From Escherichia phage vB_EcoS_CEB_EC3a, in the sequence record NC_047812.1: a stretch of DNA of 44,234 nucleotides. One strand, given 5' to 3'. The notes beneath the pieces are model-generated. The model was not told where the DNA came from. It did not search any database and saw only the letters and a program-made list of their open reading frames with translations. Within the stretch, counting starts at the first letter, position 1; the number at the start of each line of letters is the position of its first letter. Positions 1 to 44,234 of the stretch are shown piece by piece. Position numbers and translations under genes: made by a program.

Positions 1-404
1 CTAAGCTGACACGTAACGCCTGTAGCGCGATGTAAGCCAATGCCTATCGTTACGCTAGTTACGCGAAGCTACGCCCAGACTTACACTATAAGTGCCTAAT
101 ATATATATATATCTTCTTTCTATTATTATTATTATTATTAATATTATTGTATGTAAGTCATGTAACAGGGGTCCTGGCGATATCTATATGTTTTTTCCTA
201 TCAGTTATAGCCGAGGCTATAATTTAGGGTATGGTGGGGGTGTTTTGGGGATGTTTGCATCGTTACACGCACGACACGCTACTCACATTGAGCTATAGCT
301 GGGCTGGCATGCCATTTCACGTAACGACCCCCAAAAGTTACCAAGAATTACACTTGACTACACGTGTAAGTCGGGATATTATGGACTCAACTTAAACGAG
401 AGGA
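1..404. repeat. Noncoding iteron/AT-rich module, copy A (paralog of 26380-26770)
   Basis: About 10 copies of ACGTAAC/GTTACG-type 7-9-mers in both orientations, a (TA)n plus (ATT)n tract at 99-150, and the 22-mer ACATTGAGCTATAGCTGGGCTG at 285-306, identical to 26677-26698. ORF 92..298 translates to low-complexity sequence. Confidence 0.8.
354..382 (+). promoter_or_regulatory. Strong sigma70-type early promoter (TTGACT-17 nt-TATTAT)
   Basis: TTGACT at 354-359, a 17-nt spacer, TATTAT at 377-382, followed by the AACGAGAGGAG leader and ATG at 414. Confidence 0.7.
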
Positions 405-413
405 GTGATAGAG

Positions 414-893
414 ATGAGCGAGAAGGTAACATTAGGCCAAGTGATTCGTGAGATGGTAAAAGCAGCGCTTAAGTCTGAGGATAAGCAGATCAGCGTGACA
501 CTCAACAAGATTGAGAGCCTTATTGGTGCCGAAGATGGTGGCCTACACAAGCTTAAGAGCTCATACATCTATAATACAACGGCTCGCATGCCTGAATTGA
601 GAGATGCAGGACTGAAGGCAACTCACCATTATGATGAAGAAAGGGGTATTAATGAATTTACTGGGAGTGAGATACTTGGAGACAAGAAGCTGGTTATCAA
701 ACTGATTCCAGGCTCGGCAAACATTGGAATCAGGAAGAAGACCAACGACGCGATCAAGAATGAGGCAATCACTGAGTTCAAGGCGAAGATTTCTAAGGTG
801 ATGCCAGACCTTTCTGAGTATGAGGGTGAAGCGCTTGCGGCAGCGATGAAGGCCATTAAAGATTACCGATTAATTATTGAGGAGATTAAATAA
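414..893 (+). CDS. Hypothetical early protein (159 aa)
   Basis: ORF track 405..893 starts at GTG. ATG 414 sits 8 nt after AGGAG (401-405). First gene behind the consensus promoter. Confidence 0.75.
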   Translation: MSEKVTLGQVIREMVKAALKSEDKQISVTLNKIESLIGAEDGGLHKLKSSYIYNTTARMPELRDAGLKATHHYDEERGINEFTGSEILGDKKLVIKLIPGSANIGIRKKTNDAIKNEAITEFKAKISKVMPDLSEYEGEALAAAMKAIKDYRLIIEEIK

Positions 894-1414
894 TGTTTGA
901 CTTTAAAGACAAACTAACAAGCGAGCAGATCATCAATATTGCACGTGCTGATGGTTATCCACTATTGCGAGTTGCAATCAATGCCAATGGATATCGTAGC
1001 TAAAATAAGTTCTGGGGTCAGCCTGATGCGTCAGAAGTATACAAAGATGAGGCGCTTGGGGTTCTGATTAAGCTAATCATGAAAATGGCAAGGAACGGCA
1101 AAGGAGTTGTCGGCATCAGATATCTATATGAAGGTGCTCGCAAGCTGAAACCATTTGCTGGGCGCGATGGAATGATGCTAGTGATCAAGGACAAGCTAAT
1201 TCCAGAGCTCGATAAGATGAATGTTACCTGTCTAATTGGAGATAAGGTTTACGTCAACCCTGCCTTGACGGATTTAAGCTGGCAACCAAACTTCAAAACT
1301 TACGAAGGTGAGCATGCTAGTAGACTACCATACCACTTGCGGTACAGTGAGGGTGAAGTGGAGATGGCTGTCGAGTTCTACCGGAAAGCTAAATCACTCC
1401 TGAACGGTGAATAG
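893..1414 (+). pseudogene. Internally deleted, nonsense-interrupted paralog of the 527-aa ATPase (40729..42312)
   Basis: One reading frame. MFDFKDKLTSEQIINIARADGYPLLRVAINANGYRS then TAA (1001-1003), then ...ARNGKGVVGIRYLYEGARKLKPF...CLIGDKVYVNP. These match the N-terminus (MFDFNEDKLSVEQ...RVAINANGYRQ) and C-terminus (GKNGKGVVGIRSLYEAARKVKPF...CLIGDKVYINP) of the full gene. The Walker core is missing. Confidence 0.7.
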
Positions 1415-1454
1415 CACGGATTGCTAAACAATGGATCGGGTAGTCAGCTATAAT
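1412..1454 (+). promoter_or_regulatory. Dyad-promoter module (TAGCACGGATTGCTA-22 nt-TATAAT)
   Basis: Core 1412-1426, 22-nt spacer, TATAAT 1449-1454, leader TACCACATCGACAAC. Confidence 0.65.
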
Positions 1455-1478
1455 TACCACATCGACAACAAAGAGGAA

Positions 1479-1685
1479 ATGAAGATGAAAACTATGATTA
1501 TCGAAGATTTCGCAGGTGACATCACTGAGGTGTCTGCTTCAGTATATTACGACGGCATCGTGAGCATTGACATTGACACGGATAACTTAGGCGATGAAAT
1601 TACTATGTCTCACTATACACCAGAGCAAGCGCGCAAACTGGCGGCGGCATTAATCATGGCGGCGGAAGAGTCAGAGAAGCAATGA
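1479..1685 (+). CDS. Hypothetical small early protein (68 aa)
   Basis: ORF 1431..1685 overlaps its own -10 box. ATG 1479 follows AAGAGGAA. Confidence 0.7.
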   Translation: MKMKTMIIEDFAGDITEVSASVYYDGIVSIDIDTDNLGDEITMSHYTPEQARKLAAALIMAAEESEKQ

Positions 1686-1698
1686 ATGAGAAATTATA

Positions 1699-1917
1699 AT
1701 GCAAGTATATACGAATAGTAATGGCGTAGAGTATTGTGTTGTTTACGGAGTGGTTCTTCGCACTGTTGGTGGCCTCGGGATCATCAACATTTCAGTGATC
1801 AAGCCTGAATCACTGGTGAAAGGAATCCAGGCCGGAATCTTCAGCTTTCACTCAACGCTGACGGCTAAGCAGTATGTTACCCTCGCCAACGCGGTTAAGT
1901 ACGGTTTTATCAAATAG
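1699..1917 (+). CDS. Hypothetical small early protein (72 aa)
   Basis: ORF track. The stop TAG is the first triplet of the next dyad module. Confidence 0.6.
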   Translation: MQVYTNSNGVEYCVVYGVVLRTVGGLGIINISVIKPESLVKGIQAGIFSFHSTLTAKQYVTLANAVKYGFIK

Positions 1918-1958
1918 CACTTTTTGTTAAAAAGGGGATTCATCCTGACTGGTGTAAT
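1915..1958 (+). promoter_or_regulatory. Dyad-promoter module, variant half-site (TAGCACTTTTTGTTA-23 nt-TGTAAT)
   Basis: Core 1915-1929, TGTAAT 1953-1958, leader CCCCACATCAACCAAAC. Confidence 0.45.
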
Positions 1959-2110
1959 CCCCACATCAACCAAACAAATGGAAGTTAAGTGACCATATAC
2001 GAACATAAATTCAGCAGTAGGGGTATTGATATGCTCCTGCACTATTTAGACGAAAAATACGCAAATCTCATGCTTAAGGCGCATGGTGGAACAATAACGA
2101 GGATTGAGAT

Positions 2111-2371
2111 ATGAGCAAGTACGACCGCGAGATTATTGGTATTGATGGCACAGTAACAACAGTAGATGTTTATCGCGTTCTTGATGCGTTCAGCGTATCT
2201 GACCCAGCCACTCAGCATGCGGTAAAGAAGATGCTTTGTATGGGGTTGCGTGGACACAAGGATTACATAACCGACCTTAACGACTCAATCGAGTCATTAC
2301 AGAAAGCCAAGGAGCTTTACGGGCAAAAGATGATTCATCAATCGGATAAATCAAATCTGCGTGGTAAATAG
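2111..2371 (+). CDS. Hypothetical early protein, DUF3310-like (86 aa)
   Basis: ORF track with SD AACGAGGA. The segment AVKKMLCMGLRGHKDYITDLNDSIESLQKA resembles the DUF3310 family by eye. Stop TAG lies in the next module. Confidence 0.65.
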   Translation: MSKYDREIIGIDGTVTTVDVYRVLDAFSVSDPATQHAVKKMLCMGLRGHKDYITDLNDSIESLQKAKELYGQKMIHQSDKSNLRGK

Positions 2372-2411
2372 CACGAATTGCTAAACCCTCTCCGCAGGGT
2401 TTTGTTATAGT
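2369..2411 (+). promoter_or_regulatory. Dyad-promoter module (TAGCACGAATTGCTA-22 nt-TGtTATAGT)
   Basis: Core 2369-2383, 22-nt spacer, extended -10 at 2403-2411. Confidence 0.7.
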
Positions 2412-2440
2412 TAGTTCACACCAAACGAGAGGAAAAAAAG

Positions 2441-2671
2441 ATGATTACAATTAACCTGTCAGAGAAAGATGCGTCAACACTCAAGCAGCTTCTTTCAGGA
2501 AATCCGGTGCACACTAATGTTTATAACTTTGGTGAAGTAGAAAGGGAGGTTATCGCACAAATAAACAACCAGCAATTCGACGTAAGTGACTTCGAAAGTT
2601 CTAGACAATACGAGGCGATGAGCGTCAATGCTGCATACCTGACCAACTGGGATAAGGCGACTAATAAATGA
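2441..2671 (+). CDS. Hypothetical small early protein (76 aa)
   Basis: ORF track; SD AACGAGAGGA upstream. Confidence 0.7.
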   Translation: MITINLSEKDASTLKQLLSGNPVHTNVYNFGEVEREVIAQINNQQFDVSDFESSRQYEAMSVNAAYLTNWDKATNK

Positions 2672-2994
2672 TTTACATCCACACATATGGCGTAGGCAAG
2701 TTCGGAAAAGAGATTCATCGCACTGTTCACGATACGAAGGAATCAGCCGAAGCAGCACAAAAAGTTCTAGGCGGTGAGTTCAAGGCTTACCGCGAATCCG
2801 ATGACTCAGTTGATTGCTGGCGTGTAGAGCACATGCGAAACGTGCTTGAAAGTGAAGTATCCGAGCTTATAGACAACATGACATGTCACGGCCCAGGCGG
2901 TCCATGGGAGGAGCCAGGATCACCGGAATGGGATTGCGAAAAAGTTGAAACTATGAACAAGATTAGCGATATAATTGATGGTGTTTATCAGTGA
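2668..2994 (+). CDS. Hypothetical early protein (108 aa)
   Basis: ORF track; ATGA overlap with the upstream gene. Confidence 0.7.
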   Translation: MIYIHTYGVGKFGKEIHRTVHDTKESAEAAQKVLGGEFKAYRESDDSVDCWRVEHMRNVLESEVSELIDNMTCHGPGGPWEEPGSPEWDCEKVETMNKISDIIDGVYQ

Positions 2995-3088
2995 TTTTTT
3001 GATAAAATGATGCATCCTTAACGCCTCTTGGCAGCAGAAGGTGCTCGGTGGCACAATCAAGGTTTGCGAGATAATTAAAGAATACAAA

Positions 3089-3131
3089 TAGCACTAATTG
3101 CTAAACCATCATTGGGGTAATTTGTTATAGT
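3089..3131 (+). promoter_or_regulatory. Dyad-promoter module (TAGCACTAATTGCTA-22 nt-TGtTATAGT)
   Basis: Core 3089-3103, TATAGT 3126-3131. Confidence 0.7.
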
Positions 3132-3161
3132 TACCACACCCAAACTAACGAGGTTATAAGA

Positions 3162-3266
3162 ATGAGTGAATTAATTAAAACTATCGCGGACTATCCATTT
3201 GCTTCGCTTTTTCTTGCTCTTGCAATATATGAAATTGTAAAGATTATTGTAAAATGTATTAAATAG
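3162..3266 (+). CDS. Small hydrophobic peptide (34 aa, one predicted TM helix)
   Basis: Hand-translated MSELIKTIADYPFASLFLALAIYEIVKIIVKCIK. SD AACGAGG; stop TAG in the next module. Below the ORF-track size cutoff. Confidence 0.6.
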   Translation: MSELIKTIADYPFASLFLALAIYEIVKIIVKCIK

Positions 3267-3306
3267 CACGAATTTCTAAAACATTATCGGGGTATCTTGC
3301 TATAGT
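3264..3306 (+). promoter_or_regulatory. Dyad-promoter module (TAGCACGAATTTCTA-22 nt-TGcTATAGT)
   Basis: Core 3264-3278, TATAGT 3301-3306. Confidence 0.65.
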
Positions 3307-3336
3307 TACCCCATCAAAACGAAACAGGAAGCAGAA

Positions 3337-3516
3337 ATGAAATTTCAACAAGGCGAGCCAAAGCTACAAGCCAACCACTTCGACGGCTACGCAACATTCA
3401 TCATTGCTCAGGCTTTCGGAATGCGTGAAGACCCACAGGTTCACACCATTCACATGACTGAAGAGCAGGCCCGAGAGTTGGCATACGAAATTCTAGAGCA
3501 ATTGAATAAGATTTAA
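3337..3516 (+). CDS. Hypothetical small early protein (59 aa)
   Basis: Hand-translated MKFQQGEPKLQANHFDGYATFIIAQAFGMRED...; SD CAGGAAGC. Confidence 0.65.
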   Translation: MKFQQGEPKLQANHFDGYATFIIAQAFGMREDPQVHTIHMTEEQARELAYEILEQLNKI

Positions 3517-3567
3517 CGCGCACAAAACGCATTCTTACGAACAATAATTTAAGTAAGGTGATTAATC

Positions 3568-3693
3568 ATGGAAGTGCAAGAGAGCGCCGTAGAGTGGTGC
3601 AAGAGAATGCAGGACGAAGCTAAGACGGGTGAAGAGGCGATGGCTTACTACGAGATGGCGCAAATGTGGATGGAACGGGAGAAGAAAGAATGA
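3568..3693 (+). CDS. Hypothetical small protein (41 aa)
   Basis: Hand-translated MEVQESAVEWCKRMQDEAKTGEEAMAYYEMAQMWMEREKKE; SD AAGGTG. Confidence 0.5.
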   Translation: MEVQESAVEWCKRMQDEAKTGEEAMAYYEMAQMWMEREKKE

Positions 3694-3833
3694 GTTTCAC
3701 TGAATACGTGATCGCATGCGAGCGACTGGTCTTTGATATGAAAACCTTCCACTGGTTCATCATTAAGGATTTAATCAAGCCTTATAAGCAGGGCGTTACG
3801 CCGGAGCGGTTTGTTAAGTCATTTTATAAATAG
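3690..3833 (+). CDS. Hypothetical small protein (47 aa)
   Basis: ATGA overlap with the upstream ORF; stop TAG is in the next module. Confidence 0.5.
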   Translation: MSFTEYVIACERLVFDMKTFHWFIIKDLIKPYKQGVTPERFVKSFYK

Positions 3834-3873
3834 CACGAATTGCTCAACGCAGTCGACACGGATGGCATATAAT
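3831..3873 (+). promoter_or_regulatory. Dyad-promoter module (TAGCACGAATTGCTC-22 nt-TATAAT)
   Basis: Core 3831-3845, TATAAT 3868-3873. Confidence 0.65.
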
Positions 3874-3903
3874 CACCTTACCAACACAACGAGAGATTGA
3901 GAC

Positions 3904-4044
3904 ATGAAGAACACATATAAATTTTATTATGAAGAAGAGTTTGTGGATGATTTAATTTACTTCAATGAGAAATATGGCGACGAGTTCGTCTGCAATGGGG
4001 ATGAAATGGAAGTGACTGCAAGCTTCAGTAGGGGGTTGAATTAA
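3904..4044 (+). CDS. Hypothetical small acidic protein (46 aa)
   Basis: Hand-translated MKNTYKFYYEEEFVDDLIYFNEKYGDEF...; SD AACGAGAGA. Confidence 0.55.
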   Translation: MKNTYKFYYEEEFVDDLIYFNEKYGDEFVCNGDEMEVTASFSRGLN

Positions 4045-4283
4045 TGTTCGGATTATCAGAAGCGCACTTTAACGCAGTTAAACGTCAGGCTGCAAAGTTG
4101 AACGAAGAGTACAGCAAGTTATCGCCAAAGCAGCGCAAGGATGATAAGCAGGTTGCAGCATTGATTTCGAAGATGTGGGAGCCAGTTTTTACAATCATTA
4201 GTCGGGACCGTTTTGTTTGGACTAGCGGATATCTTAAGGGACGTGTTGGTCATGACGAGAATGGGAATAGCCTTTATGAGTAA
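4044..4283 (+). CDS. Hypothetical early protein (79 aa)
   Basis: ORF track; TAATG overlap with the upstream gene. Confidence 0.7.
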   Translation: MFGLSEAHFNAVKRQAAKLNEEYSKLSPKQRKDDKQVAALISKMWEPVFTIISRDRFVWTSGYLKGRVGHDENGNSLYE

Positions 4284-4383
4284 GTTCATCGATTGCGTTA
4301 TTTACACGCTATGCGTAGCGCTGGCTTCGGCTTCGGTTATGTTAATCATTGCGGCGATTATGATGATGTTGGGGTATGTATGA
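4276..4383 (+). CDS. Small hydrophobic peptide (35 aa)
   Basis: Hand-translated MSKFIDCVIYTLCVALASASVMLIIAAIMMMLGYV; overlaps the upstream stop. Confidence 0.4.
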   Translation: MSKFIDCVIYTLCVALASASVMLIIAAIMMMLGYV

Positions 4384-4445
4384 GTGAGTTAACAATCTGG
4401 TTTATCGCGGGGCTGATTACTTGGGCTTACTTTTTAATCGTTTAG
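4380..4445 (+). CDS. Small hydrophobic peptide (21 aa)
   Basis: Hand-translated MSELTIWFIAGLITWAYFLIV; ATGA coupling to the previous micro-ORF. Confidence 0.3.
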   Translation: MSELTIWFIAGLITWAYFLIV

Positions 4446-4466
4446 ATGGAGATTGTTAAAAAGAGC

Positions 4467-4495
4467 TTGCATCACTGACCGGAATTATCTAATAT
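4467..4495 (+). promoter_or_regulatory. Sigma70-type promoter for the RNA gene cluster (TTGCAT-17 nt-TAATAT)
   Basis: TTGCAT 4467-4472, 17-nt spacer, TAATAT 4490-4495. Confidence 0.6.
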
Positions 4496-4504
4496 TAACC
4501 ACGT

Positions 4505-4661
4505 AGACAAACGAGGCCACCAGGTGGCAACGGCGCACGGAGCGCAACTACTAAGTCCGTTGCTCATTAAGTAGCGTAGGCGGCATTAAGACCTAGCGCA
4601 AATAGGCAGATTAACCGGCTGTATCAGGCAGCCCCGGAGCCGTAACCGGGAATCATCAAAA
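4505..4661 (+). ncRNA. Structured ~150-nt leader/unknown RNA preceding the tRNAs
   Basis: No credible ORF. Palindrome GCCACCAGGTGGC, 7-bp stem GCAACGG...CCGTTGC (4528-4564) enclosing GCGC-acgga-GCGC, direct repeats CATTAAG..TAGCG, hairpin CCCGG-agccgtaa-CCGGG. Confidence 0.3.
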
Positions 4662-4736
4662 GCTCTGCTAGCTCAACAGGACAGCAGCAACGACCTTCTA
4701 AGTCGTAGGTTACTGGTTCGAATCCAGTGCGGAGCG
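4662..4736 (+). tRNA. tRNA-Arg (anticodon UCU)
   Basis: Hand-folded cloverleaf. 7-bp acceptor GCTCTGC/GCGGAGC, anticodon stem ACGAC/GTCGT with loop CTTCTAA, T arm ACTGG-TTCGAAT-CCAGT, CCA encoded at 4737-4739. Confidence 0.85.
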
Positions 4737-4745
4737 CCAAATTAA

Positions 4746-4844
4746 CGTCGCGTTGCTAATGTTGGTTAAAGGGTGGAGCTTATACCTCCATAAAGCAATC
4801 TCCAGATAAGAGATGTAACGCAGGTTCGATTCCTGCCGCGACGA
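4746..4844 (+). tRNA. Aberrant 99-nt tRNA-like gene (possible Ile anticodon UAU or GAU; may be a pseudo-tRNA)
   Basis: Perfect 7-bp acceptor CGTCGCG/CGCGACG, canonical T arm GCAGG-TTCGATT-CCTGC, CCA encoded. The D region is poor, and two competing anticodon hairpins exist (TGGAG-CTTATAC-CTCCA and ATCTC-CAGATAA-GAGAT). Confidence 0.5.
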
Positions 4845-4862
4845 CCAATAAAGGAGTTCATT

Positions 4863-5045
4863 ATGTGGGATGTGAAGTTGTCCATTCGCTTAATGGGCCG
4901 CTCGTGCAAGAATTGCACTCAAGATTATATCGCGTCAGTTGCCGCAATCAGCGCTGAGGATGCGGTAGCGAAAGTAAAGGATATGTCAGGCGCTGACCCT
5001 GACACCCACAAATTCCTGGTAGCTTACGTTCGTGAGCAAAAGTAA
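4863..5045 (+). CDS. Hypothetical protein (60 aa)
   Basis: ORF track; SD AAAGGAG 6 nt upstream. Confidence 0.65.
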   Translation: MWDVKLSIRLMGRSCKNCTQDYIASVAAISAEDAVAKVKDMSGADPDTHKFLVAYVREQK

Positions 5046-5058
5046 AAAGTGTTATACC

Positions 5059-5085
5059 CTCGTTAAGTTTCGTTTCTCTCGTTGT
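5059..5085 (+). ncRNA. Anti-leader segment complementary to the shared early-gene leader/SD
   Basis: CTCGTTAAGTTTCGTTTCTCTCGTTG is the reverse complement of CAACGAGAGAAACGAAACTTAACGAG, i.e. the motifs AACGAGAG, GAAACGAAAC and TTAACGAG found in the module leaders. It lies directly upstream of terminator 5091-5113. Confidence 0.35.
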
Positions 5086-5090
5086 TTTTA

Positions 5091-5113
5091 GCCCTCGCTT
5101 GAGGGCTTTTTTT
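5091..5113 (+). terminator. Intrinsic terminator
   Basis: GCCCTC-gctt-GAGGGC followed by T7. Confidence 0.8.
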
Positions 5114-5124
5114 CGTCTGCAATA

Positions 5125-5133
5125 TGGTATAAT
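5125..5133 (+). promoter_or_regulatory. Extended -10 promoter (TGgTATAAT) for the packaging/head operon
   Basis: TGGTATAAT lies 24 nt upstream of the terS ATG; SD AAGGAGG. Confidence 0.5.
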
Positions 5134-5156
5134 CTGACCTCAACAAAGGAGGATTT

Positions 5157-5663
5157 ATGAGCAAAGCAGCATTAAAGATGGGCGAGGGAAATTTCAAGGC
5201 GCTCTACAACAAGAAGTATGGCGATATTGCTATGGTGGCAATCAACCGCAAGTACACGCCGGAAGAGGTATTTGACTTTGCCGTTCGATACTTCTCCTGG
5301 GCTGAGAGTGAGGCAATCAAAGCCATTGAGACGGCGGCATTCCATGGAGTTGTCAGTGAAAACCTTGTACACAAGCCTAGGGTGTTCACATTAACCGGGC
5401 TGGCGCTATTTATGGGTGTTAACATCAATAGATTCGCTCGGTGGCGTACTGAGGCTGGGTACTCTGATGTGATGGAATTCATTGATAGCGTAATCTACGA
5501 GCAGAAATATCAGCTTGGCGTTGCGGGTATCATCAACTCCACAATCGTTGGTAAAGAACTTGGCATTGATAAGCCGCAGGAGATTACCATTAGCAACAAC
5601 TCAACAGCTAACGATGTTGACAGTATGAAGGAAGCTCTGGAATCTGTAATTAGCAAGCTATAA
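5157..5663 (+). CDS. terS: Terminase small subunit
   Basis: 168 aa immediately upstream of TerL. HTH-like segment FTLTGLALFMGVNINRFARWR, typical of small terminases. Confidence 0.75.
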   Translation: MSKAALKMGEGNFKALYNKKYGDIAMVAINRKYTPEEVFDFAVRYFSWAESEAIKAIETAAFHGVVSENLVHKPRVFTLTGLALFMGVNINRFARWRTEAGYSDVMEFIDSVIYEQKYQLGVAGIINSTIVGKELGIDKPQEITISNNSTANDVDSMKEALESVISKL

Positions 5664-5680
5664 CAATAAGAGGGTATAAC

Positions 5681-7246
5681 ATGTCTTTAGTATGGGAAGA
5701 AATGACCATTCAGGAAAAGATGGCCGTTAAGGCGATATCAGAACACAGCTTCGAGGGTTTCCTTCGTTGCTGGTTCCAGATTACACAAGGCGAGCGATAC
5801 ATCCCTAACTGGCATCACAAGTACTTGTGCAGAATCATTGATGAGATTATCGCAGGAGATCGCAAGGACACCATCATTAACATAGCACCAGGCAGCGGAA
5901 AGACGGAAATTGCCTCAATCCACTTCCCGGCCTATTCGATGGTTAAGCTTAGGAAGGTGCGCAACCTTAACATCTCTTTTGCTGACTCCCTGGTTAAGCG
6001 TAACTCGAAGCGAGTACGTGACCTTATCAAGTCTCAAGAATTTCAGTCACTCTGGCCATGCAAATTTGGCACCTGCAAAGACGATGAGCTTCAGGTTCTT
6101 GATGAGAGTGGCAAGGTTAGATTTGAGTCAATATCAAAGGCGGCTGGAGGCCAGATTACTGGCGCTCGCGGTGGGTACATAACCGAAACATACAGCGGAG
6201 CCGTTCTTTTGGATGACTTTGACAAACCCGCAGATATGTTATCAGCAGTGTACCGCTCGAATAATCACGTAATGCTTAAAAATACGATTCGCTCACGTCG
6301 AGCCAGTTCTGTAAAAGGCAAAGCGACACCAATCATTTCGATACAGCAGCGGCTTCACGTCAATGACTCAACCTATTTCATGATGGAAGGCGGCATGGGT
6401 ATCGAATTCGATTTGATTAAGATACCAGCATTAGTTACTGAGGATTACCTAGACACACTACCTGAATGGATTAAAGAACAGTTTGAAGAGGATGTCCTTA
6501 GTAGTGAATACATAGAGCGCGATGGAGTAAGGTATTACAGCTACTTCCCTAAAAAGGAGTCAGTCAATGACTTGGTTGCGATGTGGGATAGTGACCCTTA
6601 CACCTTCCTTAGTCAGTATCAACAAGAACCAGTAGCTCTAGGTGGCAACCTTATTAACGTAGATTGGTTCCAGCGCCTTAGCGACACGTTCAGACCTCCA
6701 GCTAAGTACGATTATAGATTTATAACTTGCGATACAGCTATGACTACAAAAAGTTATAGTGACTTCTCTGTCCTTCAATTGTGGGGTTATAAAGATGCTA
6801 AGATTTACCTTATTGACCAGCGCAGGGGGAAATGGGAAGCGCCCGAGTTAGAGGCAGAGTTAATCGATTTCGAGAAGAAATCAAGGGCAACCAGTCAATC
6901 GGATGGTATCCTCCGAAAGATTATCATCGAGAAGAAAGCATCTGGAATCGGACTCATTCAATCAGCAAGTCGAGTCATGAGAACGCCAGTGGAACCTTAT
7001 GTTCCTGATAATGACAAGTTAACAAGGGTGATGAGTGCGCTGCCACAGATTAAGGCTGGTAACGTAGTTCTTCCTGAGTCTGCGCCGTGGTTAAGCGGAT
7101 TGCTTACTGAGATTGCGGCATTTACCGCTGACGACAGCCATAATCACGACGACCAAATTGATACCATGACAATGGCTATCAACCTGGTTCTGAACATTGC
7201 GGATGATCCTAAGTCGAGACTGATGCGCATAGCGGGAATGAAATAG
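5681..7246 (+). CDS. terL: Terminase large subunit
   Basis: 521 aa; Walker A PGSGKTE, Walker B-like VLLDDFDK, C-terminal nuclease-like acidic motifs (HDDQIDT). Position upstream of the portal gene. Confidence 0.9.
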   Translation: MSLVWEEMTIQEKMAVKAISEHSFEGFLRCWFQITQGERYIPNWHHKYLCRIIDEIIAGDRKDTIINIAPGSGKTEIASIHFPAYSMVKLRKVRNLNISFADSLVKRNSKRVRDLIKSQEFQSLWPCKFGTCKDDELQVLDESGKVRFESISKAAGGQITGARGGYITETYSGAVLLDDFDKPADMLSAVYRSNNHVMLKNTIRSRRASSVKGKATPIISIQQRLHVNDSTYFMMEGGMGIEFDLIKIPALVTEDYLDTLPEWIKEQFEEDVLSSEYIERDGVRYYSYFPKKESVNDLVAMWDSDPYTFLSQYQQEPVALGGNLINVDWFQRLSDTFRPPAKYDYRFITCDTAMTTKSYSDFSVLQLWGYKDAKIYLIDQRRGKWEAPELEAELIDFEKKSRATSQSDGILRKIIIEKKASGIGLIQSASRVMRTPVEPYVPDNDKLTRVMSALPQIKAGNVVLPESAPWLSGLLTEIAAFTADDSHNHDDQIDTMTMAINLVLNIADDPKSRLMRIAGMK

Positions 7247-7286
7247 CACAAATTGCTAAACACTAAAGCCACGGATGGCGTATAGT
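7244..7286 (+). promoter_or_regulatory. Dyad-promoter module (TAGCACAAATTGCTA-22 nt-TATAGT)
   Basis: Core 7244-7258 contains the terL stop; TATAGT 7281-7286. Confidence 0.65.
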
Positions 7287-7315
7287 TACTTCACACAAAC
7301 GAGAGGAGAAGAAAG

Positions 7316-7648
7316 ATGAAGGCAGTATTTAAAGGTTATAAAAAAGCTGGTTGTTTGGAATTTACTATTGGTAAGATTTATGAGCTATCAACGGCAACTG
7401 AGGCTTTCGGATTCTTAAAAGTGACTGATGACGATGGATTTAATGGAGTAATTATCCCAGGTGACACCTATGATTTCGAGGTGCTGATTCCAGATGAATT
7501 TATCAATAAAAAAAAGCAATTTAAATATTACATTAATGGCGAAGTGGTTACTAAGACAAAGTTCGATGATACGCTGTTATGCGTCAAGGATTTTAAATCT
7601 GATGGCATTGACACATCATCAATCAAGTTCGAAGTAAAATTCGAGTAA
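7316..7648 (+). CDS. Hypothetical protein (110 aa), moron between terL and portal
   Basis: ORF track. Has its own module promoter and its own terminator, and looks visibly AT-rich. Confidence 0.7.
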   Translation: MKAVFKGYKKAGCLEFTIGKIYELSTATEAFGFLKVTDDDGFNGVIIPGDTYDFEVLIPDEFINKKKQFKYYINGEVVTKTKFDDTLLCVKDFKSDGIDTSSIKFEVKFE

Positions 7649-7670
7649 CCACAAAAGCTATGATAAACTA

Positions 7671-7692
7671 GCCCCTACATGGGGCTTTTTTT
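7671..7692 (+). terminator. Intrinsic terminator
   Basis: GCCCC-tacat-GGGGC followed by T7. Confidence 0.8.
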
Positions 7693-7705
7693 ATTGGAGA
7701 AAAAC

Positions 7706-8974
7706 ATGGTCAAGACAGACAGCTACGCCAATATCTTTCTCGGCGGCAGTGATGGTAGTGAGATTTACGGAAGTTTACAGAATCAAGCGCCTACAATTCT
7801 GGCTTCTCTTTATGCGGATAACGCGCTGGTGCGTAGAATTATCGACACAATCCCGGAGACGGCATTGGCGGCAGGGTTCCACATTGATGGTATTGATGAT
7901 GAGCCAGCATTTTGGTCGCGCTGGGACTACTTAGAGCTAACAAAACACATCAATGAAGCCTGGTCGTGGGCTAGATTGTTCGGAGGCTCTGCAATTGTTG
8001 CTATCGTTAAGGATAATAGAGCATTAACAAGTCCTGTCAGAGAAGGTGCAGAACTTGAAACGGTACGCGTTTACGACCGCACACAAGTAAAAGTACAAAC
8101 TCGAGAGGAGAATCCACGCAACGCACGTTTTGGTAATCCGCTAACCTATCGCATCACCACTAATGAGAGCGATATGTTCTACGATGTGCATTACAGTCGC
8201 ATTCACATCATTGACGGAGAGCGAATCCCTAACGCAATGCGTCGGCAGAATGATGGCTGGGGTCGCAGCGTTCTCTCCAGTGACATTCTTGACTCAATCA
8301 AGGATTACACCAACTGCGAAAGGCTGGCGACTCAACTGCTCAAGCGTAAACAGCAAGCGGTTTGGAAAGTCAAGGACCTGGCATTGCTTTGTGATGATAG
8401 TGAAGGAGTTGGCGCGGCTCGTTTACGTCTCGCTCAAGTTGATAACAACAGCGGAGTTGGTCAGGCAATTGGCATTGATGCGGAATCGGAAGAATACAGC
8501 ATTCTGAACTCTGATATTGGTGGGATTGATGCGTTCCTGGATAAGAAGTTCGACAGAATAGTTGCTCTGAGTGGTATTCATGAAATAATCCTGAAGAACA
8601 AGAACGTCGGCGGCTTATCATCAAGCCAGAATACAGCGCTTGATACATTCCATAAGTTAGTCGATCGCAAGCGTAACGCTGAGCTACTGCCGATTCTAGG
8701 GTTCCTGATTCCGTTCATTTCAGACGAGCAAGAATGGTCAGTTGAGTTTAATCCCTTAGCTCATGAGTCAGGCAAGGATAAAGCTGAGATTCTGGAGAAG
8801 AACGTAAGCAGCATTGCGACGCTAATTGCATCTGGCGCCATGGATAAGAACGAAGCACGTGATACACTACGCACTATCGCACCAGAGATTAAGATTGGTG
8901 ATAATGATATTCAGGCCGAGGAATCGGAGTTAATTACAGAGACAGAGGTTGTTAATGAAGAAATTGCGATATGA
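7706..8974 (+). CDS. Portal protein
   Basis: ORF 7679..8974 begins inside the terminator. ATG 7706 follows GGAGAAAAAC. 422 aa, placed between terL and the protease/scaffold gene. Confidence 0.8.
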   Translation: MVKTDSYANIFLGGSDGSEIYGSLQNQAPTILASLYADNALVRRIIDTIPETALAAGFHIDGIDDEPAFWSRWDYLELTKHINEAWSWARLFGGSAIVAIVKDNRALTSPVREGAELETVRVYDRTQVKVQTREENPRNARFGNPLTYRITTNESDMFYDVHYSRIHIIDGERIPNAMRRQNDGWGRSVLSSDILDSIKDYTNCERLATQLLKRKQQAVWKVKDLALLCDDSEGVGAARLRLAQVDNNSGVGQAIGIDAESEEYSILNSDIGGIDAFLDKKFDRIVALSGIHEIILKNKNVGGLSSSQNTALDTFHKLVDRKRNAELLPILGFLIPFISDEQEWSVEFNPLAHESGKDKAEILEKNVSSIATLIASGAMDKNEARDTLRTIAPEIKIGDNDIQAEESELITETEVVNEEIAI

Positions 8975-10043
8975 CAGTGCGAAGGTGAAAGCCAGATTTG
9001 ATGAAAACGGCTTTCTGGTTGATACCCCTATCGTTGCGCGTATCGGGGTGCAAACCTATTACCTTCCAGACGGCACGGAACGGAGAGAATTTAGACCAGC
9101 CTCAGAGGTCTTTAAGCCTGATTCTCTGGCTAGTTATCAGGGTAAGCCAATTACATTAGGTCATGTGTTTGTTAACTCAGATAATGCTAAAGAGGTCGTT
9201 GTAGGCGCGGTATCTGGCTCAGCGATGCGCGAAGATTCAAATGTGATTGTTCCACTAACTGTTTACGACAAGGAATCAATCGAGAAGGCCAAAAATGGAA
9301 TTGCTGGTGAGCTGTCTGTTGGGTACTCAACTGTTGACGTTGAGTCTAAAGGATGGGGCAGTAACGAAACTGGTGAGTATAAGCTAGATGGCGAGTATCA
9401 ATCACAGGATGAAATTCCTTCTGACTGGGTTAGATTCGATGCGTTGCAAACTGAAATTAAAGTAAACCATGTCGCGCTGGTATACAAAGGGAGAGCCCAA
9501 GTAGCAAAGTTAAATTTTGACGCTCAACAGGAAAACCCGTATACTACTGACGTTGATATCAATAAAGAGGATAAACAGGAAATGATTAAGATTAAACTCG
9601 ACGGCGCGAAGGAATTTGAAGTCGCCCCGGAAGTCGCTTCTCACATCGAAGCGCTGAACGCAAAGGCTGACACCGCAATCGCAGAGCGCGATTCTCTGAA
9701 AGCTAAAGTAGATGCAATGCCAGCTGAAATCGAAGCTGCCGTTGCTAAAGCGAAAGCTGATGCTGATGCCCTAGCCGCTCTGGTTGCTGTTGCTGCTGAG
9801 GCTGGTGTTAAGGCTGACGGTCTGGATGCTAAAGGCATTAAAGTTTCTTACGTTAAAGAAGTCTCCGGTCTTGATGTTAGTGAGAAGTCTGACGCATACA
9901 TCGACGCGGCATTCGACATTGCCAAAGAATCTGATAAAATGGCTGAAGTGCGTAAAGCGACTACCGCTTCCGACAAATCTGACAGCGCCGATGAGCCTAA
10001 GAAATTAGACCCGCGTGCTCGTTTAGCTAAAATTAAGAAATAA
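8955..10043 (+). CDS. Prohead protease/scaffold-like protein (DUF2213-like N-terminus, Ala/Lys/Asp-rich coiled-coil C-terminus)
   Basis: ATG 8955 sits 6 nt after AGAGG. Synteny: portal, this gene, then capsid. The C-terminus is AEIEAAVAKAKADADALAALVAVAAEAG. Confidence 0.6.
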   Translation: MKKLRYDSAKVKARFDENGFLVDTPIVARIGVQTYYLPDGTERREFRPASEVFKPDSLASYQGKPITLGHVFVNSDNAKEVVVGAVSGSAMREDSNVIVPLTVYDKESIEKAKNGIAGELSVGYSTVDVESKGWGSNETGEYKLDGEYQSQDEIPSDWVRFDALQTEIKVNHVALVYKGRAQVAKLNFDAQQENPYTTDVDINKEDKQEMIKIKLDGAKEFEVAPEVASHIEALNAKADTAIAERDSLKAKVDAMPAEIEAAVAKAKADADALAALVAVAAEAGVKADGLDAKGIKVSYVKEVSGLDVSEKSDAYIDAAFDIAKESDKMAEVRKATTASDKSDSADEPKKLDPRARLAKIKK

Positions 10044-10055
10044 GGAGTTATAAAC

Positions 10056-10568
10056 ATGGCAATTCGTTCCGTAGCACTGGCTGGTATGGTTTCTGATACT
10101 TCTCTGTATAACATCGACGGCGCTTGTGTAGTTGGTGGTGCAACAGCAATTCCGGCTGGCACTGTTGTTGGTGTAACGGCTGCTCAGCCTGTAGATGGAC
10201 ACAAAGTTGTTGGCCTCCCTGCTGTAACTGGTACACCAGTTAAACCTTATGGTGTTGTTGTTAAATCTCATTACGAGACTCCAGATGGCACAGCTCGCGT
10301 AAATGAAGCAGTTAACGTAATGACTCATGGTCGCATCTGGGTTCGCACAAGTCTCACTTCTGCACCTGCATTTGGTGCTCCAGTTCTGGTATCTAAAAAA
10401 GGATTGGTTGAAGAAGCAGGAGCGGTCGCAACTGGTTGGACTTTTGCTGGTGGTTATGTGTCCGCTTATGCAGGTGGAGCCGACCCAATTAAGCAAGGTG
10501 AAAGCGTTGATGGCGCACTAGTTGAAGTCCAGCTTATCCAGTCCGCAAACTCAACTGTCGCAGCTTAA
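10056..10568 (+). CDS. Putative head decoration/capsid accessory protein
   Basis: 170 aa, Gly/Val/Ala-rich, directly upstream of the major capsid gene; SD AAGGAG. Confidence 0.45.
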   Translation: MAIRSVALAGMVSDTSLYNIDGACVVGGATAIPAGTVVGVTAAQPVDGHKVVGLPAVTGTPVKPYGVVVKSHYETPDGTARVNEAVNVMTHGRIWVRTSLTSAPAFGAPVLVSKKGLVEEAGAVATGWTFAGGYVSAYAGGADPIKQGESVDGALVEVQLIQSANSTVAA

Positions 10569-10586
10569 TAGCCAAGACATATAAAG

Positions 10587-10606
10587 CCTCCTTCGGGAGG
10601 TTTTTT
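10587..10606 (+). terminator. Intrinsic terminator
   Basis: CCTCC-ttcg-GGAGG followed by T6. Confidence 0.8.
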
Positions 10607-10625
10607 ATTGCCTATCATCTCATCA

Positions 10626-10653
10626 TTGCGTGGTCTAAAAACTCGTGTATAAT
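10626..10653 (+). promoter_or_regulatory. Putative sigma70 promoter for the major capsid gene (TTGCGT-16 nt-TATAAT)
   Basis: TTGCGT 10626-10631, TATAAT 10648-10653. Confidence 0.45.
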
Positions 10654-10691
10654 GAACCCGTAGACACCTAACTGAAAAGGAACAATAAAGA

Positions 10692-11636
10692 ATGGCCATT
10701 AAATTTGATGCAGAACAAGCAAAAATCACCGCTCACCTCGAGCAAATGGGCGTAGAGAAAGCCGATGCCGCTGGCATCTGGACCGTTAAGCAGCTTACCG
10801 CTACTCTGAATCGTGCTTACGAAAAAGAATACCCGGATAACTCCGTTGTTAATATCTTCCCTGTAAGTAACGAAATCCCAAGTCACGCAAAATACTTTGA
10901 ATACCCGGAATTCGATGGCGTAGGTATTGCTCAAATTATCGCTGATTACTCTGATGACCTGCCGCTGGTTGATGCTTTCATGACTGAGAAGCAAGGTAAA
11001 GTGTTCCGTTTCGGTAACGCATTCCTAATTTCTACTGATGAAATTAAAGCGGGCGCCGCAACTGGTCAGTCTCTGTCAACTCGCAAACAGGCTCTGGCTT
11101 TCGAAGCGCACGACAACCTGCTGGATAAACTGGTTTGGTCTGGTTCCACTCCTCACGGTATCGTAAGCGTATTCGATCAGCCTAACATCAACAACGTTGT
11201 TGCAACGCCAGACTGGAGCGAGCCGCTTAACGCAGTCAATGACGTAACCGCGATGATTGATGCAGTTGAGACTTCAACTCAGGGTATCCATCATGTGACT
11301 GATATTCTACTTCCGGCATCCTCTCGTCGAGTAATGCAGCGCCTGGTTCCGAACACAACCCTGAGCTATGGTGAGTTGTTCACTCGTAACAACCCTGGCC
11401 TGACTATTCGTTTCCTGCAGTTCCTGGATAACTACGATGGCGCAGGTGGTAAAGCCGCTCTGGCGTTTGAGAAAAACCCGCTGAACATGTCTATCGAGAT
11501 TCCAGAAGCTACAAATGTACTTCCTGGTCAACCGAAAGATTTGCACTTTAAGTACCCGGTAACTTCTAAAGCGACAGGTTTGATTGTTTATCGTCCTCTT
11601 ACGATGGCTGTAATCAAAGGAATCACCTTCGCGTAA
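10692..11636 (+). CDS. Major capsid protein
   Basis: 314 aa, bracketed by a strong terminator on each side (high-expression unit), at the position of the capsid gene in T1-like head modules. Confidence 0.8.
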   Translation: MAIKFDAEQAKITAHLEQMGVEKADAAGIWTVKQLTATLNRAYEKEYPDNSVVNIFPVSNEIPSHAKYFEYPEFDGVGIAQIIADYSDDLPLVDAFMTEKQGKVFRFGNAFLISTDEIKAGAATGQSLSTRKQALAFEAHDNLLDKLVWSGSTPHGIVSVFDQPNINNVVATPDWSEPLNAVNDVTAMIDAVETSTQGIHHVTDILLPASSRRVMQRLVPNTTLSYGELFTRNNPGLTIRFLQFLDNYDGAGGKAALAFEKNPLNMSIEIPEATNVLPGQPKDLHFKYPVTSKATGLIVYRPLTMAVIKGITFA

Positions 11637-11642
11637 TAAATC

Positions 11643-11664
11643 GCCCTCTTCGGAGGGCTTTTTT
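11643..11664 (+). terminator. Intrinsic terminator
   Basis: GCCCTC-ttcg-GAGGGC followed by T6. Confidence 0.8.
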
Positions 11665-11728
11665 ACGTCTGTACCAAATGGATTTGTTCGGTTATAATCA
11701 CTCAATCAGATAAACAAAGGAGACAAAA

Positions 11729-11974
11729 ATGATTCGTTTAGAACACACTGGAGCTTGCCTTATCGTTTACAAAGGTGAGAAATATTTGCCTGGTGACACT
11801 TTCGAGGTTGATGTAATTTGCGACGGGCTCAAGCGTTTAATCGCAGAGGGTAAACTCACCATTGAGGGTGACACCAAAGCAACCAAACAAATCGCGCAAG
11901 AAGTTGTTAGCAAGAAAAAGCGCAAAGAACCGAAAACCATCTCCGAGGCTGAGACTGGTAACGAGTACAAATAA
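11729..11974 (+). CDS. Hypothetical head-module protein (81 aa)
   Basis: ORF track; SD AAGGAG. Confidence 0.65.
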   Translation: MIRLEHTGACLIVYKGEKYLPGDTFEVDVICDGLKRLIAEGKLTIEGDTKATKQIAQEVVSKKKRKEPKTISEAETGNEYK

Positions 11975-12015
11975 CAAACAGGGCGCTTCGGCGTCCTTTA
12001 TTGTATGGGGCTAAT

Positions 12016-12417
12016 ATGAATGATGCAATTTTGGCGTTTATGCGCTCTCTTGTTCCTGCACTCAAAGCGGTGGATGACGAATCAATTAATGTATGGATTG
12101 ATTTGGCACGTCTATACGTATGCGAAAGCAAGTTTGGCGCAGACAAAGATAAGGCCGTAGGACTTTACGCACTACACCTGATGCTTGCTGATGGCGCATT
12201 TAAGGGTGAGAATGAAGGGCTGGAAACATACAGCCGTAGAATGGCAAGTTATGCACTGAGCGGTGAATTCTCTATCACTTATGATAACCAATCAGCAATC
12301 CAGGGTGACTTATCATCTTCCTCATGGGGCCGAATGTACAAGGCACTTCTCCGCAAGAAAGGTGGCGGCTTTGGATTGATTACTTCCGCTACTGGCGGTG
12401 GGTGCGGTTGCCGATGA
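12016..12417 (+). CDS. Putative head-tail connector/adaptor protein
   Basis: ORF 12001 starts at TTG; ATG 12016 is preferred. Assigned by position in the head-completion cluster. Confidence 0.5.
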   Translation: MNDAILAFMRSLVPALKAVDDESINVWIDLARLYVCESKFGADKDKAVGLYALHLMLADGAFKGENEGLETYSRRMASYALSGEFSITYDNQSAIQGDLSSSSWGRMYKALLRKKGGGFGLITSATGGGCGCR

Positions 12418-12785
12418 ACTACAACGAAATCGAATCAATTACTCGCGCTGGCATTAACTTCTTTAGTGATGCCAATGGCGTTTATGATATGAGTACCGGC
12501 GCTGGATATGTTGAGATTATCAACGGCGTTGAAGTAGAGGTTCCTTCGCAGACATTCCATCTAAAAGGCTTGGTGCGAGAAATCAAGACGCGCGATATCG
12601 ATGGTGAGTTTATCCAGTTTGGCGATAAACGAGGAATCTTCACGGCCCAGGTAGAAATCAAGCAGGGTTATCAGATTAAAGTTGATGGCGAGACTTTTGT
12701 TGTTGTTGACCCGCGCCCAGTTAAACCAACCGGCACAGTCGTTGGTTATAGGCCGATTCTTCGTAGGGTGGCTACTTATGGCTAG
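12414..12785 (+). CDS. Putative head-closure/head-tail joining protein
   Basis: ATG 12414 overlaps the upstream TGA (ATGA). Same frame as ORF 12324..12785. Confidence 0.5.
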   Translation: MNYNEIESITRAGINFFSDANGVYDMSTGAGYVEIINGVEVEVPSQTFHLKGLVREIKTRDIDGEFIQFGDKRGIFTAQVEIKQGYQIKVDGETFVVVDPRPVKPTGTVVGYRPILRRVATYG

Positions 12786-13215
12786 AAATATTGGAAGCGT
12801 GGCTACTTTTGAGAAATCTATTGCTGACTGGATTAACAGAGCAGATAAGGGATTTGAAATTGTAGTCGCCAACACGGTTACCAAGACAGCCAACGCAATT
12901 GTGGACTTATCCCCGGTCGATACTGGTAGGTTCAAGGCTAACTGGCAAATCACCGCAAACTCACCAGCTCAGCAATCACTGAATGAGTACGATCAGACTG
13001 GTGGGCAGACAAAAACATATCTCGCCAGACAGGCTAGAGCGGTCGCTAACTCAAAAGCTACGAGTGTTATTTATATAACCAACCGACTTGATTACGCAGC
13101 AGATCTTGAGTACGGAGCTTCAAATCAGGCTCCAGCTGGCGTTTTGGGAGTGGTGCAAGCAAGGTTGGGCAGGTATTTCCAGGAAGCGGTAGAGGAGGCT
13201 CGTCGTGCAATATGA
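12778..13215 (+). CDS. HK97 gp10-like tail-completion/neck protein
   Basis: ATG 12778 overlaps the upstream stop. The motif SPVDTGRFKANW is typical of the HK97 gp10 family. Confidence 0.6.
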   Translation: MARNIGSVATFEKSIADWINRADKGFEIVVANTVTKTANAIVDLSPVDTGRFKANWQITANSPAQQSLNEYDQTGGQTKTYLARQARAVANSKATSVIYITNRLDYAADLEYGASNQAPAGVLGVVQARLGRYFQEAVEEARRAI

Positions 13216-13606
13216 ATTATCATTAGCAGCAAGGAAATTCGTCGACGATTTGTTGGTAAATGAATTTCCGGTCAGGTATCCAGTTGCGTGGGAGAATTGT
13301 AAGTTTACCCCCCCTGCCGATGGCTCAATCTGGCTTAAGTACGACTATACAGAGGTTGACACCGTAACCTACGGATTAAGCAGGAAGTGCAAATACTACG
13401 TAGGCATGGTTCAAATTTCAGTATTCTTCAGTCCTGGTACTGGAATTGACAGGCCCAGACATATCGCTAATCAATTGGCAGAATCTATCGTTGATGGTAC
13501 AATGCTTGACAGCGGGACCATTTATGAGTCTGGAGTTGTTAACCCCGTTATCAAATCCAAGTCTGGGTGGTTTATCCCGGTTCGTTTTTATGTTCGTCTA
13601 GACTAA
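13205..13606 (+). CDS. Putative tail terminator protein
   Basis: GTG start 6 nt after GAGGAGG. 133 aa, immediately upstream of the tail tube gene. Confidence 0.5.
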   Translation: MQYELSLAARKFVDDLLVNEFPVRYPVAWENCKFTPPADGSIWLKYDYTEVDTVTYGLSRKCKYYVGMVQISVFFSPGTGIDRPRHIANQLAESIVDGTMLDSGTIYESGVVNPVIKSKSGWFIPVRFYVRLD

Positions 13607-13621
13607 CAAAAGGAAAAATAC

Positions 13622-14278
13622 ATGGCTCATTTATCAAACGGCACCCAGGTGTTCGTAGAAGGCTCTCGCGGAACTGCAATTGACGTAACTGCAATTTCTA
13701 ATGCAGCTAAACCAGTTTTAACCGTATCTAGCGCATCTGGCCTGGCTAAGGGTGACTACCTTCTTTTTACCGCATCCAGCTCAACTCTCCTGAGTGACAA
13801 GCAGGTGCGAGTAACTAAAGTTTCTGGCACGGAGGTAACAGTTGAAGGTATTGATACCTCAAGCACTACCAAATTCCCTGCTGGTTTAACTGGTGAGGTT
13901 GTCAAGATTACTTCATGGTTCGAAGTTCCGTGCGTTCAGGATGTTTCAACTGATGGCGGCGAGCAGCAGTTCGTTAACTTCCAGTGTCTTTCAGACGACC
14001 GTGAACAGCAGATTCCGACTTATAAATCTGCGGTAACTAACACCTTCACCTTTGCTCATGAGTACACTAACCCGGTTTATCCGGTTCTGCGTAACTATGA
14101 TGAGTCAGGCCAGGTTGTTGCTATTCGCCTGTTCGTACCTCGCGCCCAGGAAATGCGCTTGCAGTCTGGCACTATCGCTTTCAACGACACCCCTACTATT
14201 GGTGTTAACGAAATCGAAACGGTATCCATCGCAGTATCAATTCGTGGTCGCCTGTCCTCTGTGGCGGCTGAAGTTTAA
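13622..14278 (+). CDS. Major tail (tube) protein
   Basis: 218 aa; followed by a strong terminator and then the chaperone/tape-measure genes. Confidence 0.75.
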   Translation: MAHLSNGTQVFVEGSRGTAIDVTAISNAAKPVLTVSSASGLAKGDYLLFTASSSTLLSDKQVRVTKVSGTEVTVEGIDTSSTTKFPAGLTGEVVKITSWFEVPCVQDVSTDGGEQQFVNFQCLSDDREQQIPTYKSAVTNTFTFAHEYTNPVYPVLRNYDESGQVVAIRLFVPRAQEMRLQSGTIAFNDTPTIGVNEIETVSIAVSIRGRLSSVAAEV

Positions 14279-14286
14279 AACACAAA

Positions 14287-14306
14287 CCCTCTTCGGAGGG
14301 TTTTTT
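14287..14306 (+). terminator. Intrinsic terminator
   Basis: CCCTC-ttcg-GAGGG followed by T6. Confidence 0.8.
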
Positions 14307-14312
14307 ATTGCA

Positions 14313-14355
14313 TAGCACTTTTTGCTAAAGCGTTAATCCAATCTTCCTGTATAGT
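14313..14355 (+). promoter_or_regulatory. Dyad-promoter module (TAGCACTTTTTGCTA-22 nt-TATAGT)
   Basis: Core 14313-14327, TATAGT 14350-14355, leader TAACTCATCGAAACGAAATGAGAG. Confidence 0.65.
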
Positions 14356-14388
14356 TAACTCATCGAAACGAAATGAGAGATTAAAGAA

Positions 14389-14637
14389 ATGAATAACGTT
14401 AAAAACATCATCAAGCTTGCTGCAGTTCTGGTTGCTTTTTATGCAGTGGTTCAGATTGTTAACCCAACTGGTGAGGCTGATGCAAATATCAAGGCAAACA
14501 AATATACTGTTGAGTTCGCTAAAGCTGAGCGAGCATGCCAGGAACTTGTAGGTGGTAAAGTTGACCAAATCATGAAATATGGCAAAGAGGTCTGCAAGGA
14601 CTCGGCTGCTAATATTGCAAAAGAAAACACTAAGTAA
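14389..14637 (+). CDS. Small secreted/membrane-anchored protein (82 aa), moron inside the tail module
   Basis: N-terminus MNNVKNIIKLAAVLVAFYAVVQIV looks like a signal or anchor sequence. Has its own module promoter. Confidence 0.7.
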   Translation: MNNVKNIIKLAAVLVAFYAVVQIVNPTGEADANIKANKYTVEFAKAERACQELVGGKVDQIMKYGKEVCKDSAANIAKENTK

Positions 14638-14676
14638 TAGAATACATACTCACAAACAATAAGAGGATTAACAAAA

Positions 14677-14991
14677 ATGGCAAAGTTCAAACTTTCACTG
14701 GCGGCACTGCCAGACTTCAAGCTACCAGTAAAATTCAAGCTGGCTAACGACCAGGATGTAGAGGTTATTTTTACAGTTAAGCACAAGAAGACTTCTGAAC
14801 TTCAGGAATTGCTTAACAAGGAAGACTTGAGCACCAAAGAGCTTATTATGGCAATTGCTTCTGATTGGGATTTGGAAGAGGAATACAACGAGGATAACGT
14901 TAATGAGTTCTCCGACCTGTTCCCAGCTTCAACCGTTGCACTGACCACGGCTTATATGCAAGCACTTGCTGGTCAGCGAGTAAAAAACTAA
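14677..14991 (+). CDS. Tail assembly chaperone (lambda gpG analog)
   Basis: 104 aa, directly upstream of the tape measure gene. Ends at the slippery site. Confidence 0.75.
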   Translation: MAKFKLSLAALPDFKLPVKFKLANDQDVEVIFTVKHKKTSELQELLNKEDLSTKELIMAIASDWDLEEEYNEDNVNEFSDLFPASTVALTTAYMQALAGQRVKN

Positions 14992-15311
14992 AACGAGCGG
15001 TGTATCTACAGTACCAGTCAGAGCCAACTGATGCCGAACTGGAAGCTATTGGGATGCGCCGCTCTGATTACGAAGACGAAGAGCCTGAAGTTTTAAACTT
15101 CGACGAAAACATGATGAAAGCGTGGGACATTTATTGTTCAATGGCTACGCAGTGGAGAGTCGGAGCTAACGGAGCTACAGGGATGGATTACAACGTGCTA
15201 AATTTCCTCTTTAGAGTGTATAATGTCTCTGAAGAAGAATTGGTGCTCAGCGATTTACGCATCCTTGAAGCTAAGGCTCTTGAGATGATGGATAACCTGA
15301 GAAAAAAATAA
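14677..15311 (+). CDS. Tail assembly chaperone frameshift product (lambda gpGT analog)
   Basis: A -1 slip on A_AAA_AAC (14982-14988) joins the G frame to ORF 15000..15311, which has no ATG of its own. Confidence 0.65.
14982..14988 (+). promoter_or_regulatory. Programmed -1 ribosomal frameshift heptamer A_AAA_AAC
   Basis: X_XXY_YYZ heptamer in the zero frame (gtA AAA AAC taa). The -1 frame stays open to 15311. Confidence 0.65.
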
Positions 15312-15330
15312 CCCGCTTCGGCGGGTTTTC
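15311..15330 (+). terminator. Intrinsic terminator (weak U-tract)
   Basis: ACCCGC-ttcg-GCGGGT followed by TTTTC. Confidence 0.55.
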
Positions 15331-15346
15331 TATTATGGAGGCTTAG

Positions 15347-18325
15347 ATGGCAACAAATGAATTAGCCGGAATCACACTAGCCGTAGACGTATCTCAGGTA
15401 GACAGGGGTACGCAATCCCTACAGAAGTTCAGACAGGCCAACCAGCAAGCCGCTTCCGGTATTAGTGAGTTCGTCAATGCTGAGCAGGTTGCGAAAAACC
15501 AGGCTAGAGATACCGCTCACGCACTTGCTGAGCAACAAGCATCTTTAGCTAAATTGCAAACTGCTATTGATCCAACTGCGGCAAAGTTCCGTAAGCTGCA
15601 AGAGGCGGCTGTAGGACTTGATAAGGCATTTGCTGCTGGCGTAGTTCCTGATGAGGAGTTTTTCCGATTAGGTGAGGCCCTTGAAACGCAGAACGCAAAA
15701 CTTGCTCGCTCTCGTGCGGCACTAACTGAGGAGGGTAGAGCAGCCGCGCAAGCTGCAAAAGATAAAGCAAAAGCAAAGGCTGAAGCGGATAGGTTCATTG
15801 CATCACTTGAGCGACAGGCTCAAGCAGCGACATTGACGCGTGAGGAGTACTTAAAGTTACAGGCTGCTCAGCTTGGCGTAAGCTCTCAGGCAGCACCTAT
15901 TATTGACAGAATCGCAGAGGCTTCAGAGAGGGCTAATGTTCAATTAGCAAACCAAAGTAAGGCGTTTCTGAGATCAGGATTAAGTGCCGGTCAATACAGG
16001 AATGCTATCAGGATGCTTCCGGCACAGATAACTGATATTACCACGTCATTAGCTAGCGGCATGCCTGTTTGGCTTATTGCAATCCAGCAGGGTGGGCAGA
16101 TTAAGGATAGCTTTGGCGGTATTGGCAACACATTTAGATTCGCGCTTTCAGCCTTAAATCCATTCAATGTTGCTGTTGGTGTTTTGGGTGGGGCGCTTGT
16201 AGCTCTTGGTGTTGGTGCGGCTCAGGCTGAAAGTGAATTCAGGGCGTTAAACTCCGCAATTGCGTTCTCCAACAACTCTACAATAGCATCAATCTCGCAG
16301 GTTAGAGAGTTGGTTAGCTCCGTATCTGATGCTACTGGCGCCACCAGGGGCCTTGTAACCAGCATCGCAACAAGCCTTGTGGAGCAAGGAAACCTTACGC
16401 TAACGCAGATTGACAAGATTACCAAATCGACAGCTAGATGGGCGCAGTTGACAGGTAAAGATGCGAAGGAAATTACTGGTTACTACAACCAGATTGCAAG
16501 CGACCCAATTCAGGGCTTAGTTGATTTGGATAAGCGCTTTAACTTCCTCACTAAGGGGCAGTTGACGACAATCGAAAACCTAAGAAAGACAAAGGGAGAA
16601 GTTGAGGCCGTTACTGCTGCGATTGATATTTTCAGCAAGTCGCAGGAAGCAAACCTTAACGACATTGCAGCGCAGTTAACTCCACTTGAGTTGGCCTGGA
16701 ATGATTTTAGAAAGTACATCTCTGATATCTGGGATGCAATTAGTCGTAGAACGGTTGGGGCGCTTAACCTTTTTGTTGACGTAATCGCCGGAACAATTGA
16801 GCAGATCAGGGTATTCATTAACCAGGGTGATGTGCTGATTGGTGAATTCGTAATTAGCGCAACCCAGGCATTGCAGAACATTCCTGGTCTTGACGGCGTT
16901 GGTGATGATGTTATCAAGGGTCAGCAAAAGATTATCGATGCGGCTAAGAAACAAAACCTTGAGCTAGAAAAGTCTATCAGGGAGCGAGATGCAAGAATCA
17001 GGGAAGGAGAGCTTGGTTACGTTACTCGCAGGGAAAATCAGAATACGAATGAGCAATCGGGTACTGATGAGGAATTTGCGAAAAGGAGGAAGGCACTTAA
17101 GGAAGAGCTTGACGCGATCAAGAAGAATAGGAAAGAGGAAAATGGGAGGGTTAAGGAGCAAAGAGATTTAACAATTGGTTATGAATCTGGTGTCCTAGCG
17201 CTTCAGGCCCAGCTCAAGGTGCTTCAGGAAAATAGGGATATTGGCGCAGTAATAAGCAATGAGCGCAAGCAGTATCTTCAGGAGGAGGCCAAATTCAGGA
17301 TTCTTGAGCAGAGACAACTTGATGGCTCAATTACCAAAGAGCAAGCAAGACTTCTCATTGAAAAGGATAAAGTTCTTGAGTTAGCCAGACAGAAGGCTGA
17401 GCTAGGTGATCAGATTGTTTTGCAGGAGCGAGCTAATAAGTTAGCTGAAGATAACCGCAAGAAGATTCTTCAGATTAACAATGAGGCAAGTAACATTGAT
17501 TTGGGTGCTGGTTTATCATCTCGCGAGCAGCAGAGAGCCAAAGAGATTCAGGCTCTTCAATCCAATCAGGTTAATGCTGGTGGTTCTGTTGATGATGTTG
17601 ATTTTCAGCAATTACTGGAAGCAAGAAAGGAATACTACAAGCAGGAGGATAATCTTAGGTCAGACTGGCAATCCGGTGTAACATCCACTCTCGACGACTT
17701 GACAGAGAAGTACACTGACTACAACCAGATTGCTAAGGACTTAACTGTTGCGGCATTCGATGGAATTACAGAACAGATTACAAACCTTGTAACCACTGGT
17801 GAGACTAATTTCAGAGATTTCACAGCAAGCATCCTCAAAATGATTGCGAAGATTGCAACTCAGTTACTTTTGGTTAAGGCTATAGAATCAACATTAACTA
17901 GTTTTGGCGGTGGGGGAGGTAATGCGTTTGGCTCTTTTGCATCTGCTATAGGCTTTGCTGGTGGCGGTTACACTGGTGATGGTGGGAAGTATCAGCCAGC
18001 AGGTACGGTTCATCGCGGGGAGTTTGTATTCACAAAAGAAGCTACAAGCCGAATAGGTGTCAAAAACCTTTATGCGCTAATGAAGGGTTACGCAAACGGC
18101 GGCGCGGTTGGTGGTCCTTCAGGATATGCAAATGGCGGCTTGGTTTCTGGTGGTTCAGATGTTAATGTTAGCGGAATTACTGTTAACGTCAATGGTGGCG
18201 TTGGTAGCGACCCAGAGCATGCCAAAGCATTGCAGAGCGGCGTCAAGGCTATCGTAGCGGAAGAAATTGCTCAGTCTTTCCAGCAGGGTGGGCGTGCTTA
18301 TGCTTACCTTCGCGGATTCAACTAA
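15347..18325 (+). CDS. Tape measure protein
   Basis: 992 aa; the second-largest ORF of the tail block (after the 1141-aa gpJ-like gene), at the canonical tape-measure position after the G/GT chaperones. Coiled-coil N-terminal and central regions, hydrophobic segments, Gly-rich C-terminus. Confidence 0.9.
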   Translation: MATNELAGITLAVDVSQVDRGTQSLQKFRQANQQAASGISEFVNAEQVAKNQARDTAHALAEQQASLAKLQTAIDPTAAKFRKLQEAAVGLDKAFAAGVVPDEEFFRLGEALETQNAKLARSRAALTEEGRAAAQAAKDKAKAKAEADRFIASLERQAQAATLTREEYLKLQAAQLGVSSQAAPIIDRIAEASERANVQLANQSKAFLRSGLSAGQYRNAIRMLPAQITDITTSLASGMPVWLIAIQQGGQIKDSFGGIGNTFRFALSALNPFNVAVGVLGGALVALGVGAAQAESEFRALNSAIAFSNNSTIASISQVRELVSSVSDATGATRGLVTSIATSLVEQGNLTLTQIDKITKSTARWAQLTGKDAKEITGYYNQIASDPIQGLVDLDKRFNFLTKGQLTTIENLRKTKGEVEAVTAAIDIFSKSQEANLNDIAAQLTPLELAWNDFRKYISDIWDAISRRTVGALNLFVDVIAGTIEQIRVFINQGDVLIGEFVISATQALQNIPGLDGVGDDVIKGQQKIIDAAKKQNLELEKSIRERDARIREGELGYVTRRENQNTNEQSGTDEEFAKRRKALKEELDAIKKNRKEENGRVKEQRDLTIGYESGVLALQAQLKVLQENRDIGAVISNERKQYLQEEAKFRILEQRQLDGSITKEQARLLIEKDKVLELARQKAELGDQIVLQERANKLAEDNRKKILQINNEASNIDLGAGLSSREQQRAKEIQALQSNQVNAGGSVDDVDFQQLLEARKEYYKQEDNLRSDWQSGVTSTLDDLTEKYTDYNQIAKDLTVAAFDGITEQITNLVTTGETNFRDFTASILKMIAKIATQLLLVKAIESTLTSFGGGGGNAFGSFASAIGFAGGGYTGDGGKYQPAGTVHRGEFVFTKEATSRIGVKNLYALMKGYANGGAVGGPSGYANGGLVSGGSDVNVSGITVNVNGGVGSDPEHAKALQSGVKAIVAEEIAQSFQQGGRAYAYLRGFN

Positions 18326-18355
18326 TTAACGGGGCTTCGGCCCCTAAGGATTTTT

Positions 18356-18706
18356 ATGGCTATTGATACTTTTAACTGGTGCACGCAAATCCAGGGTGGA
18401 TCAGCATCTTTCAGTAACACCAACAACGTGCGAATTGTTAGCTTTGGCAATGGTTTTGAGCAAAGAGGAACAGGAGGCTACCGCAGTAATAAACGCAGCT
18501 ACCAGATGACCTACACTAACAAGGATTGGCGGGAGGTTATGGATTTCTGCTTCAACCACATCATTACCCCGTTCTTCTGGACAACTCCGCAGGGTGATAC
18601 ATCAATGTTTGTGATTCAACAGGATAGTATTAGCGTGACACCAGTCAGTAAGGAAGTTCAGACTGTAAACATGCAATTCGTGGAAGTATTTAGCTCAATG
18701 CGTTAA
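18356..18706 (+). CDS. Minor tail protein, lambda gpM-like
   Basis: 116 aa, first gene after the tape measure. M-L-K-I-J order is conserved. Confidence 0.75.
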   Translation: MAIDTFNWCTQIQGGSASFSNTNNVRIVSFGNGFEQRGTGGYRSNKRSYQMTYTNKDWREVMDFCFNHIITPFFWTTPQGDTSMFVIQQDSISVTPVSKEVQTVNMQFVEVFSSMR

Positions 18707-18711
18707 ACTAG

Positions 18712-18731
18712 GCCCCATTAGGGGCTTTTTT
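18712..18731 (+). terminator. Intrinsic terminator/attenuator
   Basis: GCCCC-atta-GGGGC followed by T6. Confidence 0.7.
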
Positions 18732-18744
18732 ATTGGAGAAAATC

Positions 18745-19500
18745 ATGTTAAGTCCAAAGTTTGAAAATCAGTTGCAAAGTCTTTTCCCAGGCGAGATTGT
18801 GACTCTAATCCAGGTTGACGGAACCTCATTTGGCTCTCTCGTTTATTCGTTCCACAATGAGAACATTTCATACACGCCAGAGGAAATCATGCTAGCCCAG
18901 ATGAATGGGGAGCCGCTACCAGAGAAGACTATTACATTTCGCGGTGAAGAGTATGGCCCTAGACCTTTCGGTATATCTGGCATCAATATGACCTCTGACG
19001 GCAAGGCCAACAAAGTTACACTAACAGTATCAAACGTAGACCAGCGCATTAGCGCCTTGATTCGAACATACAACGGACTTGTTAAAGCTAAGGTTACCAT
19101 CTGGATTACTACGCGAGATAACATCAATGAAGACGGGAGTATTGCTGATGGAGATTATCGCAAATTCGTTTACTTCATTGAGCGACCTAAGCAGGTTGAT
19201 TACAAAACTGCGTCATTTGAGCTTAGTAGCCCGATGGATATGGATGGCATTTATATCCCAGCGAGACTTGTTCAGTCTGTTTGCTACTGGGCTTCTAGGG
19301 GTTGGTATCGTAGCGGGAATGGGTGTGCTTATGCTGGAAATAGATACTTTAATAAGGATGATGAGCCAGTGGCAGATCCTTCATTAGACTTCTGTGCAGG
19401 AACTGTTAACAGTTGCAAGCTTAGATTTGGTGAGAATAATCAGTTAGATTTTGGCGGCTGCGCTGCCGCAAGCCTTCAGGCTAAAGCCAACCAGAGTTAA
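18745..19500 (+). CDS. Minor tail protein, lambda gpL-like
   Basis: ATG 18745 follows GGAGAAAATC. The C-terminal Cys cluster (CYW...GNGC...C..TVNSC) resembles the gpL Fe-S ligands. Confidence 0.8.
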   Translation: MLSPKFENQLQSLFPGEIVTLIQVDGTSFGSLVYSFHNENISYTPEEIMLAQMNGEPLPEKTITFRGEEYGPRPFGISGINMTSDGKANKVTLTVSNVDQRISALIRTYNGLVKAKVTIWITTRDNINEDGSIADGDYRKFVYFIERPKQVDYKTASFELSSPMDMDGIYIPARLVQSVCYWASRGWYRSGNGCAYAGNRYFNKDDEPVADPSLDFCAGTVNSCKLRFGENNQLDFGGCAAASLQAKANQS

Positions 19501-19510
19501 GGGGAAATAA

Positions 19511-20269
19511 ATGTTAACACCAAAAGTTAAACTGGAAATATTCAAGCACGCAAAAGAGGTTTACCCGCATGAGTGCTGTGGAGTTGTCACGCAGAAGGGT
19601 CGGGCCCAGAAGTATCACAGAATCACCAATGCAAGCAAAGATCCTGAGAATGAATTCATCCTTGACTCAAATGAGTATGCAGATATTCTCTTTGAGTTGG
19701 CTCACAATGAATCTATTGTTTACGTAGTTCACTCTCACACTGGTGATGGTGCCACAACAAGACCCAGTCCTGCGGATATCTGTAGCTGTAACGAGTGCGA
19801 GATTCCTTACGTTATCGTAAGCATCCCAGAGGGAGATATGCGGATTCTTGAGCCATCAACCATGCCTCTGATTGGTCGACCCTGGGGCCTTGGTAGCTTT
19901 GATTGCTGGGGATTAGTCATGGAATTTCACAAGAAATACGGCGTAAAAATGAATGACTACCGCGTTAATTACCCGTGGTGGGAGAAGCGGTACAATGAAA
20001 ATATCTATGACGACAATTGGATTAAGGAAGGATTTGAGCTGGTAAAAAATTCAGATATTCCGATTGGCTCAATGATTATGATGCAGGTGCAAAGTGAGGT
20101 TACAAACCACGCTGGAATCTACATTGGCAACAACAGATTCATTCATCACCTTTATGGTAAAATGAGCTCAGTTGATATCTACTCCGATTACTGGCGAGAG
20201 CGCACTGTGCGAATCGTTCGCCATAAGGATTTACCAGAGGATGTAATTTATGACCCAGAAACTGATTGA
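19511..20269 (+). CDS. Tail tip protein, lambda gpK-like (JAB/MPN + NlpC/P60)
   Basis: JAMM motif HSHTGDGATTRPSPAD. NlpC/P60-like Cys (FDCWGLV) and downstream His. Confidence 0.85.
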   Translation: MLTPKVKLEIFKHAKEVYPHECCGVVTQKGRAQKYHRITNASKDPENEFILDSNEYADILFELAHNESIVYVVHSHTGDGATTRPSPADICSCNECEIPYVIVSIPEGDMRILEPSTMPLIGRPWGLGSFDCWGLVMEFHKKYGVKMNDYRVNYPWWEKRYNENIYDDNWIKEGFELVKNSDIPIGSMIMMQVQSEVTNHAGIYIGNNRFIHHLYGKMSSVDIYSDYWRERTVRIVRHKDLPEDVIYDPETD

Positions 20270-20822
20270 TATTAAGTTAGGCCTGTCTCTAGGTCGCAAG
20301 TTTGGCAAGCTTCATCAGATGGCAGTGAATAGCGTACCCGAGGCGATGCGAGCTCTTTGCTCCCAGATTCCAGCCTTCAAGGAGTTCATGAATAGCCATG
20401 TAGGGCAAAACACAAGGTACGCCGTTTTCGTTGATGGCAAAAATGTGAACGAACATCGAATCTCTGATTTCAGTGCCGTTCAGGAGATACGCATCTTGCC
20501 AATCCCGCAAGGCCGAAAGTCAGGCGGTTTGTTTCAAACAATTTTGGGTGCCGCGCTTATCACGGTAGGTATCTTCACTGGTCAGATTTATCTTGTCGGC
20601 GCTGGCGTTTCCCTAGCTGCGGGTGGTATTGCTCAGCTGTTATCACCGCAAGCAACTGGATTGAAGACTCAGAACAACCAAACAAGCAACCGTGCATCAT
20701 ACGCATTCGGATCCGCTGTAAACACAGTGGCCGCTGGATATCCAGTCTGCCTACCATATGGCTATCGAACGGTTGGCGGCTCGGTGTTTAGTGCTGGCAG
20801 CTACGCCGAAGACAATGCTTAA
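20250..20822 (+). CDS. Tail assembly protein, lambda gpI-like
   Basis: 190 aa, overlaps the end of gpK. Gly-rich hydrophobic central segment. Confidence 0.75.
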   Translation: MTQKLIDIKLGLSLGRKFGKLHQMAVNSVPEAMRALCSQIPAFKEFMNSHVGQNTRYAVFVDGKNVNEHRISDFSAVQEIRILPIPQGRKSGGLFQTILGAALITVGIFTGQIYLVGAGVSLAAGGIAQLLSPQATGLKTQNNQTSNRASYAFGSAVNTVAAGYPVCLPYGYRTVGGSVFSAGSYAEDNA

Positions 20823-20830
20823 ATATCATA

Positions 20831-20851
20831 CCCGCCTAGTGCGGGTTTTTT
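20831..20851 (+). terminator. Intrinsic terminator/attenuator
   Basis: CCCGC-ctagt-GCGGG followed by T6. Confidence 0.7.
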
Positions 20852-20863
20852 ATTTAGTGTAGA

Positions 20864-23800
20864 ATGGCACAAATGATCAAAACAAACATGAGGCTTCGTG
20901 ATATGGCTGAAGAGATTAAGATTTATGGTGCTAAGGGTGGTAGCCAGAAGCAGCACCAACCAGTGGAGCAGGAAGACAACCTCATTTCACTAAACAAGGT
21001 TAAGGTTTTGCTTGCTGTCGCTGACGGAGAGGTGGATTCAAACTTCTCAATGAAGGATTTATACCTTGCTGACGTTCCCGTGCAAAACCAGGATGGTAGC
21101 TACAACTACGAAGGTGTTCGCGCTGAGTTCCGTGCTGGCACGCAGTATCAGGAATATATCGCTGGTCTTGATGGTGCCAACTCAGAGATTCAGGCTTCCA
21201 GAGAAATCACGAACGATACCCCGTACATCATTGCGGTTAACAATACTCAGCTATCAGCGATTCGAATTAAGCTATTTTGGCCTCGACTAGTTAAACAAGA
21301 GAGTAACGGTGACCTGAATGGTATAACTTGCGAGTATGCAATTGACCTTTCCGTTAATGGTGGTGCTTACCAGGAATACACTCGCGGAGTTGCTAACGGG
21401 AAGACCACTACAGGTTACGACCGCAGCATTCGCGTGAACCTTCCTGCAGAGTTTGATAGCGCATTGGTTCGCATCCGTAAGATTACAGCAGATTCAACAA
21501 GTAGCACGCTGGTTAACGGAATGCAGATTACAACCTATCAGGAAGTAATCGACGCTAAATTCCGCTATCCGCTTACGGCACTTGTTTATGTTGAGTTCGG
21601 CTCTGACTTGTTCCCTAACGGCATCCCGACAATCTCAATCAAGAAGCGATGGAAGTTAATTCAGGTCCCAACGAACTATGATCCTGAGACTAGAACCTAC
21701 AGCGGCACGTGGAATGGCCTGTTCAAAATGGCGTGGTCAAACAACCCTGCCTGGGTTCTTTATGACTTAGTGACAAACCGCCGATATGGTCTTGATCAGC
21801 GAGAGCTTGGTGTAGAGATTGATAAATGGGGACTGTATGAAGCTGCGCAATTCTGCGACCAGATGGTGCCGGATGGTAAGGGTGGAATGGAACCGCGATA
21901 TCTATGCGACATGGTTGTACAGAACAAGGTTGAGGCCTACACACTAATTCGTGACATTTGCTCAATCTTTCGTGGACTGACTTTCTATGATGGAGAAAAG
22001 ATTGGTATCGTGGTTGATAAACCTCGCAATCCATCTTACATCTTCACTAATGATAACGTTGTAAACGGATTATTCAGCCGCACTTTTGCCAGCGATAAAA
22101 GCCTTTACACTACGGCAAACGTTCAGTTTGATGATGTGGAGAACAACTATCAGCAGGATGTTGAGCCAGTATTTGAGCTCGAGGCTACTCGCCGATTTGG
22201 TTTTAACCCGGTCGACCTAACGGCAATTGGATGTACGCGAAGAAGTGAAGCAAACAGACGCGGAAGATGGCTACTGAAAACCAACCTGAGAAGCGAAACT
22301 ATCAGCTTCACTACCGGGTTGGAAGGCATGATTCCGATGATTGGTGAGGTTATTGCGGTTAATGACGCTGCATGGTCGAGCAACTACCAGTTAAACCTTT
22401 CCGGTCGTATTGAATCAGTTCAGGGATTGCAGGTTTTCACCCCGTTCAAAGTTGACGCGGCACCGGGTGACAGAATTCTTCTGAACAAGCCTGACGGAAG
22501 CCCGGAAGCAAGAACTATCGCCAGCGTTTCGGAAGATGGTAGAACTATCAACCTGAATACTGCTTTTAGTTTTGTAGCTCAGCCTGACACTGTATTCGCA
22601 ATCGATAAGGATAATCTGGCGCTTCAGCAGTATGTTGTGACCGGGATTCAAAAAGCAGATTCTGATGGTTCGGATTCATTCCAGTATACGATTACCGCGG
22701 TGGAGTATGACCCGAACAAGTATGACGAGATTGACTACGGCGTTAACATTGTTGACCGTCCAACTTCAATTGTGGAACCTGACAGATTATCGCCACCAGA
22801 AAACCTGACCGTGTCAAGTTATAGTAAGGTTGTTCAGGGCTTGTCGGTTGAGACGATGGTTATCGGATGGGATAAGGCTCCATACGCTAAAACCTACAAT
22901 GTTCAATGGAGGAAAGAAAATGGTAACTGGATTAACGTACCCAGAACAGCAAGTACAGAGGTTGATATCGAAGGTATTTACGCAGGAATCTATGACGTTA
23001 GGGTTCGCAGCGTATCAGATACTGAAAACGTGTCTGCCTGGTCTGACATTGTAACTGTATCACTAACTGGCAAGATTGGTCGTCCCTCTGCACCTACGGT
23101 TATCACGGCATCAAATGATGAAGTATTTGGTATCCGTGTTAAGTGGGGTTTCCCTGATGGCTCTGGCGATACTGCTTATACTGAACTTCAGCAGGTTGCT
23201 GATAATGGTGATGGTACATACAATCCTGATAACGCAAGTTTGCTTACGTTACTTCCGTACCCAGCCTATGAATACTGGCATACGCCAATTCAGCCAGGCA
23301 AGGTTATCTGGTATCGCGCAAGATTGATTGACAGAATCGGAAATACGTCTGATTGGTCTAATTTCTCAAGAGGCATGAGTACTGACGACGCCAACATTAT
23401 CAATGATTACATCAAGGTTGATATTGAGGGTTCTGAAGGATTCAAATACCTCGAGCAGAATGCGATTCAAAAGAATCAGGACATTCAGAATCAGGCAGAG
23501 TCAATTCTTGAGAACGCATTAGCTAATGACACTGATGTTCGTCGCATGACTAAGGAGAATGGCAAACGTAAGGCTGAATATGTTCAGGCGGTGAATCTCA
23601 TAGCTGATGAAACTCAGGCGCGTGTAGAAGCTCTAACGCAGCTTAAGGCGCAAATTGATGATGAGGTCGTTGCATCAATTACTGAAGTTCAGACAGCGTT
23701 AGCAACCGAGACGGAGGCAAGAACTACATCCGACACTCAGCTATCAGCAAGAATTGGTGATAACGAGGCAGCGTTAAACCAGAAGCTGGACGCTTTTGCT

Positions 23801-24289
23801 AACGCCACATCGACTGGCGTACAGTACGGGATTAGCCTTGGCCTGAAATACAATGGGCAGACTTATTCATCCGGGATGAGCATGGAGCTTGTTGGCACCG
23901 GTGGGAATGTTCGCAGCCAGTTCATTTTTGATGCAAACAGATTCGCGATCAGTAACGGCATTGGCTCTGGTTCCGGTCAGTGGCAGCTCCCCTTCGTTGT
24001 CGAGAACGGAAACGTAATCATCCAGAGCGCAGTAATCGGTGATGGTTCAATCAGTAACGCGAAGATTGGTAACTTTATTCAGTCAAATAACTATGTGGCA
24101 GGAACTACAGGCTGGAGGATTGATAAATCAGGAAGTGCAGAGCTAAGCAACGCCACTGTAAGAGGTAATCTTTACGCTAACAATGGTAACTTCGCATTCA
24201 ACGGAACCAATAACACTGTTCAGATTAACAACAATGGAATTACGGTAAACTTACCGAACGGAGGTAGAGTTGTAGTTGGAGTGTGGTAA
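20864..24289 (+). CDS. Central tail fibre/host specificity protein, lambda gpJ-like
   Basis: 1141 aa, last gene of the M-L-K-I-J cluster. Contains FN3-like repeats and a coiled-coil region. Confidence 0.9.
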   Translation: MAQMIKTNMRLRDMAEEIKIYGAKGGSQKQHQPVEQEDNLISLNKVKVLLAVADGEVDSNFSMKDLYLADVPVQNQDGSYNYEGVRAEFRAGTQYQEYIAGLDGANSEIQASREITNDTPYIIAVNNTQLSAIRIKLFWPRLVKQESNGDLNGITCEYAIDLSVNGGAYQEYTRGVANGKTTTGYDRSIRVNLPAEFDSALVRIRKITADSTSSTLVNGMQITTYQEVIDAKFRYPLTALVYVEFGSDLFPNGIPTISIKKRWKLIQVPTNYDPETRTYSGTWNGLFKMAWSNNPAWVLYDLVTNRRYGLDQRELGVEIDKWGLYEAAQFCDQMVPDGKGGMEPRYLCDMVVQNKVEAYTLIRDICSIFRGLTFYDGEKIGIVVDKPRNPSYIFTNDNVVNGLFSRTFASDKSLYTTANVQFDDVENNYQQDVEPVFELEATRRFGFNPVDLTAIGCTRRSEANRRGRWLLKTNLRSETISFTTGLEGMIPMIGEVIAVNDAAWSSNYQLNLSGRIESVQGLQVFTPFKVDAAPGDRILLNKPDGSPEARTIASVSEDGRTINLNTAFSFVAQPDTVFAIDKDNLALQQYVVTGIQKADSDGSDSFQYTITAVEYDPNKYDEIDYGVNIVDRPTSIVEPDRLSPPENLTVSSYSKVVQGLSVETMVIGWDKAPYAKTYNVQWRKENGNWINVPRTASTEVDIEGIYAGIYDVRVRSVSDTENVSAWSDIVTVSLTGKIGRPSAPTVITASNDEVFGIRVKWGFPDGSGDTAYTELQQVADNGDGTYNPDNASLLTLLPYPAYEYWHTPIQPGKVIWYRARLIDRIGNTSDWSNFSRGMSTDDANIINDYIKVDIEGSEGFKYLEQNAIQKNQDIQNQAESILENALANDTDVRRMTKENGKRKAEYVQAVNLIADETQARVEALTQLKAQIDDEVVASITEVQTALATETEARTTSDTQLSARIGDNEAALNQKLDAFANATSTGVQYGISLGLKYNGQTYSSGMSMELVGTGGNVRSQFIFDANRFAISNGIGSGSGQWQLPFVVENGNVIIQSAVIGDGSISNAKIGNFIQSNNYVAGTTGWRIDKSGSAELSNATVRGNLYANNGNFAFNGTNNTVQINNNGITVNLPNGGRVVVGVW

Positions 24290-24295
24290 ATGATT

Positions 24296-24318
24296 AGGCC
24301 CCTTTCGGGGCCTTTTCT
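24296..24318. terminator. Bidirectional intrinsic terminator
   Basis: AGGCCCC-tttc-GGGGCCT with T-runs, between convergent gpJ and RBP genes. Confidence 0.75.
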
Positions 24319-24319
24319 T

Positions 24320-25282
24320 TTAGTAGAAGTTTGGAATAAATGGAAGTGCCATTGATATGTTTGTGTCGAAAGGGAACCGGGCGCCAGTCTGGGTTGAATA
24401 GTTACCTATTACAGAGCCAGGAACAGCCCTAACAGAGCCTCCAGACATGCAAATGCCCTTGTATCGCAAGTTGTTATACCCTCCAGTAACTCTAGTCGTA
24501 GCGCCACATCTAAGAAGCGGGAAGAATCCACCATTTATTGACTGATATACATTGCTTATTTGTATAAATCCACTAAGTACAAATGGTCGCCTAACGCTGG
24601 AGAAAACAATCTGACCAGAGCTATTTGACATTGTAAGACCGGGTCCAGCTACTGGAGGTTCATTCCTGAATATCACCAACTGAACGTAAGTGCTTGCCGC
24701 CACGTCATCTATGCCACCATAGTTTACATCACGGCACCATATCGTACTGCCATCACTCTCCAGAGACACATTTGGGTTATCCCACTTACCAAATGGTATT
24801 CCGCTAACTGGTAGCGACGCTGCCCCGTTAACCTGTATACCTCCAACCCATGCTGCTGACATTAGTCTCGAGTTGCTTGATATAGCAAGGAAGTCAGTTG
24901 AGTTCTCAATGAGTATCCCTGGACTTGATGAAGATGAAGCCGGTAGTATCTCAAAGCAATTCCCAGCAAAGTCAATTATTCGACCTCTGGCACCATTGAA
25001 GTTGCTGAGCGTTATCCTACCAGTGCCGTCATTTACCTTTTGAAACCCGTTCATGTAATAAACTTCGGGTATAACATCATAAGCGTCAACGTGGACCGCC
25101 TTCGTTGGTAGGCAGAAAGCCGTAGAGCCAGGGGACATTGTCAATCCAAAATCCCAAGAACTTGCTGGGGTTGAAAGTCCATTGGTATTTATTGATCCAG
25201 TCACAGCAGGTGCCCTTAACCCTGCCGTAATCTCCATAGCTGGTCTTCCGTCATTGAGGTCAATCAATATACCCTGAGGCAT
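24320..25282 (-). CDS. Putative terminal receptor-binding protein (RBP)
   Basis: ATG 25282 overlaps the lipoprotein stop (TAATG), with AGGAG 9 nt upstream. 320 aa, inverted downstream of gpJ and paired with a lipoprotein, as in T5 pb5/llp and T1-like RBP loci. Confidence 0.6.
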   Translation of the reverse strand: MPQGILIDLNDGRPAMEITAGLRAPAVTGSINTNGLSTPASSWDFGLTMSPGSTAFCLPTKAVHVDAYDVIPEVYYMNGFQKVNDGTGRITLSNFNGARGRIIDFAGNCFEILPASSSSSPGILIENSTDFLAISSNSRLMSAAWVGGIQVNGAASLPVSGIPFGKWDNPNVSLESDGSTIWCRDVNYGGIDDVAASTYVQLVIFRNEPPVAGPGLTMSNSSGQIVFSSVRRPFVLSGFIQISNVYQSINGGFFPLLRCGATTRVTGGYNNLRYKGICMSGGSVRAVPGSVIGNYSTQTGARFPFDTNISMALPFIPNFY

Positions 25283-25524
25283 TATTTCCACTCCTTACTG
25301 CCGTGATCTGCAACAGAACCGCCGTAACCGCCACCAGTGGCCTTAATTCCATCGTATCGCACATCAACTTCACCAGCTGGTACAATCACACCATTTTTCC
25401 ATTTAGCTACGCACACGCCGTTTGCTTGGGTTGCACACCATCCATCAGGTCGAGGACCTGAAGAACAACCTACCATCATGATTACTGCTGCGGCGATGAT
25501 TGCTGATTTGATTAAGTTAGTCAT
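25282..25524 (-). CDS. Superinfection-exclusion lipoprotein (Llp/Cor-like)
   Basis: 80 aa. Signal peptide plus lipobox MMVGC|S. Adjacent to the RBP. Confidence 0.7.
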
Positions 25525-25563
25525 TTTGAATTCCTCATTAAGTTGTTTCGTTTCGATGTGGTA

Positions 25564-25606
25564 ATAGTATCGAATCCTTGCGATCAGTGTTTAGCAATTA
25601 GTGCTA
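25564..25606 (-). promoter_or_regulatory. Dyad-promoter module (minus strand) driving lipoprotein and RBP
   Basis: Core 25592-25606, 22-nt spacer, TACTAT (plus-strand ATAGTA 25564-25569), leader TACCACATCGAAACGAAAC. Confidence 0.65.
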
Positions 25607-26251
25607 TTTCTTTTCGAGTAACATCTTGATGTCAATGCCGAGATTATTTTCAATCAATCCAGTCAGTGCATCCGTCTTTTCTTTAAGGGCAAAACACTGA
25701 GCTTCATACTTAAATCTTTCCTCCATCTCGTCAGAGCGACTAACCCAGCACTGGCGAGCCTCGCAAGCCAGCATGTCGAGTTTTTCATCGGTATTCTTAT
25801 CCATGAGTAAGATCTCATTTATTCTTTGCTCTGCAACAATGCGCTGACTAAGGTGTGCATTTTGCGCATTAGCCACACCAAGCATCATTCGCACTTCTTT
25901 TAACTCATCAATGCTTACCATCTGGCTGATTACTTCTTCTTGTTTTTTAACTAATTGCTCAAGCTCATGAAGTCGACGGATAACTTTGTGTCGAAGCACG
26001 ACGCTGTAGCCAGTGATTAGCGTTTCGGTGAGTTCCTTGTTGAGTAAAATCTCAGATGTATAGCCTCGATTGTCTGTAAGTAGTTGATAATCATAATGAC
26101 CCAAATCTGGGGCATCGTTATAATGTAACAATTCATTGATCATTTCCTTTGTGTCGCGAACGACGTGATCATGACGTTTCCCGGTTAACTCTGCGATTTC
26201 CTTTGTGCTCATCATGGTTTTTGGTTGTTCTTTGTACAATTCAATGTTCAT
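25604..26251 (-). CDS. Rha-family phage regulatory protein
   Basis: N-terminus MSTKEIAELTGKRHDHVVRDTKEMI matches the Rha signature. ATG 26251 is preferred because SD AAGAGAG lies 6 nt upstream. Stop TAG is in the next module. Confidence 0.7.
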   Translation of the reverse strand: MNIELYKEQPKTMMSTKEIAELTGKRHDHVVRDTKEMINELLHYNDAPDLGHYDYQLLTDNRGYTSEILLNKELTETLITGYSVVLRHKVIRRLHELEQLVKKQEEVISQMVSIDELKEVRMMLGVANAQNAHLSQRIVAEQRINEILLMDKNTDEKLDMLACEARQCWVSRSDEMEERFKYEAQCFALKEKTDALTGLIENNLGIDIKMLLEKK

Positions 26252-26322
26252 TTTCATCTCTCTTTGGTTTTGTGATACGAAATTTTCGTAGCACAAGCAG
26301 CACCATTGCCGCCATGCGCCTA

Positions 26323-26365
26323 AATATAACTAAAGATAGTCAGTTGTCTTTAGCAATTAGTGCTA
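26323..26365 (-). promoter_or_regulatory. Dyad-promoter module (minus strand) driving rha
   Basis: Core 26351-26365, 22-nt spacer, TATATT (plus-strand AATATA 26323-26328). Confidence 0.6.
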
Positions 26366-26379
26366 TTTATCGCCAATTT

Positions 26380-26770
26380 CACCATAAATCACGGTTACAC
26401 GTAACCGATGTAACTCTATGTATACAATATCATCCGCGGAAAATGATATACGCGCTGTTACGCCAATTTACGCATTGGTTACATTAAAATATCTATATAT
26501 ATCAACCTTTTACTCTTATTATTATTATTATATATATTACTGTGTATATCATGTAACTACTTCTATAGAGTGTTCCGGTTATAATTTTAATATCATGTGG
26601 ATTTATACAGTATTGCGTGGCAACTATACCAACGCACCCTCAGCCAGGAATGGTATACACGATATACACGACGGTTACATTGAGCTATAGCTGGGCTGAG
26701 GTGCCCAAAAACGTAACGAGAGCTAATACCTACACGGAATTACGAGGATTCACACGTAACTTTAAGTCAA
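26380..26770. repeat. Noncoding iteron/AT-rich module, copy B (paralog of 1-404)
   Basis: Colinear blocks with copy A: ACACGTAAC, (TA)n, (ATT)n, TCATGTAAC, TATAAT, the 22-mer ACATTGAGCTATAGCTGGGCTG (26677-26698), then ACGTAACGA and CACACGTAAC. ORFs 26418..26690 and 26149..26487 are low-complexity artefacts. Confidence 0.8.
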
Positions 26771-26772
26771 CG

Positions 26773-26816
26773 ATTGGCAAAACCAATTGGACTTGTTGCG
26801 ATGCCGAATATATAGT
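26773..26816 (+). promoter_or_regulatory. Variant dyad-promoter (ATTGGCAAAACCAAT-23 nt-TATAGT) for the recombination operon
   Basis: A different 5-N5-5 palindrome (26773-26787) occupies the position of the TAGCA dyad. TATAGT 26811-26816, leader TACCTCATCGAAAGC. Confidence 0.55.
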
Positions 26817-26853
26817 TACCTCATCGAAAGCAAGCAACCAGAGAGATATAGAA

Positions 26854-27048
26854 ATGACCTACTACATTATCAAAGAGAAAAACAATGCACTGTTCGGCGA
26901 CTGCTACTTTGGCGGGCCTGCTGGATACACCACAGATAAGAATGAGGCAGACCGATTCGATACCAAAGAAGAAGCCAGAGATGTTCTGACCGGGTACTTC
27001 ACTGAGGAAGATTTGAAGTCTGTTAAAGTGGTTAAGGTCAAGGGGTAA
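26854..27048 (+). CDS. Hypothetical protein (64 aa)
   Basis: ATG 26854 follows AGAGAGATATAGAA. The longer ORF 26617..27048 runs through the promoter and iterons. Confidence 0.65.
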   Translation: MTYYIIKEKNNALFGDCYFGGPAGYTTDKNEADRFDTKEEARDVLTGYFTEEDLKSVKVVKVKG

Positions 27049-27051
27049 GTT

Positions 27052-28017
27052 ATGAGCTTTACTGTTTACACACGAGAAGAACTATCAAACTCTGAGTACC
27101 ACTCTGAGACTGATCACATCTCCGGTAGCTCGCTTGTCGAGATTATCCATGGTTCGCCAGCTAAGTGGAAATTCAAACAGCGCAATAATGATAGTAAGGC
27201 TCTTAAATTTGGCACGCTGTCACATACTTACATCCTAGAAGGTGACATGTTTGATAAAGAATTCCTTCGAGCCACAGACCTTGACGCGATTGAAGGCTTA
27301 ATTACAAGCCAGACCGGATTATCGGCAGCGCTGAAAAAAGTTGGCGTTGCTGGCACGTCTGGGAAGGGCTATAGCGAACTTGTAGAGATGATGTATCGCT
27401 CCGGTGAGGATTGGCCTGTTAAGTGGCTAATTGAACAGCAGGAGAGTGCTCAGGCGCTTGTGGAGGGTAGGGAGCTAGTTAGCGCGGCAGACTATGACAA
27501 AGTGGTGGCGATGCGTGAGGTTCTTTGTAATATTCCAGCATATAATGCAATAGTGAACAGCGAGACAGCGCAGAAAGAGCTATCAATCTTTGGTGAGATT
27601 CTCGGCGTCGGCGTGAAGATTCGAATTGACCACGTTGATGTTGTTGATGGTGTGGTGTGTATTACCGATCTGAAAACGACAGCCAGCGCATCACCTCAGG
27701 AGTTTGGGAGACTTGCATTCAAGCATGGGTATCTTGCAAAAATGGCTCTACAGCACGATGTTTTTGTTATGGCTTTTAATGAAAAAAGAAAAACAAAAGT
27801 AAGGCTACTTGCAATCGAGAAAGAGGAGCCTTACCTACCAATGCTTTACAACATTACAGAAGAGCAACTGAAGGTTGGTCGCAGAATGTATTTAGAGGCG
27901 CTTGCCACTTACAAAAAGTGCAAAGAGAATGATGTGTGGCCCGGTTATGCAATGGGCGCAACAGAGATCGACCTAGATGTTCCTGAGTGGGATATGAGGA
28001 AGTATAAAGAAATTTAA
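27052..28017 (+). CDS. PD-(D/E)XK (RecE/RecB-like) recombination exonuclease
   Basis: 321 aa with IRIDHVD...ITDLKTT (D...D-x-K) nuclease core. Directly upstream of an ERF annealase. Confidence 0.7.
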   Translation: MSFTVYTREELSNSEYHSETDHISGSSLVEIIHGSPAKWKFKQRNNDSKALKFGTLSHTYILEGDMFDKEFLRATDLDAIEGLITSQTGLSAALKKVGVAGTSGKGYSELVEMMYRSGEDWPVKWLIEQQESAQALVEGRELVSAADYDKVVAMREVLCNIPAYNAIVNSETAQKELSIFGEILGVGVKIRIDHVDVVDGVVCITDLKTTASASPQEFGRLAFKHGYLAKMALQHDVFVMAFNEKRKTKVRLLAIEKEEPYLPMLYNITEEQLKVGRRMYLEALATYKKCKENDVWPGYAMGATEIDLDVPEWDMRKYKEI

Positions 28018-28018
28018 A

Positions 28019-28061
28019 TAGCACGAATCGCTAAAGACAAAATTAAAAGGTGGGGTATGAT
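28019..28061 (+). promoter_or_regulatory. Dyad-promoter module (TAGCACGAATCGCTA-22 nt-TATGAT)
   Basis: Core 28019-28033, TATGAT 28056-28061. Confidence 0.55.
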
Positions 28062-28090
28062 TACCCAATCAACAACGAACGAGGTTAAAG

Positions 28091-28741
28091 ATGCAAATTT
28101 CAGAATCATGCAAATCAATTTTAAACGCGCTACACACTGCCAAGTCGCTATTTGCGAAGGCTGAAAAGTCGAAGCAGAACTCGCACCTAAAGAACAGATA
28201 CAGTACTCTTGATGATGTTCTTGCTGCTGTGGAGCCTGGCCTTGAAGAATGTGGTCTTGTAATGTTTCAGAGCGTAATTGATAGCGAAGATACTGGACTA
28301 TTAAAGGTTGAGACAAAGTTATTCCATGCGGAGTCAGGTGAGTGGGTTAGCTTCTTAATGATTGTCCCAATCAGCAAGAATGACGCTCAAGGTTACGGAT
28401 CAGCATTAACATACGCTCGACGTTACGGAATCACAGCGGCATTAGGACTTAGCCAGGCAGATGATGATGGAAATCTTGCAGCGAAGGGTGTTAAGGACTT
28501 TAAGCGAGAACTTGAGAAGTGCAATACTCTTGATGAGCTTCGCAATGTCTGGAAAGATGCTAAGCAATCACTTGATGCGGCAGGATGGAAGGTCTTTGAA
28601 CCTCATATTATCGAGCGCAAAGCAGAGATAGAGGCTAATGCAGCAACTGGCTTCAACCCGGCAACACCAAAGAAAGTTGCAGAAAAAAGTAGTCCTGAAG
28701 AAAAGATTGAAGTAGAATCACAACAAATCGACACATTCTAA
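28091..28741 (+). CDS. erf: ERF-family single-strand annealing protein
   Basis: NRYSTLDDVLAAVEP...GYGSALTYARRYGITAALGL is characteristic of the ERF family. Confidence 0.75.
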   Translation: MQISESCKSILNALHTAKSLFAKAEKSKQNSHLKNRYSTLDDVLAAVEPGLEECGLVMFQSVIDSEDTGLLKVETKLFHAESGEWVSFLMIVPISKNDAQGYGSALTYARRYGITAALGLSQADDDGNLAAKGVKDFKRELEKCNTLDELRNVWKDAKQSLDAAGWKVFEPHIIERKAEIEANAATGFNPATPKKVAEKSSPEEKIEVESQQIDTF

Positions 28742-28785
28742 ATTTTACGGGGCTACGGCACCAAACCAACAGAGAGATATAAAAC

Positions 28786-29217
28786 ATGCACGTAATTACT
28801 GGTCAGATTCGACGCGCTCCATTCACTAAGGAAGGTCAGAATGCTAATGGTACCTGGAAAATGTTCGCGGTTGATTTGAGTGAGCGATACAAAGATAAAG
28901 ATGGTCAGACTCAGTATAATAACTATCGCGCCGTCTTTTTCGCTAAAGAGTCAATGCTAGATTGGTACAATGAGGCATTTCAAGAGGGTAAAGTTGTTAG
29001 CGTTAGCGCTGAAAGTTTATCTGTAGATGTTCGTGACAAAGATGGTAAAACATACGTAACCATTAATATGAATAATCCACGACTTGAGTTTAGCCAGCGT
29101 GGCGATGGTGGTGGTCAACAACGGCAACAGCAGCGTCATCAGCCACAACAACCACAGCAACAGCAACAGCAACAACCGAAGCAGCAACAGAACTTCGAAG
29201 ATGATATTCCTTTCTAA
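28786..29217 (+). CDS. ssb: Single-stranded DNA-binding protein
   Basis: OB-fold-sized N-terminal domain, Gln/Pro-rich linker, canonical acidic tip FEDDIPF at the C-terminus. Confidence 0.85.
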   Translation: MHVITGQIRRAPFTKEGQNANGTWKMFAVDLSERYKDKDGQTQYNNYRAVFFAKESMLDWYNEAFQEGKVVSVSAESLSVDVRDKDGKTYVTINMNNPRLEFSQRGDGGGQQRQQQRHQPQQPQQQQQQQPKQQQNFEDDIPF

Positions 29218-29222
29218 AGAAA

Positions 29223-29246
29223 AGGCCCCTTTCGGGGCCTTTTTTA
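29223..29246. terminator. Bidirectional intrinsic terminator
   Basis: AGGCCCC-tttc-GGGGCCT followed by T6, between convergent ssb and fibre genes. Confidence 0.8.
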
Positions 29247-32054
29247 TGAAGCTGTATTTACCTGAAGATATGCACCATTAGTTGCACCAAACCATGCGTA
29301 AGCAGATCCGTAAGTTGTTGGGTTATCATTTAAGATGAAGTCACCCGCTCTAATTACGCACTTTTCTCCATATTTATCAGTTGGCCTTGCACTAAAACCA
29401 TAATCAACATATCTAAAACCAACCTTCGTTACGTTCTTGTTAAGAGGAAAAATCCTTAAGAAGCTAGAAGCCCTAAAGTCATTATTCCTGAAAATTCCTC
29501 CTGTAAAGTTATCCATATCAAACATTGTGGTTAAACTTGAAGCAACAGTATTCATGAACTTGTTGCCTTCATATGTCGGAGCTACTACTTCATAGCCAAC
29601 TCTTAGCTGAACAAATCCTCCATCAAGAATATTGTCCTTAATTGTTGGGTACTGACCGCCGATTGATAACGCCCCAAAGCCAGGTGTAAATTTGCAACTA
29701 TTATTACTAAATATAGTACCAACCCAACCCTGATTTGTAATATATGGCGCTTTCGTGTCTGTCATGGTGTTTCCGGTGATAATCAATCCATTCTTAGCCT
29801 GGACTCCCTCCTGGTAGCCCTGAATCGCTACTCCACCACCAATCATAATGTTATCAGCGATAAGAATATTACTTAGACCTTCGTTAACACCCCAATCACT
29901 TTCTGAATCATTTGTTATCAGTAAGTAGTGAGAAGAAGCCCTGCCAGTAGCGTCTGTAGTTATGATGCTTGTATTCCCTTTGCATATAACATTGTTTGCC
30001 GCAAAAACCTCAACAAATATACCAGAGCCTTCGTAGTAGTTATCAGTAACCGTTATGTTATTGCCAGCAGGCGTTATACGTGACTGGATAGATATTGGAT
30101 AATAGAACTTGTTGGCGTGAGCATAAGACCTTTTGCTTTTTTCGGATATTGCATAATCCTCCGCGAAAGTGTGCCATGCCCTTCCTGACTGTTTTGTTGT
30201 GTTTCCGATAAACTCTGAGTAGTCACAGTTTCTTGTGAGTAAGCAGTAGTTAGCGTTGTATCTGAAGTTTGAATCTCTAAGAGATACGAATGCATTAGAC
30301 AAACCATTAAGAGCATCGGCATTAACAAAGGCCCTCGAGGCATTAACCTCCATACGCTCAATCAAAACTGATGCGCATCCTTCAACCATAAATCCAAACC
30401 AGTCTTCTCTTGGTTTATGCGTTGTATCTAATGGTTGGATTGAGTAATCTGAAAAGTCACTATTCCAGTTGAGGCCGCTAGCTTTAAGTGTGCAATTCTT
30501 TGCGCCGAAAACAACCCTCTCAGGTGATGAACTTCCAGATATATCGATCTCAACATCATTATTGGCAAAAATATCAACATTAAGGCCATTAATGAAGAAT
30601 GCCGTCTTCCTTAATACGTTGTACTTATCATTGTACTGAATATCAGTGGAGAATGAGACTTTCAGTCTTCCAGCGCTAATTCTTACCTTCCTGTTTGTAT
30701 TGTGACCAAGGTTTATACATGCCATAACCGAGGCGTTTGATTCATTAACTCCAGACACATCATGACCAGCCCATTCGGTATGGATATCATCAACACCTCC
30801 CGTAAACCTAACCCAGCAACCATTTTCACCTGGTGATGTCTCACCCGCTCCGCTAAGGAAGTCTGAAAGCGTGGAATATGTACCATCAAATGGAACCGTT
30901 GGGCTAAAAACAGTAATCCCGTTATGTTCGCTCTTACTTACTAATGGACTCCAGTAGAACAGACCGCCACCAGAGTTTGATCCAGAAATGTAAGACCTTA
31001 CATTTGCTAAATTTTTATTCTCATTTGTTTGTTTGATTAGTTCGTAAATTGAATCAACTGAAGATAGTCCTAAATTACTCCTGGCAAGGCTTTTATCCGC
31101 AACATCAGAGAAATTCAATGATTTTTGAAAAGTCTCATTTTTTGAGTAAACATCAAGTAAACCTCTTACTCGCTGGGCGTTAGCGCCTCCAGCTTCATTT
31201 CCGCCAGGCAAGTAGATTGACTCTCTAACATAGTAATTCCTAACACCACCGGAAGTATTGTAACTGATGTGATAACGTCTAAAGTTGCCATCGATACCGG
31301 TGTAGGTTGACACTTGAATATTTCTTGATCCAGTCCCAGTTGCTCCGCCCTCTACAGATATAACAAGCGTAGCATTGCTTGGTACTTTTAATGCTTCTGG
31401 TGCATTTGTGCAAGCAGAGAAAGCAACCCTATAATGACCGCCAACAACAAAATTAAAAGTTTGGAAATCAAGTTCACTTAAAATATTGCTACCATTACCG
31501 ATACCCCAACCAGAAAGTGTAACTAGTGTTCCAGCATCACCAGCACTATTAATTGCCTCAATAGTAGCATCTCTCGCTGATGTGGTTGTATCTCTTGCAC
31601 TAACGGCAGTAGCTGCGCTCTCTGCGGCAGCAATCTGGCTAGCTAAAGCATCCGCTGCTCCTTGCACTGACTGGCTTGCCAATTGCTCAAAGCGAGGCCA
31701 ATCAAAAGAATCCTGACCAATGAAATCAATCAGGCTCTGAATGCTAGTTTCCCTACTCTGATAATAACGAAGTGTCTCCGCTACATTTTGAGCTAAACCC
31801 TGAACACTAATACCATCATGTGCAAGGATTGCATAACCAGTGCCAGCGGGAACGGTTTCACCATTAGGGTTGTATACAGCCATTGATGTGTCGCTGGTGA
31901 TTTCAGAGATAGTGTAAATCTGTACTGGCTCCGTTTTAAACACTAAAGTAGCACCAACGCGAATAAGTGTTAGTGGCATGGTCCATTGAGTGCCAACTCC
32001 AGTAACCTGACCGTTCGCTGCTAAACTGGCAGTGCCAGTATCATAAATTGCCAT
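29244..32054 (-). CDS. Lateral tail fibre/tailspike with beta-helix (depolymerase-like) domain
   Basis: Start MAIYDTGTASLAANGQVTGVGTQW (ATG 32054, SD GGAG). Conserved fibre-anchor N-terminus, then Asn/Gly-rich repeats typical of right-handed beta-helix spikes. Confidence 0.75.
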   Translation of the reverse strand: MAIYDTGTASLAANGQVTGVGTQWTMPLTLIRVGATLVFKTEPVQIYTISEITSDTSMAVYNPNGETVPAGTGYAILAHDGISVQGLAQNVAETLRYYQSRETSIQSLIDFIGQDSFDWPRFEQLASQSVQGAADALASQIAAAESAATAVSARDTTTSARDATIEAINSAGDAGTLVTLSGWGIGNGSNILSELDFQTFNFVVGGHYRVAFSACTNAPEALKVPSNATLVISVEGGATGTGSRNIQVSTYTGIDGNFRRYHISYNTSGGVRNYYVRESIYLPGGNEAGGANAQRVRGLLDVYSKNETFQKSLNFSDVADKSLARSNLGLSSVDSIYELIKQTNENKNLANVRSYISGSNSGGGLFYWSPLVSKSEHNGITVFSPTVPFDGTYSTLSDFLSGAGETSPGENGCWVRFTGGVDDIHTEWAGHDVSGVNESNASVMACINLGHNTNRKVRISAGRLKVSFSTDIQYNDKYNVLRKTAFFINGLNVDIFANNDVEIDISGSSSPERVVFGAKNCTLKASGLNWNSDFSDYSIQPLDTTHKPREDWFGFMVEGCASVLIERMEVNASRAFVNADALNGLSNAFVSLRDSNFRYNANYCLLTRNCDYSEFIGNTTKQSGRAWHTFAEDYAISEKSKRSYAHANKFYYPISIQSRITPAGNNITVTDNYYEGSGIFVEVFAANNVICKGNTSIITTDATGRASSHYLLITNDSESDWGVNEGLSNILIADNIMIGGGVAIQGYQEGVQAKNGLIITGNTMTDTKAPYITNQGWVGTIFSNNSCKFTPGFGALSIGGQYPTIKDNILDGGFVQLRVGYEVVAPTYEGNKFMNTVASSLTTMFDMDNFTGGIFRNNDFRASSFLRIFPLNKNVTKVGFRYVDYGFSARPTDKYGEKCVIRAGDFILNDNPTTYGSAYAWFGATNGAYLQVNTAS

Positions 32055-32078
32055 TGTGTAAAGTCTCCATTTGTAAAG

Positions 32079-32108
32079 TAGCACTAATTGCTAAAGTGGA
32101 TTGTATCA
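32079..32108 (-). promoter_or_regulatory. Fibre-gene promoter (TGaTACAAT) with the TAGCA dyad placed at about +1 to +15
   Basis: On the minus strand: TGATACAAT (32100-32108), 6 nt, then TAGCAATTAGTGCTA (32079-32093). This is operator-over-start geometry, unlike the other copies. Confidence 0.5.
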
Positions 32109-32120
32109 TCTTTCATGTAT

Positions 32121-32143
32121 AAAAAAACCTCCCGAAGGAGGTT
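32121..32143 (-). terminator. Intrinsic terminator after primase
   Basis: Minus strand: AACCTCC-ttcg-GGAGGTT followed by T7. Confidence 0.8.
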
Positions 32144-33065
32144 AGTCTAGTAATTCGCTTGCTTTGTATATTCGCTTTCTTATGCCTGACTTGAAAAAAT
32201 TATCATCATTTGGCATTACCACATCAAGATTGCGATCGTCAGCAACAGCGAGTAAATCAAAATCGTGGCGAGTACAAGCGACGCGTAACTTGTAGTTTCT
32301 AAGCGCATAAGCAACCATTTCCATGTTGTAGCTGGAGTGGCAAACAAGCACACAGCGGTTGCCAGTAGCAATGTGAACGCGATAGCCGTCAATGAGATTA
32401 TCGACCAGATAAGCGTACTCATCATCTTTAAAGGCGCCAATAATAGAAACAGACTGGCGAGTATAATCTTTTGCAGCATAGCTAACATCTCCATCTTCAT
32501 TGATAAACATTACATTGCACATATCATCTGATATGCCGTCACTATAAGCCATAAAGCACGGTACTGCGTGTATTAGTTCGCCTGATTTAGTCCTGCCAAC
32601 ATCAAAACCAAATTCGCTATAGATACCCTCGTATATACTGAGCGGTGTTGATTCTACTCTTTCCGTCCTTTCCATTATCTCAAGGCATCTTTCGTGGTCA
32701 ATCTGCGCGCCCATTTTATAAAGCTTAGTTCTTGATGCTTGCTTGTTTGCCTTAACTATAACCTCAATTGGTGTTAAGTTCAGCCAGTCACCAAGCAAAT
32801 TCACTGAATCGGCGAAGGACGATCCAGTGCACTTCATGACCCATCCTATACCTGAGTCACTTCCGCATTTCGAACAAACTGCCGCGCCATTTCCTTTTTC
32901 ACTGCCTATTTCGTCGGTAAATCTGAATCTGTCAGTGCCAAGGCAGTATGGGCATGGTCCGTGCTTCTTACTTAGGTGTCTATCATTCCAACCAAGTTCC
33001 TTTGCATAAAATAATTTCCACAATCCGGCCATCTTAGGTATAACTTCATTCTTATCGTAATTCAT
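32142..33065 (-). CDS. DNA primase (Zn-ribbon + Toprim-like)
   Basis: CPYCLGTDRFRF...CSKCG zinc ribbon of the P4/T7-type primase N-terminus. The acidic Toprim-like segment is C-terminal. Confidence 0.7.
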   Translation of the reverse strand: MNYDKNEVIPKMAGLWKLFYAKELGWNDRHLSKKHGPCPYCLGTDRFRFTDEIGSEKGNGAAVCSKCGSDSGIGWVMKCTGSSFADSVNLLGDWLNLTPIEVIVKANKQASRTKLYKMGAQIDHERCLEIMERTERVESTPLSIYEGIYSEFGFDVGRTKSGELIHAVPCFMAYSDGISDDMCNVMFINEDGDVSYAAKDYTRQSVSIIGAFKDDEYAYLVDNLIDGYRVHIATGNRCVLVCHSSYNMEMVAYALRNYKLRVACTRHDFDLLAVADDRNLDVVMPNDDNFFKSGIRKRIYKASELLD

Positions 33066-33541
33066 TTGCTTAACCCGTGATTTTCGTGAAAGTTGTATTT
33101 TCTCTCTGCTTCAATTCTTACTTTATACGCCTGCTCTGGAGTATCGAAGTTCCCAAGGTGTAGCTGCTTACCGTCAACCTTGATGTGAGCCTTAAATTTT
33201 CCGTGATTTAGCTTTGCCACTCCACAATAACCAGTTGTTGATAAAACGCTAAGCTTGCAATTTCTTGAGTTACCTTGATTTGTTGTTACTCTTAGGTTTT
33301 CTATTCTGTTATCTAATTTGTTATGGTTTATATGATCAATGTAGTCGCCATTTTTAAGTTCTCCATTAAACATCTCCCACACAACTCTATGTACATAAGT
33401 CCTAAAGCCATTAACAGACACTTTGTAATAGCCAGATGTAGATAGTGAGTTGCACTCATCGCCAACCTTAACACGTCTTGCAGTGCTAATCTTCCAATGC
33501 AATTTGCCATCTACATAGTAAAAATAATCATGCCAGTTCAT
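33062..33541 (-). CDS. HNH homing endonuclease with AP2 DNA-binding domain
   Basis: YIDHINHNKLDNRIENLRVTTNQGNSRN (HNH) and GKFKAHIKVDGKQLHLGNFDTPEQA (AP2). AT-rich. ATGA overlap with the primase start. Confidence 0.85.
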   Translation of the reverse strand: MNWHDYFYYVDGKLHWKISTARRVKVGDECNSLSTSGYYKVSVNGFRTYVHRVVWEMFNGELKNGDYIDHINHNKLDNRIENLRVTTNQGNSRNCKLSVLSTTGYCGVAKLNHGKFKAHIKVDGKQLHLGNFDTPEQAYKVRIEAERKYNFHENHGLSK

Positions 33542-33554
33542 TTTCTTCTCTCCA

Positions 33555-33587
33555 ATAAAAAAAGGATGTACCGATTATGGCACATCC
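33555..33587 (-). terminator. Intrinsic terminator
   Basis: Minus strand: GGATGTGCC-ataatc-GGTACATCC followed by T9. Confidence 0.7.
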
Positions 33588-33593
33588 AATTAT

Positions 33594-34067
33594 TTACTCT
33601 TTAGCTTTTCGTGCGGCTTCGTTAGCTGCCTTGATCTTTCGCCATGAGCGACACTCTGGTTTAGTTGCTAGCTCAGCCTCAGTAACAACACGCAGCATAT
33701 GACGCTTCTTGCAACGTAGAGTTAGCGGTTTCCCGTTACCGTCGAATTGCAGATCTGGTCGGCAGAATGTAGCGCGAAAACCTTCTCCATTTCGCTTATA
33801 GTAGTTGTGCGACAGCTGGGCGCCGCGCGCAGAAATCATCCCACGCTTAAACCATTCTTCTACAGCCTGAGGTGTCACCTTTAACTGCTTTGCGATATTT
33901 GCCTTTGTGCCGAAGAAATCAAGAACAATCTCCAACCGTGCGCGCAACCCAGCCCTTACCTCGTCTTTTAAAACGTAGTAGCCTGAAGGTCGTTTCCGTT
34001 GTTTTTTGTCTTCAGTACGAATGGTTCCGTTGTTCCCGTTAATTGTTCGCTTGTCTACTGCATTCAT
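33594..34067 (-). CDS. Putative HTH DNA-binding protein (157 aa)
   Basis: HTH-like segment NIAKQLKVTPQAVEEWFKRGMIS; basic termini. Confidence 0.55.
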   Translation of the reverse strand: MNAVDKRTINGNNGTIRTEDKKQRKRPSGYYVLKDEVRAGLRARLEIVLDFFGTKANIAKQLKVTPQAVEEWFKRGMISARGAQLSHNYYKRNGEGFRATFCRPDLQFDGNGKPLTLRCKKRHMLRVVTEAELATKPECRSWRKIKAANEAARKAKE

Positions 34068-34080
34068 TTCATTACCTCAA

Positions 34081-34122
34081 TAGCATTTTTTGTTAAAAGT
34101 CATTCCGATTTAATGTTATTAT
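34081..34122 (+). promoter_or_regulatory. Dyad-promoter module, variant (TAGCATTTTTTGTTA-21 nt-TATTAT) for helicase
   Basis: Core 34081-34095, TATTAT 34117-34122. Confidence 0.5.
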
Positions 34123-34168
34123 TGTACTCAATTAAACGCTACAAGACAATTTTTATAGGAATTTAGAT

Positions 34169-36163
34169 ATGTTGCCTATCGAGAAGCTGGTTGCCAACTT
34201 TGATAAAGAAAGAATTAAACAGATTCAGAAAGATTACCAGTTTGGCGAGATAACCCCTTACGAGTTCCAATGCGTTACATTTGATGCAATTGGGAAGGCT
34301 ATTGGCAAGTATGAGGCTCCATTTATCGCAGACCTCTCGGTATCTGCTGGTAAGACAATCATCCTGGCTATGATTGGTAAGCGCATGGAGCAGCTTGGGC
34401 TTCCTTATATGGTTCTTTCTCGCCAGTCAGAAATTATCAGCCAGAACTCAGAAGAGCTTCGTAATTTCGGCATCCGTAACAGCGTCTATTGCGCTGGCCT
34501 TAACGTTAAATCAGTTTATTACCCAACCATAGTTGCCAGCGAGGGTACGGCTGCTAACGGATTGTTTAAGGGGCTTGGTGACTATGTTCCGGCAGTTATC
34601 GCTATCGATGAATGTCACATGCTTGACACTATGGATATAGTTGAAGCAGAGGAGAACGAAGAAACATTTGAGCAAATGAGCACAAAGAAAGGAGAGATGG
34701 TTTTCAAGGATGGCGTTAACACTGGATTAATCGGTACTGGTCGTTCGCAATACACTCTAATCATTACAGAGATGAAACGACGTTGTCGTGAAAAGTACGG
34801 TCGGGAGCTTCGTATATTCGGCCTTACTGGTAGCCCATATCGTAACAATGACCATATCGTCGTTAGCAATCCAAACATCCGTGGGTTCTGGCGCAAAACA
34901 GTGATCCAGGTCCCAACCAATTACCTTGTTGATTTGGGATTCGTGGTACCTACTGTTTACGGTGAGGTAGGTGATTTGGGTTATGACCTTGCGGAGTTTG
35001 CGCCGGATGGCAGTGATGGTGTGAAAGATTTCAGCAAGAAAGAAATGGATGCTATGCAGGAAAAAATTCATCAAAACCAGTCCATGACTCAAAAGATTAT
35101 GCAGTTCGCAGCCAAGTTTATGGAAACTCGTAACGCAGCACTAGTAACTTGCTCAGGCAAGCGGCATTGCGAGGAAGCAGCCGCGGCGCTTCCTGATGGT
35201 GTAACCTGGGCTATAGTAACTGACTCTACTGGTGAGAAAAAGCGTCGTGAGATTCTTTCTGACGCAGCTGAAGGTAAGTATAAATTCATCTTTCAGATTG
35301 GTTGCCTCACAACCGGCGTGAACGTTCCGACATGGGACACGTCAATAATTCTTCGCAAGGTTGGTAGCATCACGTTACTGATTCAGCTTTTGGGGCGAGG
35401 TATGCGAATTCTTAAGAAGAAGCACAAGGAAATGGGAATGGTTAAGGATGATCACGTGGTGCTGGACTTCGCTGGTACTCTTGATGACATGGCGGAATTG
35501 TACTTTGACCCAATCATAGAGGAAGTGCAGGACCAGAAATTTAAGTATTCACGCAAAGTCGGCGATGAGCCAAGAATATGTCCGGCCTGTAGTTACGAGA
35601 ACTCTCCTTTTGCTCGTCGTTGCAATAACGTAATTGACGGGAAGCGTTGTGAGCATTTTTTTACATTTCGCTTATGTGAAGATATAGAGGACCCGCAGAC
35701 AAAAGTTACTATTAAGAAAGGTTGTGGTGAAAAGAATGATATCGCCGCTAAAAACTGCCGCTGCTGCGGAGAAATGCTTATTGACCCTAACGCAAAATTG
35801 TCTGGAAAGATGTATCGAAAAGGTGATTGGTTGAGAGTTTACGGATTCAGCATTGGATTAACAAAGAACCAAACTGGAATCGTTGCTCGCTATGAAATCA
35901 TGTCGCATAGTGGGGATAGGTTTGTTGCTTACGAAACTTTCTTCCCAGAGAGTGACCATCGAGTTTGCTCTGTAAAATGGAAAGCATTTTGCTCGAGTCA
36001 CATAGAGAACAGGACTGAGGCTTTTAGAATTGGCAGATTGCGTAATGCTAAGATGATTATGACTAATGCTCACCTTTTCCGTGCGCCATTAAGGATTACA
36101 CACCGTAAGAACCAGAAGTCTCAAGATATTATCGCAAACAAATCATTTACTATGGAAGACTGA
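34169..36163 (+). CDS. SF2 (DEAD/DEAH-like) ATP-dependent helicase with C-terminal zinc ribbons
   Basis: Walker A SAGKT, DECH box (AIDECH), TGSP, QLLGRGMR. The C-terminus has CPAC...C...C and CG...CRCC. Confidence 0.85.
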   Translation: MLPIEKLVANFDKERIKQIQKDYQFGEITPYEFQCVTFDAIGKAIGKYEAPFIADLSVSAGKTIILAMIGKRMEQLGLPYMVLSRQSEIISQNSEELRNFGIRNSVYCAGLNVKSVYYPTIVASEGTAANGLFKGLGDYVPAVIAIDECHMLDTMDIVEAEENEETFEQMSTKKGEMVFKDGVNTGLIGTGRSQYTLIITEMKRRCREKYGRELRIFGLTGSPYRNNDHIVVSNPNIRGFWRKTVIQVPTNYLVDLGFVVPTVYGEVGDLGYDLAEFAPDGSDGVKDFSKKEMDAMQEKIHQNQSMTQKIMQFAAKFMETRNAALVTCSGKRHCEEAAAALPDGVTWAIVTDSTGEKKRREILSDAAEGKYKFIFQIGCLTTGVNVPTWDTSIILRKVGSITLLIQLLGRGMRILKKKHKEMGMVKDDHVVLDFAGTLDDMAELYFDPIIEEVQDQKFKYSRKVGDEPRICPACSYENSPFARRCNNVIDGKRCEHFFTFRLCEDIEDPQTKVTIKKGCGEKNDIAAKNCRCCGEMLIDPNAKLSGKMYRKGDWLRVYGFSIGLTKNQTGIVARYEIMSHSGDRFVAYETFFPESDHRVCSVKWKAFCSSHIENRTEAFRIGRLRNAKMIMTNAHLFRAPLRITHRKNQKSQDIIANKSFTMED

Positions 36164-36164
36164 C

Positions 36165-36584
36165 ATGCAAATTACAGACAAAGAAGATTACATTGAGTTT
36201 TACCCAGGCCCGGTTAAGTCGTGTCCGAAAGAGGATGACGAACAAATCTTTTGCTCTGATTGGGTTAAGTATAACTACCCGGAGATGGTATTTTTCCACT
36301 GCGTAAATGAGGGGAAGAAAACCATTGGACAGGCAAGAAAGGACCAGGCTAAAGGGCTCCTTAAAGGCGTGTCAGACTGCATGTTTCTTATTCCCGAGTC
36401 TCTGAGAGGCAAATACCCTTTCGGAGCTATAGAGCTGAAGAGGGCTGGCAAAACTCAGGCTAGCCCAGTCAGTGACGAACAGAAGTCTTTCCTTAAAAGC
36501 GTAAGAGAATCAGGCGGTTTCGCTGGTGTTGCCTACGGGCGCGAGGGTTTTCTTGCGGCATTCAAAGAAATGATTTCAAAATAG
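36165..36584 (+). CDS. VRR-NUC domain nuclease
   Basis: GVSDCMFLIP...GAIELKRAGK (D...E-x-K) and size typical of VRR-NUC. Stop TAG is in the next module. Confidence 0.75.
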   Translation: MQITDKEDYIEFYPGPVKSCPKEDDEQIFCSDWVKYNYPEMVFFHCVNEGKKTIGQARKDQAKGLLKGVSDCMFLIPESLRGKYPFGAIELKRAGKTQASPVSDEQKSFLKSVRESGGFAGVAYGREGFLAAFKEMISK

Positions 36585-36624
36585 CACGAATTGCTAAAGA
36601 CGATTTTAAAAGATGCGATATAGT
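36582..36624 (+). promoter_or_regulatory. Dyad-promoter module (TAGCACGAATTGCTA-22 nt-TATAGT)
   Basis: Core 36582-36596, TATAGT 36619-36624, leader TACCACATCGAAACGAAAC. Confidence 0.7.
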
Positions 36625-36662
36625 TACCACATCGAAACGAAACACATAGAGAGAGAAACAAA

Positions 36663-36857
36663 ATGGCTACTATCTACACTGAAAAACTCTACAAGTCACG
36701 CAAAACTGGTTATGAATATGAATTAGCAATCACCGCTGAGGGTTATATTCTTGATGATGGCGAAGGTTACGCATTCGAAGTTAGCCCGACTTACAAAGAT
36801 GACCTGGAAACTGTTAAAAACGCATTCGGCGAAAAATTTGATGAGGTATCGGAATAA
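36663..36857 (+). CDS. Hypothetical protein (64 aa)
   Basis: ORF track; SD GAGAGAGA. Confidence 0.7.
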   Translation: MATIYTEKLYKSRKTGYEYELAITAEGYILDDGEGYAFEVSPTYKDDLETVKNAFGEKFDEVSE

Positions 36858-37078
36858 TGGAAATTTTTAAGTTTGAAGAGCAGTGGGATTATTTCAAAGC
36901 TATGGCTGTACAGGAACTGCATAAGTCAGGATACAAGGGAGACAAATGGTTTTTAGCTGACTGCCTAGACATGAGTTTTGAGGAAGACTACTTAAACACC
37001 GATATCGAAACATGGCGCGACCGCATGGTTGCTGATATCGAAGAAATGAAGAAAGATTGCCCAGAGGATTTTGAATAA
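36857..37078 (+). CDS. Hypothetical acidic protein (73 aa)
   Basis: ORF track; TAATG coupling. Confidence 0.65.
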   Translation: MEIFKFEEQWDYFKAMAVQELHKSGYKGDKWFLADCLDMSFEEDYLNTDIETWRDRMVADIEEMKKDCPEDFE

Positions 37079-37203
37079 TGAAAATCGTAGACAAAGAGAT
37101 GTTCGAAATTGCACAGACTTACGCAAATGATGCTGTAAAAACTGGCTCAGAATGGTCATGGATGTGTGCTAAAGAATACCTAAAAATGGCTTGCGGATTA
37201 TGA
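37078..37203 (+). CDS. Hypothetical small protein (41 aa)
   Basis: Hand-translated MKIVDKEMFEIAQTYANDAVKTGSEWSWMCAKEYLKMACGL; TAATG coupling. Confidence 0.45.
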   Translation: MKIVDKEMFEIAQTYANDAVKTGSEWSWMCAKEYLKMACGL

Positions 37204-37448
37204 TAGTTGAAACAGGACGCGCCGCTGTTTGGGCGCATTGTGGAGAGGCCGGGCTGCAAGATGACATTAAGCAGATATCCCGATTCTTTGACATAAAAGA
37301 TATCAGCGTTGTGTTCAATGGTAAATTCTCTTACATGGATGAGCGCCCAAGAAAATACGTAAGAGTTAAGCCAGGTGTCAGGATTGATGTTAACGAGTTC
37401 CTTAAATCTGAGGGATTCAAGTTTAAGATAACGAAGCCTAAGGATTAA
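37200..37448 (+). CDS. Hypothetical protein (82 aa)
   Basis: ORF 37191 starts at TTG; ATG 37200 overlaps the upstream TGA. Confidence 0.6.
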   Translation: MIVETGRAAVWAHCGEAGLQDDIKQISRFFDIKDISVVFNGKFSYMDERPRKYVRVKPGVRIDVNEFLKSEGFKFKITKPKD

Positions 37449-37450
37449 GT

Positions 37451-37702
37451 ATGTTGGGTTTAGATTTTCAGCCAGGGCATTACGATTTAGTATATGGGCA
37501 AAGTGGAGCTAAGTTTAGGGCGATACCTATTGCTGACTGGTTACCTCCTGATTATGTGGATGTTAATGCAAAAACTAAAGACGGGAAGTGGGTTCAGATT
37601 TACTACTCCCCAGCATGCGGAAACCTTTGCATGACTGACCTTGATCAGAAATTAGCAATTAGTGCGGAAGTTATCGACTACTGGTTGAAAGAAGTTGAAT
37701 GA
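37451..37702 (+). CDS. Hypothetical protein (83 aa)
   Basis: ORF track; SD AAGGA. Confidence 0.65.
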   Translation: MLGLDFQPGHYDLVYGQSGAKFRAIPIADWLPPDYVDVNAKTKDGKWVQIYYSPACGNLCMTDLDQKLAISAEVIDYWLKEVE

Positions 37703-37785
37703 AGAGCCTGATACTAGTAGCATTAGTCCCACTGTTTAGCTTTACTATCTTATACTTTATCGTAATGAATTAAGGAACTTATATA

Positions 37786-38916
37786 ATGGCAACTGCAAAA
37801 ATTACCAACGAAGAACTGCGCGAAGAACTGGCAAATGGCATGACCAACAAGGCAATCGCAGAGAAGTACGGAATGAACATTCGCAACGTTGAATTGCGTC
37901 GTAGTAAATTGGCTAAACAAGGTGAGGGGCATGGCCGTGATGTTAGTAACCTAATCCCTCAAGGTTACGCCGTTAAGGGCGTTTCTAGCTTAATTGGTGC
38001 TGATGGTGAGATCAAGCAACAGTGGGTAAAGTCTGACATTGACAAGGAGAAGCAAGAAGAAATGATGCTTCAGGCAATTCAGGCGATGACCGATGAGTTA
38101 CCACGCGAAAAAGCGAAGCCACTCAGTACGTCATCATTTGAGGACACTCTGAGCCTTTACCCTGTATTCGACCTTCACATTGGCGCAATGGCTCACCATG
38201 CTGAATGTGGCGAGAACTACAGCACTGAAATCGCCGAGCGAGTCCTTAATAGTTATTTTGATTACGCCGTTGCAAAGGCACCAAACTCCAAGAAAGCTGT
38301 ATTGCTGATTGGTGGTGACTTCCTTCACTCTGACGGAATGGAGGCGGTAACCCCAACCAGTCGTCATATTCTTGATCAGGATAGTCGATACCACAAATTG
38401 GTTTACGTAGCAGTGAGAGCGACGCGAAGAGCAATTAGTCGGATGCTTGATAAGCACGCTGAGGTTGAGGTTCAGATTATTCCTGGAAACCACGATCTTT
38501 CAGGAATGATTTGGTTGCGTGCGGCAATGGCCGCTTTCTATATGGATGAGCCTCGAGTTAATGTTGATGCGTCACCTGCTGCGCTTCACGTAACGCAGTT
38601 TGGAAAGACGCTACTTGGTTACTGTCATGGACATGAACTCAAAAAGCCTGATACCAGACTATCAACACTGGCTCGTGACCATCGTAAGGCTTTTGGTGAG
38701 TCTGAGTATGTTTACACTCATAGTGGCCATTACCACCATCAAACGATTACAGAGGGTAACTTAGGTATCGATGAGTCTCATGGTCAGCTTGGTTGTAAGG
38801 ATGCGTACAGTGCCAACGGTGGTTATCGCTCTTATCGCCAGGCGTCTGTAATCATCTACAGCCCTAAATTCGGAGAGATTGGTCGATTCACTTGCCGTCC
38901 CGAAATGTTTAGTTAA
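37786..38916 (+). CDS. N-terminal HTH fused to a calcineurin/Mre11-type metallophosphoesterase
   Basis: HTH-like MTNKAIAEKYGMNIRNVELRRSKL. Phosphoesterase motifs DLHIG, GGDFLHSDG, GNHD, GHxH-like CHGHE and SGHYHH. Confidence 0.7.
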   Translation: MATAKITNEELREELANGMTNKAIAEKYGMNIRNVELRRSKLAKQGEGHGRDVSNLIPQGYAVKGVSSLIGADGEIKQQWVKSDIDKEKQEEMMLQAIQAMTDELPREKAKPLSTSSFEDTLSLYPVFDLHIGAMAHHAECGENYSTEIAERVLNSYFDYAVAKAPNSKKAVLLIGGDFLHSDGMEAVTPTSRHILDQDSRYHKLVYVAVRATRRAISRMLDKHAEVEVQIIPGNHDLSGMIWLRAAMAAFYMDEPRVNVDASPAALHVTQFGKTLLGYCHGHELKKPDTRLSTLARDHRKAFGESEYVYTHSGHYHHQTITEGNLGIDESHGQLGCKDAYSANGGYRSYRQASVIIYSPKFGEIGRFTCRPEMFS

Positions 38917-38959
38917 TAGCACTTTTTGCCTAAAGAATGCCGTAGAAATGCGGCATAAT
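38917..38959 (+). promoter_or_regulatory. Dyad-promoter module, variant (TAGCACTTTTTGCCTA-21 nt-CATAAT)
   Basis: Core 38917-38932 (one extra base), CATAAT 38954-38959, leader TACCACATCGAAAC. Confidence 0.5.
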
Positions 38960-39000
38960 TACCACATCGAAACTAGACAAACAAAACGAGGAAACACAAA

Positions 39001-39177
39001 ATGACTAAAATGATTTTTTGCACCAAGAACAACTCCAAGACGCTGCCATTTACAGTTAACCAGCCGTACAATGCAGAGTATCAAGGTGACGGATACTACA
39101 AGATTTATGGCGACGATATGACGTGGATTTTAGCGCCGATTGATGGTTCGCTGGTTGAATTTATTATCGCAGACTAG
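39001..39177 (+). CDS. Hypothetical protein (58 aa)
   Basis: Hand-translated MTKMIFCTKNNSKTLPFTVNQPYNAEYQGDGYYKIYGDD...; SD AACGAGGAA. Confidence 0.6.
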   Translation: MTKMIFCTKNNSKTLPFTVNQPYNAEYQGDGYYKIYGDDMTWILAPIDGSLVEFIIAD

Positions 39178-39203
39178 CGCATCTAAAACATAGCTTTACA
39201 AGT

Positions 39204-39229
39204 GGGGGGCCTTTTGGCTCCCCTTTTTT
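39204..39229 (+). terminator. Intrinsic terminator
   Basis: GGGGGGCC-tttt-GGCTCCCC followed by T6. Confidence 0.75.
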
Positions 39230-39308
39230 ATGCTTCTTTTCCGAGCGGTGCTAATGTATCATTCTTTTACTAACTTAAACATTGACAAATACACAAATGG
39301 AGGATCAC

Positions 39309-39524
39309 ATGAGGGAAGTAATCAACGCTGCTACGGCGTCAACTGGAGGGGCTGCGGTAACTGGCGCGGCAACTGGTCAAATGACTATAGCAATAATCAG
39401 CCTTATCGCTCTAATCATTTTTGGTGCGTGGGGAGCTTACTGGAAGTTTAAAGATAGCCAGGCTATTCGGCGAGCGCTTGAGTCTGGCGACCTAAAAACA
39501 GCAATCAATATAAGGAGCAAATAA
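39309..39524 (+). CDS. Holin (single TM, pinholin-like candidate)
   Basis: ATG 39309 sits 5 nt after GGAGG. 71 aa with TM MTIAIISLIALIIFGAWGAYW and a charged C-terminus. Directly upstream of the endolysin. Confidence 0.7.
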   Translation: MREVINAATASTGGAAVTGAATGQMTIAIISLIALIIFGAWGAYWKFKDSQAIRRALESGDLKTAINIRSK

Positions 39525-40010
39525 ATGAAGCAAAAGCTGCTAATTAGCGCGGTTACGGCTGCGGCAATATACATCGCAGCGCCGCTTATTGAGCTCGTTG
39601 AGGGTGTGGAGAACAAGCCTTACATGGACATTGCCGGAATCCCTACAGTTTGTTCCGGTATTACTGGTCCTGACGTTGTTTGGGGTAAGACTTACAGCAA
39701 TAGTGAGTGCCGTAACCTGCTGGAGAAACACATCCAGATTCATGCTAAGTATGTTCAGGATGCAGTTACCTACCCAATCGCACCGCAGACAAGGGCAGCG
39801 TTAATCAGCTTTAGCTATAATGTTGGCGGCTCAGCGATGAGGAAGTCTACGGCTGTAAGGTTAATCAACCAGGGTAAAGTGGAGCAAGGTTGTAAGGCTT
39901 TGAGCCTTTGGAATAAAGCTACCGTTAATGGCAAGAAGGTTGTGGTTAAGGGCTTGGTAAACCGCAGGAATGAGGAGATTAAGTTATGCTTAAGCGGATT
40001 GCAGCGTTAG
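39525..40010 (+). CDS. SAR endolysin (GH24/T4-lysozyme-like)
   Basis: N-terminal weakly hydrophobic SAR segment LLISAVTAAAIYIAAPLI. Catalytic E-x8-D-x5-T in VEGVENKPYMDIAGIPT. Confidence 0.85.
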   Translation: MKQKLLISAVTAAAIYIAAPLIELVEGVENKPYMDIAGIPTVCSGITGPDVVWGKTYSNSECRNLLEKHIQIHAKYVQDAVTYPIAPQTRAALISFSYNVGGSAMRKSTAVRLINQGKVEQGCKALSLWNKATVNGKKVVVKGLVNRRNEEIKLCLSGLQR

Positions 40011-40375
40011 TAATGTGCGTAGCTTTATATGGATGTTCAGCAACATCTGCTCTGACCGGATTAATTGGCAGTAAGCCAGAGATTAGCGCTCAAGCTGGTG
40101 CAGAAAACAATAAGGTTGGTCTTGGTTTAACGAACAGGGTTGACTCAAGTAACTCCAGCGATGCCACAGTTAAGGATTCCAGCGTGGGCTCACTGGATAG
40201 TTCTAGCGGGAAAAAGACTGCTGATAATTCGATTAAGGCCTCTACAATCACTGCCGAAAAGATTGAGATTACCAATAACGACTCATCAGCGCTTCCGTGG
40301 ATTGGAACAGGAGCGATGGGTTTGCTGGTTCTGATTCTCCTTGCCTTAATCTTAAGACGTAAAAAAGCCTCCTAA
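39986..40375 (+). CDS. Unimolecular spanin (T1 gp11-like u-spanin)
   Basis: N-terminal lipobox VALYGC|S plus C-terminal TM GAMGLLVLILLALILRRKK in one 129-aa chain. Overlaps the end of the endolysin gene. Confidence 0.8.
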   Translation: MLKRIAALVMCVALYGCSATSALTGLIGSKPEISAQAGAENNKVGLGLTNRVDSSNSSDATVKDSSVGSLDSSSGKKTADNSIKASTITAEKIEITNNDSSALPWIGTGAMGLLVLILLALILRRKKAS

Positions 40376-40391
40376 TGGAGGCTATATTTTT
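40361..40391. terminator. Bidirectional intrinsic terminator
   Basis: A6-AGCCTCC-taat-GGAGGCT-atattttt, between convergent operons. Confidence 0.75.
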
Positions 40392-40725
40392 AGCTAAATA
40401 ACTCTTCGTCAGTCATTGTCCCTATGTTCATCATCTCTTTTATGTACTGGCTTTCATACCCGTTAAGCGCCTCAAAGTTGAAACCAAATGGCCTCTTCAA
40501 GCTACCCTTACTAACAAACTCACCGCACTTGCCATCAATGTATCCGGCACTCAACATCTTCGCGCAGAACTCCTTTGAAGCTGCGCTGCAAAAATCTCGA
40601 TGCGATAACCCCGCCGCCTTACTGAATCTCTGAGAGTCCTTATGCTTGTAGATGAATCGCGCCAAATGCTGGCGCGTGAAAAAGCTATAGGATTCGCAAA
40701 ACTTAAATATATCTAGCAGGAACAT
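40390..40725 (-). CDS. Hypothetical protein (111 aa)
   Basis: ORF track; last gene of the leftward operon. Confidence 0.65.
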   Translation of the reverse strand: MFLLDIFKFCESYSFFTRQHLARFIYKHKDSQRFSKAAGLSHRDFCSAASKEFCAKMLSAGYIDGKCGEFVSKGSLKRPFGFNFEALNGYESQYIKEMMNIGTMTDEELFS

Positions 40726-40728
40726 CGC

Positions 40729-42312
40729 TTACCCCAGCAGTCTAGGATTAATGTAAACTTTATCACCAATCAGGCACGTGTAGTTTTTCTCATCAAGCAT
40801 TGGCAGCAAGTGATCTTTAATCTTCGTCATTACTCCAGCCTGAGCCTCGAATGGCTTAACCTTACGAGCCGCTTCATACAATGAACGAATGCCAACTACG
40901 CCCTTACCGTTCTTACCTTGCTTGATCAGAATATCAATCAGCTTATTCATCTCGGCATTGTCGCCAGCGTGACCAGCGGCGTTAGCAGATGACAAATAAG
41001 TCTTGCTAAGTTCCTGGAACATAATTACAGCCTCTTGCATGGTTTCGAGTTCAATCTCTCTGGACTTCTGCGGACTCCCGCCATTTGGGTTAAACCAGTT
41101 ACGCACAGTGTGAAGGACCGCTGCAATCCTGATAGCCTGCTTATCAAACTTACCAAGCGCACCGCGAAGCATTGTGTGAGAATACTTACCGCCGTCAGCG
41201 AGGTGAGGCTCCATTTCCTGACGTGCTCGGTTGAGGTACTTCATCGCTGAGTTGCTTACTGTCAGCTTAACATCTTGCTCATTCATTATTTCGTGAACCA
41301 AGCGGAAGTAGTCAGCCTTCAGGCCACCATCAATAGGTTCGTAAGTTGAGTCTCCATTCTCATCAACGAATACACGTTCGCCGAGGAATGACTTCTCGCG
41401 CACAAGAAGGAAACGTTCCGATACACCGATACCACGCGCGCCAGCATTCATGATTGCATTGATTGTTTCATCCTGCGCAATTACAGAGATGCAACCCATA
41501 GCAACGAAACTCATGTTGTTTTCTGCGTTCGCACGCGCGATAGACACGTTACCCGCATCCCATGCTTTCAGTACAAGTTCGCTGTTCGTTTTCTTGGATC
41601 CGTCACCGTAGGTCATGCCAAGCAGCGAGTTCACGCTCGTCGCCTCATCCGAGATGACTGCGAAGTTGCCCTGGCGGTTGTTGATTCGAGCAAGGCCTTC
41701 AGGCGTGGTATCTGATACTGGGAATACGATATCGCACAACTTCTCCAGCTTTTCTTCCAGCTCCTCTTTCTCCTCAAAAAGTGAAGCCATCTCTGACGGG
41801 GATTTTTCCTGCTTCATCTCTTTCGATAATGTAGATAGCTTAGCCATAATCTTTTTGCGCTCACGCTTGCGCACTTCATTAAGTCGCTCAGTCTCAGTAA
41901 TCATTGGAGCAATCGAAAGTGAGTTAATGGCCGACTTACCAGTTGATGGCGGTTGGCTTGTCACGACGTAAAGAGATGTTGGCTGTTGGGTGCCATGATA
42001 CTCGACAGTAAAGCGTCCAAGCATTGCGGCAGAAATACACCCAAGGAAGTGCATATAAGCTGAAGACTCTGGAAACTGAACTGAACGAGCGATGTTAGAT
42101 GACAATTTACCAACAACATCAATATCATTTCCTAGTGAGATTACGGGGTATTTGTCATTTGCAGCATCAATCTCCACTGGTGCTTTCCAGAATGATTGAG
42201 ACTGGCGATAGCCATTGGCATTAATGGCGACTCGCAGTGGCGGGAGGTTGTCTGCGGCAGCAATTGCCATAACCTGTTCAACAGATAGTTTATCTTCGTT
42301 GAAATCAAACAT
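40729..42312 (-). CDS. Walker A/B ATPase, DUF3987-like putative replicative helicase/initiator
   Basis: 527 aa. Walker A SQPPSTGKSA, Walker B FAVISDEATS. Overall resemblance to DUF3987/primase-associated helicases, judged by eye. Confidence 0.65.
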   Translation of the reverse strand: MFDFNEDKLSVEQVMAIAAADNLPPLRVAINANGYRQSQSFWKAPVEIDAANDKYPVISLGNDIDVVGKLSSNIARSVQFPESSAYMHFLGCISAAMLGRFTVEYHGTQQPTSLYVVTSQPPSTGKSAINSLSIAPMITETERLNEVRKRERKKIMAKLSTLSKEMKQEKSPSEMASLFEEKEELEEKLEKLCDIVFPVSDTTPEGLARINNRQGNFAVISDEATSVNSLLGMTYGDGSKKTNSELVLKAWDAGNVSIARANAENNMSFVAMGCISVIAQDETINAIMNAGARGIGVSERFLLVREKSFLGERVFVDENGDSTYEPIDGGLKADYFRLVHEIMNEQDVKLTVSNSAMKYLNRARQEMEPHLADGGKYSHTMLRGALGKFDKQAIRIAAVLHTVRNWFNPNGGSPQKSREIELETMQEAVIMFQELSKTYLSSANAAGHAGDNAEMNKLIDILIKQGKNGKGVVGIRSLYEAARKVKPFEAQAGVMTKIKDHLLPMLDEKNYTCLIGDKVYINPRLLG

Positions 42313-42342
42313 TACTTCTCTCCGTGTTGTTTCTGAGCGGCC

Positions 42343-42385
42343 ATTATATCAACGACCGCTTATAATTCATTATCAATTTGTGCTA
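42343..42385 (-). promoter_or_regulatory. Dyad-promoter module, variant half-site (TAGCACAAATTGATA-22 nt-TATAAT)
   Basis: Core 42371-42385, TATAAT (plus-strand ATTATA 42343-42348). Confidence 0.6.
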
Positions 42386-42386
42386 T

Positions 42387-42806
42387 TTACAGGTACTGGG
42401 CCTCAAAATGGTACGTCTGGCAAAGAGTGTAAAATCCAACATCCTCGCTACGGTAAAGCTGCCAGGCATTGCCATCCTCATCGTAAATGTAACCTGCATT
42501 TTGTCCAAGCCCAGCATGAAGTGCCACCTGGTAACGTTTCCCCTCTTTAAAGTCTTTTTTAATCCCAGATTTGTGATTAACCTTTTTGCAGTAAAGCGTT
42601 TTGGTCTTAATGTACTTACCGCGCCCTTCCAGGTTAATCCATTTGCCATCTTTCTTGATTTGCTCAAATTCCACTTCATCAACTACACCATTAACCAATT
42701 GGTGAACCTTTTTAACGCGAGCTTTGTAGAGTACGTTTTCGTTGCTAACCCAGTTCTTTGTGGTTTTGTTCCATCCGACAGTTATCTTGCAGTAATTGAT
42801 AGTCAT
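42387..42806 (-). CDS. Hypothetical protein (139 aa)
   Basis: ORF 42387..42830. Internal ATG 42806 is preferred because of TAATG coupling and SD GAAGAG. Confidence 0.65.
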   Translation of the reverse strand: MTINYCKITVGWNKTTKNWVSNENVLYKARVKKVHQLVNGVVDEVEFEQIKKDGKWINLEGRGKYIKTKTLYCKKVNHKSGIKKDFKEGKRYQVALHAGLGQNAGYIYDEDGNAWQLYRSEDVGFYTLCQTYHFEAQYL

Positions 42807-42967
42807 TATTTTATTCTCTTCGTTGTCCACATAAATTTGTTTGGTACTGATTTGCGCACGATGCGCACCACAATCTTATCAACCTTCTGAACTAAACCGT
42901 AAATCTTCCCATCAAGTGACGCGCGGTACACTGCCTCTTCCATTGCGTCGTAAAAGTTGTCGAACAT
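42806..42967 (-). CDS. Hypothetical small protein (53 aa)
   Basis: Hand-translated MFDNFYDAMEEAVYRASLDGKIYGLVQKVDKIVVRIVRKS...; coupled at both ends. Confidence 0.55.
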   Translation of the reverse strand: MFDNFYDAMEEAVYRASLDGKIYGLVQKVDKIVVRIVRKSVPNKFMWTTKRIK

Positions 42968-43146
42968 TAAATCGCCACCTTAACCTCAAACTCTTCAATA
43001 AGGTAATAATCAGGAACATAACCAAGAGTTATATCGATATCTAAGAGTCTATTCTTTTCAAATTCAGCTAGTTCCTCTGTATCAAAAACACCAAAGATTT
43101 CAAAGCCATCATAGTTAGTATAACCATTGAGTAAGTAAACTTTCAT
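42967..43146 (-). CDS. Hypothetical small protein (59 aa)
   Basis: Hand-translated MKVYLLNGYTNYDGFEIFGVFDTEELAEFEKNRLLDIDIT...; SD GAGAGGAG and a module promoter. Confidence 0.6.
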   Translation of the reverse strand: MKVYLLNGYTNYDGFEIFGVFDTEELAEFEKNRLLDIDITLGYVPDYYLIEEFEVKVAI

Positions 43147-43175
43147 TTTTTATCTCCTCTCGTTTCGATGAAGTA

Positions 43176-43218
43176 ACTATATAACATCCGTGGCGGTGAG
43201 TTTTAGCAATTCGTGCTA
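43176..43218 (-). promoter_or_regulatory. Dyad-promoter module (minus strand)
   Basis: Core 43204-43218, 22-nt spacer, TATAGT (plus-strand ACTATA 43176-43181), leader TACTTCATCGAAACGAGAGG. Confidence 0.7.
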
Positions 43219-43364
43219 TTTCGTGCCTTCTCAATCGCCTTCAGCACAATCTCGTGAGACTCAAGCAAGTCCTCGTTGAACCAGTCTCCGCAAGGCCAGC
43301 CCTTTCCGCTATAGGCACTTATGACCTCAAGATCGAAATAATTTATCTCAGATGGTAGAAGCAT
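43203..43364 (-). CDS. Hypothetical small protein (53 aa)
   Basis: Hand-translated MLLPSEINYFDLEVISAYSGKGWPCGDWFNEDLL... Stop is the TAA of the module GCTAAA. TGATG coupling upstream. Confidence 0.5.
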   Translation of the reverse strand: MLLPSEINYFDLEVISAYSGKGWPCGDWFNEDLLESHEIVLKAIEKARNSTNC

Positions 43365-43603
43365 CACTTCACCTCGTCAAAAGTTGCAATTCCAGGAATA
43401 AACATTCCAACCTTCCAGCCTGCAATGGAAATCCATCCAGAATTGTGCTTGTGCGGTCGCTCAGCGCCATTAATCACCCACTCGTTCGGGATTGTCTTCC
43501 CGTTAATGATTAGTGGCTCAGCGTCGTATACATAGCCTTTTACGAATGGCGTTAAGACTTTCTTGTCGGTACTGGTGATGCAATTAGTGCAGCGAATTTT
43601 CAT
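43364..43603 (-). CDS. Hypothetical protein (79 aa)
   Basis: ORF track. Confidence 0.65.
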   Translation of the reverse strand: MKIRCTNCITSTDKKVLTPFVKGYVYDAEPLIINGKTIPNEWVINGAERPHKHNSGWISIAGWKVGMFIPGIATFDEVK

Positions 43604-43788
43604 AATTGAACCTCGACCTCATCCTCGAAAACTGTAGCTGGCTTACCAACTGAGTTAATAATGTCAAATGATTTAAGTTCAGTATCCCTATCAATAACAT
43701 CGTAGACCTTGCCAATGAAAAGGCCATAATCAATTTCATCTGACCCGTCCATGTCAATATCTTTAAACTTAACTAACTTGATTTTCAT
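43600..43788 (-). CDS. Hypothetical protein (62 aa)
   Basis: ORF track; ATGA coupling; SD GAGGA. Confidence 0.65.
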   Translation of the reverse strand: MKIKLVKFKDIDMDGSDEIDYGLFIGKVYDVIDRDTELKSFDIINSVGKPATVFEDEVEVQL

Positions 43789-43798
43789 ATCTCAATCC

Positions 43799-43978
43799 TC
43801 AAACAAATGGCAGGCATTCTGCGCATCCAAGCCCATCACAGCACAGAAATTCATCTTCTGACTGGAATTGCCTGGCAATGTCAATATCAATCTTGTCGAG
43901 CAGAACAAGTGCAGTGTAAATCTCATTCAACCCAATCAGTGCGCATTCGTGGCGTAACTCGTCTTTATCAATCTTCAT
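43799..43978 (-). CDS. Hypothetical Cys-rich small protein (59 aa)
   Basis: Hand-translated MKIDKDELRHECALIGLNEIYTALVLLDKIDIDIARQFQSEDEFLCCDGLGCAECLPFV; SD ACGAGGAG and a module promoter. Confidence 0.6.
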   Translation of the reverse strand: MKIDKDELRHECALIGLNEIYTALVLLDKIDIDIARQFQSEDEFLCCDGLGCAECLPFV

Positions 43979-44004
43979 ATCTATCTCCTCGTTTTGATGA
44001 GTTA

Positions 44005-44048
44005 ACTATATCCTCCATGACCCACAATGTCTTTAGCAAAAAGTGCTA
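44005..44048 (-). promoter_or_regulatory. Dyad-promoter module (minus strand) for the leftward early operon
   Basis: Core 44034-44048 (TAGCACTTTTTGCTA on minus), 23-nt spacer, TATAGT (plus-strand ACTATA 44005-44010). Confidence 0.65.
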
Positions 44049-44234
44049 TTCGTTAGATTTATTGATTGTTGCATATATTGCAATGATTATCATGACTATT
44101 GCACATATGGCAATATTGCTTCAGATGCAATGATGTTTTTGATTGTTGCGAAAAGTGAAATGAAGTTGGGAGTGAGTGAATGAAAGATGGATGGACTACC
44201 ATACAAGTTGATTTTGATTCCCGCTGAGCCATTT
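44049..44234. repeat. Noncoding cluster of short AT-rich palindromes and TTGATTGTTGC direct repeats
   Basis: ATTGCAAT, ATGATtATCAT and GCAATATTGC palindromes, TTGATTGTTGC twice, and five TTGCA/TGCAA elements. No credible ORF. Confidence 0.6.

Follow-up and report, generated by a model that had tools for sequence, protein, structure and literature searches.

A duplicated, conserved non-coding module as a candidate replication origin of Escherichia phage vB_EcoS_CEB_EC3a and other T1-like phages

Where does DNA replication begin in T1-like phages? T1 belongs to the seven classic T phages; T1-like phages often turn up as contaminants in laboratories and fermentations, and they are also candidates for phage therapy. 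Papers on T1-like genomes report that no origin was found (PMC7718038; PMC11447400), iteron-type repeats being recorded nowhere in TLS (PMC11447400), and our literature search for origin mapping or transcription-start maps in the T1 family found none. The question is raised by a non-coding module of ~370 bp that is present in two diverged copies, A and B, in Escherichia phage vB_EcoS_CEB_EC3a. From its sequence and its conservation, we consider this pair to be the strongest candidate at present for the origin(s) of replication, so far unmapped, of T1-like phages, and we give about an even chance to the proposal that each module acts in cis to initiate replication, as a site of the iteron-plus-DUE type.

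Architecture of the two copies

The window, that is, the whole 44,234-bp stretch analysed, is the complete, circularly permuted genome of this Drexlerviridae (T1/Rtp-like) phage. Its position 1 is an arbitrary cut within a 669-bp intergenic region (43979..44234+1..413) that holds copy A. Genome comparison showed that the two window ends are contiguous in relatives, and copy A is therefore split by the window junction.

The initial annotation had described 1-404 and 26380-26770 as colinear, diverged direct repeats, and pairwise alignment bore this out. The global alignment of A and B was colinear, the local alignment score was 70 compared to 21.8 +/- 2.9 in shuffles (z=16.6), and BLAST gave two HSPs, 98-166 versus 26488-26557 (E=2.6e-13) and 285-327 versus 26677-26719 (E=2e-8). 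The blocks follow the same order in both modules (Table 1): phased xTTACGC 7-mers 10-11 bp apart, the AT/(ATT)n tract, inverted YGTAAC repeats, a GAGCTATAGCTGGGC box, further repeats and a rightward promoter. The leftward 21-nt promoter-type repeat is also common to both copies.

Table 1. Features in and around modules A and B (positions in the window)
Locus	Feature	Position	Strand	Remark
A	21-nt T1-family repeat (AATAGCAC..TTGCTAAA)	44029..44051	-	left border of intergenic region A; promoter-type element for early operon ending with the DUF3987 helicase
A	three 15-bp palindromes TTGCA-N5-KGCAA: 44069-83, 44099-113, 44116-130	44069..44130		probable pac/small-terminase site
A	distal left repeats: ACACGTAAC 9-17, ATGTAAG 30-36	9..36	+	align with ACACGTAAC / ATGTAAC / ATGTATAC of copy B
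A	phased iteron array: GTTACGC 49-55, GTTACGC 58-64, GCTACGC 68-74, CTTACAC 80-86	49..86	-	reads GCGTAAC-type on - strand; starts 49, 58, 68, 80; spacing 9, 10, 12 bp
A	AT tract: (TA)n, CTTCTTTCT, (ATT)6 122-139, AATATTATT	97..149		candidate DNA-unwinding element; most AT-rich 60-bp window of genome, 55/60
A	right inner repeats: ATGTAAG 151-157, ATGTAAC 160-166	151..166	+	inverted versus left array
A	GTTACAC 262-268; 22-mer ACATTGAGCTATAGCTGGGCTG 285-306; small palindrome GGCATGCC 306-313	262..313	+
A	proximal repeats: ACGTAAC 319-325 (+), GTTACC 337-342 (-), ATTACAC 347-353 (-), GTGTAAG 364-370 (+)	319..370		GTGTAAG within spacer of promoter 354-382
A	sigma-70-type promoter TTGACT-17-TATTAT	354..382	+	10/12 match; drives DUF7174 gene (414-893) and small-ORF block
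A	mini-paralog: helicase N-terminal ~45 aa, C-terminal winged helix, ~55-aa tail	893..1414	+	in-frame TAA, codon 37
B	leftward 21-nt repeat promoter element	26346..26368	-	left border of intergenic region B; drives Rha-like gene 25604-26296
B	distal left repeats: GTTACACGTAAC 26394-405, ATGTAAC 26408-14, ATGTATAC 26418-25	26394..26425	+	conservation of module B across phages begins at 26396
B	CCGCGGAAAA block, part of TTCCGCGGAA-type palindrome	26434..26443		in 5/7 aligned B modules and Rtp A; 12397V has CCGCGAAAAA; T1 none
B	phased iteron array: TATACGC 26447, GTTACGC 26457, TTTACGC 26467, GTTACAT 26478	26447..26484	-	spacing 10, 10, 11 bp
B	AT tract: TATCAACCTTTTA 26500-12, (ATT)4 26518-29, (AT)n	26487..26548		candidate unwinding element; second most AT-rich 60-bp window of genome, 53/60
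B	right inner repeats: GTGTATA 26542-48, ATGTAAC 26551-57	26542..26557	+	ATGTAAC is exact reverse complement of GTTACAT 26478-84
B	TATACACGATATACACG 26654-70, GTTACAT 26674-80, 22-mer 26677-98, small palindrome GGGCTGAGGTGCCC 26693-706	26654..26706	+
B	proximal repeats: ACGTAAC 26711-17, ATTACG 26739-44, ACGTAAC 26754-60	26711..26760
B	rightward promoter-like site TGGACT-17-TATAGT	26788..26816	+	serves 64-aa gene (26854-27048) and exoVIII / Erf / SSB operon (27052-29217)
	DUF3987 (SF6, MCM-like) replicative helicase, C-terminal winged helix	40729..42312	-	candidate initiator-helicase

The coordinates first assigned to the shared blocks were correct for ACACGTAAC (9-17 and 26397-26405), for TCATGTAAC (158-166 and 26549-26557) and for both copies of the identical 22-mer. 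This 22-mer (285-306; 26677-26698) has exactly two matches in the window even with up to three mismatches, none being expected. ACGTAAC occurs 11 times in the window (3.1 expected), with 5 of the 11 inside the two modules, and the relaxed pattern RYGTAA[CG] gives 10 copies in region A and 9 in region B, in agreement with the earlier estimate of about 10 per copy. These repeats, noted earlier in both orientations, are not loosely scattered: the left arm is a phased array. TATAAT boxes do lie at 218-223 and 26580-26585, but they are not mutually aligned and are not conserved in relatives.

Three to four phased 7-mers at 9-12 bp spacing are present in both copies, as expected of the iteron cluster of a theta origin, and the same repeat motif is common to A and B. 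Motif density is 6-8 per 400 bp (~0.5 expected), and phased arrays are confined to the modules in the seven genomes compared (~0.02 expected per genome). The stretch 97-157 is 90% AT compared to 56% genome-wide. Across the AT tract of module A, GACTTACA and TGTAAGTC form an 8-nt inverted pair; innermost repeats inverted over at least 7 nt were observed in 9 of 13 modules, compared to 10.5% of random positions.

Several other readings of the modules were considered. ORFs drawn through them (92-298, 231-395, 26418-26690 and 26617-26853) are broken up or missing in TH21, 12397V, AHP24 and T1, with the breaks in TH21 and 12397V running across frames, and they are no more similar between phages as protein than as DNA; a coding role was rejected. 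An Rfam scan of the whole window yielded only two tRNAs (4662-4736, 4746-4844), the modules giving no match at the gathering threshold. A sigma-54 site or a terminator in the 22-mer region was rejected, since the GG/GC elements are wrongly spaced and conservation is limited to a 3-bp GGC-N6-GCC symmetry; so was a DnaA-box reading of the TATACACG repeats, which reach only 7/9 matches by eye. No match was found when plasmids and E. coli genomes were searched with module B for a homolog in a known replicon, and an IMG/VR scan with the 17-mer TTGAGCTATAGCTGGGC returned only 2 contigs. GC/AT skew and cumulative skew track gene orientation only and are uninformative on replication.

Conservation of the modules in Drexlerviridae and in distant phages

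Seven full genomes from four lineages were compared (this phage, Rtp, AHP24, T1, 12397V, TH21 and T145P1). In 7/7, the tracts of the two modules rank first and second in AT content among all 60-bp windows, at 51-55/60 compared to 46-50 for the third, so that a candidate unwinding element adjoins the repeats in each case. TLS shows the same at both loci (54 and 53/60). Both modules are present in every family relative examined, T1 and TLS included, and the layout is kept at both loci in T1, Rtp-like, Rogue1-like, Nouzillyvirus and TLS genomes. An alignment of 14 modules showed colinear conserved blocks at both loci in all lineages, and the earlier view that iterons flank an easily melted AT tract is strengthened by these comparisons. 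At the place of the promoter 354-382, a promoter-like pair was read from the alignment in four other A modules (TH21, Rtp, T145P1 and AHP24).

Hardly any coding gene is as well conserved as module B. Its core is 82.8% identical to that of AHP24 and 80.3% to that of TH21, whereas most coding genes are at 65-78%. With neither a conserved ORF nor an Rfam family in it, this level of identity indicates purifying selection on non-coding DNA. The length of (ATT)n differs between the copies and between phages.

In more distant phages with a DUF3987 helicase (36-60% identity), the helicase gene or operon is adjoined in 7/7 cases by an AT tract flanked by repeat clusters, the layout being only partly visible in L014, whose sequence ends at the locus edge. 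The repeats themselves change: they include ATGTAAG, GTTACC, CGTACAA/GTGAAC, GGGCGAA, GGGCAYA and TGGGGT. GGGCGAA reaches 14 matches per 400 bp (0.54 expected); L011 and L015 carry GGGCGAA versus GGGCAYA, L016 has TGGGGT, and the TLS repeat is GTGAACA. The central microsatellite, (ATT)n here, is (GTT)12, (TAC)4 or (TAAAT)4 in relatives. That the repeats change while the layout stays constant points to a repeat reader encoded by the phage and co-evolving with its sites, and not to a host factor.

Within the DNA retrieved, a single module was seen in the distant relatives; the system would therefore not require the second copy. By position, module A is the counterpart of this single helicase-linked module. 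Module B, on the other hand, is not adjacent to replication genes; this and the single module of the distant relatives count against the origin reading.

The DUF3987 helicase and candidate repeat binders

The gene noted initially as a 527-aa ATPase could be identified as the DUF3987/MCM-like replicative helicase. DUF3987 proteins belong to the SF6 replicative helicases, are related to MCM and carry a wHTH at the C-terminus (PMC4889955), and helicase activity has been reported for one of them (PMC11724360); our literature search found no defined phage origin for this helicase class. The structure model of the vB_EcoS_CEB_EC3a protein matches MCM2-7, with the C-terminal domain predicted as a winged helix, and a search for sequence matches of the helicase or its C-terminal domain to solved structures found none. 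Evolution has been faster in the N- and C-terminal parts of the helicase than in its ATPase core.

These same two parts are duplicated as a stand-alone gene adjoining module A. What had been called a truncated ATPase paralog is indeed related to the helicase, and in detail consists of the N-terminal and winged-helix segments, interrupted by a stop. This mini-paralog is intact in PsgS01F, AugustePiccard, AHP24, 12397V and TH21, present as remnants in Rtp and T145P1, and absent from T1. We regard it as a candidate accessory factor linked to module A.

Among 12 phages, no clear clustering of the N- and C-terminal domains of the helicase by repeat class was observed. The C-terminal domain of P0096 is close to that of vB_EcoS_CEB_EC3a, yet the repeats are GGGCGAA, and P0120 is very divergent, yet has TGTAAG repeats. 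The mini-paralog and a small gene just upstream of the helicase (42387-42830 in vB_EcoS_CEB_EC3a) are other candidate binders; the latter is only 36% identical between L011 and L015, where neighbour genes are at 59-92%. We also sought a protein common to all YGTAAC-type phages but missing from the GGGCGAA type; with L009, the T1-like phages have only two helicases and an SSB-like protein in common. No hint of DNA binding was found in DUF7174 and the small early proteins, and no O/P, Rep, gp38 or gp39 homolog was recognised among the scanned genes.

Replication origin, operator array or other role

The comparisons show how the modules are built, that they are duplicated and strongly conserved, that they are linked to the helicase gene and that their repeats are lineage-specific. 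For the origin reading, we infer from sequence the binding of an initiator to the repeats, its identity, melting of the AT tract and the start of replication at the modules. A phage-encoded protein would bind the short repeats (YGTAAC/GTTACR in vB_EcoS_CEB_EC3a), with three to four copies forming the helically phased left arm. As the innermost repeats are inverted, the bound complexes would face each other across the AT/(ATT)n tract. This tract, predicted to be the easiest DNA of the genome to melt and placed between divergent promoters, would then open, perhaps with the aid of IHF and of negative supercoils generated by transcription. The MCM-like DUF3987 helicase would load there, followed by the zinc-ribbon primase, which is encoded separately (32142-33065), and host polymerase. 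Module B would be an old second copy upstream of the exoVIII/Erf/SSB recombination operon.

Two origin-like modules in one siphophage had been thought unusual. [quoted passage not shown] The likeness to vB_EcoS_CEB_EC3a, known here from sequence, is in the two separated repeat and AT-tract regions. SPP1 uses the origin-binding gp38, the loader gp39 and the DnaB-type helicase gp40, with oriL inside gene 38; unlike SPP1, this phage has an MCM-like DUF3987 helicase and no recognisable gp38/gp39, and there is no sequence similarity.

In lambda, four ~19-bp iterons lie inside the O gene and are bound by the O protein. The modules resemble lambda ori and theta plasmid oriV in having clustered short repeats by an AT-rich tract with transcription nearby (PMC11447400). 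Unlike lambda, the repeats here are of 6-7 bp, flank the AT tract on either side and lie in non-coding sequence, the arrangement occurs twice per genome, and no O/P or Rep homolog was recognised among the scanned genes. A likeness to phage P4 is seen in the annotation of T1-type primases, which records a similarity to P4-type alpha proteins. P4 ori and crr are separated cis regions with common short repeats that are bound by the C-terminal domain of the primase-helicase (alpha), and we take the TLS and L017 repeats (GTGAACA, TGTTCACC) to resemble the P4 octamer. In contrast to P4, primase and helicase are separate genes here and the helicase is DUF3987/SF6. In SaPI Rep/ori, SV40 large T and papillomavirus E1, opposed short repeats flank an AT-rich segment and the recogniser is a hexameric helicase. 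Inverted-repeat symmetry and an MCM-like winged-helix helicase give the modules a similar appearance; those initiators are SF3, however, while the T1-family helicase is SF6 and is only a candidate repeat binder.

A more elaborate form of the origin reading joins A, B and the mini-paralog in a division of labour served by an MCM-like initiator-helicase, and we hold it to be doubtful. Module A would be the ancestral helicase-linked origin, where the N- and C-terminal parts of the helicase recognise the inverted repeats and the helicase loads head-to-head around the central microsatellite, used as a periodic single-strand track. Module B might be a second origin or a protein-bound fork barrier that turns theta into recombination-dependent concatemer synthesis, like SPP1 oriR, and the stand-alone mini-paralog might act as a competitive regulator of origin firing.

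It is possible, though we think it the less probable case, that the modules are two divergent early-promoter hubs. The AT tract would be a UP element or curved DNA that strengthens the promoter, and YGTAAC repeats would be operators for a phage regulator that activates the early operons or later shuts them off, the duplication allowing co-regulation of the hubs. Both modules are located in divergent-transcription gaps, and their repeats abut or overlap the rightward promoter, so that this reading explains much of the same anatomy: a good sigma-70 promoter closes module A with repeats just upstream and in its spacer, a promoter-like site closes module B, and weak promoter-like matches overlap the AT tracts, where the AHP24 annotators put a promoter. 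A Cro-like HTH regulator is encoded at 33594-34067, and lineage-specific repeats are equally expected from operator-repressor pairs. The conserved core, however, is set 190-330 bp upstream of the rightward promoters, and no -35/-10 pair is conserved within it; as a test of the UP-element idea, the 14-module alignment was searched for such a pair next to the AT tract and none was found, only 9/12 matches overlapping the tract. As (ATT)n length varies, a fixed-spacing promoter cannot span the tract, and the TATAAT boxes do not persist among relatives. In distant phages the module follows the helicase gene and not any shared regulator. The ordinary promoters of the phage also use another repeat, the 21-nt element described in the TLS paper (PMC11447400). 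This intergenic repeat (aaATAGCACnnnTTGnTAAAA) is likewise conserved in T1-like genomes and one leftward copy borders each module, but it is a promoter-type element outside the AT-tract/iteron core. Since repeat copies lie beside and inside the rightward promoters, they probably regulate transcription as well, and origin and control functions may coexist.

That the modules are recombination hot spots or fork-processing sites, starting recombination-dependent replication (for example by a break or R-loop made for the exoVIII/Erf/SSB system) rather than acting as de novo origins, appears improbable. Module B is directly upstream of the exoVIII/Erf/SSB operon, and the second origin of SPP1 has been proposed to stall forks and trigger the concatemer switch (PMC6316719). 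On the other side, a nuclease site or recombinase-specific signal is not recognisable, and it is to the helicase, not to recombination genes, that module A and the one module of the distant phages are linked.

Docking arrays for a host DNA-binding protein (an OmpR/CpxR-type regulator, IHF or other nucleoid proteins), which would sense host state or organise the injected DNA, are in our judgement very improbable. The reverse complement of the array reads GTAAA-N5-GTAAC-N5-GTATA, and direct repeats 10-11 bp apart resemble the sites of winged-helix response regulators. TATCAACCTTTTA at 26500-26512 is an exact match to the IHF core consensus, which occurs only twice in the window, and a match is at the same place in 6/14 modules. 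Repeat sequence nevertheless varies among related phages that keep the layout (L011/L015, TLS, L016), unlike what a conserved host factor would give.

Least probable of all is that the modules are pac signals or secondary pac sites read by the small terminase, an alternative proposed at the outset, although T1-like genomes are said to carry pac in region A (PMC7718038) and several database records start between 44040 and 44192. These starts fall in the palindromes at 44069-44130, which are just left of copy A, outside the duplication, and absent from module B; the T1 record (annotated terminal repeat 1..2800) begins a single nucleotide ahead of the homologous palindrome, and the first position of the Rtp record is within one. 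TTGCA-N5-KGCAA has 6 matches in the window compared to 1.5 expected, and 3 of the 6 make up this sole cluster, so that the palindromes, probably the pac/small-terminase site, fit better than the duplicated core, to which the starts of the T1 and Rtp records do not map. TLS virion DNA gave one submolar pac fragment (PMC11447400), with no sign of a second packaging series there, and in distant relatives the module adjoins the helicase and, as a rule, not the terminase.

Returning to the origin reading, the comparison provides two precise, short candidate sites that are conserved family-wide, including T1 and TLS, and are linked to an MCM-like DUF3987 helicase. If true, it would be the first origin/initiator model for phages with SF6 helicases and would account for the strongest non-coding conservation in T1-like genomes. 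It would also offer handles for engineering, such as phage-dependent plasmid amplification and CRISPR targets against contamination. Should the modules prove to be operator arrays instead, they would still identify the switch of early regulation in this family.

Structure of the two modules

Rtp/T1-like siphophages matched positions 1-3000 of the window, the best being PsgS01F (95%), UALMA_PCEc3 and AugustePiccard (classified as Drexlerviridae, Braunvirinae), and the gene order of the window is that of Rtp and T1. The window is a complete, circularly permuted genome, because in relatives the sequence of its end directly precedes that of its position 1. The junction splits module A, one of two diverged non-coding repeats (A, 1-404; B, 26380-26770), whose intergenic region is 43979..44234+1..413 (669 bp); module B is located in the gap 26297..26853. 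Judged by sequence, the records PP134917.1 and MG065688.1 ('Pseudomonas phage PsgS01F' and 'Campylobacter phage A110b') belong among the Rtp-like coliphages; the hosts given for them seem questionable, perhaps through contamination or mis-assignment.

The initial annotation had described the two copies as colinear, which they are, and their similarity is far above chance (local alignment z-score 16.6; HSPs with E-values of 2.6e-13 and 2e-8). The blocks it named all lie where it had placed them, and the 22-mer common to both copies occurs exactly twice in the window (0 expected). The heptamer ACGTAAC is present 11 times in the window (3.1 expected), with 5 of these copies inside the modules. 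The TATAAT boxes of A and B are unaligned with each other and unconserved. From left to right, the block order is the same in both copies, with a phased array of 3-4 repeats per copy. ORFs drawable through the modules showed no conservation in relatives, and no Rfam family matched the modules.

A palindromic block, CCGCGGAAAA / TTTTCCGCGGAAA, lies at 26434-26443; 5 of 7 aligned B modules have it, 12397V carries the variant CCGCGAAAAA, and module B of T1 is without the block. It occurs twice in module A of Rtp (L003, ~45750+640 and ~+845) and is absent from module A of the window.

The T1-family 21-nt repeat, aaATAGCAC-N3-TTGCTAAA, contains the palindrome TAGCA-N5-TGCTA, centred at ~-42 from the inferred start; a conserved TATAGTTAC follows 22 bp after the repeat, with no -35 hexamer. 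Class-II activator-dependent promoters have this geometry; the function of the repeat is listed as an open question in the TLS paper (PMC11447400). The two tRNA genes are annotated in the closest relative as tRNA-Arg and tRNA-Ile. Two hairpins of near-identical sequence, GGCCCCTTTCGGGGCC, have A and T runs on their flanks and look like bidirectional terminators.

Features of the window and of related phages (L018 and L019, pieces of phage TLS; L009-L017, contigs of more distant phages with DUF3987 helicase homologs)
Feature	Coordinates	Strand	Remarks
21-nt T1-family promoter-type repeat	A 44029-51; B 26346-68	-	leftward; first block of each copy
Distal repeats, 2 or 3	left part of both copies	+	ACGTAAC, ATGTAAC/G
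Phased array, A	49, 58, 68, 80		GTTACGC, GTTACGC, GCTACGC, CTTACAC; opposite orientation to distal repeats
Phased array, B	26447, 26457, 26467, 26478		TATACGC, GTTACGC, TTTACGC, GTTACAT; opposite orientation to distal repeats
AT tract with (TA)n and (ATT)4-6	right of phased array in both copies; (ATT)4-6 at 122-139 and 26518-26529
Exact IHF core consensus	26500-12		inside AT tract of B
Right inner repeats, 2		+	innermost is reverse complement of last left repeat
Variable DNA, ~100 bp	between right inner repeats and GAGCTATAGCTGGGC box
GAGCTATAGCTGGGC box, then small variable palindrome	both copies
Further repeats, 3 or 4	between palindrome and rightward promoter
Rightward promoter of A	354-382		TTGACT-17-TATTAT
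Rightward promoter of B	26788-816		TGGACT-17-TATAGT
Palindromes TTGCA-N5-KGCAA, 15 bp, n=3	44069-44083, 44099-44113, 44116-44130
'Mini-helicase' gene	893-1414	+	DUF3987 N-terminal ~45 aa plus C-terminal winged helix, without ATPase core
Rha/anti-repressor-like gene	25604-26296	-
21-nt repeat	2366-2424, 3086-3144, 3261-3319, 3828-3886, 7241-7299, 28016-28070, 36579-36637, among others	+
21-nt repeat	25587-25609, 26346-26368, 42366-42388, 43199-43221, 44029-44051, among others	-
tRNA genes, 2	4662-4736, 4746-4844	+	second is 99 nt
GGCCCCTTTCGGGGCC hairpins	24289-24316, 29216-29243		two convergent gene junctions
TLS modules	L018 1-588, L019 208-618 (NC_009540.1 1-588, 28707-29117)		shared GAATCC..GGCGTA block
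L009 repeat			ATGTAAG, 10 copies, (GTT)12 centre
L010 repeat			GTTACC, 3 phased copies
L011 repeat			GGGCGAA, 14 matches per 400 bp vs 0.54 expected
L014 repeat			ATTACAC/GTGACA
L015 repeat			GGGCAYA
L016 repeat			TGGGGT
L017 repeat			CGTACAA and GTGAAC
Microsatellite regions in relatives	L009 9203-9759; L015 2983-3782; L016 5543-6076; L010 7517-8224		units in relatives: (GTT)12, (TAAAT)4, (TAC)4, (TATTA)3; T1 (TA)n + T8
73-aa protein upstream of helicase	L011 9769-9990; L015 3783-4004

Conservation in near and distant phages

The window was compared with the full genomes of Rtp, AHP24 (Rogunavirinae), T1 (Tunavirinae), 12397V and T145P1 (Veterinaerplatzvirus), and TH21 (Nouzillyvirus), and with parts of that of TLS (Tempevirinae). 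In all seven full genomes compared, the two AT-richest 60-bp windows are the A-type and B-type intergenic tracts (51-55/60, vs 46-50/60 for the third-ranked window); the corresponding two loci of TLS have 54/60 and 53/60. Block order was identical throughout the 14-module alignment, and phased TAC[GA]C triple arrays were confined to the modules (~0.02 expected per genome). Inverted innermost repeats straddle the AT tract in most modules, 9 of 13 having inverted pairs 7 nt or longer, compared to 10.5% of random positions. The core of module B (26396-26568) is 82.8% identical to AHP24, with coding genes at 67-78%, and module B is 80.3% identical to TH21 over 366 bp. Because its identity to relatives exceeds that of the coding genes, the non-coding DNA of module B is under stronger constraint than almost all phage proteins. 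A search of plasmid and E. coli genome collections found nothing similar.

Both TLS modules carry the repeats GTGAACA/TGTTCAC. This contradicts the 2024 re-annotation of TLS, which states that the genome has no iteron-like repeats anywhere (PMC11447400).

Cross-phage conservation at module B starts at 26396. The Rha-like gene, situated between lipoprotein/cor-type genes and module B, carries a duplicated 21-nt promoter repeat of its own (25587-25609 and 26346-26368) and is missing at the corresponding place in Rtp and T1; it resembles a moron inserted at the left border of the module.

Contigs were also retrieved for seven helicase homologs of 36-60% identity. In all seven, an AT tract with surrounding repeat clusters stands beside the helicase gene or operon, the layout being seen only in part in L014, whose contig ends at the locus edge. 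An origin read by a co-evolving phage-encoded protein would be expected to show this combination: a layout that stays constant and is always linked to the replicative helicase, with repeats that change. A microsatellite occupies the middle of the AT tract. Its unit is lineage-specific, and its copy number varies between the two copies and between phages; slippage may be the cause, or the microsatellite may act as a periodic single-strand track.

The DUF3987 helicase as candidate repeat reader

The 527-aa 'ATPase' of the initial annotation was identified as a DUF3987 protein. Its AlphaFold2 model (pLDDT 89.5) is closest to MCM2-7 subunits, and the last 90 residues are modelled as a winged helix. 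The model agrees with a published study that places DUF3987 proteins among the MCM-related SF6 replicative helicases and gives them a C-terminal wHTH (PMC4889955); helicase activity has been demonstrated for one of them (PMC11724360). In every pair compared, the ATPase core is better conserved than the faster-evolving N-terminal ~60 residues and C-terminal winged helix: the identities of the N-terminal part, core and C-terminal part were 60%, 79% and 60% between the window and TLS, and 51%, 76% and 59% between L011 and L015.

A separate gene, the second one right of module A, is a duplicate of exactly these two fast-evolving parts. The supposed truncated ATPase paralog at this place does derive from the helicase and consists of its N- and C-terminal parts, lacking the ATPase core. 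In the window, an in-frame TAA at codon 37 makes this mini-helicase gene a pseudogene, unless it restarts at 1079. PsgS01F, AugustePiccard, AHP24, 12397V and TH21 have an intact version of the gene; it is degenerate in Rtp and T145P1, and T1 lacks it.

We infer that the leading candidate for the repeat reader is the helicase, acting via its N- and C-terminal parts. The terminal domains of the helicases showed no clear clustering by repeat class. Between L011 and L015, whose repeats differ, the most diverged neighbour is the 73-aa protein just upstream of the helicase (36% identity, vs 59-92% for the other genes nearby), a candidate specificity factor. L009 and the T1-like phages were found to have no proteins in common beyond the two helicases and an SSB-like protein.

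Origin and alternative readings

In the best-supported reading, to which we would give an even chance, the two modules serve as replication origins of the iteron-plus-DUE type. Both sequence-level features of this class are present, namely a repeat cluster and an AT-rich DNA-unwinding element (DUE). Module A would correspond in position to the one module that distant relatives carry beside the helicase. Module B, which lies upstream of the exoVIII/Erf/SSB operon, would be a second copy of long standing.

The chief rival, which we consider less likely, sees in the modules operator and UP-element arrays that serve two divergent early-promoter hubs. Repeat copies do lie at and within the rightward promoter of A; however, no conserved promoter hexamer pair accompanies the AT tract, the (ATT)n length is variable, and linkage of the module is to the helicase, not to a regulator. 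Origin and operator roles are compatible, because initiators commonly autoregulate via their own iterons.

The earlier proposal that the modules are pac signals is less likely and fits a neighbouring element better. The window has no other cluster of TTGCA-N5-KGCAA palindromes than this one, which is found to the left of the duplicated core and has no counterpart in module B. As the record of T1 (annotated terminal repeat 1..2800) begins 1 base ahead of the homologous palindrome and that of Rtp begins within one, this cluster is likely the pac/small-terminase recognition site, which would place module A inside the terminal redundancy in T1. Several other database records begin within 44040-44192. 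Host-factor binding arrays are also less likely: the repeat sequence changes by lineage on a constant layout, and such lineage-specific repeats argue against a host factor as reader. Recombination or fork-processing sites are a further, less likely reading.

As origins, the modules would be comparable to P4 ori/crr and to the origins at which initiator-helicases act in SaPIs, SV40 and papillomaviruses. [quoted passage not shown] They have no sequence homology to any known origin and are probably a new example within the iteron-origin class. In papers on T1-like phages, no origin could be found (PMC7718038; PMC11447400); as candidate sites, the modules open the origin of this classic phage family, so far unmapped, to direct tests.

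Follow-up and report, generated by a model that had tools for sequence, protein, structure and literature searches.

The window considered here, the 44,234 nucleotides of Escherichia phage vB_EcoS_CEB_EC3a (NC_047812.1), contains at 893-1414 on the plus strand a reading frame in which the two ends of a much longer phage protein seem to have been joined, and which is broken by a stop codon (frame 1 translation: MFDF...NANGYRS*NKFWGQPDASEVY...NGKGVVGIRYLYEGARKLKPF...CLIGDKVYVNP...LLNGE*). Is this frame the debris of a duplication, a fragment that is still of use, or the damaged copy of a gene in its own right? An earlier note on this DNA had proposed that it derives from the 527-residue ATPase encoded at 40729..42312 and had hesitated between a decaying duplicate and a retained C-terminal domain acting as a regulator or dominant-negative of that ATPase.

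The full-length protein, encoded on the minus strand and hence on the strand opposite to the small frame as the earlier note had pointed out, is a DUF3987 protein (PF13148, E 1e-40; PHROG 2373, DNA helicase) predicted to be an MCM-like replicative helicase. Walker A (QPPSTGKS, at about 120-127) and Walker B (ISDE, at about 220-223) motifs can be read off its translation. DUF3987 proteins have been placed among the SF6 helicases, with a wHTH domain at the C-terminus (PMC4889955), and helicase activity has been reported for one of them (PMC11724360). A sequence search of the PDB gave no solved relative of the EC3a protein. Its AF2 model (pLDDT 89.5) shows an N-terminal module of three helices and a C-terminal winged helix with the order alpha-beta-alpha-alpha-beta-beta, and the top PDB matches of the model in a fold search are MCM subunits (E 5.6e-6).

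The relationship between the two EC3a proteins is significant at both ends in BLASTP. Residues 1-68 of the small frame align with residues 1-73 of the helicase (48% identity, E 3e-16) and residues 58-125 with residues 458-525 (63% identity, E 2e-27); profile-profile comparison of the C-terminal module with hhalign gives a probability of 99.6% (E 1.2e-24). The N-terminal likeness continues across the stop codon and includes an FW motif, so that about 45 residues are shared at this end rather than 36. Taking BLASTP and hhalign together, helicase residues 1 to about 48 and about 448-525 have a counterpart in the small frame, whereas residues about 50-447 have none. The joining of the two ends in one frame, as first noticed, is therefore borne out, with extents of about 45 and 70 residues in place of about 36 and 65. 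So is the loss of the Walker A and B region, both motifs lying inside the gap. The small protein lacks the DUF3987 domain with its AAA+ core and has no Pfam match at E up to 0.1, PF13148 included. Without AAA+ core and Walker motifs it cannot be a helicase. The last 48 residues (126-173), which had been described as a novel tail of about 50 residues, indeed bear no real resemblance either to the helicase or to its 3′ flank. An origin of this tail from the helicase 3′ flank was considered, using tblastn extension past the helicase stop in phages DTL and Rtp, and rejected: the roughly 36 extra residues show about five identities and run into the next gene.

Modelling of the small protein adds limited detail. 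The AF2 model has low confidence (pLDDT 64, pTM 0.31) but contains the same secondary-structure elements as the helicase ends. The helices of the N-terminal module are at 10-20, 24-32 and 35-40 in an intact small homologue and at 11-21, 25-33 and 36-41 in the helicase. Compared with the PDB, the small model gives nothing significant, its best match being Mcm4 (E 0.3), with several winged helix-containing proteins lower. Because of the low confidence of the model, the winged-helix assignment comes mainly from homology to the well-modelled helicase domain, on the grounds of sequence identity, the hhalign score and the matching secondary-structure elements. This winged helix is basic (pI 9.3-9.7), and, considering its predicted topology and charge, the small protein may be DNA-binding. 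Sequence searches of Pfam, NCBIfam, PADLOC and the PDB returned no match for it.

What, then, is the small frame when seen against its relatives? It belongs to PHROG 7327. The 111-residue open reading frame of the window matches positions 65-179 of this profile (E 2.3e-47), an intact orthologue matches positions 1-179 (E 3.6e-75), and the conceptual 173-residue EC3a translation is 94% identical to family member P0049. Altogether 260 protein clusters match, and among the best 120 of these 113 are intact, with 173-177 residues. A full-length match to the small gene occurs in 107 phage records, while about three quarters of the records that carry the helicase do not have it. In some records the family also bears the label ACLAME 1084. 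Members such as AugustePiccard bas01_0066, SU57_0002 and PsgS01F CDS0022 share with the EC3a copy the full-length profile match, the location after the DUF7174 gene and the three-part architecture, but they are free of the three peculiarities of EC3a, namely TAA at codon 37, R63M and S77Y. No description of the helicase-end architecture of PHROG 7327 was found in the literature searched.

Selection on the small gene is apparent from dN/dS values of about 0.13-0.46 for the gene as a whole, and of less than 0.7 in each of its three regions. In comparison with the helicase N-module, the first 42 codons show 64-70% nucleotide identity and 57-79% amino-acid identity, and between the paralogues synonymous sites are saturated while amino acids are retained. 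Since identity to the helicase ends is no lower in protein than in DNA, the duplication is old and has been kept under selection. It was also considered that the inverted paralogous segments might recently have undergone gene conversion; this was rejected, the nucleotide identity not being above the amino-acid identity. An apparent second paralogue, consisting of the winged helix and tail alone (phiKP26 gp01), proved to be an artefact: the record is terminally redundant, contains ambiguous bases and shows the same gene twice, once at each end. Judged by its sequences, PHROG 7327 is an old, conserved and selected family of T1-like phages.

These observations bear directly on the idea of a recent helicase duplicate, internally deleted, decaying and never endowed with a function of its own. 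The architecture does look as if helicase residues about 50-447 had been cut out, and the EC3a copy does contain a stop. However, the length is fixed in more than 100 clusters belonging to several subfamilies, the dN/dS range and the saturated synonymous sites just described are those of a maintained gene, and the tail is the best-conserved part of the family. The decaying duplicate of the earlier note is thus refuted, as far as sequence comparison goes, by the family data, and we regard it as highly improbable; only the EC3a copy is damaged, and by one base. The gene is distinct and conserved, but it is not unrelated to the ATPase.

Conservation of the family goes along with rapid change. Phages whose helicases are 91-98% identical have small proteins that are just 41-80% identical, and alleles of the small protein show no co-variation with those of the DUF7174 protein or of the helicase, the region being mosaic. 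The small gene directly follows the DUF7174 gene in all relatives examined (L001-L017 and L046-L053; Braunvirinae, Rogunavirinae and Nouzillyvirus records). It is an accessory gene, fast-evolving and frequently lost, and in many T1-like coliphages it stands at the head of an operon.

The same arrangement is found in EC3a. The upstream gene, gp01 (414..893, plus strand), encodes a DUF7174 protein of 159 residues (PHROG 4841), for which no papers were found. Its stop codon at 891-893 overlaps the ATG of the small frame at 893-895, which confirms the TAATG overlap of the proposed coupling. Ahead of this operon stands a sigma-70-like promoter candidate, TTGACT-17-TATTAT (354..382, plus strand). 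It is a consensus match only and not significant alone, four such sites having been found against 4.7 expected in shuffled sequences. The large noncoding region that was thought to span the ends of the window shrinks on inspection: small minus-strand open reading frames fill 42387-44232, so that the divergent gene sets are separated by about 413 noncoding nucleotides (1-413).

The break itself is minimal. Between 880 and 1056 the window is identical to the intact allele of a relative (L004) at 176 of 177 nucleotides, the sole difference being a C to A change at 1002. This converts TCA (Ser) into the in-frame TAA that had been noticed at 1001..1003 on the plus strand, codon 37 of the gene. The aligned codon is TCA in six relatives. 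What EC3a has is therefore not an uninterrupted frame of 173-177 codons but a defective allele of PHROG 7327. Two further protein-changing differences are specific to EC3a: AGG to ATG at 1079..1081 (R63M), at a residue that is R in 109 of 120 family members and M in none, and TCT to TAT at 1121..1123 (S77Y), where 119 of 120 members have Ser. The EC3a branch carries three synonymous and three protein-changing unique substitutions, numbers too few to show relaxed constraint since the stop arose. A single nonsense change on a near-identical intact background, in a family under purifying selection, is the mark of a recent pseudogene. On this sequence evidence the EC3a copy is a freshly inactivated gene with a single-base break, and the break itself is ordinary.

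Might the stop be absent from the phage and present only in the record? In that case the TAA would have arisen in sequencing or assembly, and the EC3a gene would in reality be intact, with 173 residues. One differing base on an otherwise identical background is compatible with this view, as is the presence of the split products in a single record among 15 billion proteins. Moreover, all three protein-changing differences specific to EC3a are C:G to A:T transversions, which can come from oxidative damage in library preparation. Against an error, such mistakes seldom reach the consensus at the depth to which phages are normally sequenced, the site is outside any homopolymer, and comparable lesions are common in independently sequenced relatives, one of them, in phage ETEP102, being a TAA at the very same codon. 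Such an error is consequently judged improbable.

Programmed read-through or suppression of the TAA, yielding the full-length protein, would be another way for an intact product to arise, and the frame past the stop is indeed open and conserved. Yet in E. coli a TAA with A as the next base terminates efficiently. The tRNA genes of the window are a tRNA-Arg(UCU) and a tRNA-like gene with anticodon UAU, and no suppressor tRNA was found in it. Conservation downstream of the stop is explained by the mutation being so recent. Of all the possibilities weighed here, read-through appears the least probable.

If the stop is real and efficient, the issue becomes what the two halves can do. The N-terminal fragment (893..1003, plus strand; 36 residues and TAA, annotated gp02) corresponds to helicase residues 1-36 and to the N-terminal helical module. 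The following in-frame stretch up to the next ATG (1004..1078, plus strand), which comprises the interdomain linker and most of helix alpha-1, is not expected to be translated in EC3a. The C-terminal open reading frame (1079..1414, plus strand; 111 residues, annotated gp03) would begin with the rest of the winged helix (helicase 463-525) and continue through the conserved linker motif into the terminal helix. The pair of ATGs attributed to this part is present, at 1079 and 1085, in frame; the first is the R63M codon and the second, at 1085-1087, that of the conserved Met65. Products starting at these codons would begin at the equivalent of helicase residues 463-465, within the helix formed by residues 451-468, which is alpha-1 of the winged helix.

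It may accordingly be asked whether the gene still functions in two pieces, with a coupled 36-residue N-terminal peptide and a re-initiated protein made of winged helix and tail, R63M being a compensatory change that improves restart. The relatives give this reading some substance. About 25-30% of related lineages have lesions in the small gene, clustered in the two interdomain linkers; it is disrupted in three of 12 IMG/VR loci and in three of ten distinct metagenome loci. In independent lineages nonsense lesions are located at codons 34, 36, 37/38 (twice), 139, 140, about 145 and 151, with none of nine in the winged helix. Weighted by mutational target, the probability of finding none of nine there is 0.011 and that of finding at least eight of nine in the linkers 1e-3, the domain boundaries having been matched to the lesions post hoc. 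Most of the frameshifted N-terminal fragments in the protein library terminate at codons 39-47, in data biased to lesions past about codon 35. Phage ETEP102 has its TAA at the stop position of EC3a, R63M, unique among 120 family members, creates an in-frame ATG, and P0269 is a natural in-frame variant from which the winged helix alone is missing. Linker-clustered lesions could thus give split versions keeping some function.

Several facts argue in the other direction. No Shine-Dalgarno sequence is seen within 5-12 nucleotides upstream of ATG 1079 or ATG 1085, and ATG 1079 is 75 nucleotides past the stop. About two thirds of helix alpha-1 would be missing from the product of 1079, in which, moreover, a nearly invariant Ser is replaced (S77Y). 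Plain loss occurs too, as indicated by stops at codon 12 in Rao1 and CY1 and by an extra frameshift inside the winged helix in IME542, and nearly the whole small gene is deleted in four phages. A still functional split gene is therefore possible but on the unlikely side. For the same reasons, a regulatory or dominant-negative role is poorly supported for the EC3a fragment 1079-1414, given its R63M start inside alpha-1, while remaining reasonable for an intact member of the family. In any event, T1-like relatives lose the small gene unusually often, and intact, truncated and absent copies are all found among them.

We favour, with a probability of about 0.55, the reading in which EC3a 893-1414 is a recently inactivated copy of an accessory gene whose intact product mimics, or competes with, the peripheral modules of the helicase. 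The intact protein is an ancient internal-deletion paralogue of the phage MCM-like DUF3987 helicase, devoid of the AAA+ motor. It has retained just two peripheral modules, the N-terminal three-helix module and the basic C-terminal winged helix, and has in addition a conserved linker motif, peculiar to the family, and a terminal helix. In EC3a, the C-to-A change at nucleotide 1002 would have knocked the gene out very recently. Ribosomes coupled from the DUF7174 gene would make a 36-residue peptide and stop, and products from 1079 or 1085 would be poorly made and lack most of helix alpha-1. Early stop and poor restart together would make the EC3a copy a null or a weak hypomorph without which the phage grows. 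EC3a is a working lytic phage that has served in biofilm studies.

As for the intact protein, its role as mimic or competitor would consist in taking the partner protein or the DNA site of the helicase N-module and winged helix, the conserved tail possibly providing an extra contact. Recruitment of the helicase might thereby be modulated, or the helicase shielded from a host factor. If the benefit of the small gene depended on the host, its fast evolution and frequent loss would be explained.

Known systems offer points of comparison. MCM C-terminal winged helices are interaction or regulatory modules and not motors: the Mcm6 domain binds Cdt1, that of Mcm3 binds ORC/Cdc6, and the archaeal MCM winged helix damps ATPase and helicase activity. 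The small protein, for its part, shares its first 45 or so residues and its winged helix with the DUF3987/SF6 MCM-like helicases by homology, but its own model has no significant structural match. Short competitor versions that keep a binding domain are exemplified by HSV-1 OBPC (UL8.5) versus UL9, papillomavirus E2-TR and E8^E2 versus E2, the Tn5 inhibitor protein versus transposase and phiX174 A* versus A. Such competitors are expressed alongside the full-length protein. In concept the small protein would be comparable, as a shortened relative with interaction modules and no catalytic core. By contrast, those competitors are encoded within the gene of the full-length protein and arise by internal starts or splicing, whereas the small paralogue has a gene to itself, diverged and on the opposite strand; it joins both termini and has its own conserved tail. 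From this architecture we infer a competitor activity.

A more specific and rather doubtful proposal would place the PHROG 7327 proteins in a conflict with the host. As stand-alone mimics of the ends of an MCM-like helicase, they would be decoys or adaptors for a host factor, or triggers sensed by a host defence. The linker stops, two of which affect one and the same Ser codon (EC3a, ETEP102), and the whole-gene deletions would then represent adaptive escape or domain splitting, not random decay. Among the known defence-system models of PADLOC, no family matches the small protein, the DUF7174 protein or the helicase, and the passages searched of a Druantia/Zorya preprint do not mention DUF3987.

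Whatever the fate of these proposals, the annotation of EC3a can be corrected: gp02 and gp03 together make up one gene that a single base has cut in two, and are neither separate genes nor a decaying duplicate. The natural knock-outs (EC3a, ETEP102, OzMSK, DTL, Rao1/CY1 and the deletion variants), together with the intact AugustePiccard of the BASEL collection, offer ready material for comparison. For PHROG 7327, an uncharacterised gene, there is now a concrete and testable idea. Since what the small protein reproduces of the helicase is precisely its two peripheral modules, it should point to what those modules bind, be it the primase, parts of the host replisome, origin DNA or a defence sensor.

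The small gene of EC3a (893-1414, +) resembles the two ends of the phage's 527-aa helicase (40729-42312, -). In BLASTP comparisons, residues 58-125 of its frame match helicase residues 458-525 with 63% identity (E 2e-27), and residues 1-68 match helicase residues 1-73 with 48% identity (E 3e-16). The N-terminal likeness runs past the stop codon, into an FW motif. For the C-terminal module, the two families align at 99.6% probability when their profiles are compared. Nothing in the small frame corresponds to helicase residues ~50-447, where Walker A and Walker B lie, and no match to the 48-residue tail exists in the helicase or in its 3' flank. The two alignments thus bear out the proposal of the earlier note that the gene is a paralog of the helicase ends with a missing core and a new tail. 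Between the small gene and the helicase gene of the same phage, DNA identity is 64-70% over the first 42 codons and protein identity 57-79%. On these values, the duplication is old, the likeness being kept at the protein level, and the same comparison gives no sign of recent gene conversion.

The parent protein matches Pfam DUF3987 (E 1e-40) and PHROG 2373, annotated "DNA helicase". Its AlphaFold model is confident (pLDDT 89.5, pTM 0.87) and finds MCM subunits as top matches among solved structures (E 5.6e-6, probability 1.0). In this model, three short N-terminal helices (11-21, 25-33, 36-41) are observed, as well as a C-terminal alpha-beta-alpha-alpha-beta-beta unit (H451-468, E472-474, H475-482, H494-508, E512-515, E518-521), identified from the model as a winged helix. 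The modelled architecture agrees with the account of DUF3987 proteins as SF6 helicases that end in a wHTH domain (Kazlauskas et al., PMC4889955), and the helicase assignment is in line with the 5'-3' helicase activity shown for a PriCT-DUF3987 protein (PMC11724360).

EC3a belongs to the genus Loudonvirus (Drexlerviridae, Braunvirinae). The products of 414-890, 893-1000 and 1079-1411 correspond exactly to its gp01, gp02 and gp03. Among the records of the phage collection, PsgS01F and UALMA_PCEc3 come closest to the window (~93-95% identity), then AugustePiccard and DTL. As described earlier, the small frame (frame 1) is open but for a single TAA at 1001-1003, its start overlaps the end of the upstream DUF7174 gene (414-893, +) in TAATG, and the C-terminal part has an ATG pair, at 1079 and 1085. 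The large noncoding region supposed to span the window ends does not exist: 42387-44232 is packed with small leftward ORFs, so that the gap between the divergent gene sets is only ~413 nt. This intergenic region (1-413) carries 11 GTAAS/STTAC copies (YGTAAS-type motifs), at ~5-10 times the genome density, flanking an AT-rich tract at ~95-150; it is a candidate origin or regulatory region. On the other side of the small gene, a 19-nt element, ATAGCACGRATTGCTAAAC, with the palindrome TAGCA-N5-TGCTA, starts in the stop codon (1411-1429) and overlaps the -35 of a promoter-like site at 1425-1454. Twelve copies occur at up to 3 mismatches, for 0.01 expected; the others lie at 2368-2386, 3088-3106, 3263-3281, 3830-3848, 7243-7261, 25589-25607 (-), 26348-26366 (-), 28018-28036, 32078-32096, 36581-36599 and 43201-43219 (-). 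The copy 3' of the small gene is kept in nearly all relatives. The element may be a phage promoter, an operator or an RNA element.

When relatives are examined, intact, truncated and absent copies of the small gene are all found. Homologous ORFs of 173-175 codons are intact in PsgS01F, AugustePiccard and one Logan contig. The intact ortholog matches PHROG 7327 with E 3.6e-75, and the 111-aa ORF of the window with E 2.3e-47. A search of 5.8 billion protein clusters yielded 260 relatives, with 113 of the 120 best having 173-177 aa; clustered at 50%, the family resolves into about ten full-length groups and numerous fragments. Full-length matches occur in 107 records of the phage collection, out of 405 matching at least the helicase ends, and the gene is absent from about three quarters of the helicase-bearing records. 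In the Braunvirinae, Rogunavirinae and Nouzillyvirus records examined, it always lies directly 3' of the DUF7174 gene. Pairwise dN/dS values range from 0.13 to 0.46 over the whole gene, and none of the three parts (N-module, winged helix, tail) reaches 0.7. Conservation within the family is among the highest in the tail, notably in PNFK.YEGEH.SRLPYHLRY and the terminal helix EVE.AIEFYRKAK.LLNG. The earlier idea of a decaying duplicate is therefore wrong for the family, given its conserved length, position and dN/dS, and holds for the EC3a copy only. This copy is a defective allele of a catalogued, uncharacterised family, for which no description of the two-ends-of-an-MCM-like-helicase architecture was found in the literature searched.

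Several variants and records deserve mention. Two IMG/VR loci (L014 and L015, 47180 and 47647 bp) represent a subfamily with a longer helicase-like C-part (helicase 432/436-526), ending in INPRLLDG as does the helicase, followed by a different, acidic or lysine-rich tail. In the metagenome-derived P0269 (82 aa), a natural variant lacking only the winged helix, the N-module (~1-31) is fused in frame directly to the conserved tail. An apparent second small paralog, "gp01" of phiKP26 (L005, NC_042038.1), is spurious, this record repeating one gene at both ends (30-473 and 46389-46961) with ambiguous bases. PP134917.1 (PsgS01F), MG065688.1 (A110b) and OR786094.1 (MBBL140) are labelled Pseudomonas, Campylobacter and Streptococcus phages; all three match T1-like coliphages and their host labels look doubtful. 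Over 1-3000 of the window, PsgS01F reaches 95% identity, and MBBL140 shares the helicase N-terminal segment with 62% protein identity.

The window carries an N-terminal allele that is rare in the phage collection, where nucleotide identity to it does not exceed 75.7%. This allele is intact in three metagenome-derived family proteins, P0049, P0113 and P0034, with Ser at the position of the stop. From 880 to 1056, the window is identical to the contig encoding P0049 except at 1002, where A replaces C (TCA to TAA). Thus, the mutation is either very recent or an error. The window shows five further unique differences in an alignment of 14 sequences: three synonymous ones, R63M (AGG to ATG) and S77Y (TCT to TAT). 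R63M creates the ATG at 1079, at a family position that is Arg in 109 of 120 proteins and never Met; position 77 is Ser in 119 of 120. With three synonymous and three protein-changing differences, the numbers are too small to establish relaxed constraint. The protein-changing ones (1002, 1080, 1122) are all C:G to A:T transversions within 121 nt, which could reflect chance, a mutational signature or a sequencing artefact; the truncated products are known from one record only.

The 36-aa peptide is expected to be translated in EC3a: its start codon is coupled to the DUF7174 gene, with GAGGAG in front of it. A product starting at 1079 or 1085 is doubtful. No Shine-Dalgarno-like sequence is seen 5-12 nt upstream of either ATG, and ATG 1079 is 75 nt past the stop. 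Moreover, these starts correspond to helicase residues 463-465, within helix 451-468, so that the winged helix of the fragment would have lost about two thirds of its first helix, and S77Y falls at the start of the second. No suppressor tRNA is present in the window, where a tRNA-Arg(UCU) and a tRNA-like gene with anticodon UAU are found. The latter, 99 nt long (4746-4844, +), scores 41 bits against the Rfam tRNA model; its anticodon loop reads CUUAUAC (UAU, Ile), and its variable region is enlarged by an insert of ~27 nt. It is not called by ARAGORN and is annotated tRNA-Ile in PsgS01F. The doubtful downstream product and the lack of a suppressor lead us to read the EC3a copy as a null or a weak hypomorph. 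EC3a is nevertheless a productive lytic phage used in biofilm work; thus, the small gene is dispensable on its laboratory host.

Such losses recur, through independent stop codons and frameshifts. Two samples not picked for abnormality show a disrupted gene in 3 of 12 IMG/VR loci (DTL, L003/L006; the Veterinaerplatzvirus 12210I group, L009; IME542, L013) and in 3 of 10 distinct metagenome loci (L037, L038, L041). Other cases came from following odd matches. ETEP102 (L049) has TAA at the window's own Ser codon, likewise by TCA to TAA; OzMSK (L028) has Gln36 changed to TAA plus a second stop; Rao1 and CY1 (L048/L053) have in common a stop at Gln12, Rao1 having another at Gln44. In T145P1 (L029), ES (L054), A110b (L055) and 2725-N35 (L056), the gene is deleted save its last ~32 codons (region ~1400-1600 in L029 and ~880-1000 in the three others). 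There, the DUF7174 frame ends in the TAGTAG of GCTAGTAGAC, out of frame in tail-coding DNA, and the remnant tail keeps 70-85% protein identity with no evident start codon.

The first nonsense lesions of nine lineages fall at codons 12, 34, 36, 37/38 (twice), 139, 140, ~145 and 151. None is in the winged helix (codons 48-127), which makes up 39% of the one-step nonsense target (P = 0.011, post hoc), and eight of the nine are in the two interdomain linkers (P = 1e-3, post hoc). Short N-terminal fragments in the protein library are mostly broken at codons 39-47. The clustering is taken as suggestive, the tests having been made post hoc and the protein fragments being biased to lesions past about codon 35. 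Truncation inside the winged helix may be harmful, only clean linker cuts surviving, or split or shortened versions may retain part of the function.

What the intact protein does may be approached from what it retains, namely the two peripheral modules of the helicase, free of the ring-forming and ATP-burning parts. Winged helices of MCM proteins are docking or regulatory modules. That of the phage proteins is basic (pI 9.7 for the small protein, 9.3 for the helicase). Both modules have stayed similar in protein sequence to those of the helicase despite the long time since they parted, and the most economical interpretation is that they would still recognise the same ligand(s); the conserved tail, for which disorder followed by a helix is predicted, has the look of an extra binding motif. 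Taken together, these features favour a mimic, competitor or adaptor for helicase partners or DNA sites. The earlier suggestion of a retained C-terminal regulator is in this respect plausible for the intact family, and weak for the 1079-1414 fragment with its cut helix, its S77Y change and its want of a Shine-Dalgarno sequence. Pfam, NCBIfam, PADLOC, and PDB sequence and fold searches gave no functional match for the small protein. Truncated competitor forms exist among other viral replication proteins, and the small-gene family is alike in concept. Helicases are 91-98% identical across phages whose small proteins share only 41-80%; this contrast, the absence of the gene in about three quarters of the records and its frequent breakage speak for an accessory role dependent on the host, and not for one in core replication. 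The break in EC3a is ordinary in itself; it is the family, with its recurrent linker-placed losses, that merits experiment.

What the first reader, a model, noticed from the sequence alone, without database searches (positions are those of the whole stretch)
1412..44048. About 18 copies of a dyad operator TAGCA-N5-TGCTA at a fixed distance upstream of a -10 box: a phage-wide promoter/operator regulon with class II activator geometry
The same block recurs at 18 intergenic sites. Core starts are 1412, 1915, 2369, 3089, 3264, 3831, 7244, 14313, 28019, 34081, 36582 and 38917 on the plus strand, 25592, 26351, 42371, 43204 and 44034 for minus-strand genes, and 32079. The block is (AA)TAGCAC-GAAT-TGCTAAA, a non-conserved spacer, TATAGT/TATAAT (often with an upstream TG), the CA-rich leader TACCACATCGAAACGA, an AGAGG Shine-Dalgarno and ATG. 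I counted the spacer by hand as exactly 22 nt in 13 of the 17 copies that carry a -10 box and 21-23 nt in the other four (the 18th copy, 32079, has the inverted geometry described separately). TTGCTA cannot be an ordinary -35 at 22-nt spacing. The dyad would be centred near -42, which is the geometry of class II activator sites (CRP/FNR at -41.5). The spacer is conserved in length but not in sequence, which argues for protein-RNAP positioning rather than simple duplication. The modules drive tiny early genes and also the terL-portal moron, the tail-module moron, the RBP/lipoprotein pair, the helicase and the ATPase. No cognate factor can be assigned from sequence. Candidates are the HTH proteins at 25604-26251 (Rha), 33594-34067 and 37786-38916, or a host factor.
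Basis: partly seen in the sequence, partly recalled or inferred. Interest (0 to 1): 0.78.

Follow-up and report, generated by a model that had tools for sequence, protein, structure and literature searches.

The report
Phage promoters built on host marboxes
The repeated block in this T1-like coliphage is real, and it has the sequence and exact geometry of the promoters that the bacterial stress and antibiotic-resistance activators MarA, SoxS and Rob switch on, so the phage probably uses these host proteins to drive most of its transcription units.

Summary
There are 18 listed copies plus one degenerate copy of ATAGCACnnnTTGYTAAA. In 14 of 17 copies the repeat lies exactly 22 nt upstream of a -10 box.

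The window is a Drexlerviridae (Braunvirinae, Rtp/T1-like) phage. The repeat is already described as an unexplained 21-nt "direct repeat" in TLS, T1, Rtp and Rogue1 (PMC11447400).

What I add is that the repeat is not a dyad operator. It matches the asymmetric E. coli marbox in all three consensus forms I tried: GCAnnWWnTGnnAAA, GCAHWWWWTGYYAAA and AYnGCACnnWnnRYYAAAY. It always points towards the -10. Its 20-bp footprint ends 18 bp before the -10, as I read directly in the E. coli class II marbox promoters micF, inaA and nfo. There is no usable -35.

None of the phages compared encodes a MarA-like protein. The conserved phage regulator (gp23-like) has a Cro-type fold. The same module is also kept in unrelated large myoviruses that lack that regulator.

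Best explanation (confidence 0.65): these are class II promoters activated by host MarA/SoxS/Rob (RamA in Klebsiella). Binding, activation and transcription start sites are untested.

Two further features: module-specific hairpins flank the -10, and upstream genes end inside the marbox.

The parts
1411..1461 (+). Marbox promoter module. Marbox 1411-1430 ATAGCACGGATTGCTAAACA, 18-bp gap, -10 TATAAT 1449-1454, predicted +1 near 1461, ATG 1485 (66 aa).
   Evidence: The upstream ORF ends at the marbox TAG.
1914..1965 (+). Marbox promoter module. Marbox 1914-1933 ATAGCACTTTTTGTTAAAAA, 19-bp gap, weak -10 TGTAAT 1953-1958. Inverted repeat GGGGATT/AATCCCC flanks the -10 region.
2368..2418 (+). Marbox promoter module. 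Marbox 2368-2387, 18-bp gap, TGT-TATAGT 2406-2411, ATG 2441 (76 aa). A terminator-like hairpin at 2383-2402 lies inside the gap.
3088..3138 (+). Marbox promoter module. Marbox 3088-3107, 18-bp gap, TGT-TATAGT 3126-3131, ATG 3162 (34 aa).
3263..3313 (+). Marbox promoter module. Marbox 3263-3282 (TTTCTA variant), 18-bp gap, TGC-TATAGT 3301-3306, ATG 3337 (59 aa). Arms GGGGTA/TACCCC flank the -10.
3830..3880 (+). Marbox promoter module. Marbox 3830-3849 (TTGCTC variant), 18-bp gap, TATAAT 3868-3873, then ORF 3904-4044.
7243..7293 (+). Marbox promoter module between terL and portal. Marbox 7243-7262, 18-bp gap, TATAGT 7281-7286, ATG 7316 (110 aa). The stop codon of terL is the marbox TAG.
14312..14362 (+). 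Marbox promoter module in the tail region. Marbox 14312-14331, 18-bp gap, TATAGT 14350-14355, then ORF 14389-14637. It lies just after the terminator at 14284-14303.
28018..28068 (+). Marbox promoter module for the Erf-like recombinase. Marbox 28018-28037 (TCGCTA variant), 18-bp gap, TATGAT 28056-28061, ATG 28091.
32078..32097 (+). Orphan marbox copy GTAGCACTAATTGCTAAAGT between the primase terminator and the tail-fibre ribosome-binding site. It points against both flanking genes and has no -10 at 18 bp, only a weak TATAAA at 20 bp.
   Evidence: The same place and orientation are seen in T1 (34902) and Rtp (33762).
34080..34129 (+). Marbox promoter module for the 664-aa helicase. Marbox 34080-34099 ATAGCATTTTTTGTTAAAAG, 17-bp gap, TGT-TATTAT 34117-34122, ATG 34169.
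36581..36631 (+). Marbox promoter module. Marbox 36581-36600, 18-bp gap, TATAGT 36619-36624, then ORF 36663-36857. The upstream VRR-NUC gene ends at the marbox TAG.
38916..38966 (+). Marbox promoter module ahead of the lysis region. Marbox 38916-38935 (TTGCCT variant), 18-bp gap with hairpin GCCG..CGGC, CATAAT 38954-38959, ATG 39001.
43998..44049 (-). Marbox promoter module. Marbox 44049-44030, 19-bp gap, TATAGT 44010-44005, ATG 43978 (59 aa).
43169..43219 (-). Marbox promoter module. Marbox 43219-43200, 18-bp gap, TATAGT 43181-43176, ATG 43146 (59 aa).
42336..42386 (-). Marbox promoter module for the 527-aa DNA helicase. Marbox 42386-42367 (TTGATAAT variant), 18-bp gap, TGA-TATAAT 42348-42343, ATG 42312. 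Arms GCGGTC/GGCCGC flank the -10.
33567..33617 (-). Degenerate 19th module inside the 3' end of the gp23-like gene. Marbox-like 33617-33598 GCCGCACGAAAAGCTAAAGA, 18-bp gap, CATAAT 33579-33574. The -10 lies in the loop of intrinsic terminator 33587-33564. ATG 33541 (HNH endonuclease, then primase).
   Evidence: The equivalent module is present in T1, TLS and KP36.
26316..26366 (-). Marbox promoter module for the Rha-like gene. Marbox 26366-26347, 18-bp gap, TATATT 26328-26323.
25557..25607 (-). Marbox promoter module for an 80-aa protein and a membrane protein. Marbox 25607-25588, 18-bp gap, TACTAT 25569-25564, ATG 25524. The Rha-like gene ends at the marbox TAG.
34121..34149 (-). Ordinary sigma-70 promoter (TTGTCT-17-TACAAT) of the gp23-like regulator gene. 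Its -10 overlaps by 2 bp the -10 of the divergent marbox promoter at 34117-34122. Marbox 34080-34099 lies in its 5' UTR.
   Evidence: Its TLS equivalent, P57, is one of only three canonical promoters there.
354..382 (+). Ordinary sigma-70 promoter (TTGACT-17-TATTAT) at the left end, with no marbox. A palindrome at 345-372 overlaps its -35.
   Evidence: The TLS equivalent is P01.
33594..34067 (-). gp23-like regulator gene (157 aa, Cro/cI-type HTH). This is the rival candidate binder. It is conserved in T1, Rtp, TLS and KP36.

Best explanation
Each block is a class II marbox promoter.

The 20-bp element ATAGCACnnnTTGYTAAAnn is a near-consensus binding site for the monomeric, two-HTH AraC-family activators MarA, SoxS and Rob (RamA in Klebsiella). 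It is placed in the forward orientation from about -50 to -31, so that it replaces the -35 hexamer.

Inferred mechanism:
- One HTH reads GCAC (-47 to -44) and the other reads the TAAA end (-36 to -33).
- The bound activator contacts sigma-70 region 4 and alpha-CTD. This recruits host RNA polymerase to a promoter that has a good -10 (TATAGT/TATAAT, usually with G at -14) but no -35.
- Transcription starts at a CA about 7 nt after the -10 and runs through a CA-rich leader and a Shine-Dalgarno sequence.

The phage encodes no such activator, so it borrows the host's. Rob is the constitutively present candidate. MarA, SoxS and RamA are added under stress or in resistant mutants.

A few ordinary sigma-70 promoters do not need the activator. 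These are the left-end promoter and the promoter of the Cro-like regulator gene.

Shown here: sequence match, orientation, spacing, absence of a -35, absence of a phage MarA homologue, and portability to other phages. Inferred: binding, activation, which of the paralogous activators acts, and the start sites.
For: 1. Sequence match. The published marbox pattern GCAnnWWnTGnnAAA (PMC12052159) has 12 exact hits in the window against 0.97 expected, and all 12 are repeat copies. GCAHWWWWTGYYAAA (PMC6900184) has 9 exact and 5 one-mismatch hits against 1.42 expected at that tolerance. The classical AYnGCACnnWnnRYYAAAY, quoted from memory, has 15 hits at up to 1 mismatch against 1.03 expected; 13 of the 15 are repeat copies, 6 of them perfect.

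2. Matching degeneracy. The positions that vary in the repeat are the degenerate positions of the marbox. Across 73 modules, position 10 is only A or T, position 14 is C in 46 and T in 24, and positions 8-9 are free.

3. Orientation and asymmetry. The literature describes the marbox as asymmetric, oriented and bound by a monomer. Class II sites are forward-oriented, overlap the -35, cluster near -41 and lack a recognisable -35 while keeping a canonical -10. The phage element is always forward and centred at -40.5. Its -35 window reads AAAaCn.

4. Identical spacing. I read these directly from E. coli K-12: micF ACAGCACTGAATGTCAAAAC-18 bp-TAGAAT, with the annotated RNA 5' end 8 nt after the hexamer; nfo, 18 bp then TATCAT; inaA, 18 bp then TATAGT; and fumC, whose -10 I could not place by eye. 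The phage gap is 18 bp in 14 of 17 window copies.

5. No phage MarA-like protein. phmmer --max with MarA and SoxS against all six-frame ORFs of seven T1-like genomes gives nothing below E=0.5. tblastn of MarA against 50,697 phage records gives 137 hits. None of the 30 rows shown was a T1-like genome and none of the organism names in the breakdown shown was Klebsiella, although 519 Klebsiella phages carry the repeat. A 95% hit to a Salmonella fragment validates the query sequence.

6. Portability. The complete module, with the 22-nt spacing, -10 and leader, occurs in Straboviridae (Slopekvirus and a Klebsiella relative) and in rV5-like phages (Phapecoctavirus, Vequintavirus). It is conserved there in at least 22 records. 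No rV5-like or Straboviridae genome appeared among the 40 evenly sampled rows of the gp23-like search, down to its weakest hit.

7. Host range. The repeat occurs in 1103 phage records and 7745 places. The named hosts are mostly Enterobacteriaceae. The exceptions are 21 'Campylobacter' records of about 47 kb, which are T1-like by size and content, plus the Vc1 and Motto records discussed in the full report.

8. Promoter inventory. Only a few canonical sigma-70 promoters exist. TLS has 3, one of which drives the regulator gene. The window equivalents were found.
Against: - There is no binding, transcription or start-site data for any T1-like phage. Searches of the held library found none.
- The -10 boxes and +1 positions are predictions.
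- From my own knowledge: MarA and SoxS are scarce in unstressed cells and Rob is largely inactive without inducers. Yet these phages grow fast on ordinary laboratory strains. Either basal activity of the -10/TG promoters or Rob alone would have to suffice.
- The repeat is more strictly conserved than host marboxes. This includes positions the consensus leaves free (T2, A3) and A-rich flanks, which could reflect another protein.
- A conserved Cro-type regulator, expressed from one of the few canonical promoters, is a natural candidate for a phage activator. TAGCA-N5-TGCTA does look like a 10-bp-spaced dimer site.
- Some copies have no -10 at the right distance and are not explained by the promoter model: 32078 here, and T1 8362 and 25021 next to start codons.
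- T1-like records labelled as Vibrio and Pseudomonas phages also carry the modules, although those host labels are doubtful.
Confidence: 0.65

Rival explanations
1. A phage-encoded activator binds the element. The conserved gp23-like Cro-type HTH protein (33594-34067, minus strand) is made early from its own ordinary sigma-70 promoter. It binds the pseudo-dyad TAGCA-N5-TGYTA as a dimer centred near -41 and activates the roughly 18 promoters as a class II activator, giving an early-to-middle switch. On this reading the marbox resemblance is coincidental.
For: - gp23-like is conserved in T1, Rtp, TLS and KP36 and in 823 T1-like records.
- Its fold is that of dimeric operator-binding Cro/cI proteins.
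- Its gene has one of the few canonical promoters.
- A repeat copy lies in its 5' UTR, and its -10 overlaps the divergent repeat promoter, an arrangement typical of autoregulated switches.
- The half-sites are 10 bp apart centre to centre.
Against: - The invariant positions are asymmetric, and the dyad is broken (TTGTTA) in about a third of modules.
- Orientation is strict, which a symmetric dimer does not require.
- The position-by-position match to the marbox, including its degeneracy pattern and the 18-bp spacing of micF, inaA and nfo, would have to be chance.
- The module is kept in Straboviridae (Slopekvirus and a Klebsiella relative) and rV5-like phages, and the sampled rows of the gp23-like search included no such phage.
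Confidence: 0.15
2. The element is an activator-independent promoter element read by RNA polymerase itself. It would be an UP-like or displaced -35-like sequence that strengthens extended -10 promoters, as the TLS authors suggested.
For: - The position (-50 to -31) overlaps the proximal UP subsite.
- The flanks are A-rich.
- TTGCTA resembles a -35.
- G at -14 occurs in 59 of 73 modules, so the -10 may work alone.
- PMC11447400 lists this option.
Against: - Invariant G and C positions (GCAC, TG) are not features of UP elements, according to the UP consensus as I remember it.
- A -35 at 22 nt is outside the sigma-70 range.
- The element is strictly 18 bp from the -10, like activator sites.
Confidence: 0.07
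3. The sites act negatively or as decoys. They might be stoperator-like sites for a phage repressor, or a sponge that titrates MarA, SoxS and Rob away from host defence and envelope genes.
For: - The TLS authors raised stoperators as a possibility.
- There are about 19 near-consensus sites per genome, multiplied by many replicating copies.
- The orphan copies without a -10 (32078; T1 8362 and 25021) fit a binding-only role.
Against: - These phages are virulent, and no repressor or lysogeny module was seen.
- The fixed distance to a -10 and the fixed orientation are not needed for a roadblock or a decoy.
- Stoperators lie within transcribed regions, not at -41.
Confidence: 0.05
4. The repeats are primarily cassette-boundary or recombination sequences. 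They would work like the promoter-stem-loop repeats of T4-type phages, with the promoter as a passenger. Repeated 70-nt modules would mediate the shuffling of small genes within and between phages.
For: - Upstream genes end in or against the element in 15 of 19 modules.
- In Straboviridae the gene upstream of the module is T1-like and the one downstream is not.
- In rV5-like phages the downstream gene differs behind the same module, and BLAST hits break at the module.
Against: This does not explain the base-specific conservation, the orientation or the exact -10 spacing. It is compatible with the promoter function as a secondary consequence rather than an alternative.
Confidence: 0.05

Closest known systems
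Class II MarA/SoxS/Rob (RamA) marbox promoters of Enterobacteriaceae, such as micF, inaA, nfo and fumC
   Same: The phage modules share the 20-bp asymmetric consensus and the forward orientation. The centre is near -41 and the gap to the -10 is 18 bp. They have no -35 and a canonical -10.
   Different: The phage sites are far closer to consensus than host sites and come as about 19 copies in 44 kb of a virulent phage. They carry a shared leader and often a hairpin around the -10. Binding and activation are untested.
The 21-nt direct repeats (DR1-DR18) of phage TLS, also reported in T1, Rtp and Rogue1 (PMC11447400)
   Same: This is the same element: aaATAGCACnnnTTGnTAAAA, in the direction of transcription, about 76 nt before start codons, with subgroups defined by the central AAA, TTT or GAA.
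   Different: That paper left the function open, suggesting stoperators, enhancer sites or UP-like elements. It did not report the fixed distance to a -10 or the marbox match.
T4 middle promoters (MotA box plus AsiA)
   Same: Both are phage promoters in which an activator box replaces the -35 in front of a normal -10.
   Different: The MotA box is centred at -30, about 12 bp from the -10, and is read by a phage protein after sigma remodelling (from my own knowledge). Here the box is at -41 and no phage factor is evident.
Class II sites of dimeric activators: CRP and FNR at -41.5, lambda cI at OR2 for PRM
   Same: The position relative to the -10, and the presumed contact with sigma region 4 and alpha.
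   Different: Those sites are true palindromes bound by dimers and work in either orientation. This element is asymmetric and oriented.
Promoter-carrying intergenic repeats that bound gene cassettes: PeSL elements of T4-type phages and the halovirus HF2 intergenic repeats (PMC8707807)
   Same: Both are repeated promoter modules at the borders of small genes, with signs of cassette exchange.
   Different: The sequence and the polymerase factor differ. Here the repeat is a host activator site.

Membership tests
Class II marbox (MarA/SoxS/Rob) promoter | Match to the marbox consensus (GCAnnWWnTGnnAAA, GCAHWWWWTGYYAAA, AYnGCACnnWnnRYYAAAY). | tested here: met
   Twelve exact hits against 0.97 expected. 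Nine exact and 5 one-mismatch hits against 1.42 expected. Fifteen hits at up to 1 mismatch against 1.03 expected, 13 of them repeat copies. The variable positions coincide with the degenerate ones.
Class II marbox (MarA/SoxS/Rob) promoter | Asymmetric site in the forward orientation relative to transcription. | tested here: met
   All modules with a -10 have GCAC distal and TAAA proximal.
Class II marbox (MarA/SoxS/Rob) promoter | Site overlaps the -35, is centred near -41, and lies 18-19 bp from the -10 hexamer. | tested here: met
   The gap is 18 bp in 14 of 17 copies, and 17 or 19 bp in three. micF, nfo and inaA read from E. coli K-12 also have 18 bp. This is relative to predicted -10 boxes; start sites are not mapped.
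Class II marbox (MarA/SoxS/Rob) promoter | No recognisable -35 and a canonical -10. | tested here: met
   The -35 window reads AAAaCn, and the -10 has T at -12 in 64 of 73, A at -11 in 73 of 73 and T at -7 in 73 of 73 (partly biased by how the -10 was chosen). The canonical promoter scan finds no more than shuffles do.
Class II marbox (MarA/SoxS/Rob) promoter | Bound by MarA, SoxS or Rob, with transcription dependent on them. | not testable with these tools
   This needs gel-shift or footprinting assays, in vitro transcription, and reporters in a marA soxS rob mutant.
   G4 is invariant but its mirror, position 14, is C in 46 and T in 24 modules. C7 mirrors T11, and A1 mirrors A17. All copies are oriented.
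   gp23-like (Cro fold) is present in T1-like phages. No rV5-like or Straboviridae genome appeared among the sampled rows of the gp23-like search, yet those phages keep the module.
Drexlerviridae 21-nt direct repeat (TLS DR) | Consensus aaATAGCACnnnTTGnTAAAA, oriented with transcription, about 76 nt before start codons, around 20 copies per genome. | tested here: met
   (71-89 nt to the ATG; 19 copies).
UP element | An A/T-rich tract from -40 to -60, read in the minor groove by alpha-CTD, without invariant G or C. | tested here: not met
   G4, C5 and G13 are invariant or nearly so, and C7 is C in 70 of 73 modules. The UP consensus is quoted from memory.
Sigma-54 promoter (TGGCAC-N5-TTGC) | GG and GC exactly 10 bp apart, with the start about 12 nt after the GC. 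| tested here: not met
   The element has AG rather than GG, and its GC lies 2 bp too close. The sigma-54 consensus is quoted from memory.

The most novel reading that the evidence does not exclude
A whole family of virulent phages wires most of its transcription units to the host's MarA/SoxS/Rob/RamA stress and multidrug-resistance activators. The family is Drexlerviridae, with the element in more than 1000 sequenced genomes, including Klebsiella weberviruses that (from my own knowledge) are used in phage therapy.

If so, phage gene expression would rise in bile, salicylate or oxidative stress and in marR or ramR resistant mutants. The about 70-nt marbox promoter, often fused to a terminator-like hairpin, would also be a portable cassette border that moves between unrelated phage families.
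Probability: 0.55. Interest if true: 0.82.

Novelty: new member of a known kind. Interest (0 to 1): 0.7.

Why it matters
T1-like phages have almost no recognisable sigma-70 promoters, and their 21-nt repeats have stayed unexplained since the genomes were first described.

Reading the repeats as class II marboxes gives a concrete mechanism that can be tested quickly. The tools are a marA soxS rob host, known inducers, and purified activators that are already available.

If the reading is right, it links phage development to the regulon that drives intrinsic and clinical multidrug resistance. That has direct consequences for phage-antibiotic combinations and for choosing therapeutic Klebsiella and E. 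coli phages. It would also supply a set of compact, strong, activator-dependent promoter-terminator cassettes.

Tried and rejected
- Sigma-54 promoter. TAGCAC-N3-TTGC looks like TGGCAC-N5-TTGC, but the spacing is 2 bp short and the element has AG rather than GG. Rejected.
- Ordinary -35. No conserved -10 lies 17 bp after TTGCTA. Rejected.
- MerR-type long-spacer promoter, the lambda CII TTGC-N6-TTGC site, and the T4 MotA box. The positions and spacings do not fit, judged from my own knowledge of these systems.
- Weak intrinsic terminator formed by the dyad itself. A 5-bp stem with no T-run is implausible.
- Phage-encoded MarA or SoxS homologue. None was found.
- A hidden MarA-like fold in the gp23-like protein. 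The AlphaFold2 model (pLDDT 87) matches Cro-type proteins only. The PDB sequence search gave only P22-type Cro at E=0.75.
- A shared palindromic operator for the Cro-like protein at the canonical promoters. One palindrome was found at 345-372, but nothing comparable at 34060-34175 or 26290-26430. Inconclusive.
- Host-range test with T1-like phages labelled as Vibrio (Vc1) and Pseudomonas (Motto) phages. Both carry the modules, but both genomes are 45% GC and typical T1-like genomes, so the host labels are doubtful. Not decisive.
- Literature on mapped start sites or transcriptomes of Drexlerviridae, or any link between the marbox and these phages. Nothing found. The T1 genome paper is not held.
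- Two early literature searches on raw hexamers were uninformative.
- Rfam. Only two tRNA matches.

Full report
**What the window is**

The first 20 kb is 93% identical to Escherichia phage vB_EcoS_UALMA_PCEc3 and 86% identical to phage DTL, which is classified as Drexlerviridae, Braunvirinae. Gene order matches Rtp and T1.

**Check of the observation**

TAGCA-N5-TGCTA with up to one mismatch occurs 20 times against 1.87 expected, and none of 100 shuffles reaches that number. Every copy is oriented towards the gene downstream.

The distance from TTGYTA to the best -10 hexamer is 22 nt in 14 of 17 copies, 21 in one and 23 in two.

A 19th, degenerate copy lies inside the 3' end of the gp23-like gene at 33617-33598 on the minus strand. 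It is again 22 nt from a CATAAT.

The same element at the same 22-nt distance is found in four other lineages of the family. It is present in T1 (15 of 19 modules), Rtp (15 of 18), TLS (11 of 15) and Klebsiella phage KP36 (11 of 14).

An information profile over 73 modules from five genomes shows the following:
- a conserved block from position 0 to 18;
- no conservation in the gap;
- G at -14 in 59 of 73 modules;
- a TAtAaT -10;
- a C-rich discriminator;
- A at the predicted +1 in 61 of 73 modules.

**The element is already in the literature**

The 2024 re-annotation of phage TLS (PMC11447400) reports a 21-nt direct repeat, aaATAGCACnnnTTGnTAAAA. It has 21 copies, lies in the direction of transcription about 76 nt before start codons, and falls into subgroups with central AAA, TTT or GAA. 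The paper says similar repeats occur in T1, Rtp and Rogue1.

The authors leave the function open and mention stoperators, enhancer-binding sites and UP-like elements. They find only three sigma-70-like promoters in TLS: P01, P51 and P57. P57 is the promoter of the regulator gene.

They report neither the fixed distance to a -10 nor any host factor.

**What the element is**

It is not a dyad. Only TAGCA and TGCTA are symmetric. The other invariant positions (A1, C7, T11, A17, A18) have no mirror partner. Position 14 is C in 46 modules and T in 24, so the dyad is broken in about a third of modules. The orientation relative to the -10 never varies.

Position by position, the element is the marbox of the MarA/SoxS/Rob activators.
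- The Grainger laboratory defines the marbox as 5'-gcannwwntgnnaaa-3'. It describes the site as not a palindrome and as having a specific orientation (PMC12052159).
- An earlier paper from the same laboratory gives 5'-GCAHWWWWTGYYAAA-3' and states that MarA binds as a monomer, giving asymmetric complexes (PMC6900184).

In the window the first pattern has 12 exact matches against 0.97 expected, and all 12 are repeat copies. The second has 9 exact and 5 one-mismatch matches against 1.42 expected.

The classical 19-mer AYnGCACnnWnnRYYAAAY, which I quote from memory (Martin et al. 1999), has 15 matches at up to one mismatch against 1.03 expected. Thirteen of the 15 are repeat copies and 6 of those are perfect.

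The positions that vary among repeat copies are the degenerate positions of the consensus: 8 and 9 are free, 10 is A or T, and 14 is C or T.

**Geometry**

According to the literature, class II marbox promoters carry a forward-oriented marbox that overlaps the -35. Forward sites cluster near -41. Class II promoters lack a recognisable -35 but keep a canonical -10. RamA sits at about -41 at micF (PMC12052159, PMC10268841, PMC8811837).

With the phage -10 at -12 to -7, the 20-bp element spans -50 to -31, centred at -40.5. Its end lies 18 bp from the -10.

I read the E. coli K-12 promoters directly:
- micF is ACAGCACTGAATGTCAAAAC, then 18 bp, then TAGAAT. The annotated RNA 5' end lies 8 nt after the hexamer.
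- nfo is ATCGCATAAACCACTACATC, then 18 bp, then TATCAT.
- inaA is ACGACACGTTTCATTAAGAT, then 18 bp, then TATAGT.
- fumC has a perfect marbox. I could not place its -10 by eye.

The -10 assignments for nfo, inaA and fumC are my own readings of the sequence. Even so, the phage modules reproduce the host class II geometry to the base pair.

The mar promoter marbox read forward is ATGCCACGTTTTGCTAAATC. It is identical to the TTT-class phage repeat at 15 of 18 positions.

**Who binds**

No phage-encoded MarA-like protein exists.
- phmmer at maximum sensitivity with MarA and SoxS against every six-frame ORF of 30 aa or more in the window, PCEc3, DTL, T1, Rtp, TLS and KP36 gave nothing below E=0.5.
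- tblastn of MarA against 50,697 phage records gave 137 hits. None of the 30 rows shown was a T1-like genome and no Klebsiella phage appeared in the organism breakdown.

- The Rha-like protein (Phage_pRha, anti-repressor PHROG) is absent from all the compared relatives.
- The gp16-like protein is a metallophosphatase with only a sub-threshold GerE-like hit (E=0.044).
- The gp23-like protein is conserved. Its AlphaFold2 model (pLDDT 87.3) matches all-alpha Cro/cI-type single-HTH proteins (Xfaso-1 Cro, N15 Cro, HigA). No MarA, Rob or AraC structure was among the 50 best matches.

**Portability**

A BLAST of a 50-nt probe made of the two main repeat variants finds 1103 phage records and 7745 places. 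The named hosts are mostly Enterobacteriaceae: Klebsiella 519, Escherichia 369, then Shigella, Citrobacter, Enterobacter, Salmonella and Cronobacter. The 21 'Campylobacter' records are T1-like genomes of about 47 kb.

A few hits fall in unrelated large myoviruses. In Klebsiella phage CP-p-KP-21068 (Straboviridae), Enterobacter phage phiEap-3 (Straboviridae, Slopekvirus) and Escherichia phage Mt1B1_P17 (Phapecoctavirus) the whole module is present. Each has the marbox, a 22-nt spacer, a -10, a leader (ATCGAAAC-like in the two Straboviridae copies, divergent in Mt1B1_P17), a Shine-Dalgarno sequence and ATG.

The rV5-like locus is kept in at least 22 records. An alignment of four of them, including a Vequintavirus, shows that the marbox and the 22-nt spacing are preserved while the downstream gene differs.

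The gp23-like search returned 823 records. All 40 evenly sampled rows, down to the weakest hit, were T1-like genomes or fragments, and none was an rV5-like or Straboviridae genome.

This favours a factor supplied by the host. The caveat is that the modules may have arrived by cassette transfer. In the two Straboviridae loci, the small gene upstream of the module is homologous to a T1-like gene: 70% identical to KP36 gp79 and 46% to a T1 ORF.

**Mechanism proposed**

A host MarA-family monomer binds the element in the forward orientation, with one HTH on GCAC and the other on the TAAA end. It replaces the missing -35 contact and recruits sigma-70 holoenzyme to the -10. Published class II structures with SoxS or Rob at micF show sigma region 4 displaced from the -35 (cited in PMC10268841).

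Rob is the obvious candidate in unstressed cells. Its abundance is from my own knowledge. PMC12052159 says it senses signals directly. MarA, SoxS and RamA would add to it under stress or in resistant mutants.

The few ordinary promoters would fire without help. These are 354-382 on the plus strand, and 34149-34121 on the minus strand for the Cro-like regulator.

At 34117-34126 the -10 of the marbox promoter for the helicase overlaps, by 2 bp, the -10 of the divergent regulator promoter. Occupancy of one should therefore exclude the other. This last point is inference.

**What remains against it**

Nothing has been measured. No start-site or transcriptome data for the family are in the held library, and no paper links the marbox to these phages.

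The repeat is more uniform than host marboxes. A Cro-type dimer on the pseudo-dyad cannot be excluded.

Copy 32078 has no properly spaced -10. It lies between two minus-strand genes and is conserved in T1 and Rtp. The T1 and TLS copies next to the terS and tail-tip start codons also lack one.

T1-like records labelled as Vibrio and Pseudomonas phages carry the modules too. I regard those host labels as doubtful, so the host-range test is not decisive.

**Additional features of the module**

Hairpins around the -10:
- The gap is not structureless. In 39 of 86 modules an inverted repeat pairs about -24 to -18 with about -7 to -1, against 162 of 1022 cross-module controls.
- By permutation, each module's own arms pair better than arms from different modules. 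The result is p<0.0005 in T1 and TLS, p=0.002 in KP36 and p=0.05 in the window.
- The arm sequences differ between modules (GGGGTA/TACCCC, GGGGAAT/ATTCCCC, AAGGCC/GGCCTT, GCGGTC/GGCCGC). Internal mismatches are G-T five times and A-C never.
- In some modules the hairpin is a full intrinsic terminator, either in the gap or with the -10 in its loop. Examples are 2383-2402 and 33587-33564 here, and the T1 sites annotated as terminators.
- My inferred reading is as follows. The hairpin forms only in transcripts arriving from upstream, where it ends or stabilises them. Transcripts started at the module begin after the right arm and escape.

Stop codons: the stop codon of the upstream gene is the marbox's own TAG in 11 of 19 modules. 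It is a TAA abutting the marbox in three more, and the TAA at positions 15-17 in one. Modules therefore begin exactly where the previous gene ends.

**Verdict**

The dyad operator and the phage-factor emphasis are not.

The best explanation is a set of class II marbox promoters that use host MarA/SoxS/Rob. As far as the held literature shows, this has not been proposed before, and it is directly testable.

Noticed in passing
window 3289-3312, 1918-1965, 42336-42360; T1 (L003), TLS (L005) and KP36 (L006) modules: Module-specific inverted repeats pair about -24..-18 with about -7..-1, putting the -10 hexamer in the loop. They occur in 39 of 86 modules against 16% of cross-module controls. The arm sequences differ between modules, and internal mismatches are G-T (5) and never A-C. 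The function is unknown; they may mark the 3' end of, or insulate against, upstream transcripts.
   Followed up: partly
window 33564-33587 (-) and 2383-2402 (+): Intrinsic terminators are fused to marbox promoters. At 33587-33564 the -10 CATAAT lies in the terminator loop and the predicted start lies in the right arm. At 2383-2402 the terminator stem starts in the AAA of the marbox and its T-tail runs into the -10.
   Followed up: partly
window, all 19 modules (for example 1412-1414, 7244-7246, 36582-36584, 25604-25606): The stop codon of the upstream gene is the TAG at marbox positions 2-4 in 11 of 19 modules. It is a TAA abutting the marbox in 3 and the TAA at positions 15-17 in 1. Genes and the next promoter are therefore packed without a single spare base.
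   Followed up: yes
L013 (PV864763 109287-109360), L014 (KT321315 56888-56962), L015, L020, L021, L022 (rV5-like phages): The complete module occurs in Straboviridae (Slopekvirus and a Klebsiella relative) and in Phapecoctavirus/Vequintavirus. In the Straboviridae loci the gene upstream is T1-like and the gene downstream is not. In Vequintavirus Mangalyan the downstream gene is swapped. This suggests cassette exchange between phage families with the module at the junction.
   Followed up: partly
window 32078-32097 (+): This marbox copy points against both flanking minus-strand genes. It lies between the primase terminator (32126-32143) and the tail-fibre ribosome-binding site and has no -10 at 18 bp. 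The same position and orientation are conserved in T1 (34902) and Rtp (33762). Its role is unexplained.
   Followed up: partly
window 34117-34126 and 34080-34149: The -10 of the marbox promoter for the helicase (TATTAT 34117-34122) and the -10 of the divergent canonical promoter of the Cro-like regulator (TACAAT 34126-34121) overlap by 2 bp. The marbox lies in the regulator's 5' UTR. This looks like a mutually exclusive switch.
   Followed up: partly
window 345-382 (+): The left-end canonical promoter TTGACT-17-TATTAT has a palindrome (GAATTACACTTG / CACGTGTAAGTC) over its -35. This could be the operator of the Cro-like regulator. No similar palindrome was found at the other two regions examined.
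   Followed up: partly
window 20864-20882 (+) and 37651-37665 (-): Marbox-like sequences occur inside coding DNA. ATGGCACAAATGATCAAAA lies at the start codon of the 1141-aa tail-tip gene, and T1 and TLS have a repeat copy just upstream of the same gene. GCACTAATTGCTAAT lies on the antisense strand of a small ORF and is also seen in DTL. Neither has a -10 at the right distance.
   Followed up: no
window 4662-4739 and 4746-4844 (+): ARAGORN and Rfam both find tRNA-Arg(TCT). Only Rfam finds a second tRNA-like sequence of 99 nt (41 bits). It is annotated as a 102-nt tRNA-Ile in the close relative PCEc3. It may carry an insertion or be degenerate.
   Followed up: no
window 98-150 (+): An AT-only microsatellite stretch, (AT)n followed by (TAT)n, sits near the left end, upstream of the first canonical promoter.
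   Followed up: no
window 33062-33541 (-) and 25604-26296 (-): An HNH endonuclease gene is inserted between the regulator and primase genes. A Rha/anti-repressor-like gene is found in none of T1, Rtp, TLS, KP36, PCEc3 or the part of DTL held. Each lies behind its own marbox module, like a moron.
   Followed up: partly
L018 (MT360682, 'Vibrio phage Vc1'), L019 (ON843697, 'Pseudomonas phage Motto'), 'Campylobacter phage' records of 47 kb: These public records of typical T1-like genomes (45% GC for Vc1 and Motto, full sets of marbox modules) are labelled with non-enterobacterial hosts. The labels look doubtful. Several Vc1 modules are more degenerate than their Motto counterparts.
   Followed up: partly
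L011 (E. coli K-12 nfo promoter, NC_000913.3 about 2250770-2250830): The host class II promoter nfo also has a long inverted repeat (GTTAACCCGC / GCGGGTTTAAC) that encloses its -10, reminiscent of the phage hairpins. This may be coincidence.
   Followed up: no

Follow-up and report, generated by a model that had tools for sequence, protein, structure and literature searches.

Promoter cassettes with a marbox-like core and embedded stop codons, predicted throughout the genome of a T1-like phage

Described systems resembling the repeated module

Promoter-early stem-loop cassettes (PeSLs) of T4-type phages are intergenic elements conserved over about 100 bp (Arbiol et al. 2010, PMC2839356; Comeau et al. 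2014, PMC4122927). The window analysed here, the complete genome of an Rtp/T1-like phage (Drexlerviridae; 44,234 nt), contains a repeated module to which an initial annotation had attributed the same architecture. This comparison was borne out for the layout (stop, stem-loop, SD, start) but not for the ~100-bp conservation or for a breakpoint excess. As in PeSLs, the intergenic cassette opens with the stop of the upstream gene in an A/T-rich stretch, holds a predicted promoter and a stem-loop, has SD and start codon at its 3' end, and is concentrated among small ORFans; some indels also result in a single cassette at a place where a relative carries a pair. In contrast to PeSLs, which have a consensus sigma-70 -35/-10 pair, the phage modules carry a putative marbox and no -35 element, are conserved as two short blocks (exact identity of at most 21 nt), and show no breakpoint excess over other gene junctions.

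The 21-nt repeat is already known from phage TLS, for which intergenic direct repeats, aaATAGCACnnnTTGnTAAAA, were published with their function left open in the passages concerned (German, Kropinski, Misra et al. 2024, PMC11447400). These passages suggest a stoperator, an enhancer site or a UP element, and report the repeats also in T1, Rtp and Rogue1. The TLS repeats match the modules in sequence, orientation, distance to the start codon (about 76 nt) and A/T/G sub-classes of the central triplet, whereas stop overlap, a fixed -10 spacing, stem-loops and a marbox identity are absent from the same passages. The proposed marbox identity of the core is what is new here.

T4 middle promoters likewise have an activator box, the MotA box, in place of the -35 element before a normal -10, and this box contains TGCT, as does the module core. 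However, MotA/AsiA, which are phage proteins, read a box whose centre lies at -30 and which 11-13 bp separate from the -10, whereas the module box lies near -41, 18 bp from the -10, and a phage activator is not evident. In class II marbox promoters, the site lies forward near -41 and the -10 is canonical, whereas a -35 cannot be recognised (PMC10268841). The E. coli micF promoter belongs to this class, its RamA site being located at about -41 (PMC8811837).

Repeated modules and the stop codons inside them

The genome holds 18 copies of the module, with the pattern aAATAGCACnnWTTGCTAAA-N20-TATAGT-leader-SD-ATG; six lie within 1412-4445 and twelve elsewhere, and the variable arms hold 9 of the 18. 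A search with TAGCACNNNTTGCTAAA at up to three mismatches returned 25 sites against 6.2 expected, a number reached in 0 of 100 shuffles, and 18 of these copies had at most two mismatches. TAGCAC by itself was not enriched in the genome (27 versus 21.8 expected). The modules and associated features are as follows, marboxes and -10 hexamers being predicted elements.

1409..1487, + strand: module 1; marbox 1411-1430 (ATAGCACGGATTGCTAAACA), -10 TATAAT 1449-1454, ATG 1485; TAG 1412-1414 (+) is the stop of ORF 893/1079-1414
1912..1991, + strand: module 2; marbox 1914-1933, -10 TGTAAT 1953-1958 (TATAAT in relatives), GTG 1989; strong hairpin GGGGATT..AATCCCC; TAG is the stop of ORF 1699-1917
2366..2443, + strand: module 3; perfect marbox 2368-2387, -10 TATAGT 2406-2411, ATG 2441; terminator-like hairpin 2383-2402; TAG is the stop of ORF 2111-2371
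3086..3164, + strand: module 4; perfect marbox 3088-3107, -10 3126-3131, ATG 3162 (34-aa ORF)
3261..3339, + strand: module 5; marbox 3263-3282, ATG 3337; hairpin GGGGTA..TACCCC across the -10 (3301-3306); TAG is the stop of ORF 3162-3266
3828..3906, + strand: module 6; marbox 3830-3849, -10 TATAAT 3868-3873, ATG 3904; TAG is the stop of ORF 3690-3833
3904-4044: first gene of module 6, missing in G8 and ZL19
7241..7318, + strand: module 7; perfect marbox 7243-7262, -10 7281-7286, ATG 7316; TAG is the terL stop
14310..14391, + strand: module 8; perfect marbox (ChIP definition) 14312-14331, -10 14350-14355, ATG 14389; preceded by the major tail gene (13622-14278) and its terminator
25522..25609, - strand: module 9; perfect marbox 25607-25588, -10 TACTAT 25569-25564, ATG 25524; TAG 25606-25604 stops rha
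26249..26368, - strand: module 10; marbox 26366-26347, -10 TATATT 26328-26323; predicted rha promoter
28016..28093, + strand: module 11; marbox 28018-28037, -10 TATGAT 28056-28061, ATG 28091 (Erf-like); upstream ORF is exoVIII, stop at -4 (TAAaTAG)
32078..32097, + strand: antisense orphan marbox flanked by two minus-strand genes, tail-fibre and primase; kept in relatives; no -10 found at 18-19 bp
33594..34067, - strand: conserved HTH protein of 157 aa, T1 gp23 / Rtp52 homologue with a weak P22_Cro-type HTH match
34078..34171, + strand: module 13; marbox 34080-34099 (GCAT variant), -10 TATTAT 34117-34122, ATG 34169 (helicase); divergent from the Cro-like regulator gene
36579..36665, + strand: module 14; marbox 36581-36600, -10 36619-36624, ATG 36663; TAG stops VRR-NUC; spacer swapped in PsgS01F and FP
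38914..39003, + strand: module 15; marbox 38916-38935, hairpin GCCG..CGGC, -10 CATAAT 38954-38959, ATG 39001; stop of upstream ORF at -3 (TAATAG)
42310..42388, - strand: module 16; degenerate marbox 42386-42367, ATG 42312; hairpin GCGG..CCGC around the -10 (42348-42343); upstream ORF stop at -4
43144..43221, - strand: module 17; perfect marbox (ChIP definition) 43219-43200, -10 43181-43176, ATG 43146
43976..44051, - strand: module 18; marbox 44049-44030, -10 44010-44005 (gap 21), ATG 43978

The initial annotation had listed ORFs that terminate within the motif, and every stop coordinate proved correct. Five left-arm ORFs end on the module TAG (1412-1414, 1915-1917, 2369-2371, 3264-3266 and 3831-3833), as do terL (5681-7246; stop 7244-7246), VRR-NUC (36165-36584, Pfam; stop 36582-36584) and rha (25604-26296, minus strand, Pfam Phage_pRha; stop 25604-25606). 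The minus-strand ORF 43203-43364 passes the TAG out of frame and ends on the TAA of GCTAAA (43205-43203), and three more ORFs stop at -4 (28019 and, on the minus strand, 42385) or -3 (38917). The upstream stop thus lies inside the module in 12 of 18 cases, eight on the TAG and four at -4, -3 or +13, while no ORF runs into the module at 3089. As only 8.3% of the 987 TAG trinucleotides terminate an ORF of at least 34 aa, the 8/18 module TAGs used as upstream stops exceed chance (binomial P=4.6e-5); they represent 8 of the 14 TAG stops in the genome. The coincidence, whose loss in relatives had been named as a possible refutation, persists across 12 relatives. At 80 dereplicated junctions from 11 genomes, the stop offsets were 0 (27), -4 (14), -3 (7), +13 (9) and none (17).

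Unique modules from 11 genomes gave the logo aAATAGCAC.aaTTGCTAAA-N20-TATa.T, with a -10-like hexamer 20 nt past the AAA in 77 of 111 and at 21 nt in 9. The distance from core to start codon is 70-88 nt. The core is a 5+5 inverted repeat, TAGCA-N5-TGCTA, with one helical turn between half-sites; this palindrome is not a marbox property and could be read by a dimeric protein. The flanks are asymmetric, with AAA on either side, and orientation relative to transcription is strict. About half of the modules have a stem-loop in or near the -10 region, with a mean MFE of -8.8 kcal/mol compared with -4.5 for shuffled sequences (p=2e-12) and -6.3 for random genomic 44-mers (p=1.6e-4). The module was found in 441 phage records, nearly all named for six enterobacterial genera (Escherichia, Klebsiella, Shigella, Enterobacter, Salmonella and Cronobacter).

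The proposal that one module combines stop codon(s), a promoter-like element, a conserved leader and an SD is thus supported, and we regard the repeated ~75-bp modules between small genes as real promoter cassettes, with promoter activity predicted from their sequence. The statement that nearly every small gene is a self-contained unit was overstated: there are six modules for ~14 genes in 1412-4445, and the units are therefore mini-operons of 1-3 genes.

A repressive or titrating role of the cores, either as stoperator-like roadblocks for a phage repressor or as MarA/SoxS/Rob decoys that blunt the host stress response, appears highly improbable. The strict 20-21 nt spacing to the -10 and the 70-88 nt to the start codon are promoter traits that neither roadblock nor decoy would need, and the sites precede the predicted transcription start rather than lying within transcribed regions. 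Such a role would nevertheless fit the orphan, antisense core at 32078-32097 and the stoperator analogy raised in the TLS passages (PMC11447400), and many genome copies with ~18 consensus sites each could bind a large part of the activator molecules in a cell.

The core as a candidate marbox and the geometry of the promoter

The conserved core appears to be a marbox that fits the consensus perfectly, the class of site bound by the host proteins MarA, SoxS and Rob, and would be expected to bind them. The classic consensus AYnGCACnnWnnRYYAAAY, at up to one mismatch, recovered 13 cores against 1.03 expected. With the published definition gcannwwntgnnaaa (PMC12052159), 12 perfect matches were found in the window, all of them module cores, compared with 0.97 expected and a maximum of 4 in shuffles. 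Perfect sites number 11-20 per genome, both in the window and in every one of the 12 relatives examined, and most of them are followed by TAnnnT at 18-21 nt. The variable NNN triplet of the core coincides with degenerate marbox positions, its third base always being A or T (W), and the marRAB marbox, read as ATGCCACGTTTTGCTAAATC, is identical to T-class cores at 15 of 18 positions.

The core is oriented forward, 20 nt before a canonical -10 hexamer and without a -35 element, and in micF, too, exactly 20 nt separate the AAA of the marbox from the -10 hexamer. A sigma-70 -35/-10 scan was passed by only 2 of 7 left-arm modules. The core was also considered as a sigma-70 -35 box and rejected, TTGCTA lying 22 nt from the -10. 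Relative to the predicted transcription start site, the geometry is that of a class II marbox promoter: an asymmetric 20-bp site that fits both published consensus forms lies forward, centred near -41 over the -35 region, before a canonical -10 with no recognisable -35. In contrast to class II marbox promoters of enterobacteria, the modules belong to a virulent phage, and nearly every promoter predicted in its genome has one. The phage cores are also perfect relative to the consensus, whereas up to two mismatches were needed for known host sites to be recovered (PMC12052159). Finally, additional conserved bases that a marbox does not require, namely A3, T11 and the AAA upstream, serve as stop codons as well.

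We propose, with a probability of roughly 0.6, that host MarA/SoxS/Rob drive most of the phage promoters through marbox cassettes. The hosts after which the module-bearing phages are named (Escherichia, Klebsiella and others) encode MarA, SoxS, Rob or RamA. Against the proposal, T1-like phages multiply fast in unstressed laboratory cells, in which MarA and SoxS are scarce and Rob is reportedly mostly sequestered. A literature search on T1-like phages found no TSS map, binding assay or host-mutant data.

It is also conceivable, albeit unlikely, that the modules are promoters whose core is read by a phage factor, such as a Cro-like HTH dimer, or acts as a UP-like/alpha-CTD element, the marbox likeness being incidental or host binding being without consequence. 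A tblastn search with MarA and SoxS queries gave no match at E<1, and among 39 small ORFs Pfam detected no HTH of the AraC type; on the phage side, the sole candidate for binding the core is the 157-aa HTH protein (33594-34067), which is present in all relatives and has a weak P22_Cro match. Its gene has an apparent canonical sigma-70 promoter of its own, TTGTCT-17-TACAAT, and the regulator could therefore be made first. An inverted repeat of 5+5 at about -42, with half-sites one helical turn apart, the conservation of positions beyond marbox requirements and the enhancer or UP-element roles suggested in the TLS passages (PMC11447400) would suit such a factor. However, asymmetric flanks and strict orientation are more in keeping with a monomeric, asymmetric site than with the operator of a dimer, the conservation profile tracks the marbox position by position, degenerate triplet included, and the spacing to the -10 is that of micF. 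A phage activator needed at 17 promoters would also pose a bootstrap problem for the earliest genes.

If host activators read the cassettes, the region 1412-4445 would be a string of six compact transcription units, each opened by a ~75-bp cassette. The cassette runs from an A-tract through the putative marbox ATAGCACnnWTTGCTAAAnn (20 bp, forward, centred near -41 relative to the predicted start site) and an 18-bp spacer without a -35 box, often with a GC-rich inverted repeat, to a canonical -10 TATAGT, the conserved leader CATCGAAACGA with its SD, and the start codon. As at class II promoters of enterobacteria, a monomer of MarA, SoxS or Rob (RamA in Klebsiella) over the -35 region would recruit sigma-70 RNA polymerase. 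As the genome is tightly packed, the preceding ORF continues straight into the cassette and terminates in its 5' end on the TAG (marbox positions 2-4), on a TAA of the (T)AAATAG flank (-4 or -3), or on the TAA in GCTAAA; jointly, these stops close all three reading frames upstream of hairpin and -10. The stem-loops would probably attenuate read-through from upstream units, so that each unit would be insulated.

Gene gain and loss at module borders

The initial annotation had proposed PeSL-like mobile cassettes, conserved chiefly as homology for recombination that shuffles ORFs. Breakpoints are indeed enriched 3-7 times at modules relative to random positions (14 sites versus 2.0 expected in cores, 14 versus 4.3 in the module 3' part), but not relative to module-less gene junctions, which are themselves 4.7-fold over random: 15/18 module and 35/55 module-less junctions carry breakpoints (Fisher p=0.15), or 14/17 and 27/37 outside the structural block (p=0.52). 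Because the core is conserved for function, HSP ends are expected at module edges anyway. Among the ~30 clean indels, ~17 have no module at either end and only 3-4 are module-to-module events; a module is present at one or both ends in 43%, compared with 42% expected from the share of module-bearing junctions. Nor are the repeated homology tracts that had been envisaged supported: the exact tract shared by two modules is at most 21 nt (median 10) and no module pair reaches 70% identity over 105 nt.

Both units singled out as module-bounded within the structural block are variable. The first, 7244-7692, is a genuine presence/absence cassette, which 6 of 11 relatives lack (BEK1-1, A110b, DTL, FP, MM01 and 12469II):

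7248..7652, + strand: presence/absence cassette made up of module 7, except for its first bases, and the 110-aa ORF 7316-7648

This terL-portal cassette is joined through only 3-7 nt of microhomology (junction AAATAGC|..AAAAGC|), and terL ends in AAATAG in five of the relatives that lack it, even with no module there, and in AAATAA in 12469II. In the second unit, 14313-14637, Rtp and MM01 have a different gene downstream of module 14313.

Recombination as the chief reason for conservation thus seems quite doubtful, in spite of the matching PeSL layout, the 9/18 modules in variable arms and the ExoVIII and Erf-type annealing protein encoded by the phage. The cassettes are not special gene-shuffling hot spots, and shuffling is only partly supported; the conservation of the modules appears better explained by marbox function than by recombination. 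The cassettes sit at gene-cassette borders and recombine with each other now and then, and gene gain and loss in the phage group occurs at gene boundaries generally, without preference for modules. A few module-to-module events are seen, at the rha cassette (about 25608-26396), which T145P1 and FP lack and which is replaced in PsgS01F, and at 38917, where HNH or pnk cassettes between two modules are inserted in G8, DTL, BEK1-1 and PsgS01F; both loci have two-module and one-module alleles. The same spacer families also recur in unrelated contexts, and in the VRR-NUC module the spacer is swapped while the flanks are unchanged.

The module core and its match to the marbox

This analysis revealed that the core of the repeated module, a unit of about 75 bp comprising core, spacer, -10, leader, SD and start codon, matches the marbox, and that binding of host MarA, SoxS and Rob to it can be predicted. 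The marbox is the asymmetric site of these monomeric activators and is searched for with the pattern gcannwwntgnnaaa (PMC12052159). Perfect matches to this pattern number 12 in the window, all of them module cores, where 0.97 were expected and the shuffle maximum was 4. The classic consensus, reportedly given by Martin et al. in 1999, is AYnGCACnnWnnRYYAAAY; it fits 13 cores with at most one mismatch, against 1.03 expected. The variable triplet of the module coincides with degenerate positions of the marbox; its third base, A or T without exception, agrees with the consensus W. When the marRAB marbox is read as ATGCCACGTTTTGCTAAATC, 15 of its 18 positions agree with the T-class phage cores. 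Perfect sites number 11-20 per genome in the window and 12 relatives, most of them with TAnnnT 18-21 nt downstream.

The 21-nt repeat itself is already known from phage TLS; what the 2024 paper left open is its function. That re-annotation (PMC11447400) describes 18 intergenic 21-nt direct repeats with the consensus aaATAGCACnnnTTGnTAAAA, co-directional with transcription and ~76 nt upstream of start codons, which its authors also report in T1, Rtp and Rogue1; they consider a stoperator, an enhancer site or a UP element and name the function as an open question. The modules of the window conform to aaATAGCACnnnTTGnTAAAA and are likewise intergenic, co-directional and placed ~76 nt before the start codon (core-to-start-codon distance 70-88 nt; 114 nt for rha). 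The 17-mer TAGCACNNNTTGCTAAA occurs 25 times with at most 3 mismatches (6.2 expected), and its 18 copies with at most 2 mismatches are the module set, while TAGCAC by itself is not enriched in the window (27 against 21.8 expected). Seventeen of the 18 copies are co-directional with transcription, the sole exception being an antisense orphan:

32078-32097, plus strand: orphan consensus marbox in antisense, flanked by the minus-strand tail-fibre and primase genes

This orphan adjoins the primase terminator and lacks a -10 at the spacing of class II sites, and every relative examined retains it. An antisense promoter and a regulatory site are both conceivable roles. In phage SU57, BPROM-based 'promoter' features coincide with the same repeat element. 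The module was found in 441 phage records, nearly all named for Escherichia, Klebsiella, Shigella, Enterobacter, Salmonella or Cronobacter. These hosts possess MarA, SoxS, Rob and RamA. The literature search found no paper connecting marboxes to T1-like phages and no usable T1-like TSS or transcriptome data.

With regard to promoter architecture, class II marbox promoters carry a forward site that overlaps the -35 region, near -41, and combine a canonical -10 with the lack of a recognisable -35 (PMC12052159, PMC8811837, PMC10268841). [quoted passage not shown] In micF, the class II model promoter (PMC8811837), the MG1655 marbox ACAGCACTGAATGTCAAAAC is separated by exactly 20 nt, counted from its AAA, from the -10 TAGAAT, and the same gap is found in the phage modules. 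The module logo reads aAATAGCAC.aaTTGCTAAA-N20-TATa.Ttacc.cAt..aaAc, and of 111 unique modules, 77 have the -10-like TAnnnT, a predicted hexamer rather than a mapped TSS, 20 nt past the core AAA and 9 have it 21 nt past. The hexamer is TATAGT or TATAAT. TTGCTA, being 22 nt away from it, was rejected as a -35 box. Of the seven left-arm modules, only two are detected by a standard -35/-10 scan, and the stretch 1-8000 has 14 sigma-70-type matches, compared with 15.8 in shuffles. An analogy with the T4 MotA box was ruled out by the spacing, which is 18 bp here as opposed to 11-13 bp.

The region spanning spacer and -10 folds more stably than its controls, with a mean MFE of -8.8 kcal/mol compared with -4.5 for shuffled sequences (p=2e-12) and -6.3 for random genomic 44-mers (p=1.6e-4). 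An MFE of -9 kcal/mol or lower is reached by 44% of modules, 6% of shuffled sequences and 21% of genomic controls, and a stem-loop is present in only about half of the module copies. Certain spacers consist of a hairpin followed by a T-run, as at 2383-2402. Rfam identified no known RNA family in the modules, its sole matches being two tRNA. The leader TTACCaCATCGAAACGA, located ~8-25 nt past the -10 in all modules, is conserved beyond the needs of the SD; each transcript starting at a module would carry it at the 5' end, where it might have a role in transcript stability, processing or translation. Module 1915 carries TGTAAT at 1953-1958, where relatives show TATAAT. With the otherwise invariant A2 of its -10 hexamer gone, the predicted promoter may be weakened in this phage.

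The main rival explanation is that the core is read as a palindrome by a factor of the phage itself, for example the Cro-like protein of 157 aa. As for a phage-encoded activator of the MarA type, tblastn with MarA and SoxS gave no match to the phage at E<1, and no AraC-type HTH was present among the 39 small ORFs searched by Pfam. The Cro-like regulator gene lies on the minus strand and has, in the region 34068-34170, an apparent canonical sigma-70 promoter (TTGTCT-17-TACAAT). This promoter is divergent from the helicase module, whose marbox is found inside the 5' leader of the regulator, and cross-regulation between the two is possible.

The best-supported mechanism is that each module would act as a short and insulated promoter cassette of the class II marbox type, using host MarA/SoxS/Rob; its promoter activity, start site and activator binding are predicted from sequence. 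We assign a probability of roughly one half to the broader reading that Drexlerviridae (T1, TLS, Rtp and the Klebsiella T1-like phages), a whole family of virulent enterobacterial phages, transcribe mostly from consensus class II marboxes, that their expression is driven by and tuned to the host MarA/SoxS/Rob/RamA antibiotic and stress activators, and that the 'free' marbox positions are fixed so that each cassette closes upstream frames. This marbox reading offers a concrete, testable mechanism for repeats whose role in T1-like phages was an open question in 2024. If true, it would tie the productivity of very common coliphages and Klebsiella phages to multidrug-resistance regulators and explain how these phages manage without a polymerase, a sigma factor or recognisable -35 boxes of their own. 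Mutations in mar, sox, rob or ram, or inducers such as salicylate, bile salts and antibiotics, would then be predicted to alter phage expression, which would matter for combining phages with antibiotics and for the ways in which phage resistance arises.

Stop codons within the modules

The initial annotation reported that upstream ORFs end inside the next module, and this observation is right and family-wide. All stops that it listed were correct: the TAG of the module core, by whose position each module is named, ends the upstream ORF at 1412, 1915, 2369, 3264, 3831, 7244 (terL), 36582 (VRR-NUC) and 25606- (rha), and the ORF at 43203-43364 on the minus strand ends on the TAA of GCTAAA. Three more ORFs end at offset -4 or -3 from the module TAG, giving in-module stops for 12 of 18 modules. 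Genes were called with a strand-block caller followed by hand curation using the annotation of relatives, and the genes upstream of modules were assigned by a run-in ORF rule. The coincidence of stop and TAG is beyond chance, because just 8.3% of TAGs end an ORF of at least 34 aa, whereas 8 of the 18 module TAGs do so (P=4.6e-5); these represent 8 of the 14 TAG stops of the genome. The coincidence persists in relatives: at the 80 dereplicated junctions taken from 11 genomes, the stop offsets were 0 (27), -4 (14), -3 (7), +13 (9) and none (17). The depiction of nearly every small gene as its own unit was overstated, with six modules per about 14 genes in 1412-4445. Module 14313 also has an 87-aa ORF that ends on its TAG, but this ORF was considered spurious: the true upstream gene ends 35 nt before, behind a terminator.

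The extended consensus (T)AAATAGCAC...GCTAAA places TAA at -4, TAG at 0 and TAA at +13, so that each of the three frames meets a stop before the hairpin and the -10. The cassette could also serve as a ready-made plan for a small, insulated expression unit, which in ~75 bp would comprise a three-frame stop, an activator site, an attenuator hairpin, a -10, a leader and an SD. The TAG occupies marbox positions 2-4 (Y, n, G), and it is kept in 24/24 and 30/33 modules with an incoming ORF, compared with 14/24 modules without one. That marbox-neutral positions are partly maintained by the stop function is only suggestive, because the modules without an incoming ORF are more degenerate overall. The simplest reading of the stops is genome compaction, with ORFs extending to the next functional element, in the same manner as ORFs overlap start codons (ATGA, TAATG) at module-less junctions.

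Breakpoints at modules and comparison with PeSL cassettes

It had also been suggested that the modules mediate gene shuffling. The blastn comparison of the window with 11 relatives yielded 134 distinct homology breakpoints, including 14 at cores (2.0 expected), 14 in the 3' part of modules (4.3 expected), 40 at module-less gene junctions (8.4 expected) and 53 within genes (115 expected). Breakpoints are enriched at modules over random positions but not over other gene junctions: 15 of 18 junctions with a module were broken in at least one relative, compared with 35 of 55 module-less ones (Fisher p=0.15), and outside the structural block these figures were 14/17 and 27/37 (p=0.52). An excess in the number of relatives with a breakpoint per junction (4.4 vs 2.4, p=0.016) was discounted because the module junction windows are ~3x wider and contain two gene edges. 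HSP ends at module edges are expected in any case, because the core is conserved for function. Of ~30 clean indel loci, 3-4 had modules at both ends, ~10 at one end and ~17 at none; the 43% with at least one module end equals the prediction from the 24% of junctions that carry modules. With regard to phage evolution, this negative result indicates that single-gene mosaicism here needs no repeated promoter cassettes.

Examples of indels from module to module are the rha locus and, at 38917, the HNH and pnk cassettes. Six relatives lack the terL-portal unit (7248-7652); the junction of this unit, AAATAGC|...AAAAGC|, consists of microhomology only, and terL ends with AAATAG even in relatives without the module. 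To some extent, the modules exchange with one another: spacer families reappear in unrelated contexts, and in PsgS01F and FP the VRR-NUC module carries a different spacer between unchanged flanks. The modules had further been described as repeated homology tracts; shared exact tracts do exist, but they are small (at most 21 nt, median 10), and over 105 nt every pair of modules stays below 70% identity. The single module of T145P1 was not convincing as a simple chimera of the two rha-flanking modules of the window.

Genes for HNH homing endonucleases are frequent cassette contents. The window carries the following:

33062-33541, minus strand: HNH gene between the regulator and primase genes, missing in G8

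Other HNH genes are found in relatives (genomes L003, L008, L009, L004 and L011) at the terS/terL, tail L/K and exonuclease/holin junctions, and several of the relatives' HNH genes have their own marbox module at the left edge.

The likeness to PeSL, the promoter-early stem-loop cassettes of T4-type phages, holds for the layout but neither for the defining -35 box nor for preferential breakpoints. The modules have an upstream stop codon at one end and an SD with start codon at the other, as PeSLs do, and a stable stem-loop in or beside the promoter is present in about half of them. In contrast to the strong consensus sigma-70 promoter of PeSLs with both boxes, the modules have a -10 and no -35 at 16-18 nt. 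PeSLs are described as conserved over about 100 bp, a length open to homologous exchange, and as forming mini-circles, and 10 of 14 differential ORFans adjoin a PeSL. The exact tracts shared by modules do not exceed 21 nt, and insertions, deletions and replacements among the relatives of the window do not favour modules as their borders over other gene junctions.

Relatives, host labels and minor sequence features

The window is collinear over its full length with complete Rtp/T1-like genomes (Drexlerviridae, subfamily Braunvirinae), and the comparison set consisted of 12 relatives and T1. Its closest records are PsgS01F and UALMA_PCEc3, at about 93% identity, followed by vB_Ec-G8, BEK1-1, DTL, the vB_EcoS-12210I group, ZL19 and Rtp. 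PP134917 (L002, 'Pseudomonas phage PsgS01F') and MG065688 (L005, 'Campylobacter phage A110b') are 84-93% identical to coliphages, and their genomes bear the same putative enterobacterial marbox-type promoters as the window. The hosts stated for these two records, Pseudomonas and Campylobacter, look doubtful.

The ORF at 893-1414 is split by an in-frame TAA at 1001-1003, and its counterpart in PsgS01F, CDS0022, is an intact 174-aa gene; either the TAA is a nonsense mutation, or the gene is truly split, or the sequence is in error at this point. A second tRNA-like element at 4746-4844 gave an Rfam match of 41 bits, was not called by ARAGORN and is annotated in PsgS01F as a 99-nt tRNA-Ile; the bulk of it (4740-4823) is missing in five relatives. 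Simple AT repeats, (TA)n and then (ATT)n, are located at 100-150, near the left end of the window and upstream of the first genes.

Follow-up and report, generated by a model that had tools for sequence, protein, structure and literature searches.

Can an RNA that carries two complete anticodon arms between a single acceptor stem and a single T arm be a working tRNA, and if so, what is each arm for? The question is raised by Escherichia phage vB_EcoS_CEB_EC3a, a T1-like (Drexlerviridae) coliphage (NC_047812.1; the whole stretch of DNA analysed, 44,234 nucleotides, is referred to below as the window). A sequence-only reading of this DNA had described a 99-nt tRNA-like gene with a surplus of ~24 nt, two alternative cloverleaves and isoleucine-type loops in both, an anatomy that proved correct. 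The length holds for the sequence up to the discriminator A4844, and the encoded CCA (4845-4847) brings the gene to 102 nt. Here we show that the element is a real tRNA-like gene, not a decayed one. Its parts, together with the neighbouring features, are as follows.

4662-4739, plus strand: canonical tRNA-Arg(UCU), 6 nt upstream of the two-arm gene and outside the element (ARAGORN; Rfam 55.5 bits)
4741-4848, no strand assigned: 108-nt segment present or absent among Braunvirinae relatives (alignment with six relatives)
4746-4847, plus strand: whole two-arm tRNA-Ile-like gene, 102 nt including the encoded CCA (Rfam 41.3 bits; family model R1 120.2 bits)
4746-4752, plus strand: acceptor stem 5' strand CGTCGCG, pairing with 4837-4843 at 7 of 7 positions, C4-G69 present
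4753-4768, plus strand: U8 U9, D 5' strand G10 C11 U12 A13 (4755-4758) and D loop AUGUUGGUUA
4769-4773, plus strand: candidate D 3' strand 1, AAGG, and G26 (fold 1); pairing is limited to C11-G and U12-A, with G10 opposite G
4774-4790, plus strand: hairpin 1, stem UGGAG/CUCCA, loop C32 U33 U34 A35 U36 A37 C38, anticodon UAU at 4781-4783; proposed decoding arm
4791-4797, plus strand: linker UAAAGCA, in which AAGC (4793-4796) is candidate D 3' strand 2, pairing with G10 C11 U12
4798-4814, plus strand: hairpin 2, stem AUCUC/GAGAU with C29-G41, loop C32 A33 G34 A35 U36 A37 A38, GAU at 4805-4807; proposed identity arm
4815-4819, plus strand: GUAAC, a 5-nt variable loop of class I length in fold 2 and the 3' flank of a long variable arm in fold 1
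4820-4836, plus strand: T arm GCAGG-UUCGAUU-CCUGC
4837-4847, plus strand: acceptor 3' strand CGCGACG, then A73 (4844), then the encoded CCA (4845-4847)

The acceptor stem, T arm, discriminator and CCA reported earlier are thus all present in the sequence, and the hallmarks of a tRNA can be recognised in a 7-bp acceptor stem, a discriminator, a T arm with a UUCRAxY-type loop and the GG of the D loop. The D loop AUGUUGGUUA holds G16 as well as this GG (4764-4765), which should contact the T loop. Where a tRNA ordinarily has a single anticodon arm and ~73-95 nt, this RNA has two hairpins of 5 bp with 7-nt loops. Rfam RF00005 gives the gene 41.3 bits, above its gathering score of 29 (E = 1.7e-5 over the whole window), and aligns it in fold 1 over the full-length model (1-71), a 26-nt insertion falling within the variable region. 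ARAGORN at default settings makes no call on it; neither standard finder gives the confident canonical call that would have exposed a misfolding by hand. ARAGORN is likewise silent on 151 of 174 full-length members of the family described below, calling Ile(GAT) in 8. When unit 2 was removed in silico it called Ile(TAT) in 169 constructs, and when unit 1 was removed it called Ile(GAT) in 167; because deletion of either unit yields a canonical tRNA-Ile, the gene resembles a tandem duplication in which the unit comprises D 3' strand, N26 and anticodon arm. The small insertion considered earlier was right in form and understated in content, since the extra unit is a second copy of this block under selection. 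No anticodon loop of the CAT type expected of a lysidine-dependent tRNA-Ile2 occurs in the element, its anticodons being TAT and GAT. Two further ARAGORN outputs, a tRNA-SeC(tca) with a 14-nt intron in intron mode and a tRNA-Glu(ctc) at relaxed thresholds, were discarded, as both break covarying hairpins and lack family support. Excision of one unit during processing was also set aside: a hybrid arm could not be built from the two hairpin stems, and we know of no bacterial mechanism for such an excision.

The two-arm gene belongs to a wider family. We gathered 174 distinct homologues from unrelated phages and metagenomes, and a family-specific covariance model matches 100 distinct relatives, with scores of 56-123 bits. 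Unrelated cultured phages give full-length matches of 76-98% identity: Drexlerviridae, Schitoviridae, Autographiviridae, Stephanstirmvirinae, Ounavirinae, a Xanthomonas jumbo phage and 128-kb Vibrio phages. In cultured phages the element always lies within or beside tRNA genes, frequently adjoining tRNA-Arg(UCU), and in the window the tRNA-Arg(UCU) and the two-arm gene are probably co-transcribed. Codon use in the window (ATA 9.0 and AGA 11.4 per 1000 codons) matches the two tRNAs found there, AUA being used about twice as often in the phage as in E. coli. The element had zero matches in 5,426 E. coli genomes and only 4 real ones in 185,579 species genomes; it is almost exclusively phage-borne. 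In phiM1 it is the sole tRNA gene, located between capsid and tail genes, and so appears to need only host factors for its work. No conserved partner protein was found next to it among the inspected phage loci, and a PHROG scan of neighbouring open reading frames returned a small terminase subunit and families of unknown function only. Most inspected phage records leave the element unannotated, the BEK6 record annotates a hypothetical CDS over it, and a published description of the family was not found in literature on phage tRNA-Ile UAU, long variable or two anticodon arms, or TilS. Both the BEK6 CDS and a minus-strand open reading frame at 4766-4918 were rejected, as compensatory changes in the RNA stems argue against coding.

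Element length is nearly fixed at 101-104 nt (174 members), and UUGCYAAURYUGG, in the stretch with U8, the D 5' strand and the D loop, is almost invariant within the main family. Loop 1 reads YUUAUAN and loop 2 YAGAUAA in 174/174, with the proviso that the collecting patterns demanded most of loop 1 and AGATAA of loop 2. A73 is likewise universal (174/174) and CCA is encoded in 172/174, the two widest scans having demanded ACCA; in the first 29 members, for which neither loop 1 nor A73 was demanded in collection, both were invariant. A decayed tRNA, one of the options raised by the sequence-only reading, or a chance tRNA-like sequence might be suspected from the missing ARAGORN call, the abnormal length and the lack of the gene in many close relatives of the phage (alignment with six relatives), where the 108-nt segment is flanked by CCAA repeats at 4737-4740 (the tRNA-Arg 3' end) and 4845-4848 (the 3' end of the element). 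This explanation is refuted by the covariation: 174 members of near-constant length, compensatory changes in every helix and invariant loops leave it with next to no credence.

The covariation was quantified on 100 sequences. Pairs that covary number 7/7 in the acceptor stem, 5/5 in hairpin 1, 5/5 in hairpin 2 and 4/5 in the T stem, with 99.9% of cells paired in the acceptor stem, 99.8% in the T stem, 99.6% in hairpin 2 and 88.6% in hairpin 1. Over all helices 97.5% of cells are paired against ~43% when partners are slid, a value that 0 of 500 shuffles matched. Hairpins 1 and 2 coexist, since they do not overlap and both are backed by covariation, and the earlier notion of mutually exclusive anticodon arms has to be abandoned: folds 1 and 2 differ in D-stem register, and hence in which hairpin occupies the anticodon-arm position, while the partner of the D 5' strand alternates. 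In fold 1, 29 nt containing the covarying 5-bp hairpin separate the anticodon stem from the T stem; in fold 2, A4797 occupies position 26.

Both registers, as well as both hairpins, show compensatory changes among relatives. In register 2 (4755-4757 with 4794-4796: G10-C, C11-G, U12-A) 99.3% of cells are paired, and all three pairs have changed on both sides (GC 94, AU 2 and UA 2 at the first; CG 98 at the second; UA 94 and CG 6 at the third); in a first parse it could be formed in 79/79 members. In register 1 the figure is 62.5%, again with double changes: 10-25 pairs in 14/100, G10 being unpaired in 86/100, 11-24 pairs in all (98 C-G), and 12-23 is UA in 84, CG in 6 and UG in 1 of the 100 sequences. 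The D stem, which in a tRNA has 3-4 bp including G10-Y25, had been called weak in both folds; in fold 2 it is not. Variants of the D 5' strand track both of their partners (GCCG/AGGC/AGGC, GCTC/GAGC/GAGC, GTTT/AAAC/AAAC, GCTT/AAGC/AAGC); matching changes of this kind could also stem from independent duplications in different lineages instead of selection on two registers. Evaluated fold energies are nearly equal (-24.9 and -25.5 kcal/mol), and a gap of ~0.5 kcal/mol does not decide between the registers.

RNAalifold suggested two further structures. One would lengthen hairpin 2 by G50-U71 and C51-G70 and leave an A bulged; its bases are invariant in the first 29 members, and in the wider family its 3' partners vary (CGAAU, UUAAU, GUAAY) with AGC fixed, from which it follows that AGC is not conserved for pairing in this extension. 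A local D hairpin, GCUA-AUGU-UGGC, rivals the D-stem registers and has 94.3% of cells paired, sharing the invariant GG; it was not adopted, as it uses the tRNA-universal GG and in two of its four pairs the changes are confined to one side, although it may form as a transient structure.

If the two registers are taken singly, two simpler explanations come into view. According to one, only fold 2 matters: the RNA would be a variant tRNA-Ile(GAU) whose hairpin 2 decodes AUC/AUU, hairpin 1 being an accessory D-loop hairpin. It would agree with the superior conservation of the register-2 D stem, with the fuller pairing of hairpin 2 than of hairpin 1 and with the eight full-length Ile(GAT) calls by ARAGORN. 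We regard it as improbable, however, as loop 2 has an invariant A33 where decoding tRNAs near-universally have U33, a complete and invariant anticodon loop 1 would go unexplained, a canonical tRNA-Ile(GAU) is also present in Pylo, WD615, Xoo-sp13 and L032, making a second GAU reader redundant, and a hairpin at the elbow would likely clash with ribosomal elbow contacts.

The converse explanation, which is unlikely, holds that fold 1 alone is used by a static, class-II-like tRNA(UAU) with hairpin 2 as its long variable arm, charged by IleRS despite U34. The loop of hairpin 2 would then be a handle for some further factor, for example an enzyme that modifies t6A37 or U34, a nuclease of tRNA processing or a protein of the phage; another option is that its AUAA pairs with UUAU of loop 1. 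The fold-1 alignment of Rfam agrees with this, as does the complete canonical fold-1 D stem in 22/174 members, some with class-II-type D arms such as GCCGAGAGGUUAAGGC, and two divergent members (L306 and L300) can form register 1 alone, so that register 2 is not universal. Against it, G10 lies opposite G or A in 147/174, which reduces the fold-1 D stem to just 2-3 bp, and a conserved AGC ahead of hairpin 2 that covaries with G10 C11 U12 is left unexplained; hairpin 2 is followed by a stretch as long as a class I variable loop (5 nt in 120/174), and no partner protein is conserved beside the gene. The four-base complementarity between loops 1 and 2 is inherent to any NAU-A37 loop and so carries no independent weight; a kissing UUAU/AUAA interaction was not adopted, both loops being invariant and hence beyond covariation.

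With respect to class II tRNAs proper, fold 1 possesses a long variable arm that forms a stem-loop, and lacks a Leu, Ser or Tyr anticodon (it has UAU) as well as a variable stem that begins 1-2 nt past the anticodon stem; the linker ahead of hairpin 2 measures 6-7 nt in 147/174 members. The joint presence of a long extra arm, A73 and a UAU anticodon could nevertheless be read as a recoding tRNA, of class II shape and charged by the anticodon-blind LeuRS (or SerRS), that inserts Leu or Ser at AUA. Some divergent members have tRNA-Ser-like D arms, and the nematode nev-tRNAs with an Ile(UAU) anticodon carry leucine (PMC3333845). We lend this very little credence: LeuRS and SerRS do not require the extra arm to carry an invariant isoleucine-type loop, the extra stem begins 5-6 nt past the anticodon stem, unlike the variable arms of tRNA-Leu and tRNA-Ser, and the benefit to the phage is not obvious.

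A division of labour between the arms is suggested by the isoleucine identity elements. The bacterial tRNA-Ile set comprises A73, C4-G69, U12-A23, G16, U20, U21 and C29-G41, and in the anticodon loop G34 or k2C34, A35, U36, A37 and A38 (PMC9976931). With hairpin 2 as anticodon arm, A73, C4-G69, U12-A23, G16, C29-G41 and GAUAA are all present in the sequence, U20 and U21 not being confidently numberable, whereas hairpin 1 fails the set at U34, G29-C41 and C38. C29-G41 lies on hairpin 2 in 12/12 cultured-phage members and on hairpin 1 in none. Across the family the elements are unevenly kept (C4-G69 in 46/174, G16 in 80/174), and G29-C41 replaces C29-G41 in most members with the loop UAGAUAA. 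E. coli IleRS loses 360-fold in kcat/Km when tRNA-Ile2 bears UAU in place of LAU (PMC3575796 Table 1), and unmodified U34 would also misread AUG on E. coli ribosomes (PMC3575796). A UAU anticodon can, on the other hand, read AUA without lysidine, as in the bacteria that have no tilS, Mycoplasma mobile and Bacillus subtilis suppressor strains (PMC3575796; PMC3919564).

The explanation we favour, which falls a little short of an even chance, is that the gene specifies a functional, lysidine-free AUA-decoding tRNA-Ile(UAU) whose second arm would present the identity set of E. coli IleRS, missing from a UAU anticodon. The RNA would consist of one acceptor, T-arm and D-loop body bearing two tandem units, each with a D-stem 3' strand, N26 and an anticodon arm. 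Hairpin 1, with its canonical decoding loop (C32 U33 U34 A35 U36 A37), would read the rare codon AUA. Hairpin 2 has the loop of tRNA-Ile(GAU) in all but A33 and, with the D-stem register that stacks on it, presents G34 A35 U36 A37 A38, C29-G41, U12-A23 and A73; our guess is that A33 bars this hairpin from decoding.

How the two functions might be combined is a more tentative matter, and the bistable tRNA that we propose, with a GAU-arm register for charging and a UAU-arm register for decoding, is possible rather than probable. Once expressed, the RNA would pair its D 5' strand with the AGC before hairpin 2 (register 2), mimic tRNA-Ile(GAU) and be charged with isoleucine by the host IleRS. A switch to register 1 would pair the D 5' strand with the AG ahead of hairpin 1 and bring the UAU arm into the anticodon-arm position, leaving hairpin 2 as a long variable arm, a shape that the ribosome accepts in class II tRNAs. 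AUA would in this way be read without lysidine or an adapted IleRS, independently of the host lysidine synthetase TilS. We know of no bistable tRNA that separates charging from decoding, and the prior for this reading is accordingly low.

Distribution and the invariant A33 in place of the expected U33 could also point to an anti-defence role, a decoy having been among the options of the sequence-only reading, in which one or two isoleucine-type loops absorb or evade a host nuclease that targets tRNA and A33 renders loop 2 uncleavable or a tight-binding inhibitor. The gene is phage-restricted and patchily distributed, U33 is likewise missing from the canonical tRNA-Ile(GAU) that Vibrio phage Pylo carries (loop CCGAUAA, with C33), and resistance to anticodon nucleases has been described for phage tRNAs whose anticodon loops are altered. 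Such a decoy or nuclease-resistant tRNA is nonetheless quite unlikely. To our knowledge there is no tRNA-Ile-specific nuclease, and none surfaced in the literature; nothing at the locus points to a nuclease. An acceptor stem whose 7 bp covary perfectly, A73, a CCA in the gene and U33 in a canonical UAU loop would all be superfluous in a decoy. The aminoacylation features, complete as they are, favour a chargeable tRNA, and tRNA-Arg(UCU) as a frequent neighbour fits the supply of rare-codon tRNAs.

In nearly all tRNAs whose synthetases read the anticodon, the same loop sets both amino acid and codon, and for isoleucine this coupling forces bacteria to retain the essential TilS for AUA. Separate arms for charging and for reading would, if true, be a new solution to that coupling, a natural precedent for orthogonal tRNAs in which the anticodon can be swapped while the synthetase still recognises the tRNA, and a concrete example of a tRNA whose conformational switching serves a function. 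The ARAGORN misses and the missing annotation further mean that phage tRNA inventories and codon-usage analyses undercount AUA decoders.

Among the known systems close to it, the canonical bacterial and phage tRNA-Ile(GAU) shares A73, U12-A23, a YNGAUAA loop, a 5-nt variable loop and the T arm with the two-arm RNA and, in members from gammaproteobacterial phages, C29-G41; the two-arm RNA differs in having A33 instead of U33, a 19-nt hairpin plus ~5 nt within the would-be D loop, and a D region (UUGCUAAUGUUGG) peculiar to its family. tRNA-Ile2, the usual AUA decoder of bacteria and phages, whose CAU is converted to a lysidine anticodon by TilS, presumably does the same job and often travels with tRNA-Arg(UCU) in phages that use AUA more than their host does; the two-arm RNA is 25 nt longer, and with UAU in place of CAU has no need of TilS. 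The tRNA-Ile(UAU) of Mycoplasma mobile and the B. subtilis suppressors has UAU reading of AUA in common with it, but is of canonical size and relies on an adapted IleRS (Arg/Lys for E. coli W905) or on tolerated poor charging, whereas the phage host has an unadapted IleRS and the two-arm tRNA itself bears the extra arm of GAU type. Fold 1 resembles class II tRNAs (Leu, Ser, Tyr) and nematode nev-tRNAs in having a long extra stem-loop between anticodon and T arms, and in nev-tRNAs this even goes together with an Ile(UAU) anticodon (PMC3333845). The variable arms of tRNA-Leu and tRNA-Ser, however, are conserved in shape and not in sequence, whereas the extra arm here is a 5-bp stem with a 7-nt loop of invariant sequence, set 6-7 nt from the anticodon stem by a linker that doubles as an alternative D-stem strand. 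Finally, unmodified human mt-tRNA-Lys is likewise one tRNA sequence with two secondary structures (PMC9976931), but its alternative fold is an inactive misfold, whereas the registers of the two-arm RNA are both cloverleaf and both marked by compensatory changes.

The window phage is a T1-like coliphage of ~44 kb, belongs to subfamily Braunvirinae of the Drexlerviridae and carries a tRNA-Ile-like gene with two anticodon-type arms (hereafter the element) in the following setting.

Features around the element in the window
upstream of tRNA-Arg, + strand: run of small early ORFs
4662-4739, + strand: canonical tRNA-Arg(UCU)
between tRNA-Arg(UCU) and the element: spacer of 6 nt
4746-4847, + strand: the element, 102 nt with CCA
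4863-5045, + strand: 60-codon ORF directly after the element, PHROG 2919 (unknown function)
5090-5107: terminator-like hairpin
downstream of the terminator-like hairpin: terminase genes

The 60-codon ORF is also found in relatives without the element and is therefore no dedicated partner of it. Upstream of tRNA-Arg, ~215 nt (4446-4661) lack a convincing ORF, are 87-98% conserved in relatives and include an inverted repeat (GCCACCAGGTGGC, 4517-4529); this stretch gave no Rfam match, even at a permissive threshold.

Inspection of the sequence bore out every feature described in the sequence-only reading: an acceptor stem with 7/7 pairs, the T arm GCAGG-UUCGAUU-CCUGC, discriminator A4844 with an encoded CCA at 4845-4847, hairpin 1 of the UAU type (UGGAG-CUUAUAC-CUCCA, 4774-4790) and hairpin 2 of the GAU type (AUCUC-CAGAUAA-GAGAU, 4798-4814). 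The length of 99 nt given there becomes 102 nt once CCA is counted. The Rfam tRNA model gives the element 41.3 bits (gathering score 29); in its alignment hairpin 1 takes the anticodon-arm position, and hairpin 2 falls within a 26-nt insertion of the variable region. ARAGORN makes no call on the element of the window; SeC and Glu calls from its intron and relaxed modes were mutually inconsistent and were rejected.

Pattern scans of IMG/VR and metagenomes place at least 174 distinct members in the family. Covariation was assessed in 100 distinct sequences of <93% mutual identity, aligned to the family covariance model.

Covariation in the stems of the family (n=100)
acceptor stem: two-sided changes in 7/7 pairs, 99.9% of cells paired
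hairpin 1: two-sided changes in 5/5 pairs, 88.6% of cells paired
hairpin 2: two-sided changes in 5/5 pairs, 99.6% of cells paired
T stem: two-sided changes in 4/5 pairs, 99.8% of cells paired

Overall, 97.5% of cells are paired, versus about 43% with partners slid by 1-3 columns (n=100), and 0/500 shuffles equalled the observed pairing; the loop-closing 31-39 pair of hairpin 1 is broken in 53/100 sequences. Since both hairpins covary, both are real and coexist, so that their earlier description as mutually exclusive does not hold, and covariation likewise refutes the reading of the element as a decayed tRNA or pseudogene. The stems are free to vary and the loops are fixed, as YUUAUAN (loop 1) and YAGAUAA (loop 2) in 174/174 members listed, most of these bases having been required by the collecting patterns; loop 1 is also invariant in the first 29 members, whose scan did not require it. 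A73 occurs in 174/174 and CCA in 172/174 members listed, the two widest scans having required ACCA, and A73 is invariant in those first 29 members, collected without that requirement. An anti-nuclease decoy role for the element appears quite improbable.

Nearly all of the 174 members listed are 101-104 nt long; a few measure 96-99 or 121-124 nt. Ahead of hairpin 2, two variants of 122-124 nt, in the compared sequences L086 (9117-9240) and L141 (4302-4423), have a linker of 17-18 nt that still ends in AAGCA or AAGCG; an additional mini-hairpin lies 3' of hairpin 2. A further sequence (L078, 1981-2212) holds two copies: the first is interrupted; the second, divergent but intact, has AAAACG before both hairpins.

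The D 5' strand, G10 C11 U12 (A13), has two candidate partner strands. In register 1, the Rfam fold, the partner lies directly 5' of hairpin 1 and reads WAGG in most members; G10 stands opposite G or A in 147/174 members listed, only C11-G and U12-A are regular, and 62.5% of cells in the helix are paired. In register 2, corresponding to fold 2 of the sequence-only reading, the partner is AGC directly 5' of hairpin 2, giving G10-C25, C11-G24 and U12-A23. A single nucleotide then stands for position 26, hairpin 2 becomes the anticodon arm, and the variable loop after it has a class-I-type length of 5 nt. The register-2 helix is paired in 99.3% of cells, with two-sided changes in 3/3 pairs (in turn GC 94, AU 2, UA 2; CG 98; UA 94, CG 6; n=100). 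Several D 5' variants shift together with both partners (GCCG/AGGC/AGGC, GCTC/GAGC/GAGC, GTTT/AAAC/AAAC, GCTT/AAGC/AAGC), which might reflect separate duplications in different lineages and not selection on both registers. Variants with U10 or A10 have a partner in register 2 only, and two divergent members (L306 and L300) can form register 1 alone. A static fold 1, its extra loop binding another factor or the anticodon loop, seems unlikely. In evaluated energy the two folds barely differ (-24.9 vs -25.5 kcal/mol). A third local hairpin, GCUA/UGGC, is paired in 94.3% of cells, uses the universally conserved GG and changes mostly on one side.

Each anticodon arm forms a unit with its preceding D 3' strand and N26. 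When unit 2 was removed in silico, ARAGORN called tRNA-Ile(TAT) in 169 constructs, and removal of unit 1 gave tRNA-Ile(GAT) in 167; full-length members received no call in 151 cases, the remainder being called GAT (8) or TAT (7). The simplest description is a tRNA-Ile with a tandem duplication of this unit, both copies having been kept. The existence of the family, its anatomy and the covariation in both registers stand on solid ground.

ATA and AGA are used 9.0 and 11.4 times per 1000 codons in the window, compared with roughly 4-5 and roughly 2 in E. coli. The two tRNAs of the phage thus match its two most host-discordant codons, which makes hairpin 1, with its canonical loop (U33, UAU anticodon, A37), the natural candidate for an AUA reader. 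What phages usually encode is a CAU-type tRNA-Ile dependent on host TilS (PMC10688831). With UAU in place of the lysidine anticodon, kcat/Km of E. coli IleRS for tRNA-Ile2 is 360-fold lower, and UAU-using bacteria have an altered IleRS (PMC3575796). The bacterial isoleucine identity set comprises A73, C4-G69, U12-A23, G16, U20, U21, C29-G41, G34/k2C34, A35, U36, A37 and A38 (PMC9976931). Register 2 of the window RNA has A73, C4-G69, U12-A23, G16, C29-G41 and G34-A35-U36-A37-A38, all on hairpin 2 or stacked with it; hairpin 1 instead has U34, G29-C41 and C38. In 12/12 distinct members from cultured gammaproteobacterial phages, hairpin 2 has C29-G41 and hairpin 1 lacks it. A recoding tRNA of the nematode nev-tRNA kind (PMC3333845), with charging by LeuRS or SerRS, is highly improbable.

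Because UAU is a poor substrate for IleRS and the identity set lies on register 2, we infer, at slightly less than even confidence, a division of labour in which register 2 would be charged by IleRS and register 1 would read AUA on the ribosome. Hairpin 2 would be a long variable arm in register 1, a feature that ribosomes accept in class II tRNAs. In register 2, the D-loop hairpin would jut out at the elbow, where it would probably collide with the ribosome. A33 may keep hairpin 2 off codons. Fold 2 alone, with the element as a GAU reader, is decidedly improbable. The two-register mechanism is open to standard assays. The canonical tRNA-Ile(GAU) of Vibrio phage Pylo (L008, 2232-2307) has C33 (loop CCGAUAA) in place of the near-universal U33, a second case of a phage isoleucine tRNA whose loop lacks U33.

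The family is conserved and almost confined to phages. The element is exactly absent from most close Braunvirinae relatives and present in PCEc3, PsgS01F and BEK6, the last with a minus-strand hypothetical CDS annotated over it (L002, 1758-1871, -). This presence/absence difference is a precise 108 nt within window 4737-4848. The 3' ends of tRNA-Arg and of the element supply the CCAA repeats that bound it, which suggests gain or loss via recombination between tandem tRNA 3' ends. At the same site, vB_Ec-G8 (L003, about 1841-1925) has a different ~85-nt insert, whose end repeats the tRNA-Arg 3' end (GCGGAGCGCCAA) and which does not match the family model. With the 111-nt region as query, cultured phages of very different kinds gave full-length matches at 76-98% identity.

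Cultured phages with full-length matches
Rogunavirinae phages such as Opt-79; also ESCO41 and ETEP102
Vibrio phages Pylo and River4 (128 kb)
N4-like Vibrio phage 12VC501; Vibrio phage WD615
Klebsiella phage KP13-26
T7-like Pectobacterium phage phiM1
FelixO1-like Pectobacterium phages Arno162 and Wc4
Xanthomonas phage Xoo-sp13 (309 kb)

The matches lie inside or adjoining tRNA genes, with the sole exception of phiM1, where the element is the only tRNA gene, between capsid and tail genes; in Pylo it occupies an unannotated gap of a 25-tRNA cluster (L326, 12534-12634). Among 5,426 complete E. coli genomes there were 0 matches to the element, and when 185,579 species were scanned with one genome each, the pattern matched nine times. 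Only four of these matches are true members, two in Pasteurellaceae genomes and two in metagenome-assembled genomes; they probably lie on prophage or phage contigs.

The element was previously known only through occasional automatic annotation as "tRNA-Ile", found in just five of the matched records, most of those inspected leaving it unannotated; nothing in the literature searched describes a phage tRNA that has two anticodon-type arms. Both the family with its anatomy and the covariation in two registers are likely to surprise tRNA specialists. Among the phage tRNAs called by ARAGORN, a 99-nt Arg(CCT) (L026, 3645-3743, -) and a 95-nt His(GTG) (L040, 7348-7442, +) are over-long as well, each with about 25 nt in the variable region. 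Extra arms may occur in phage tRNAs other than those for isoleucine. The element scores above the Rfam tRNA threshold. Apart from its two anticodon-type arms and abnormal length it shows the general tRNA features, the G10 pair of the D stem being regular in register 2 only; we class it as a tRNA of unusual architecture, outside every described subclass. Lacking a CAU anticodon, it is not a tRNA-Ile2, and unlike the tRNA-Ile(UAU) of bacteria without tilS it is not of canonical size. From class II tRNAs in the usual sense it differs by its anticodon, by an extra stem 6-7 nt from the anticodon stem and by an extra loop conserved in sequence.
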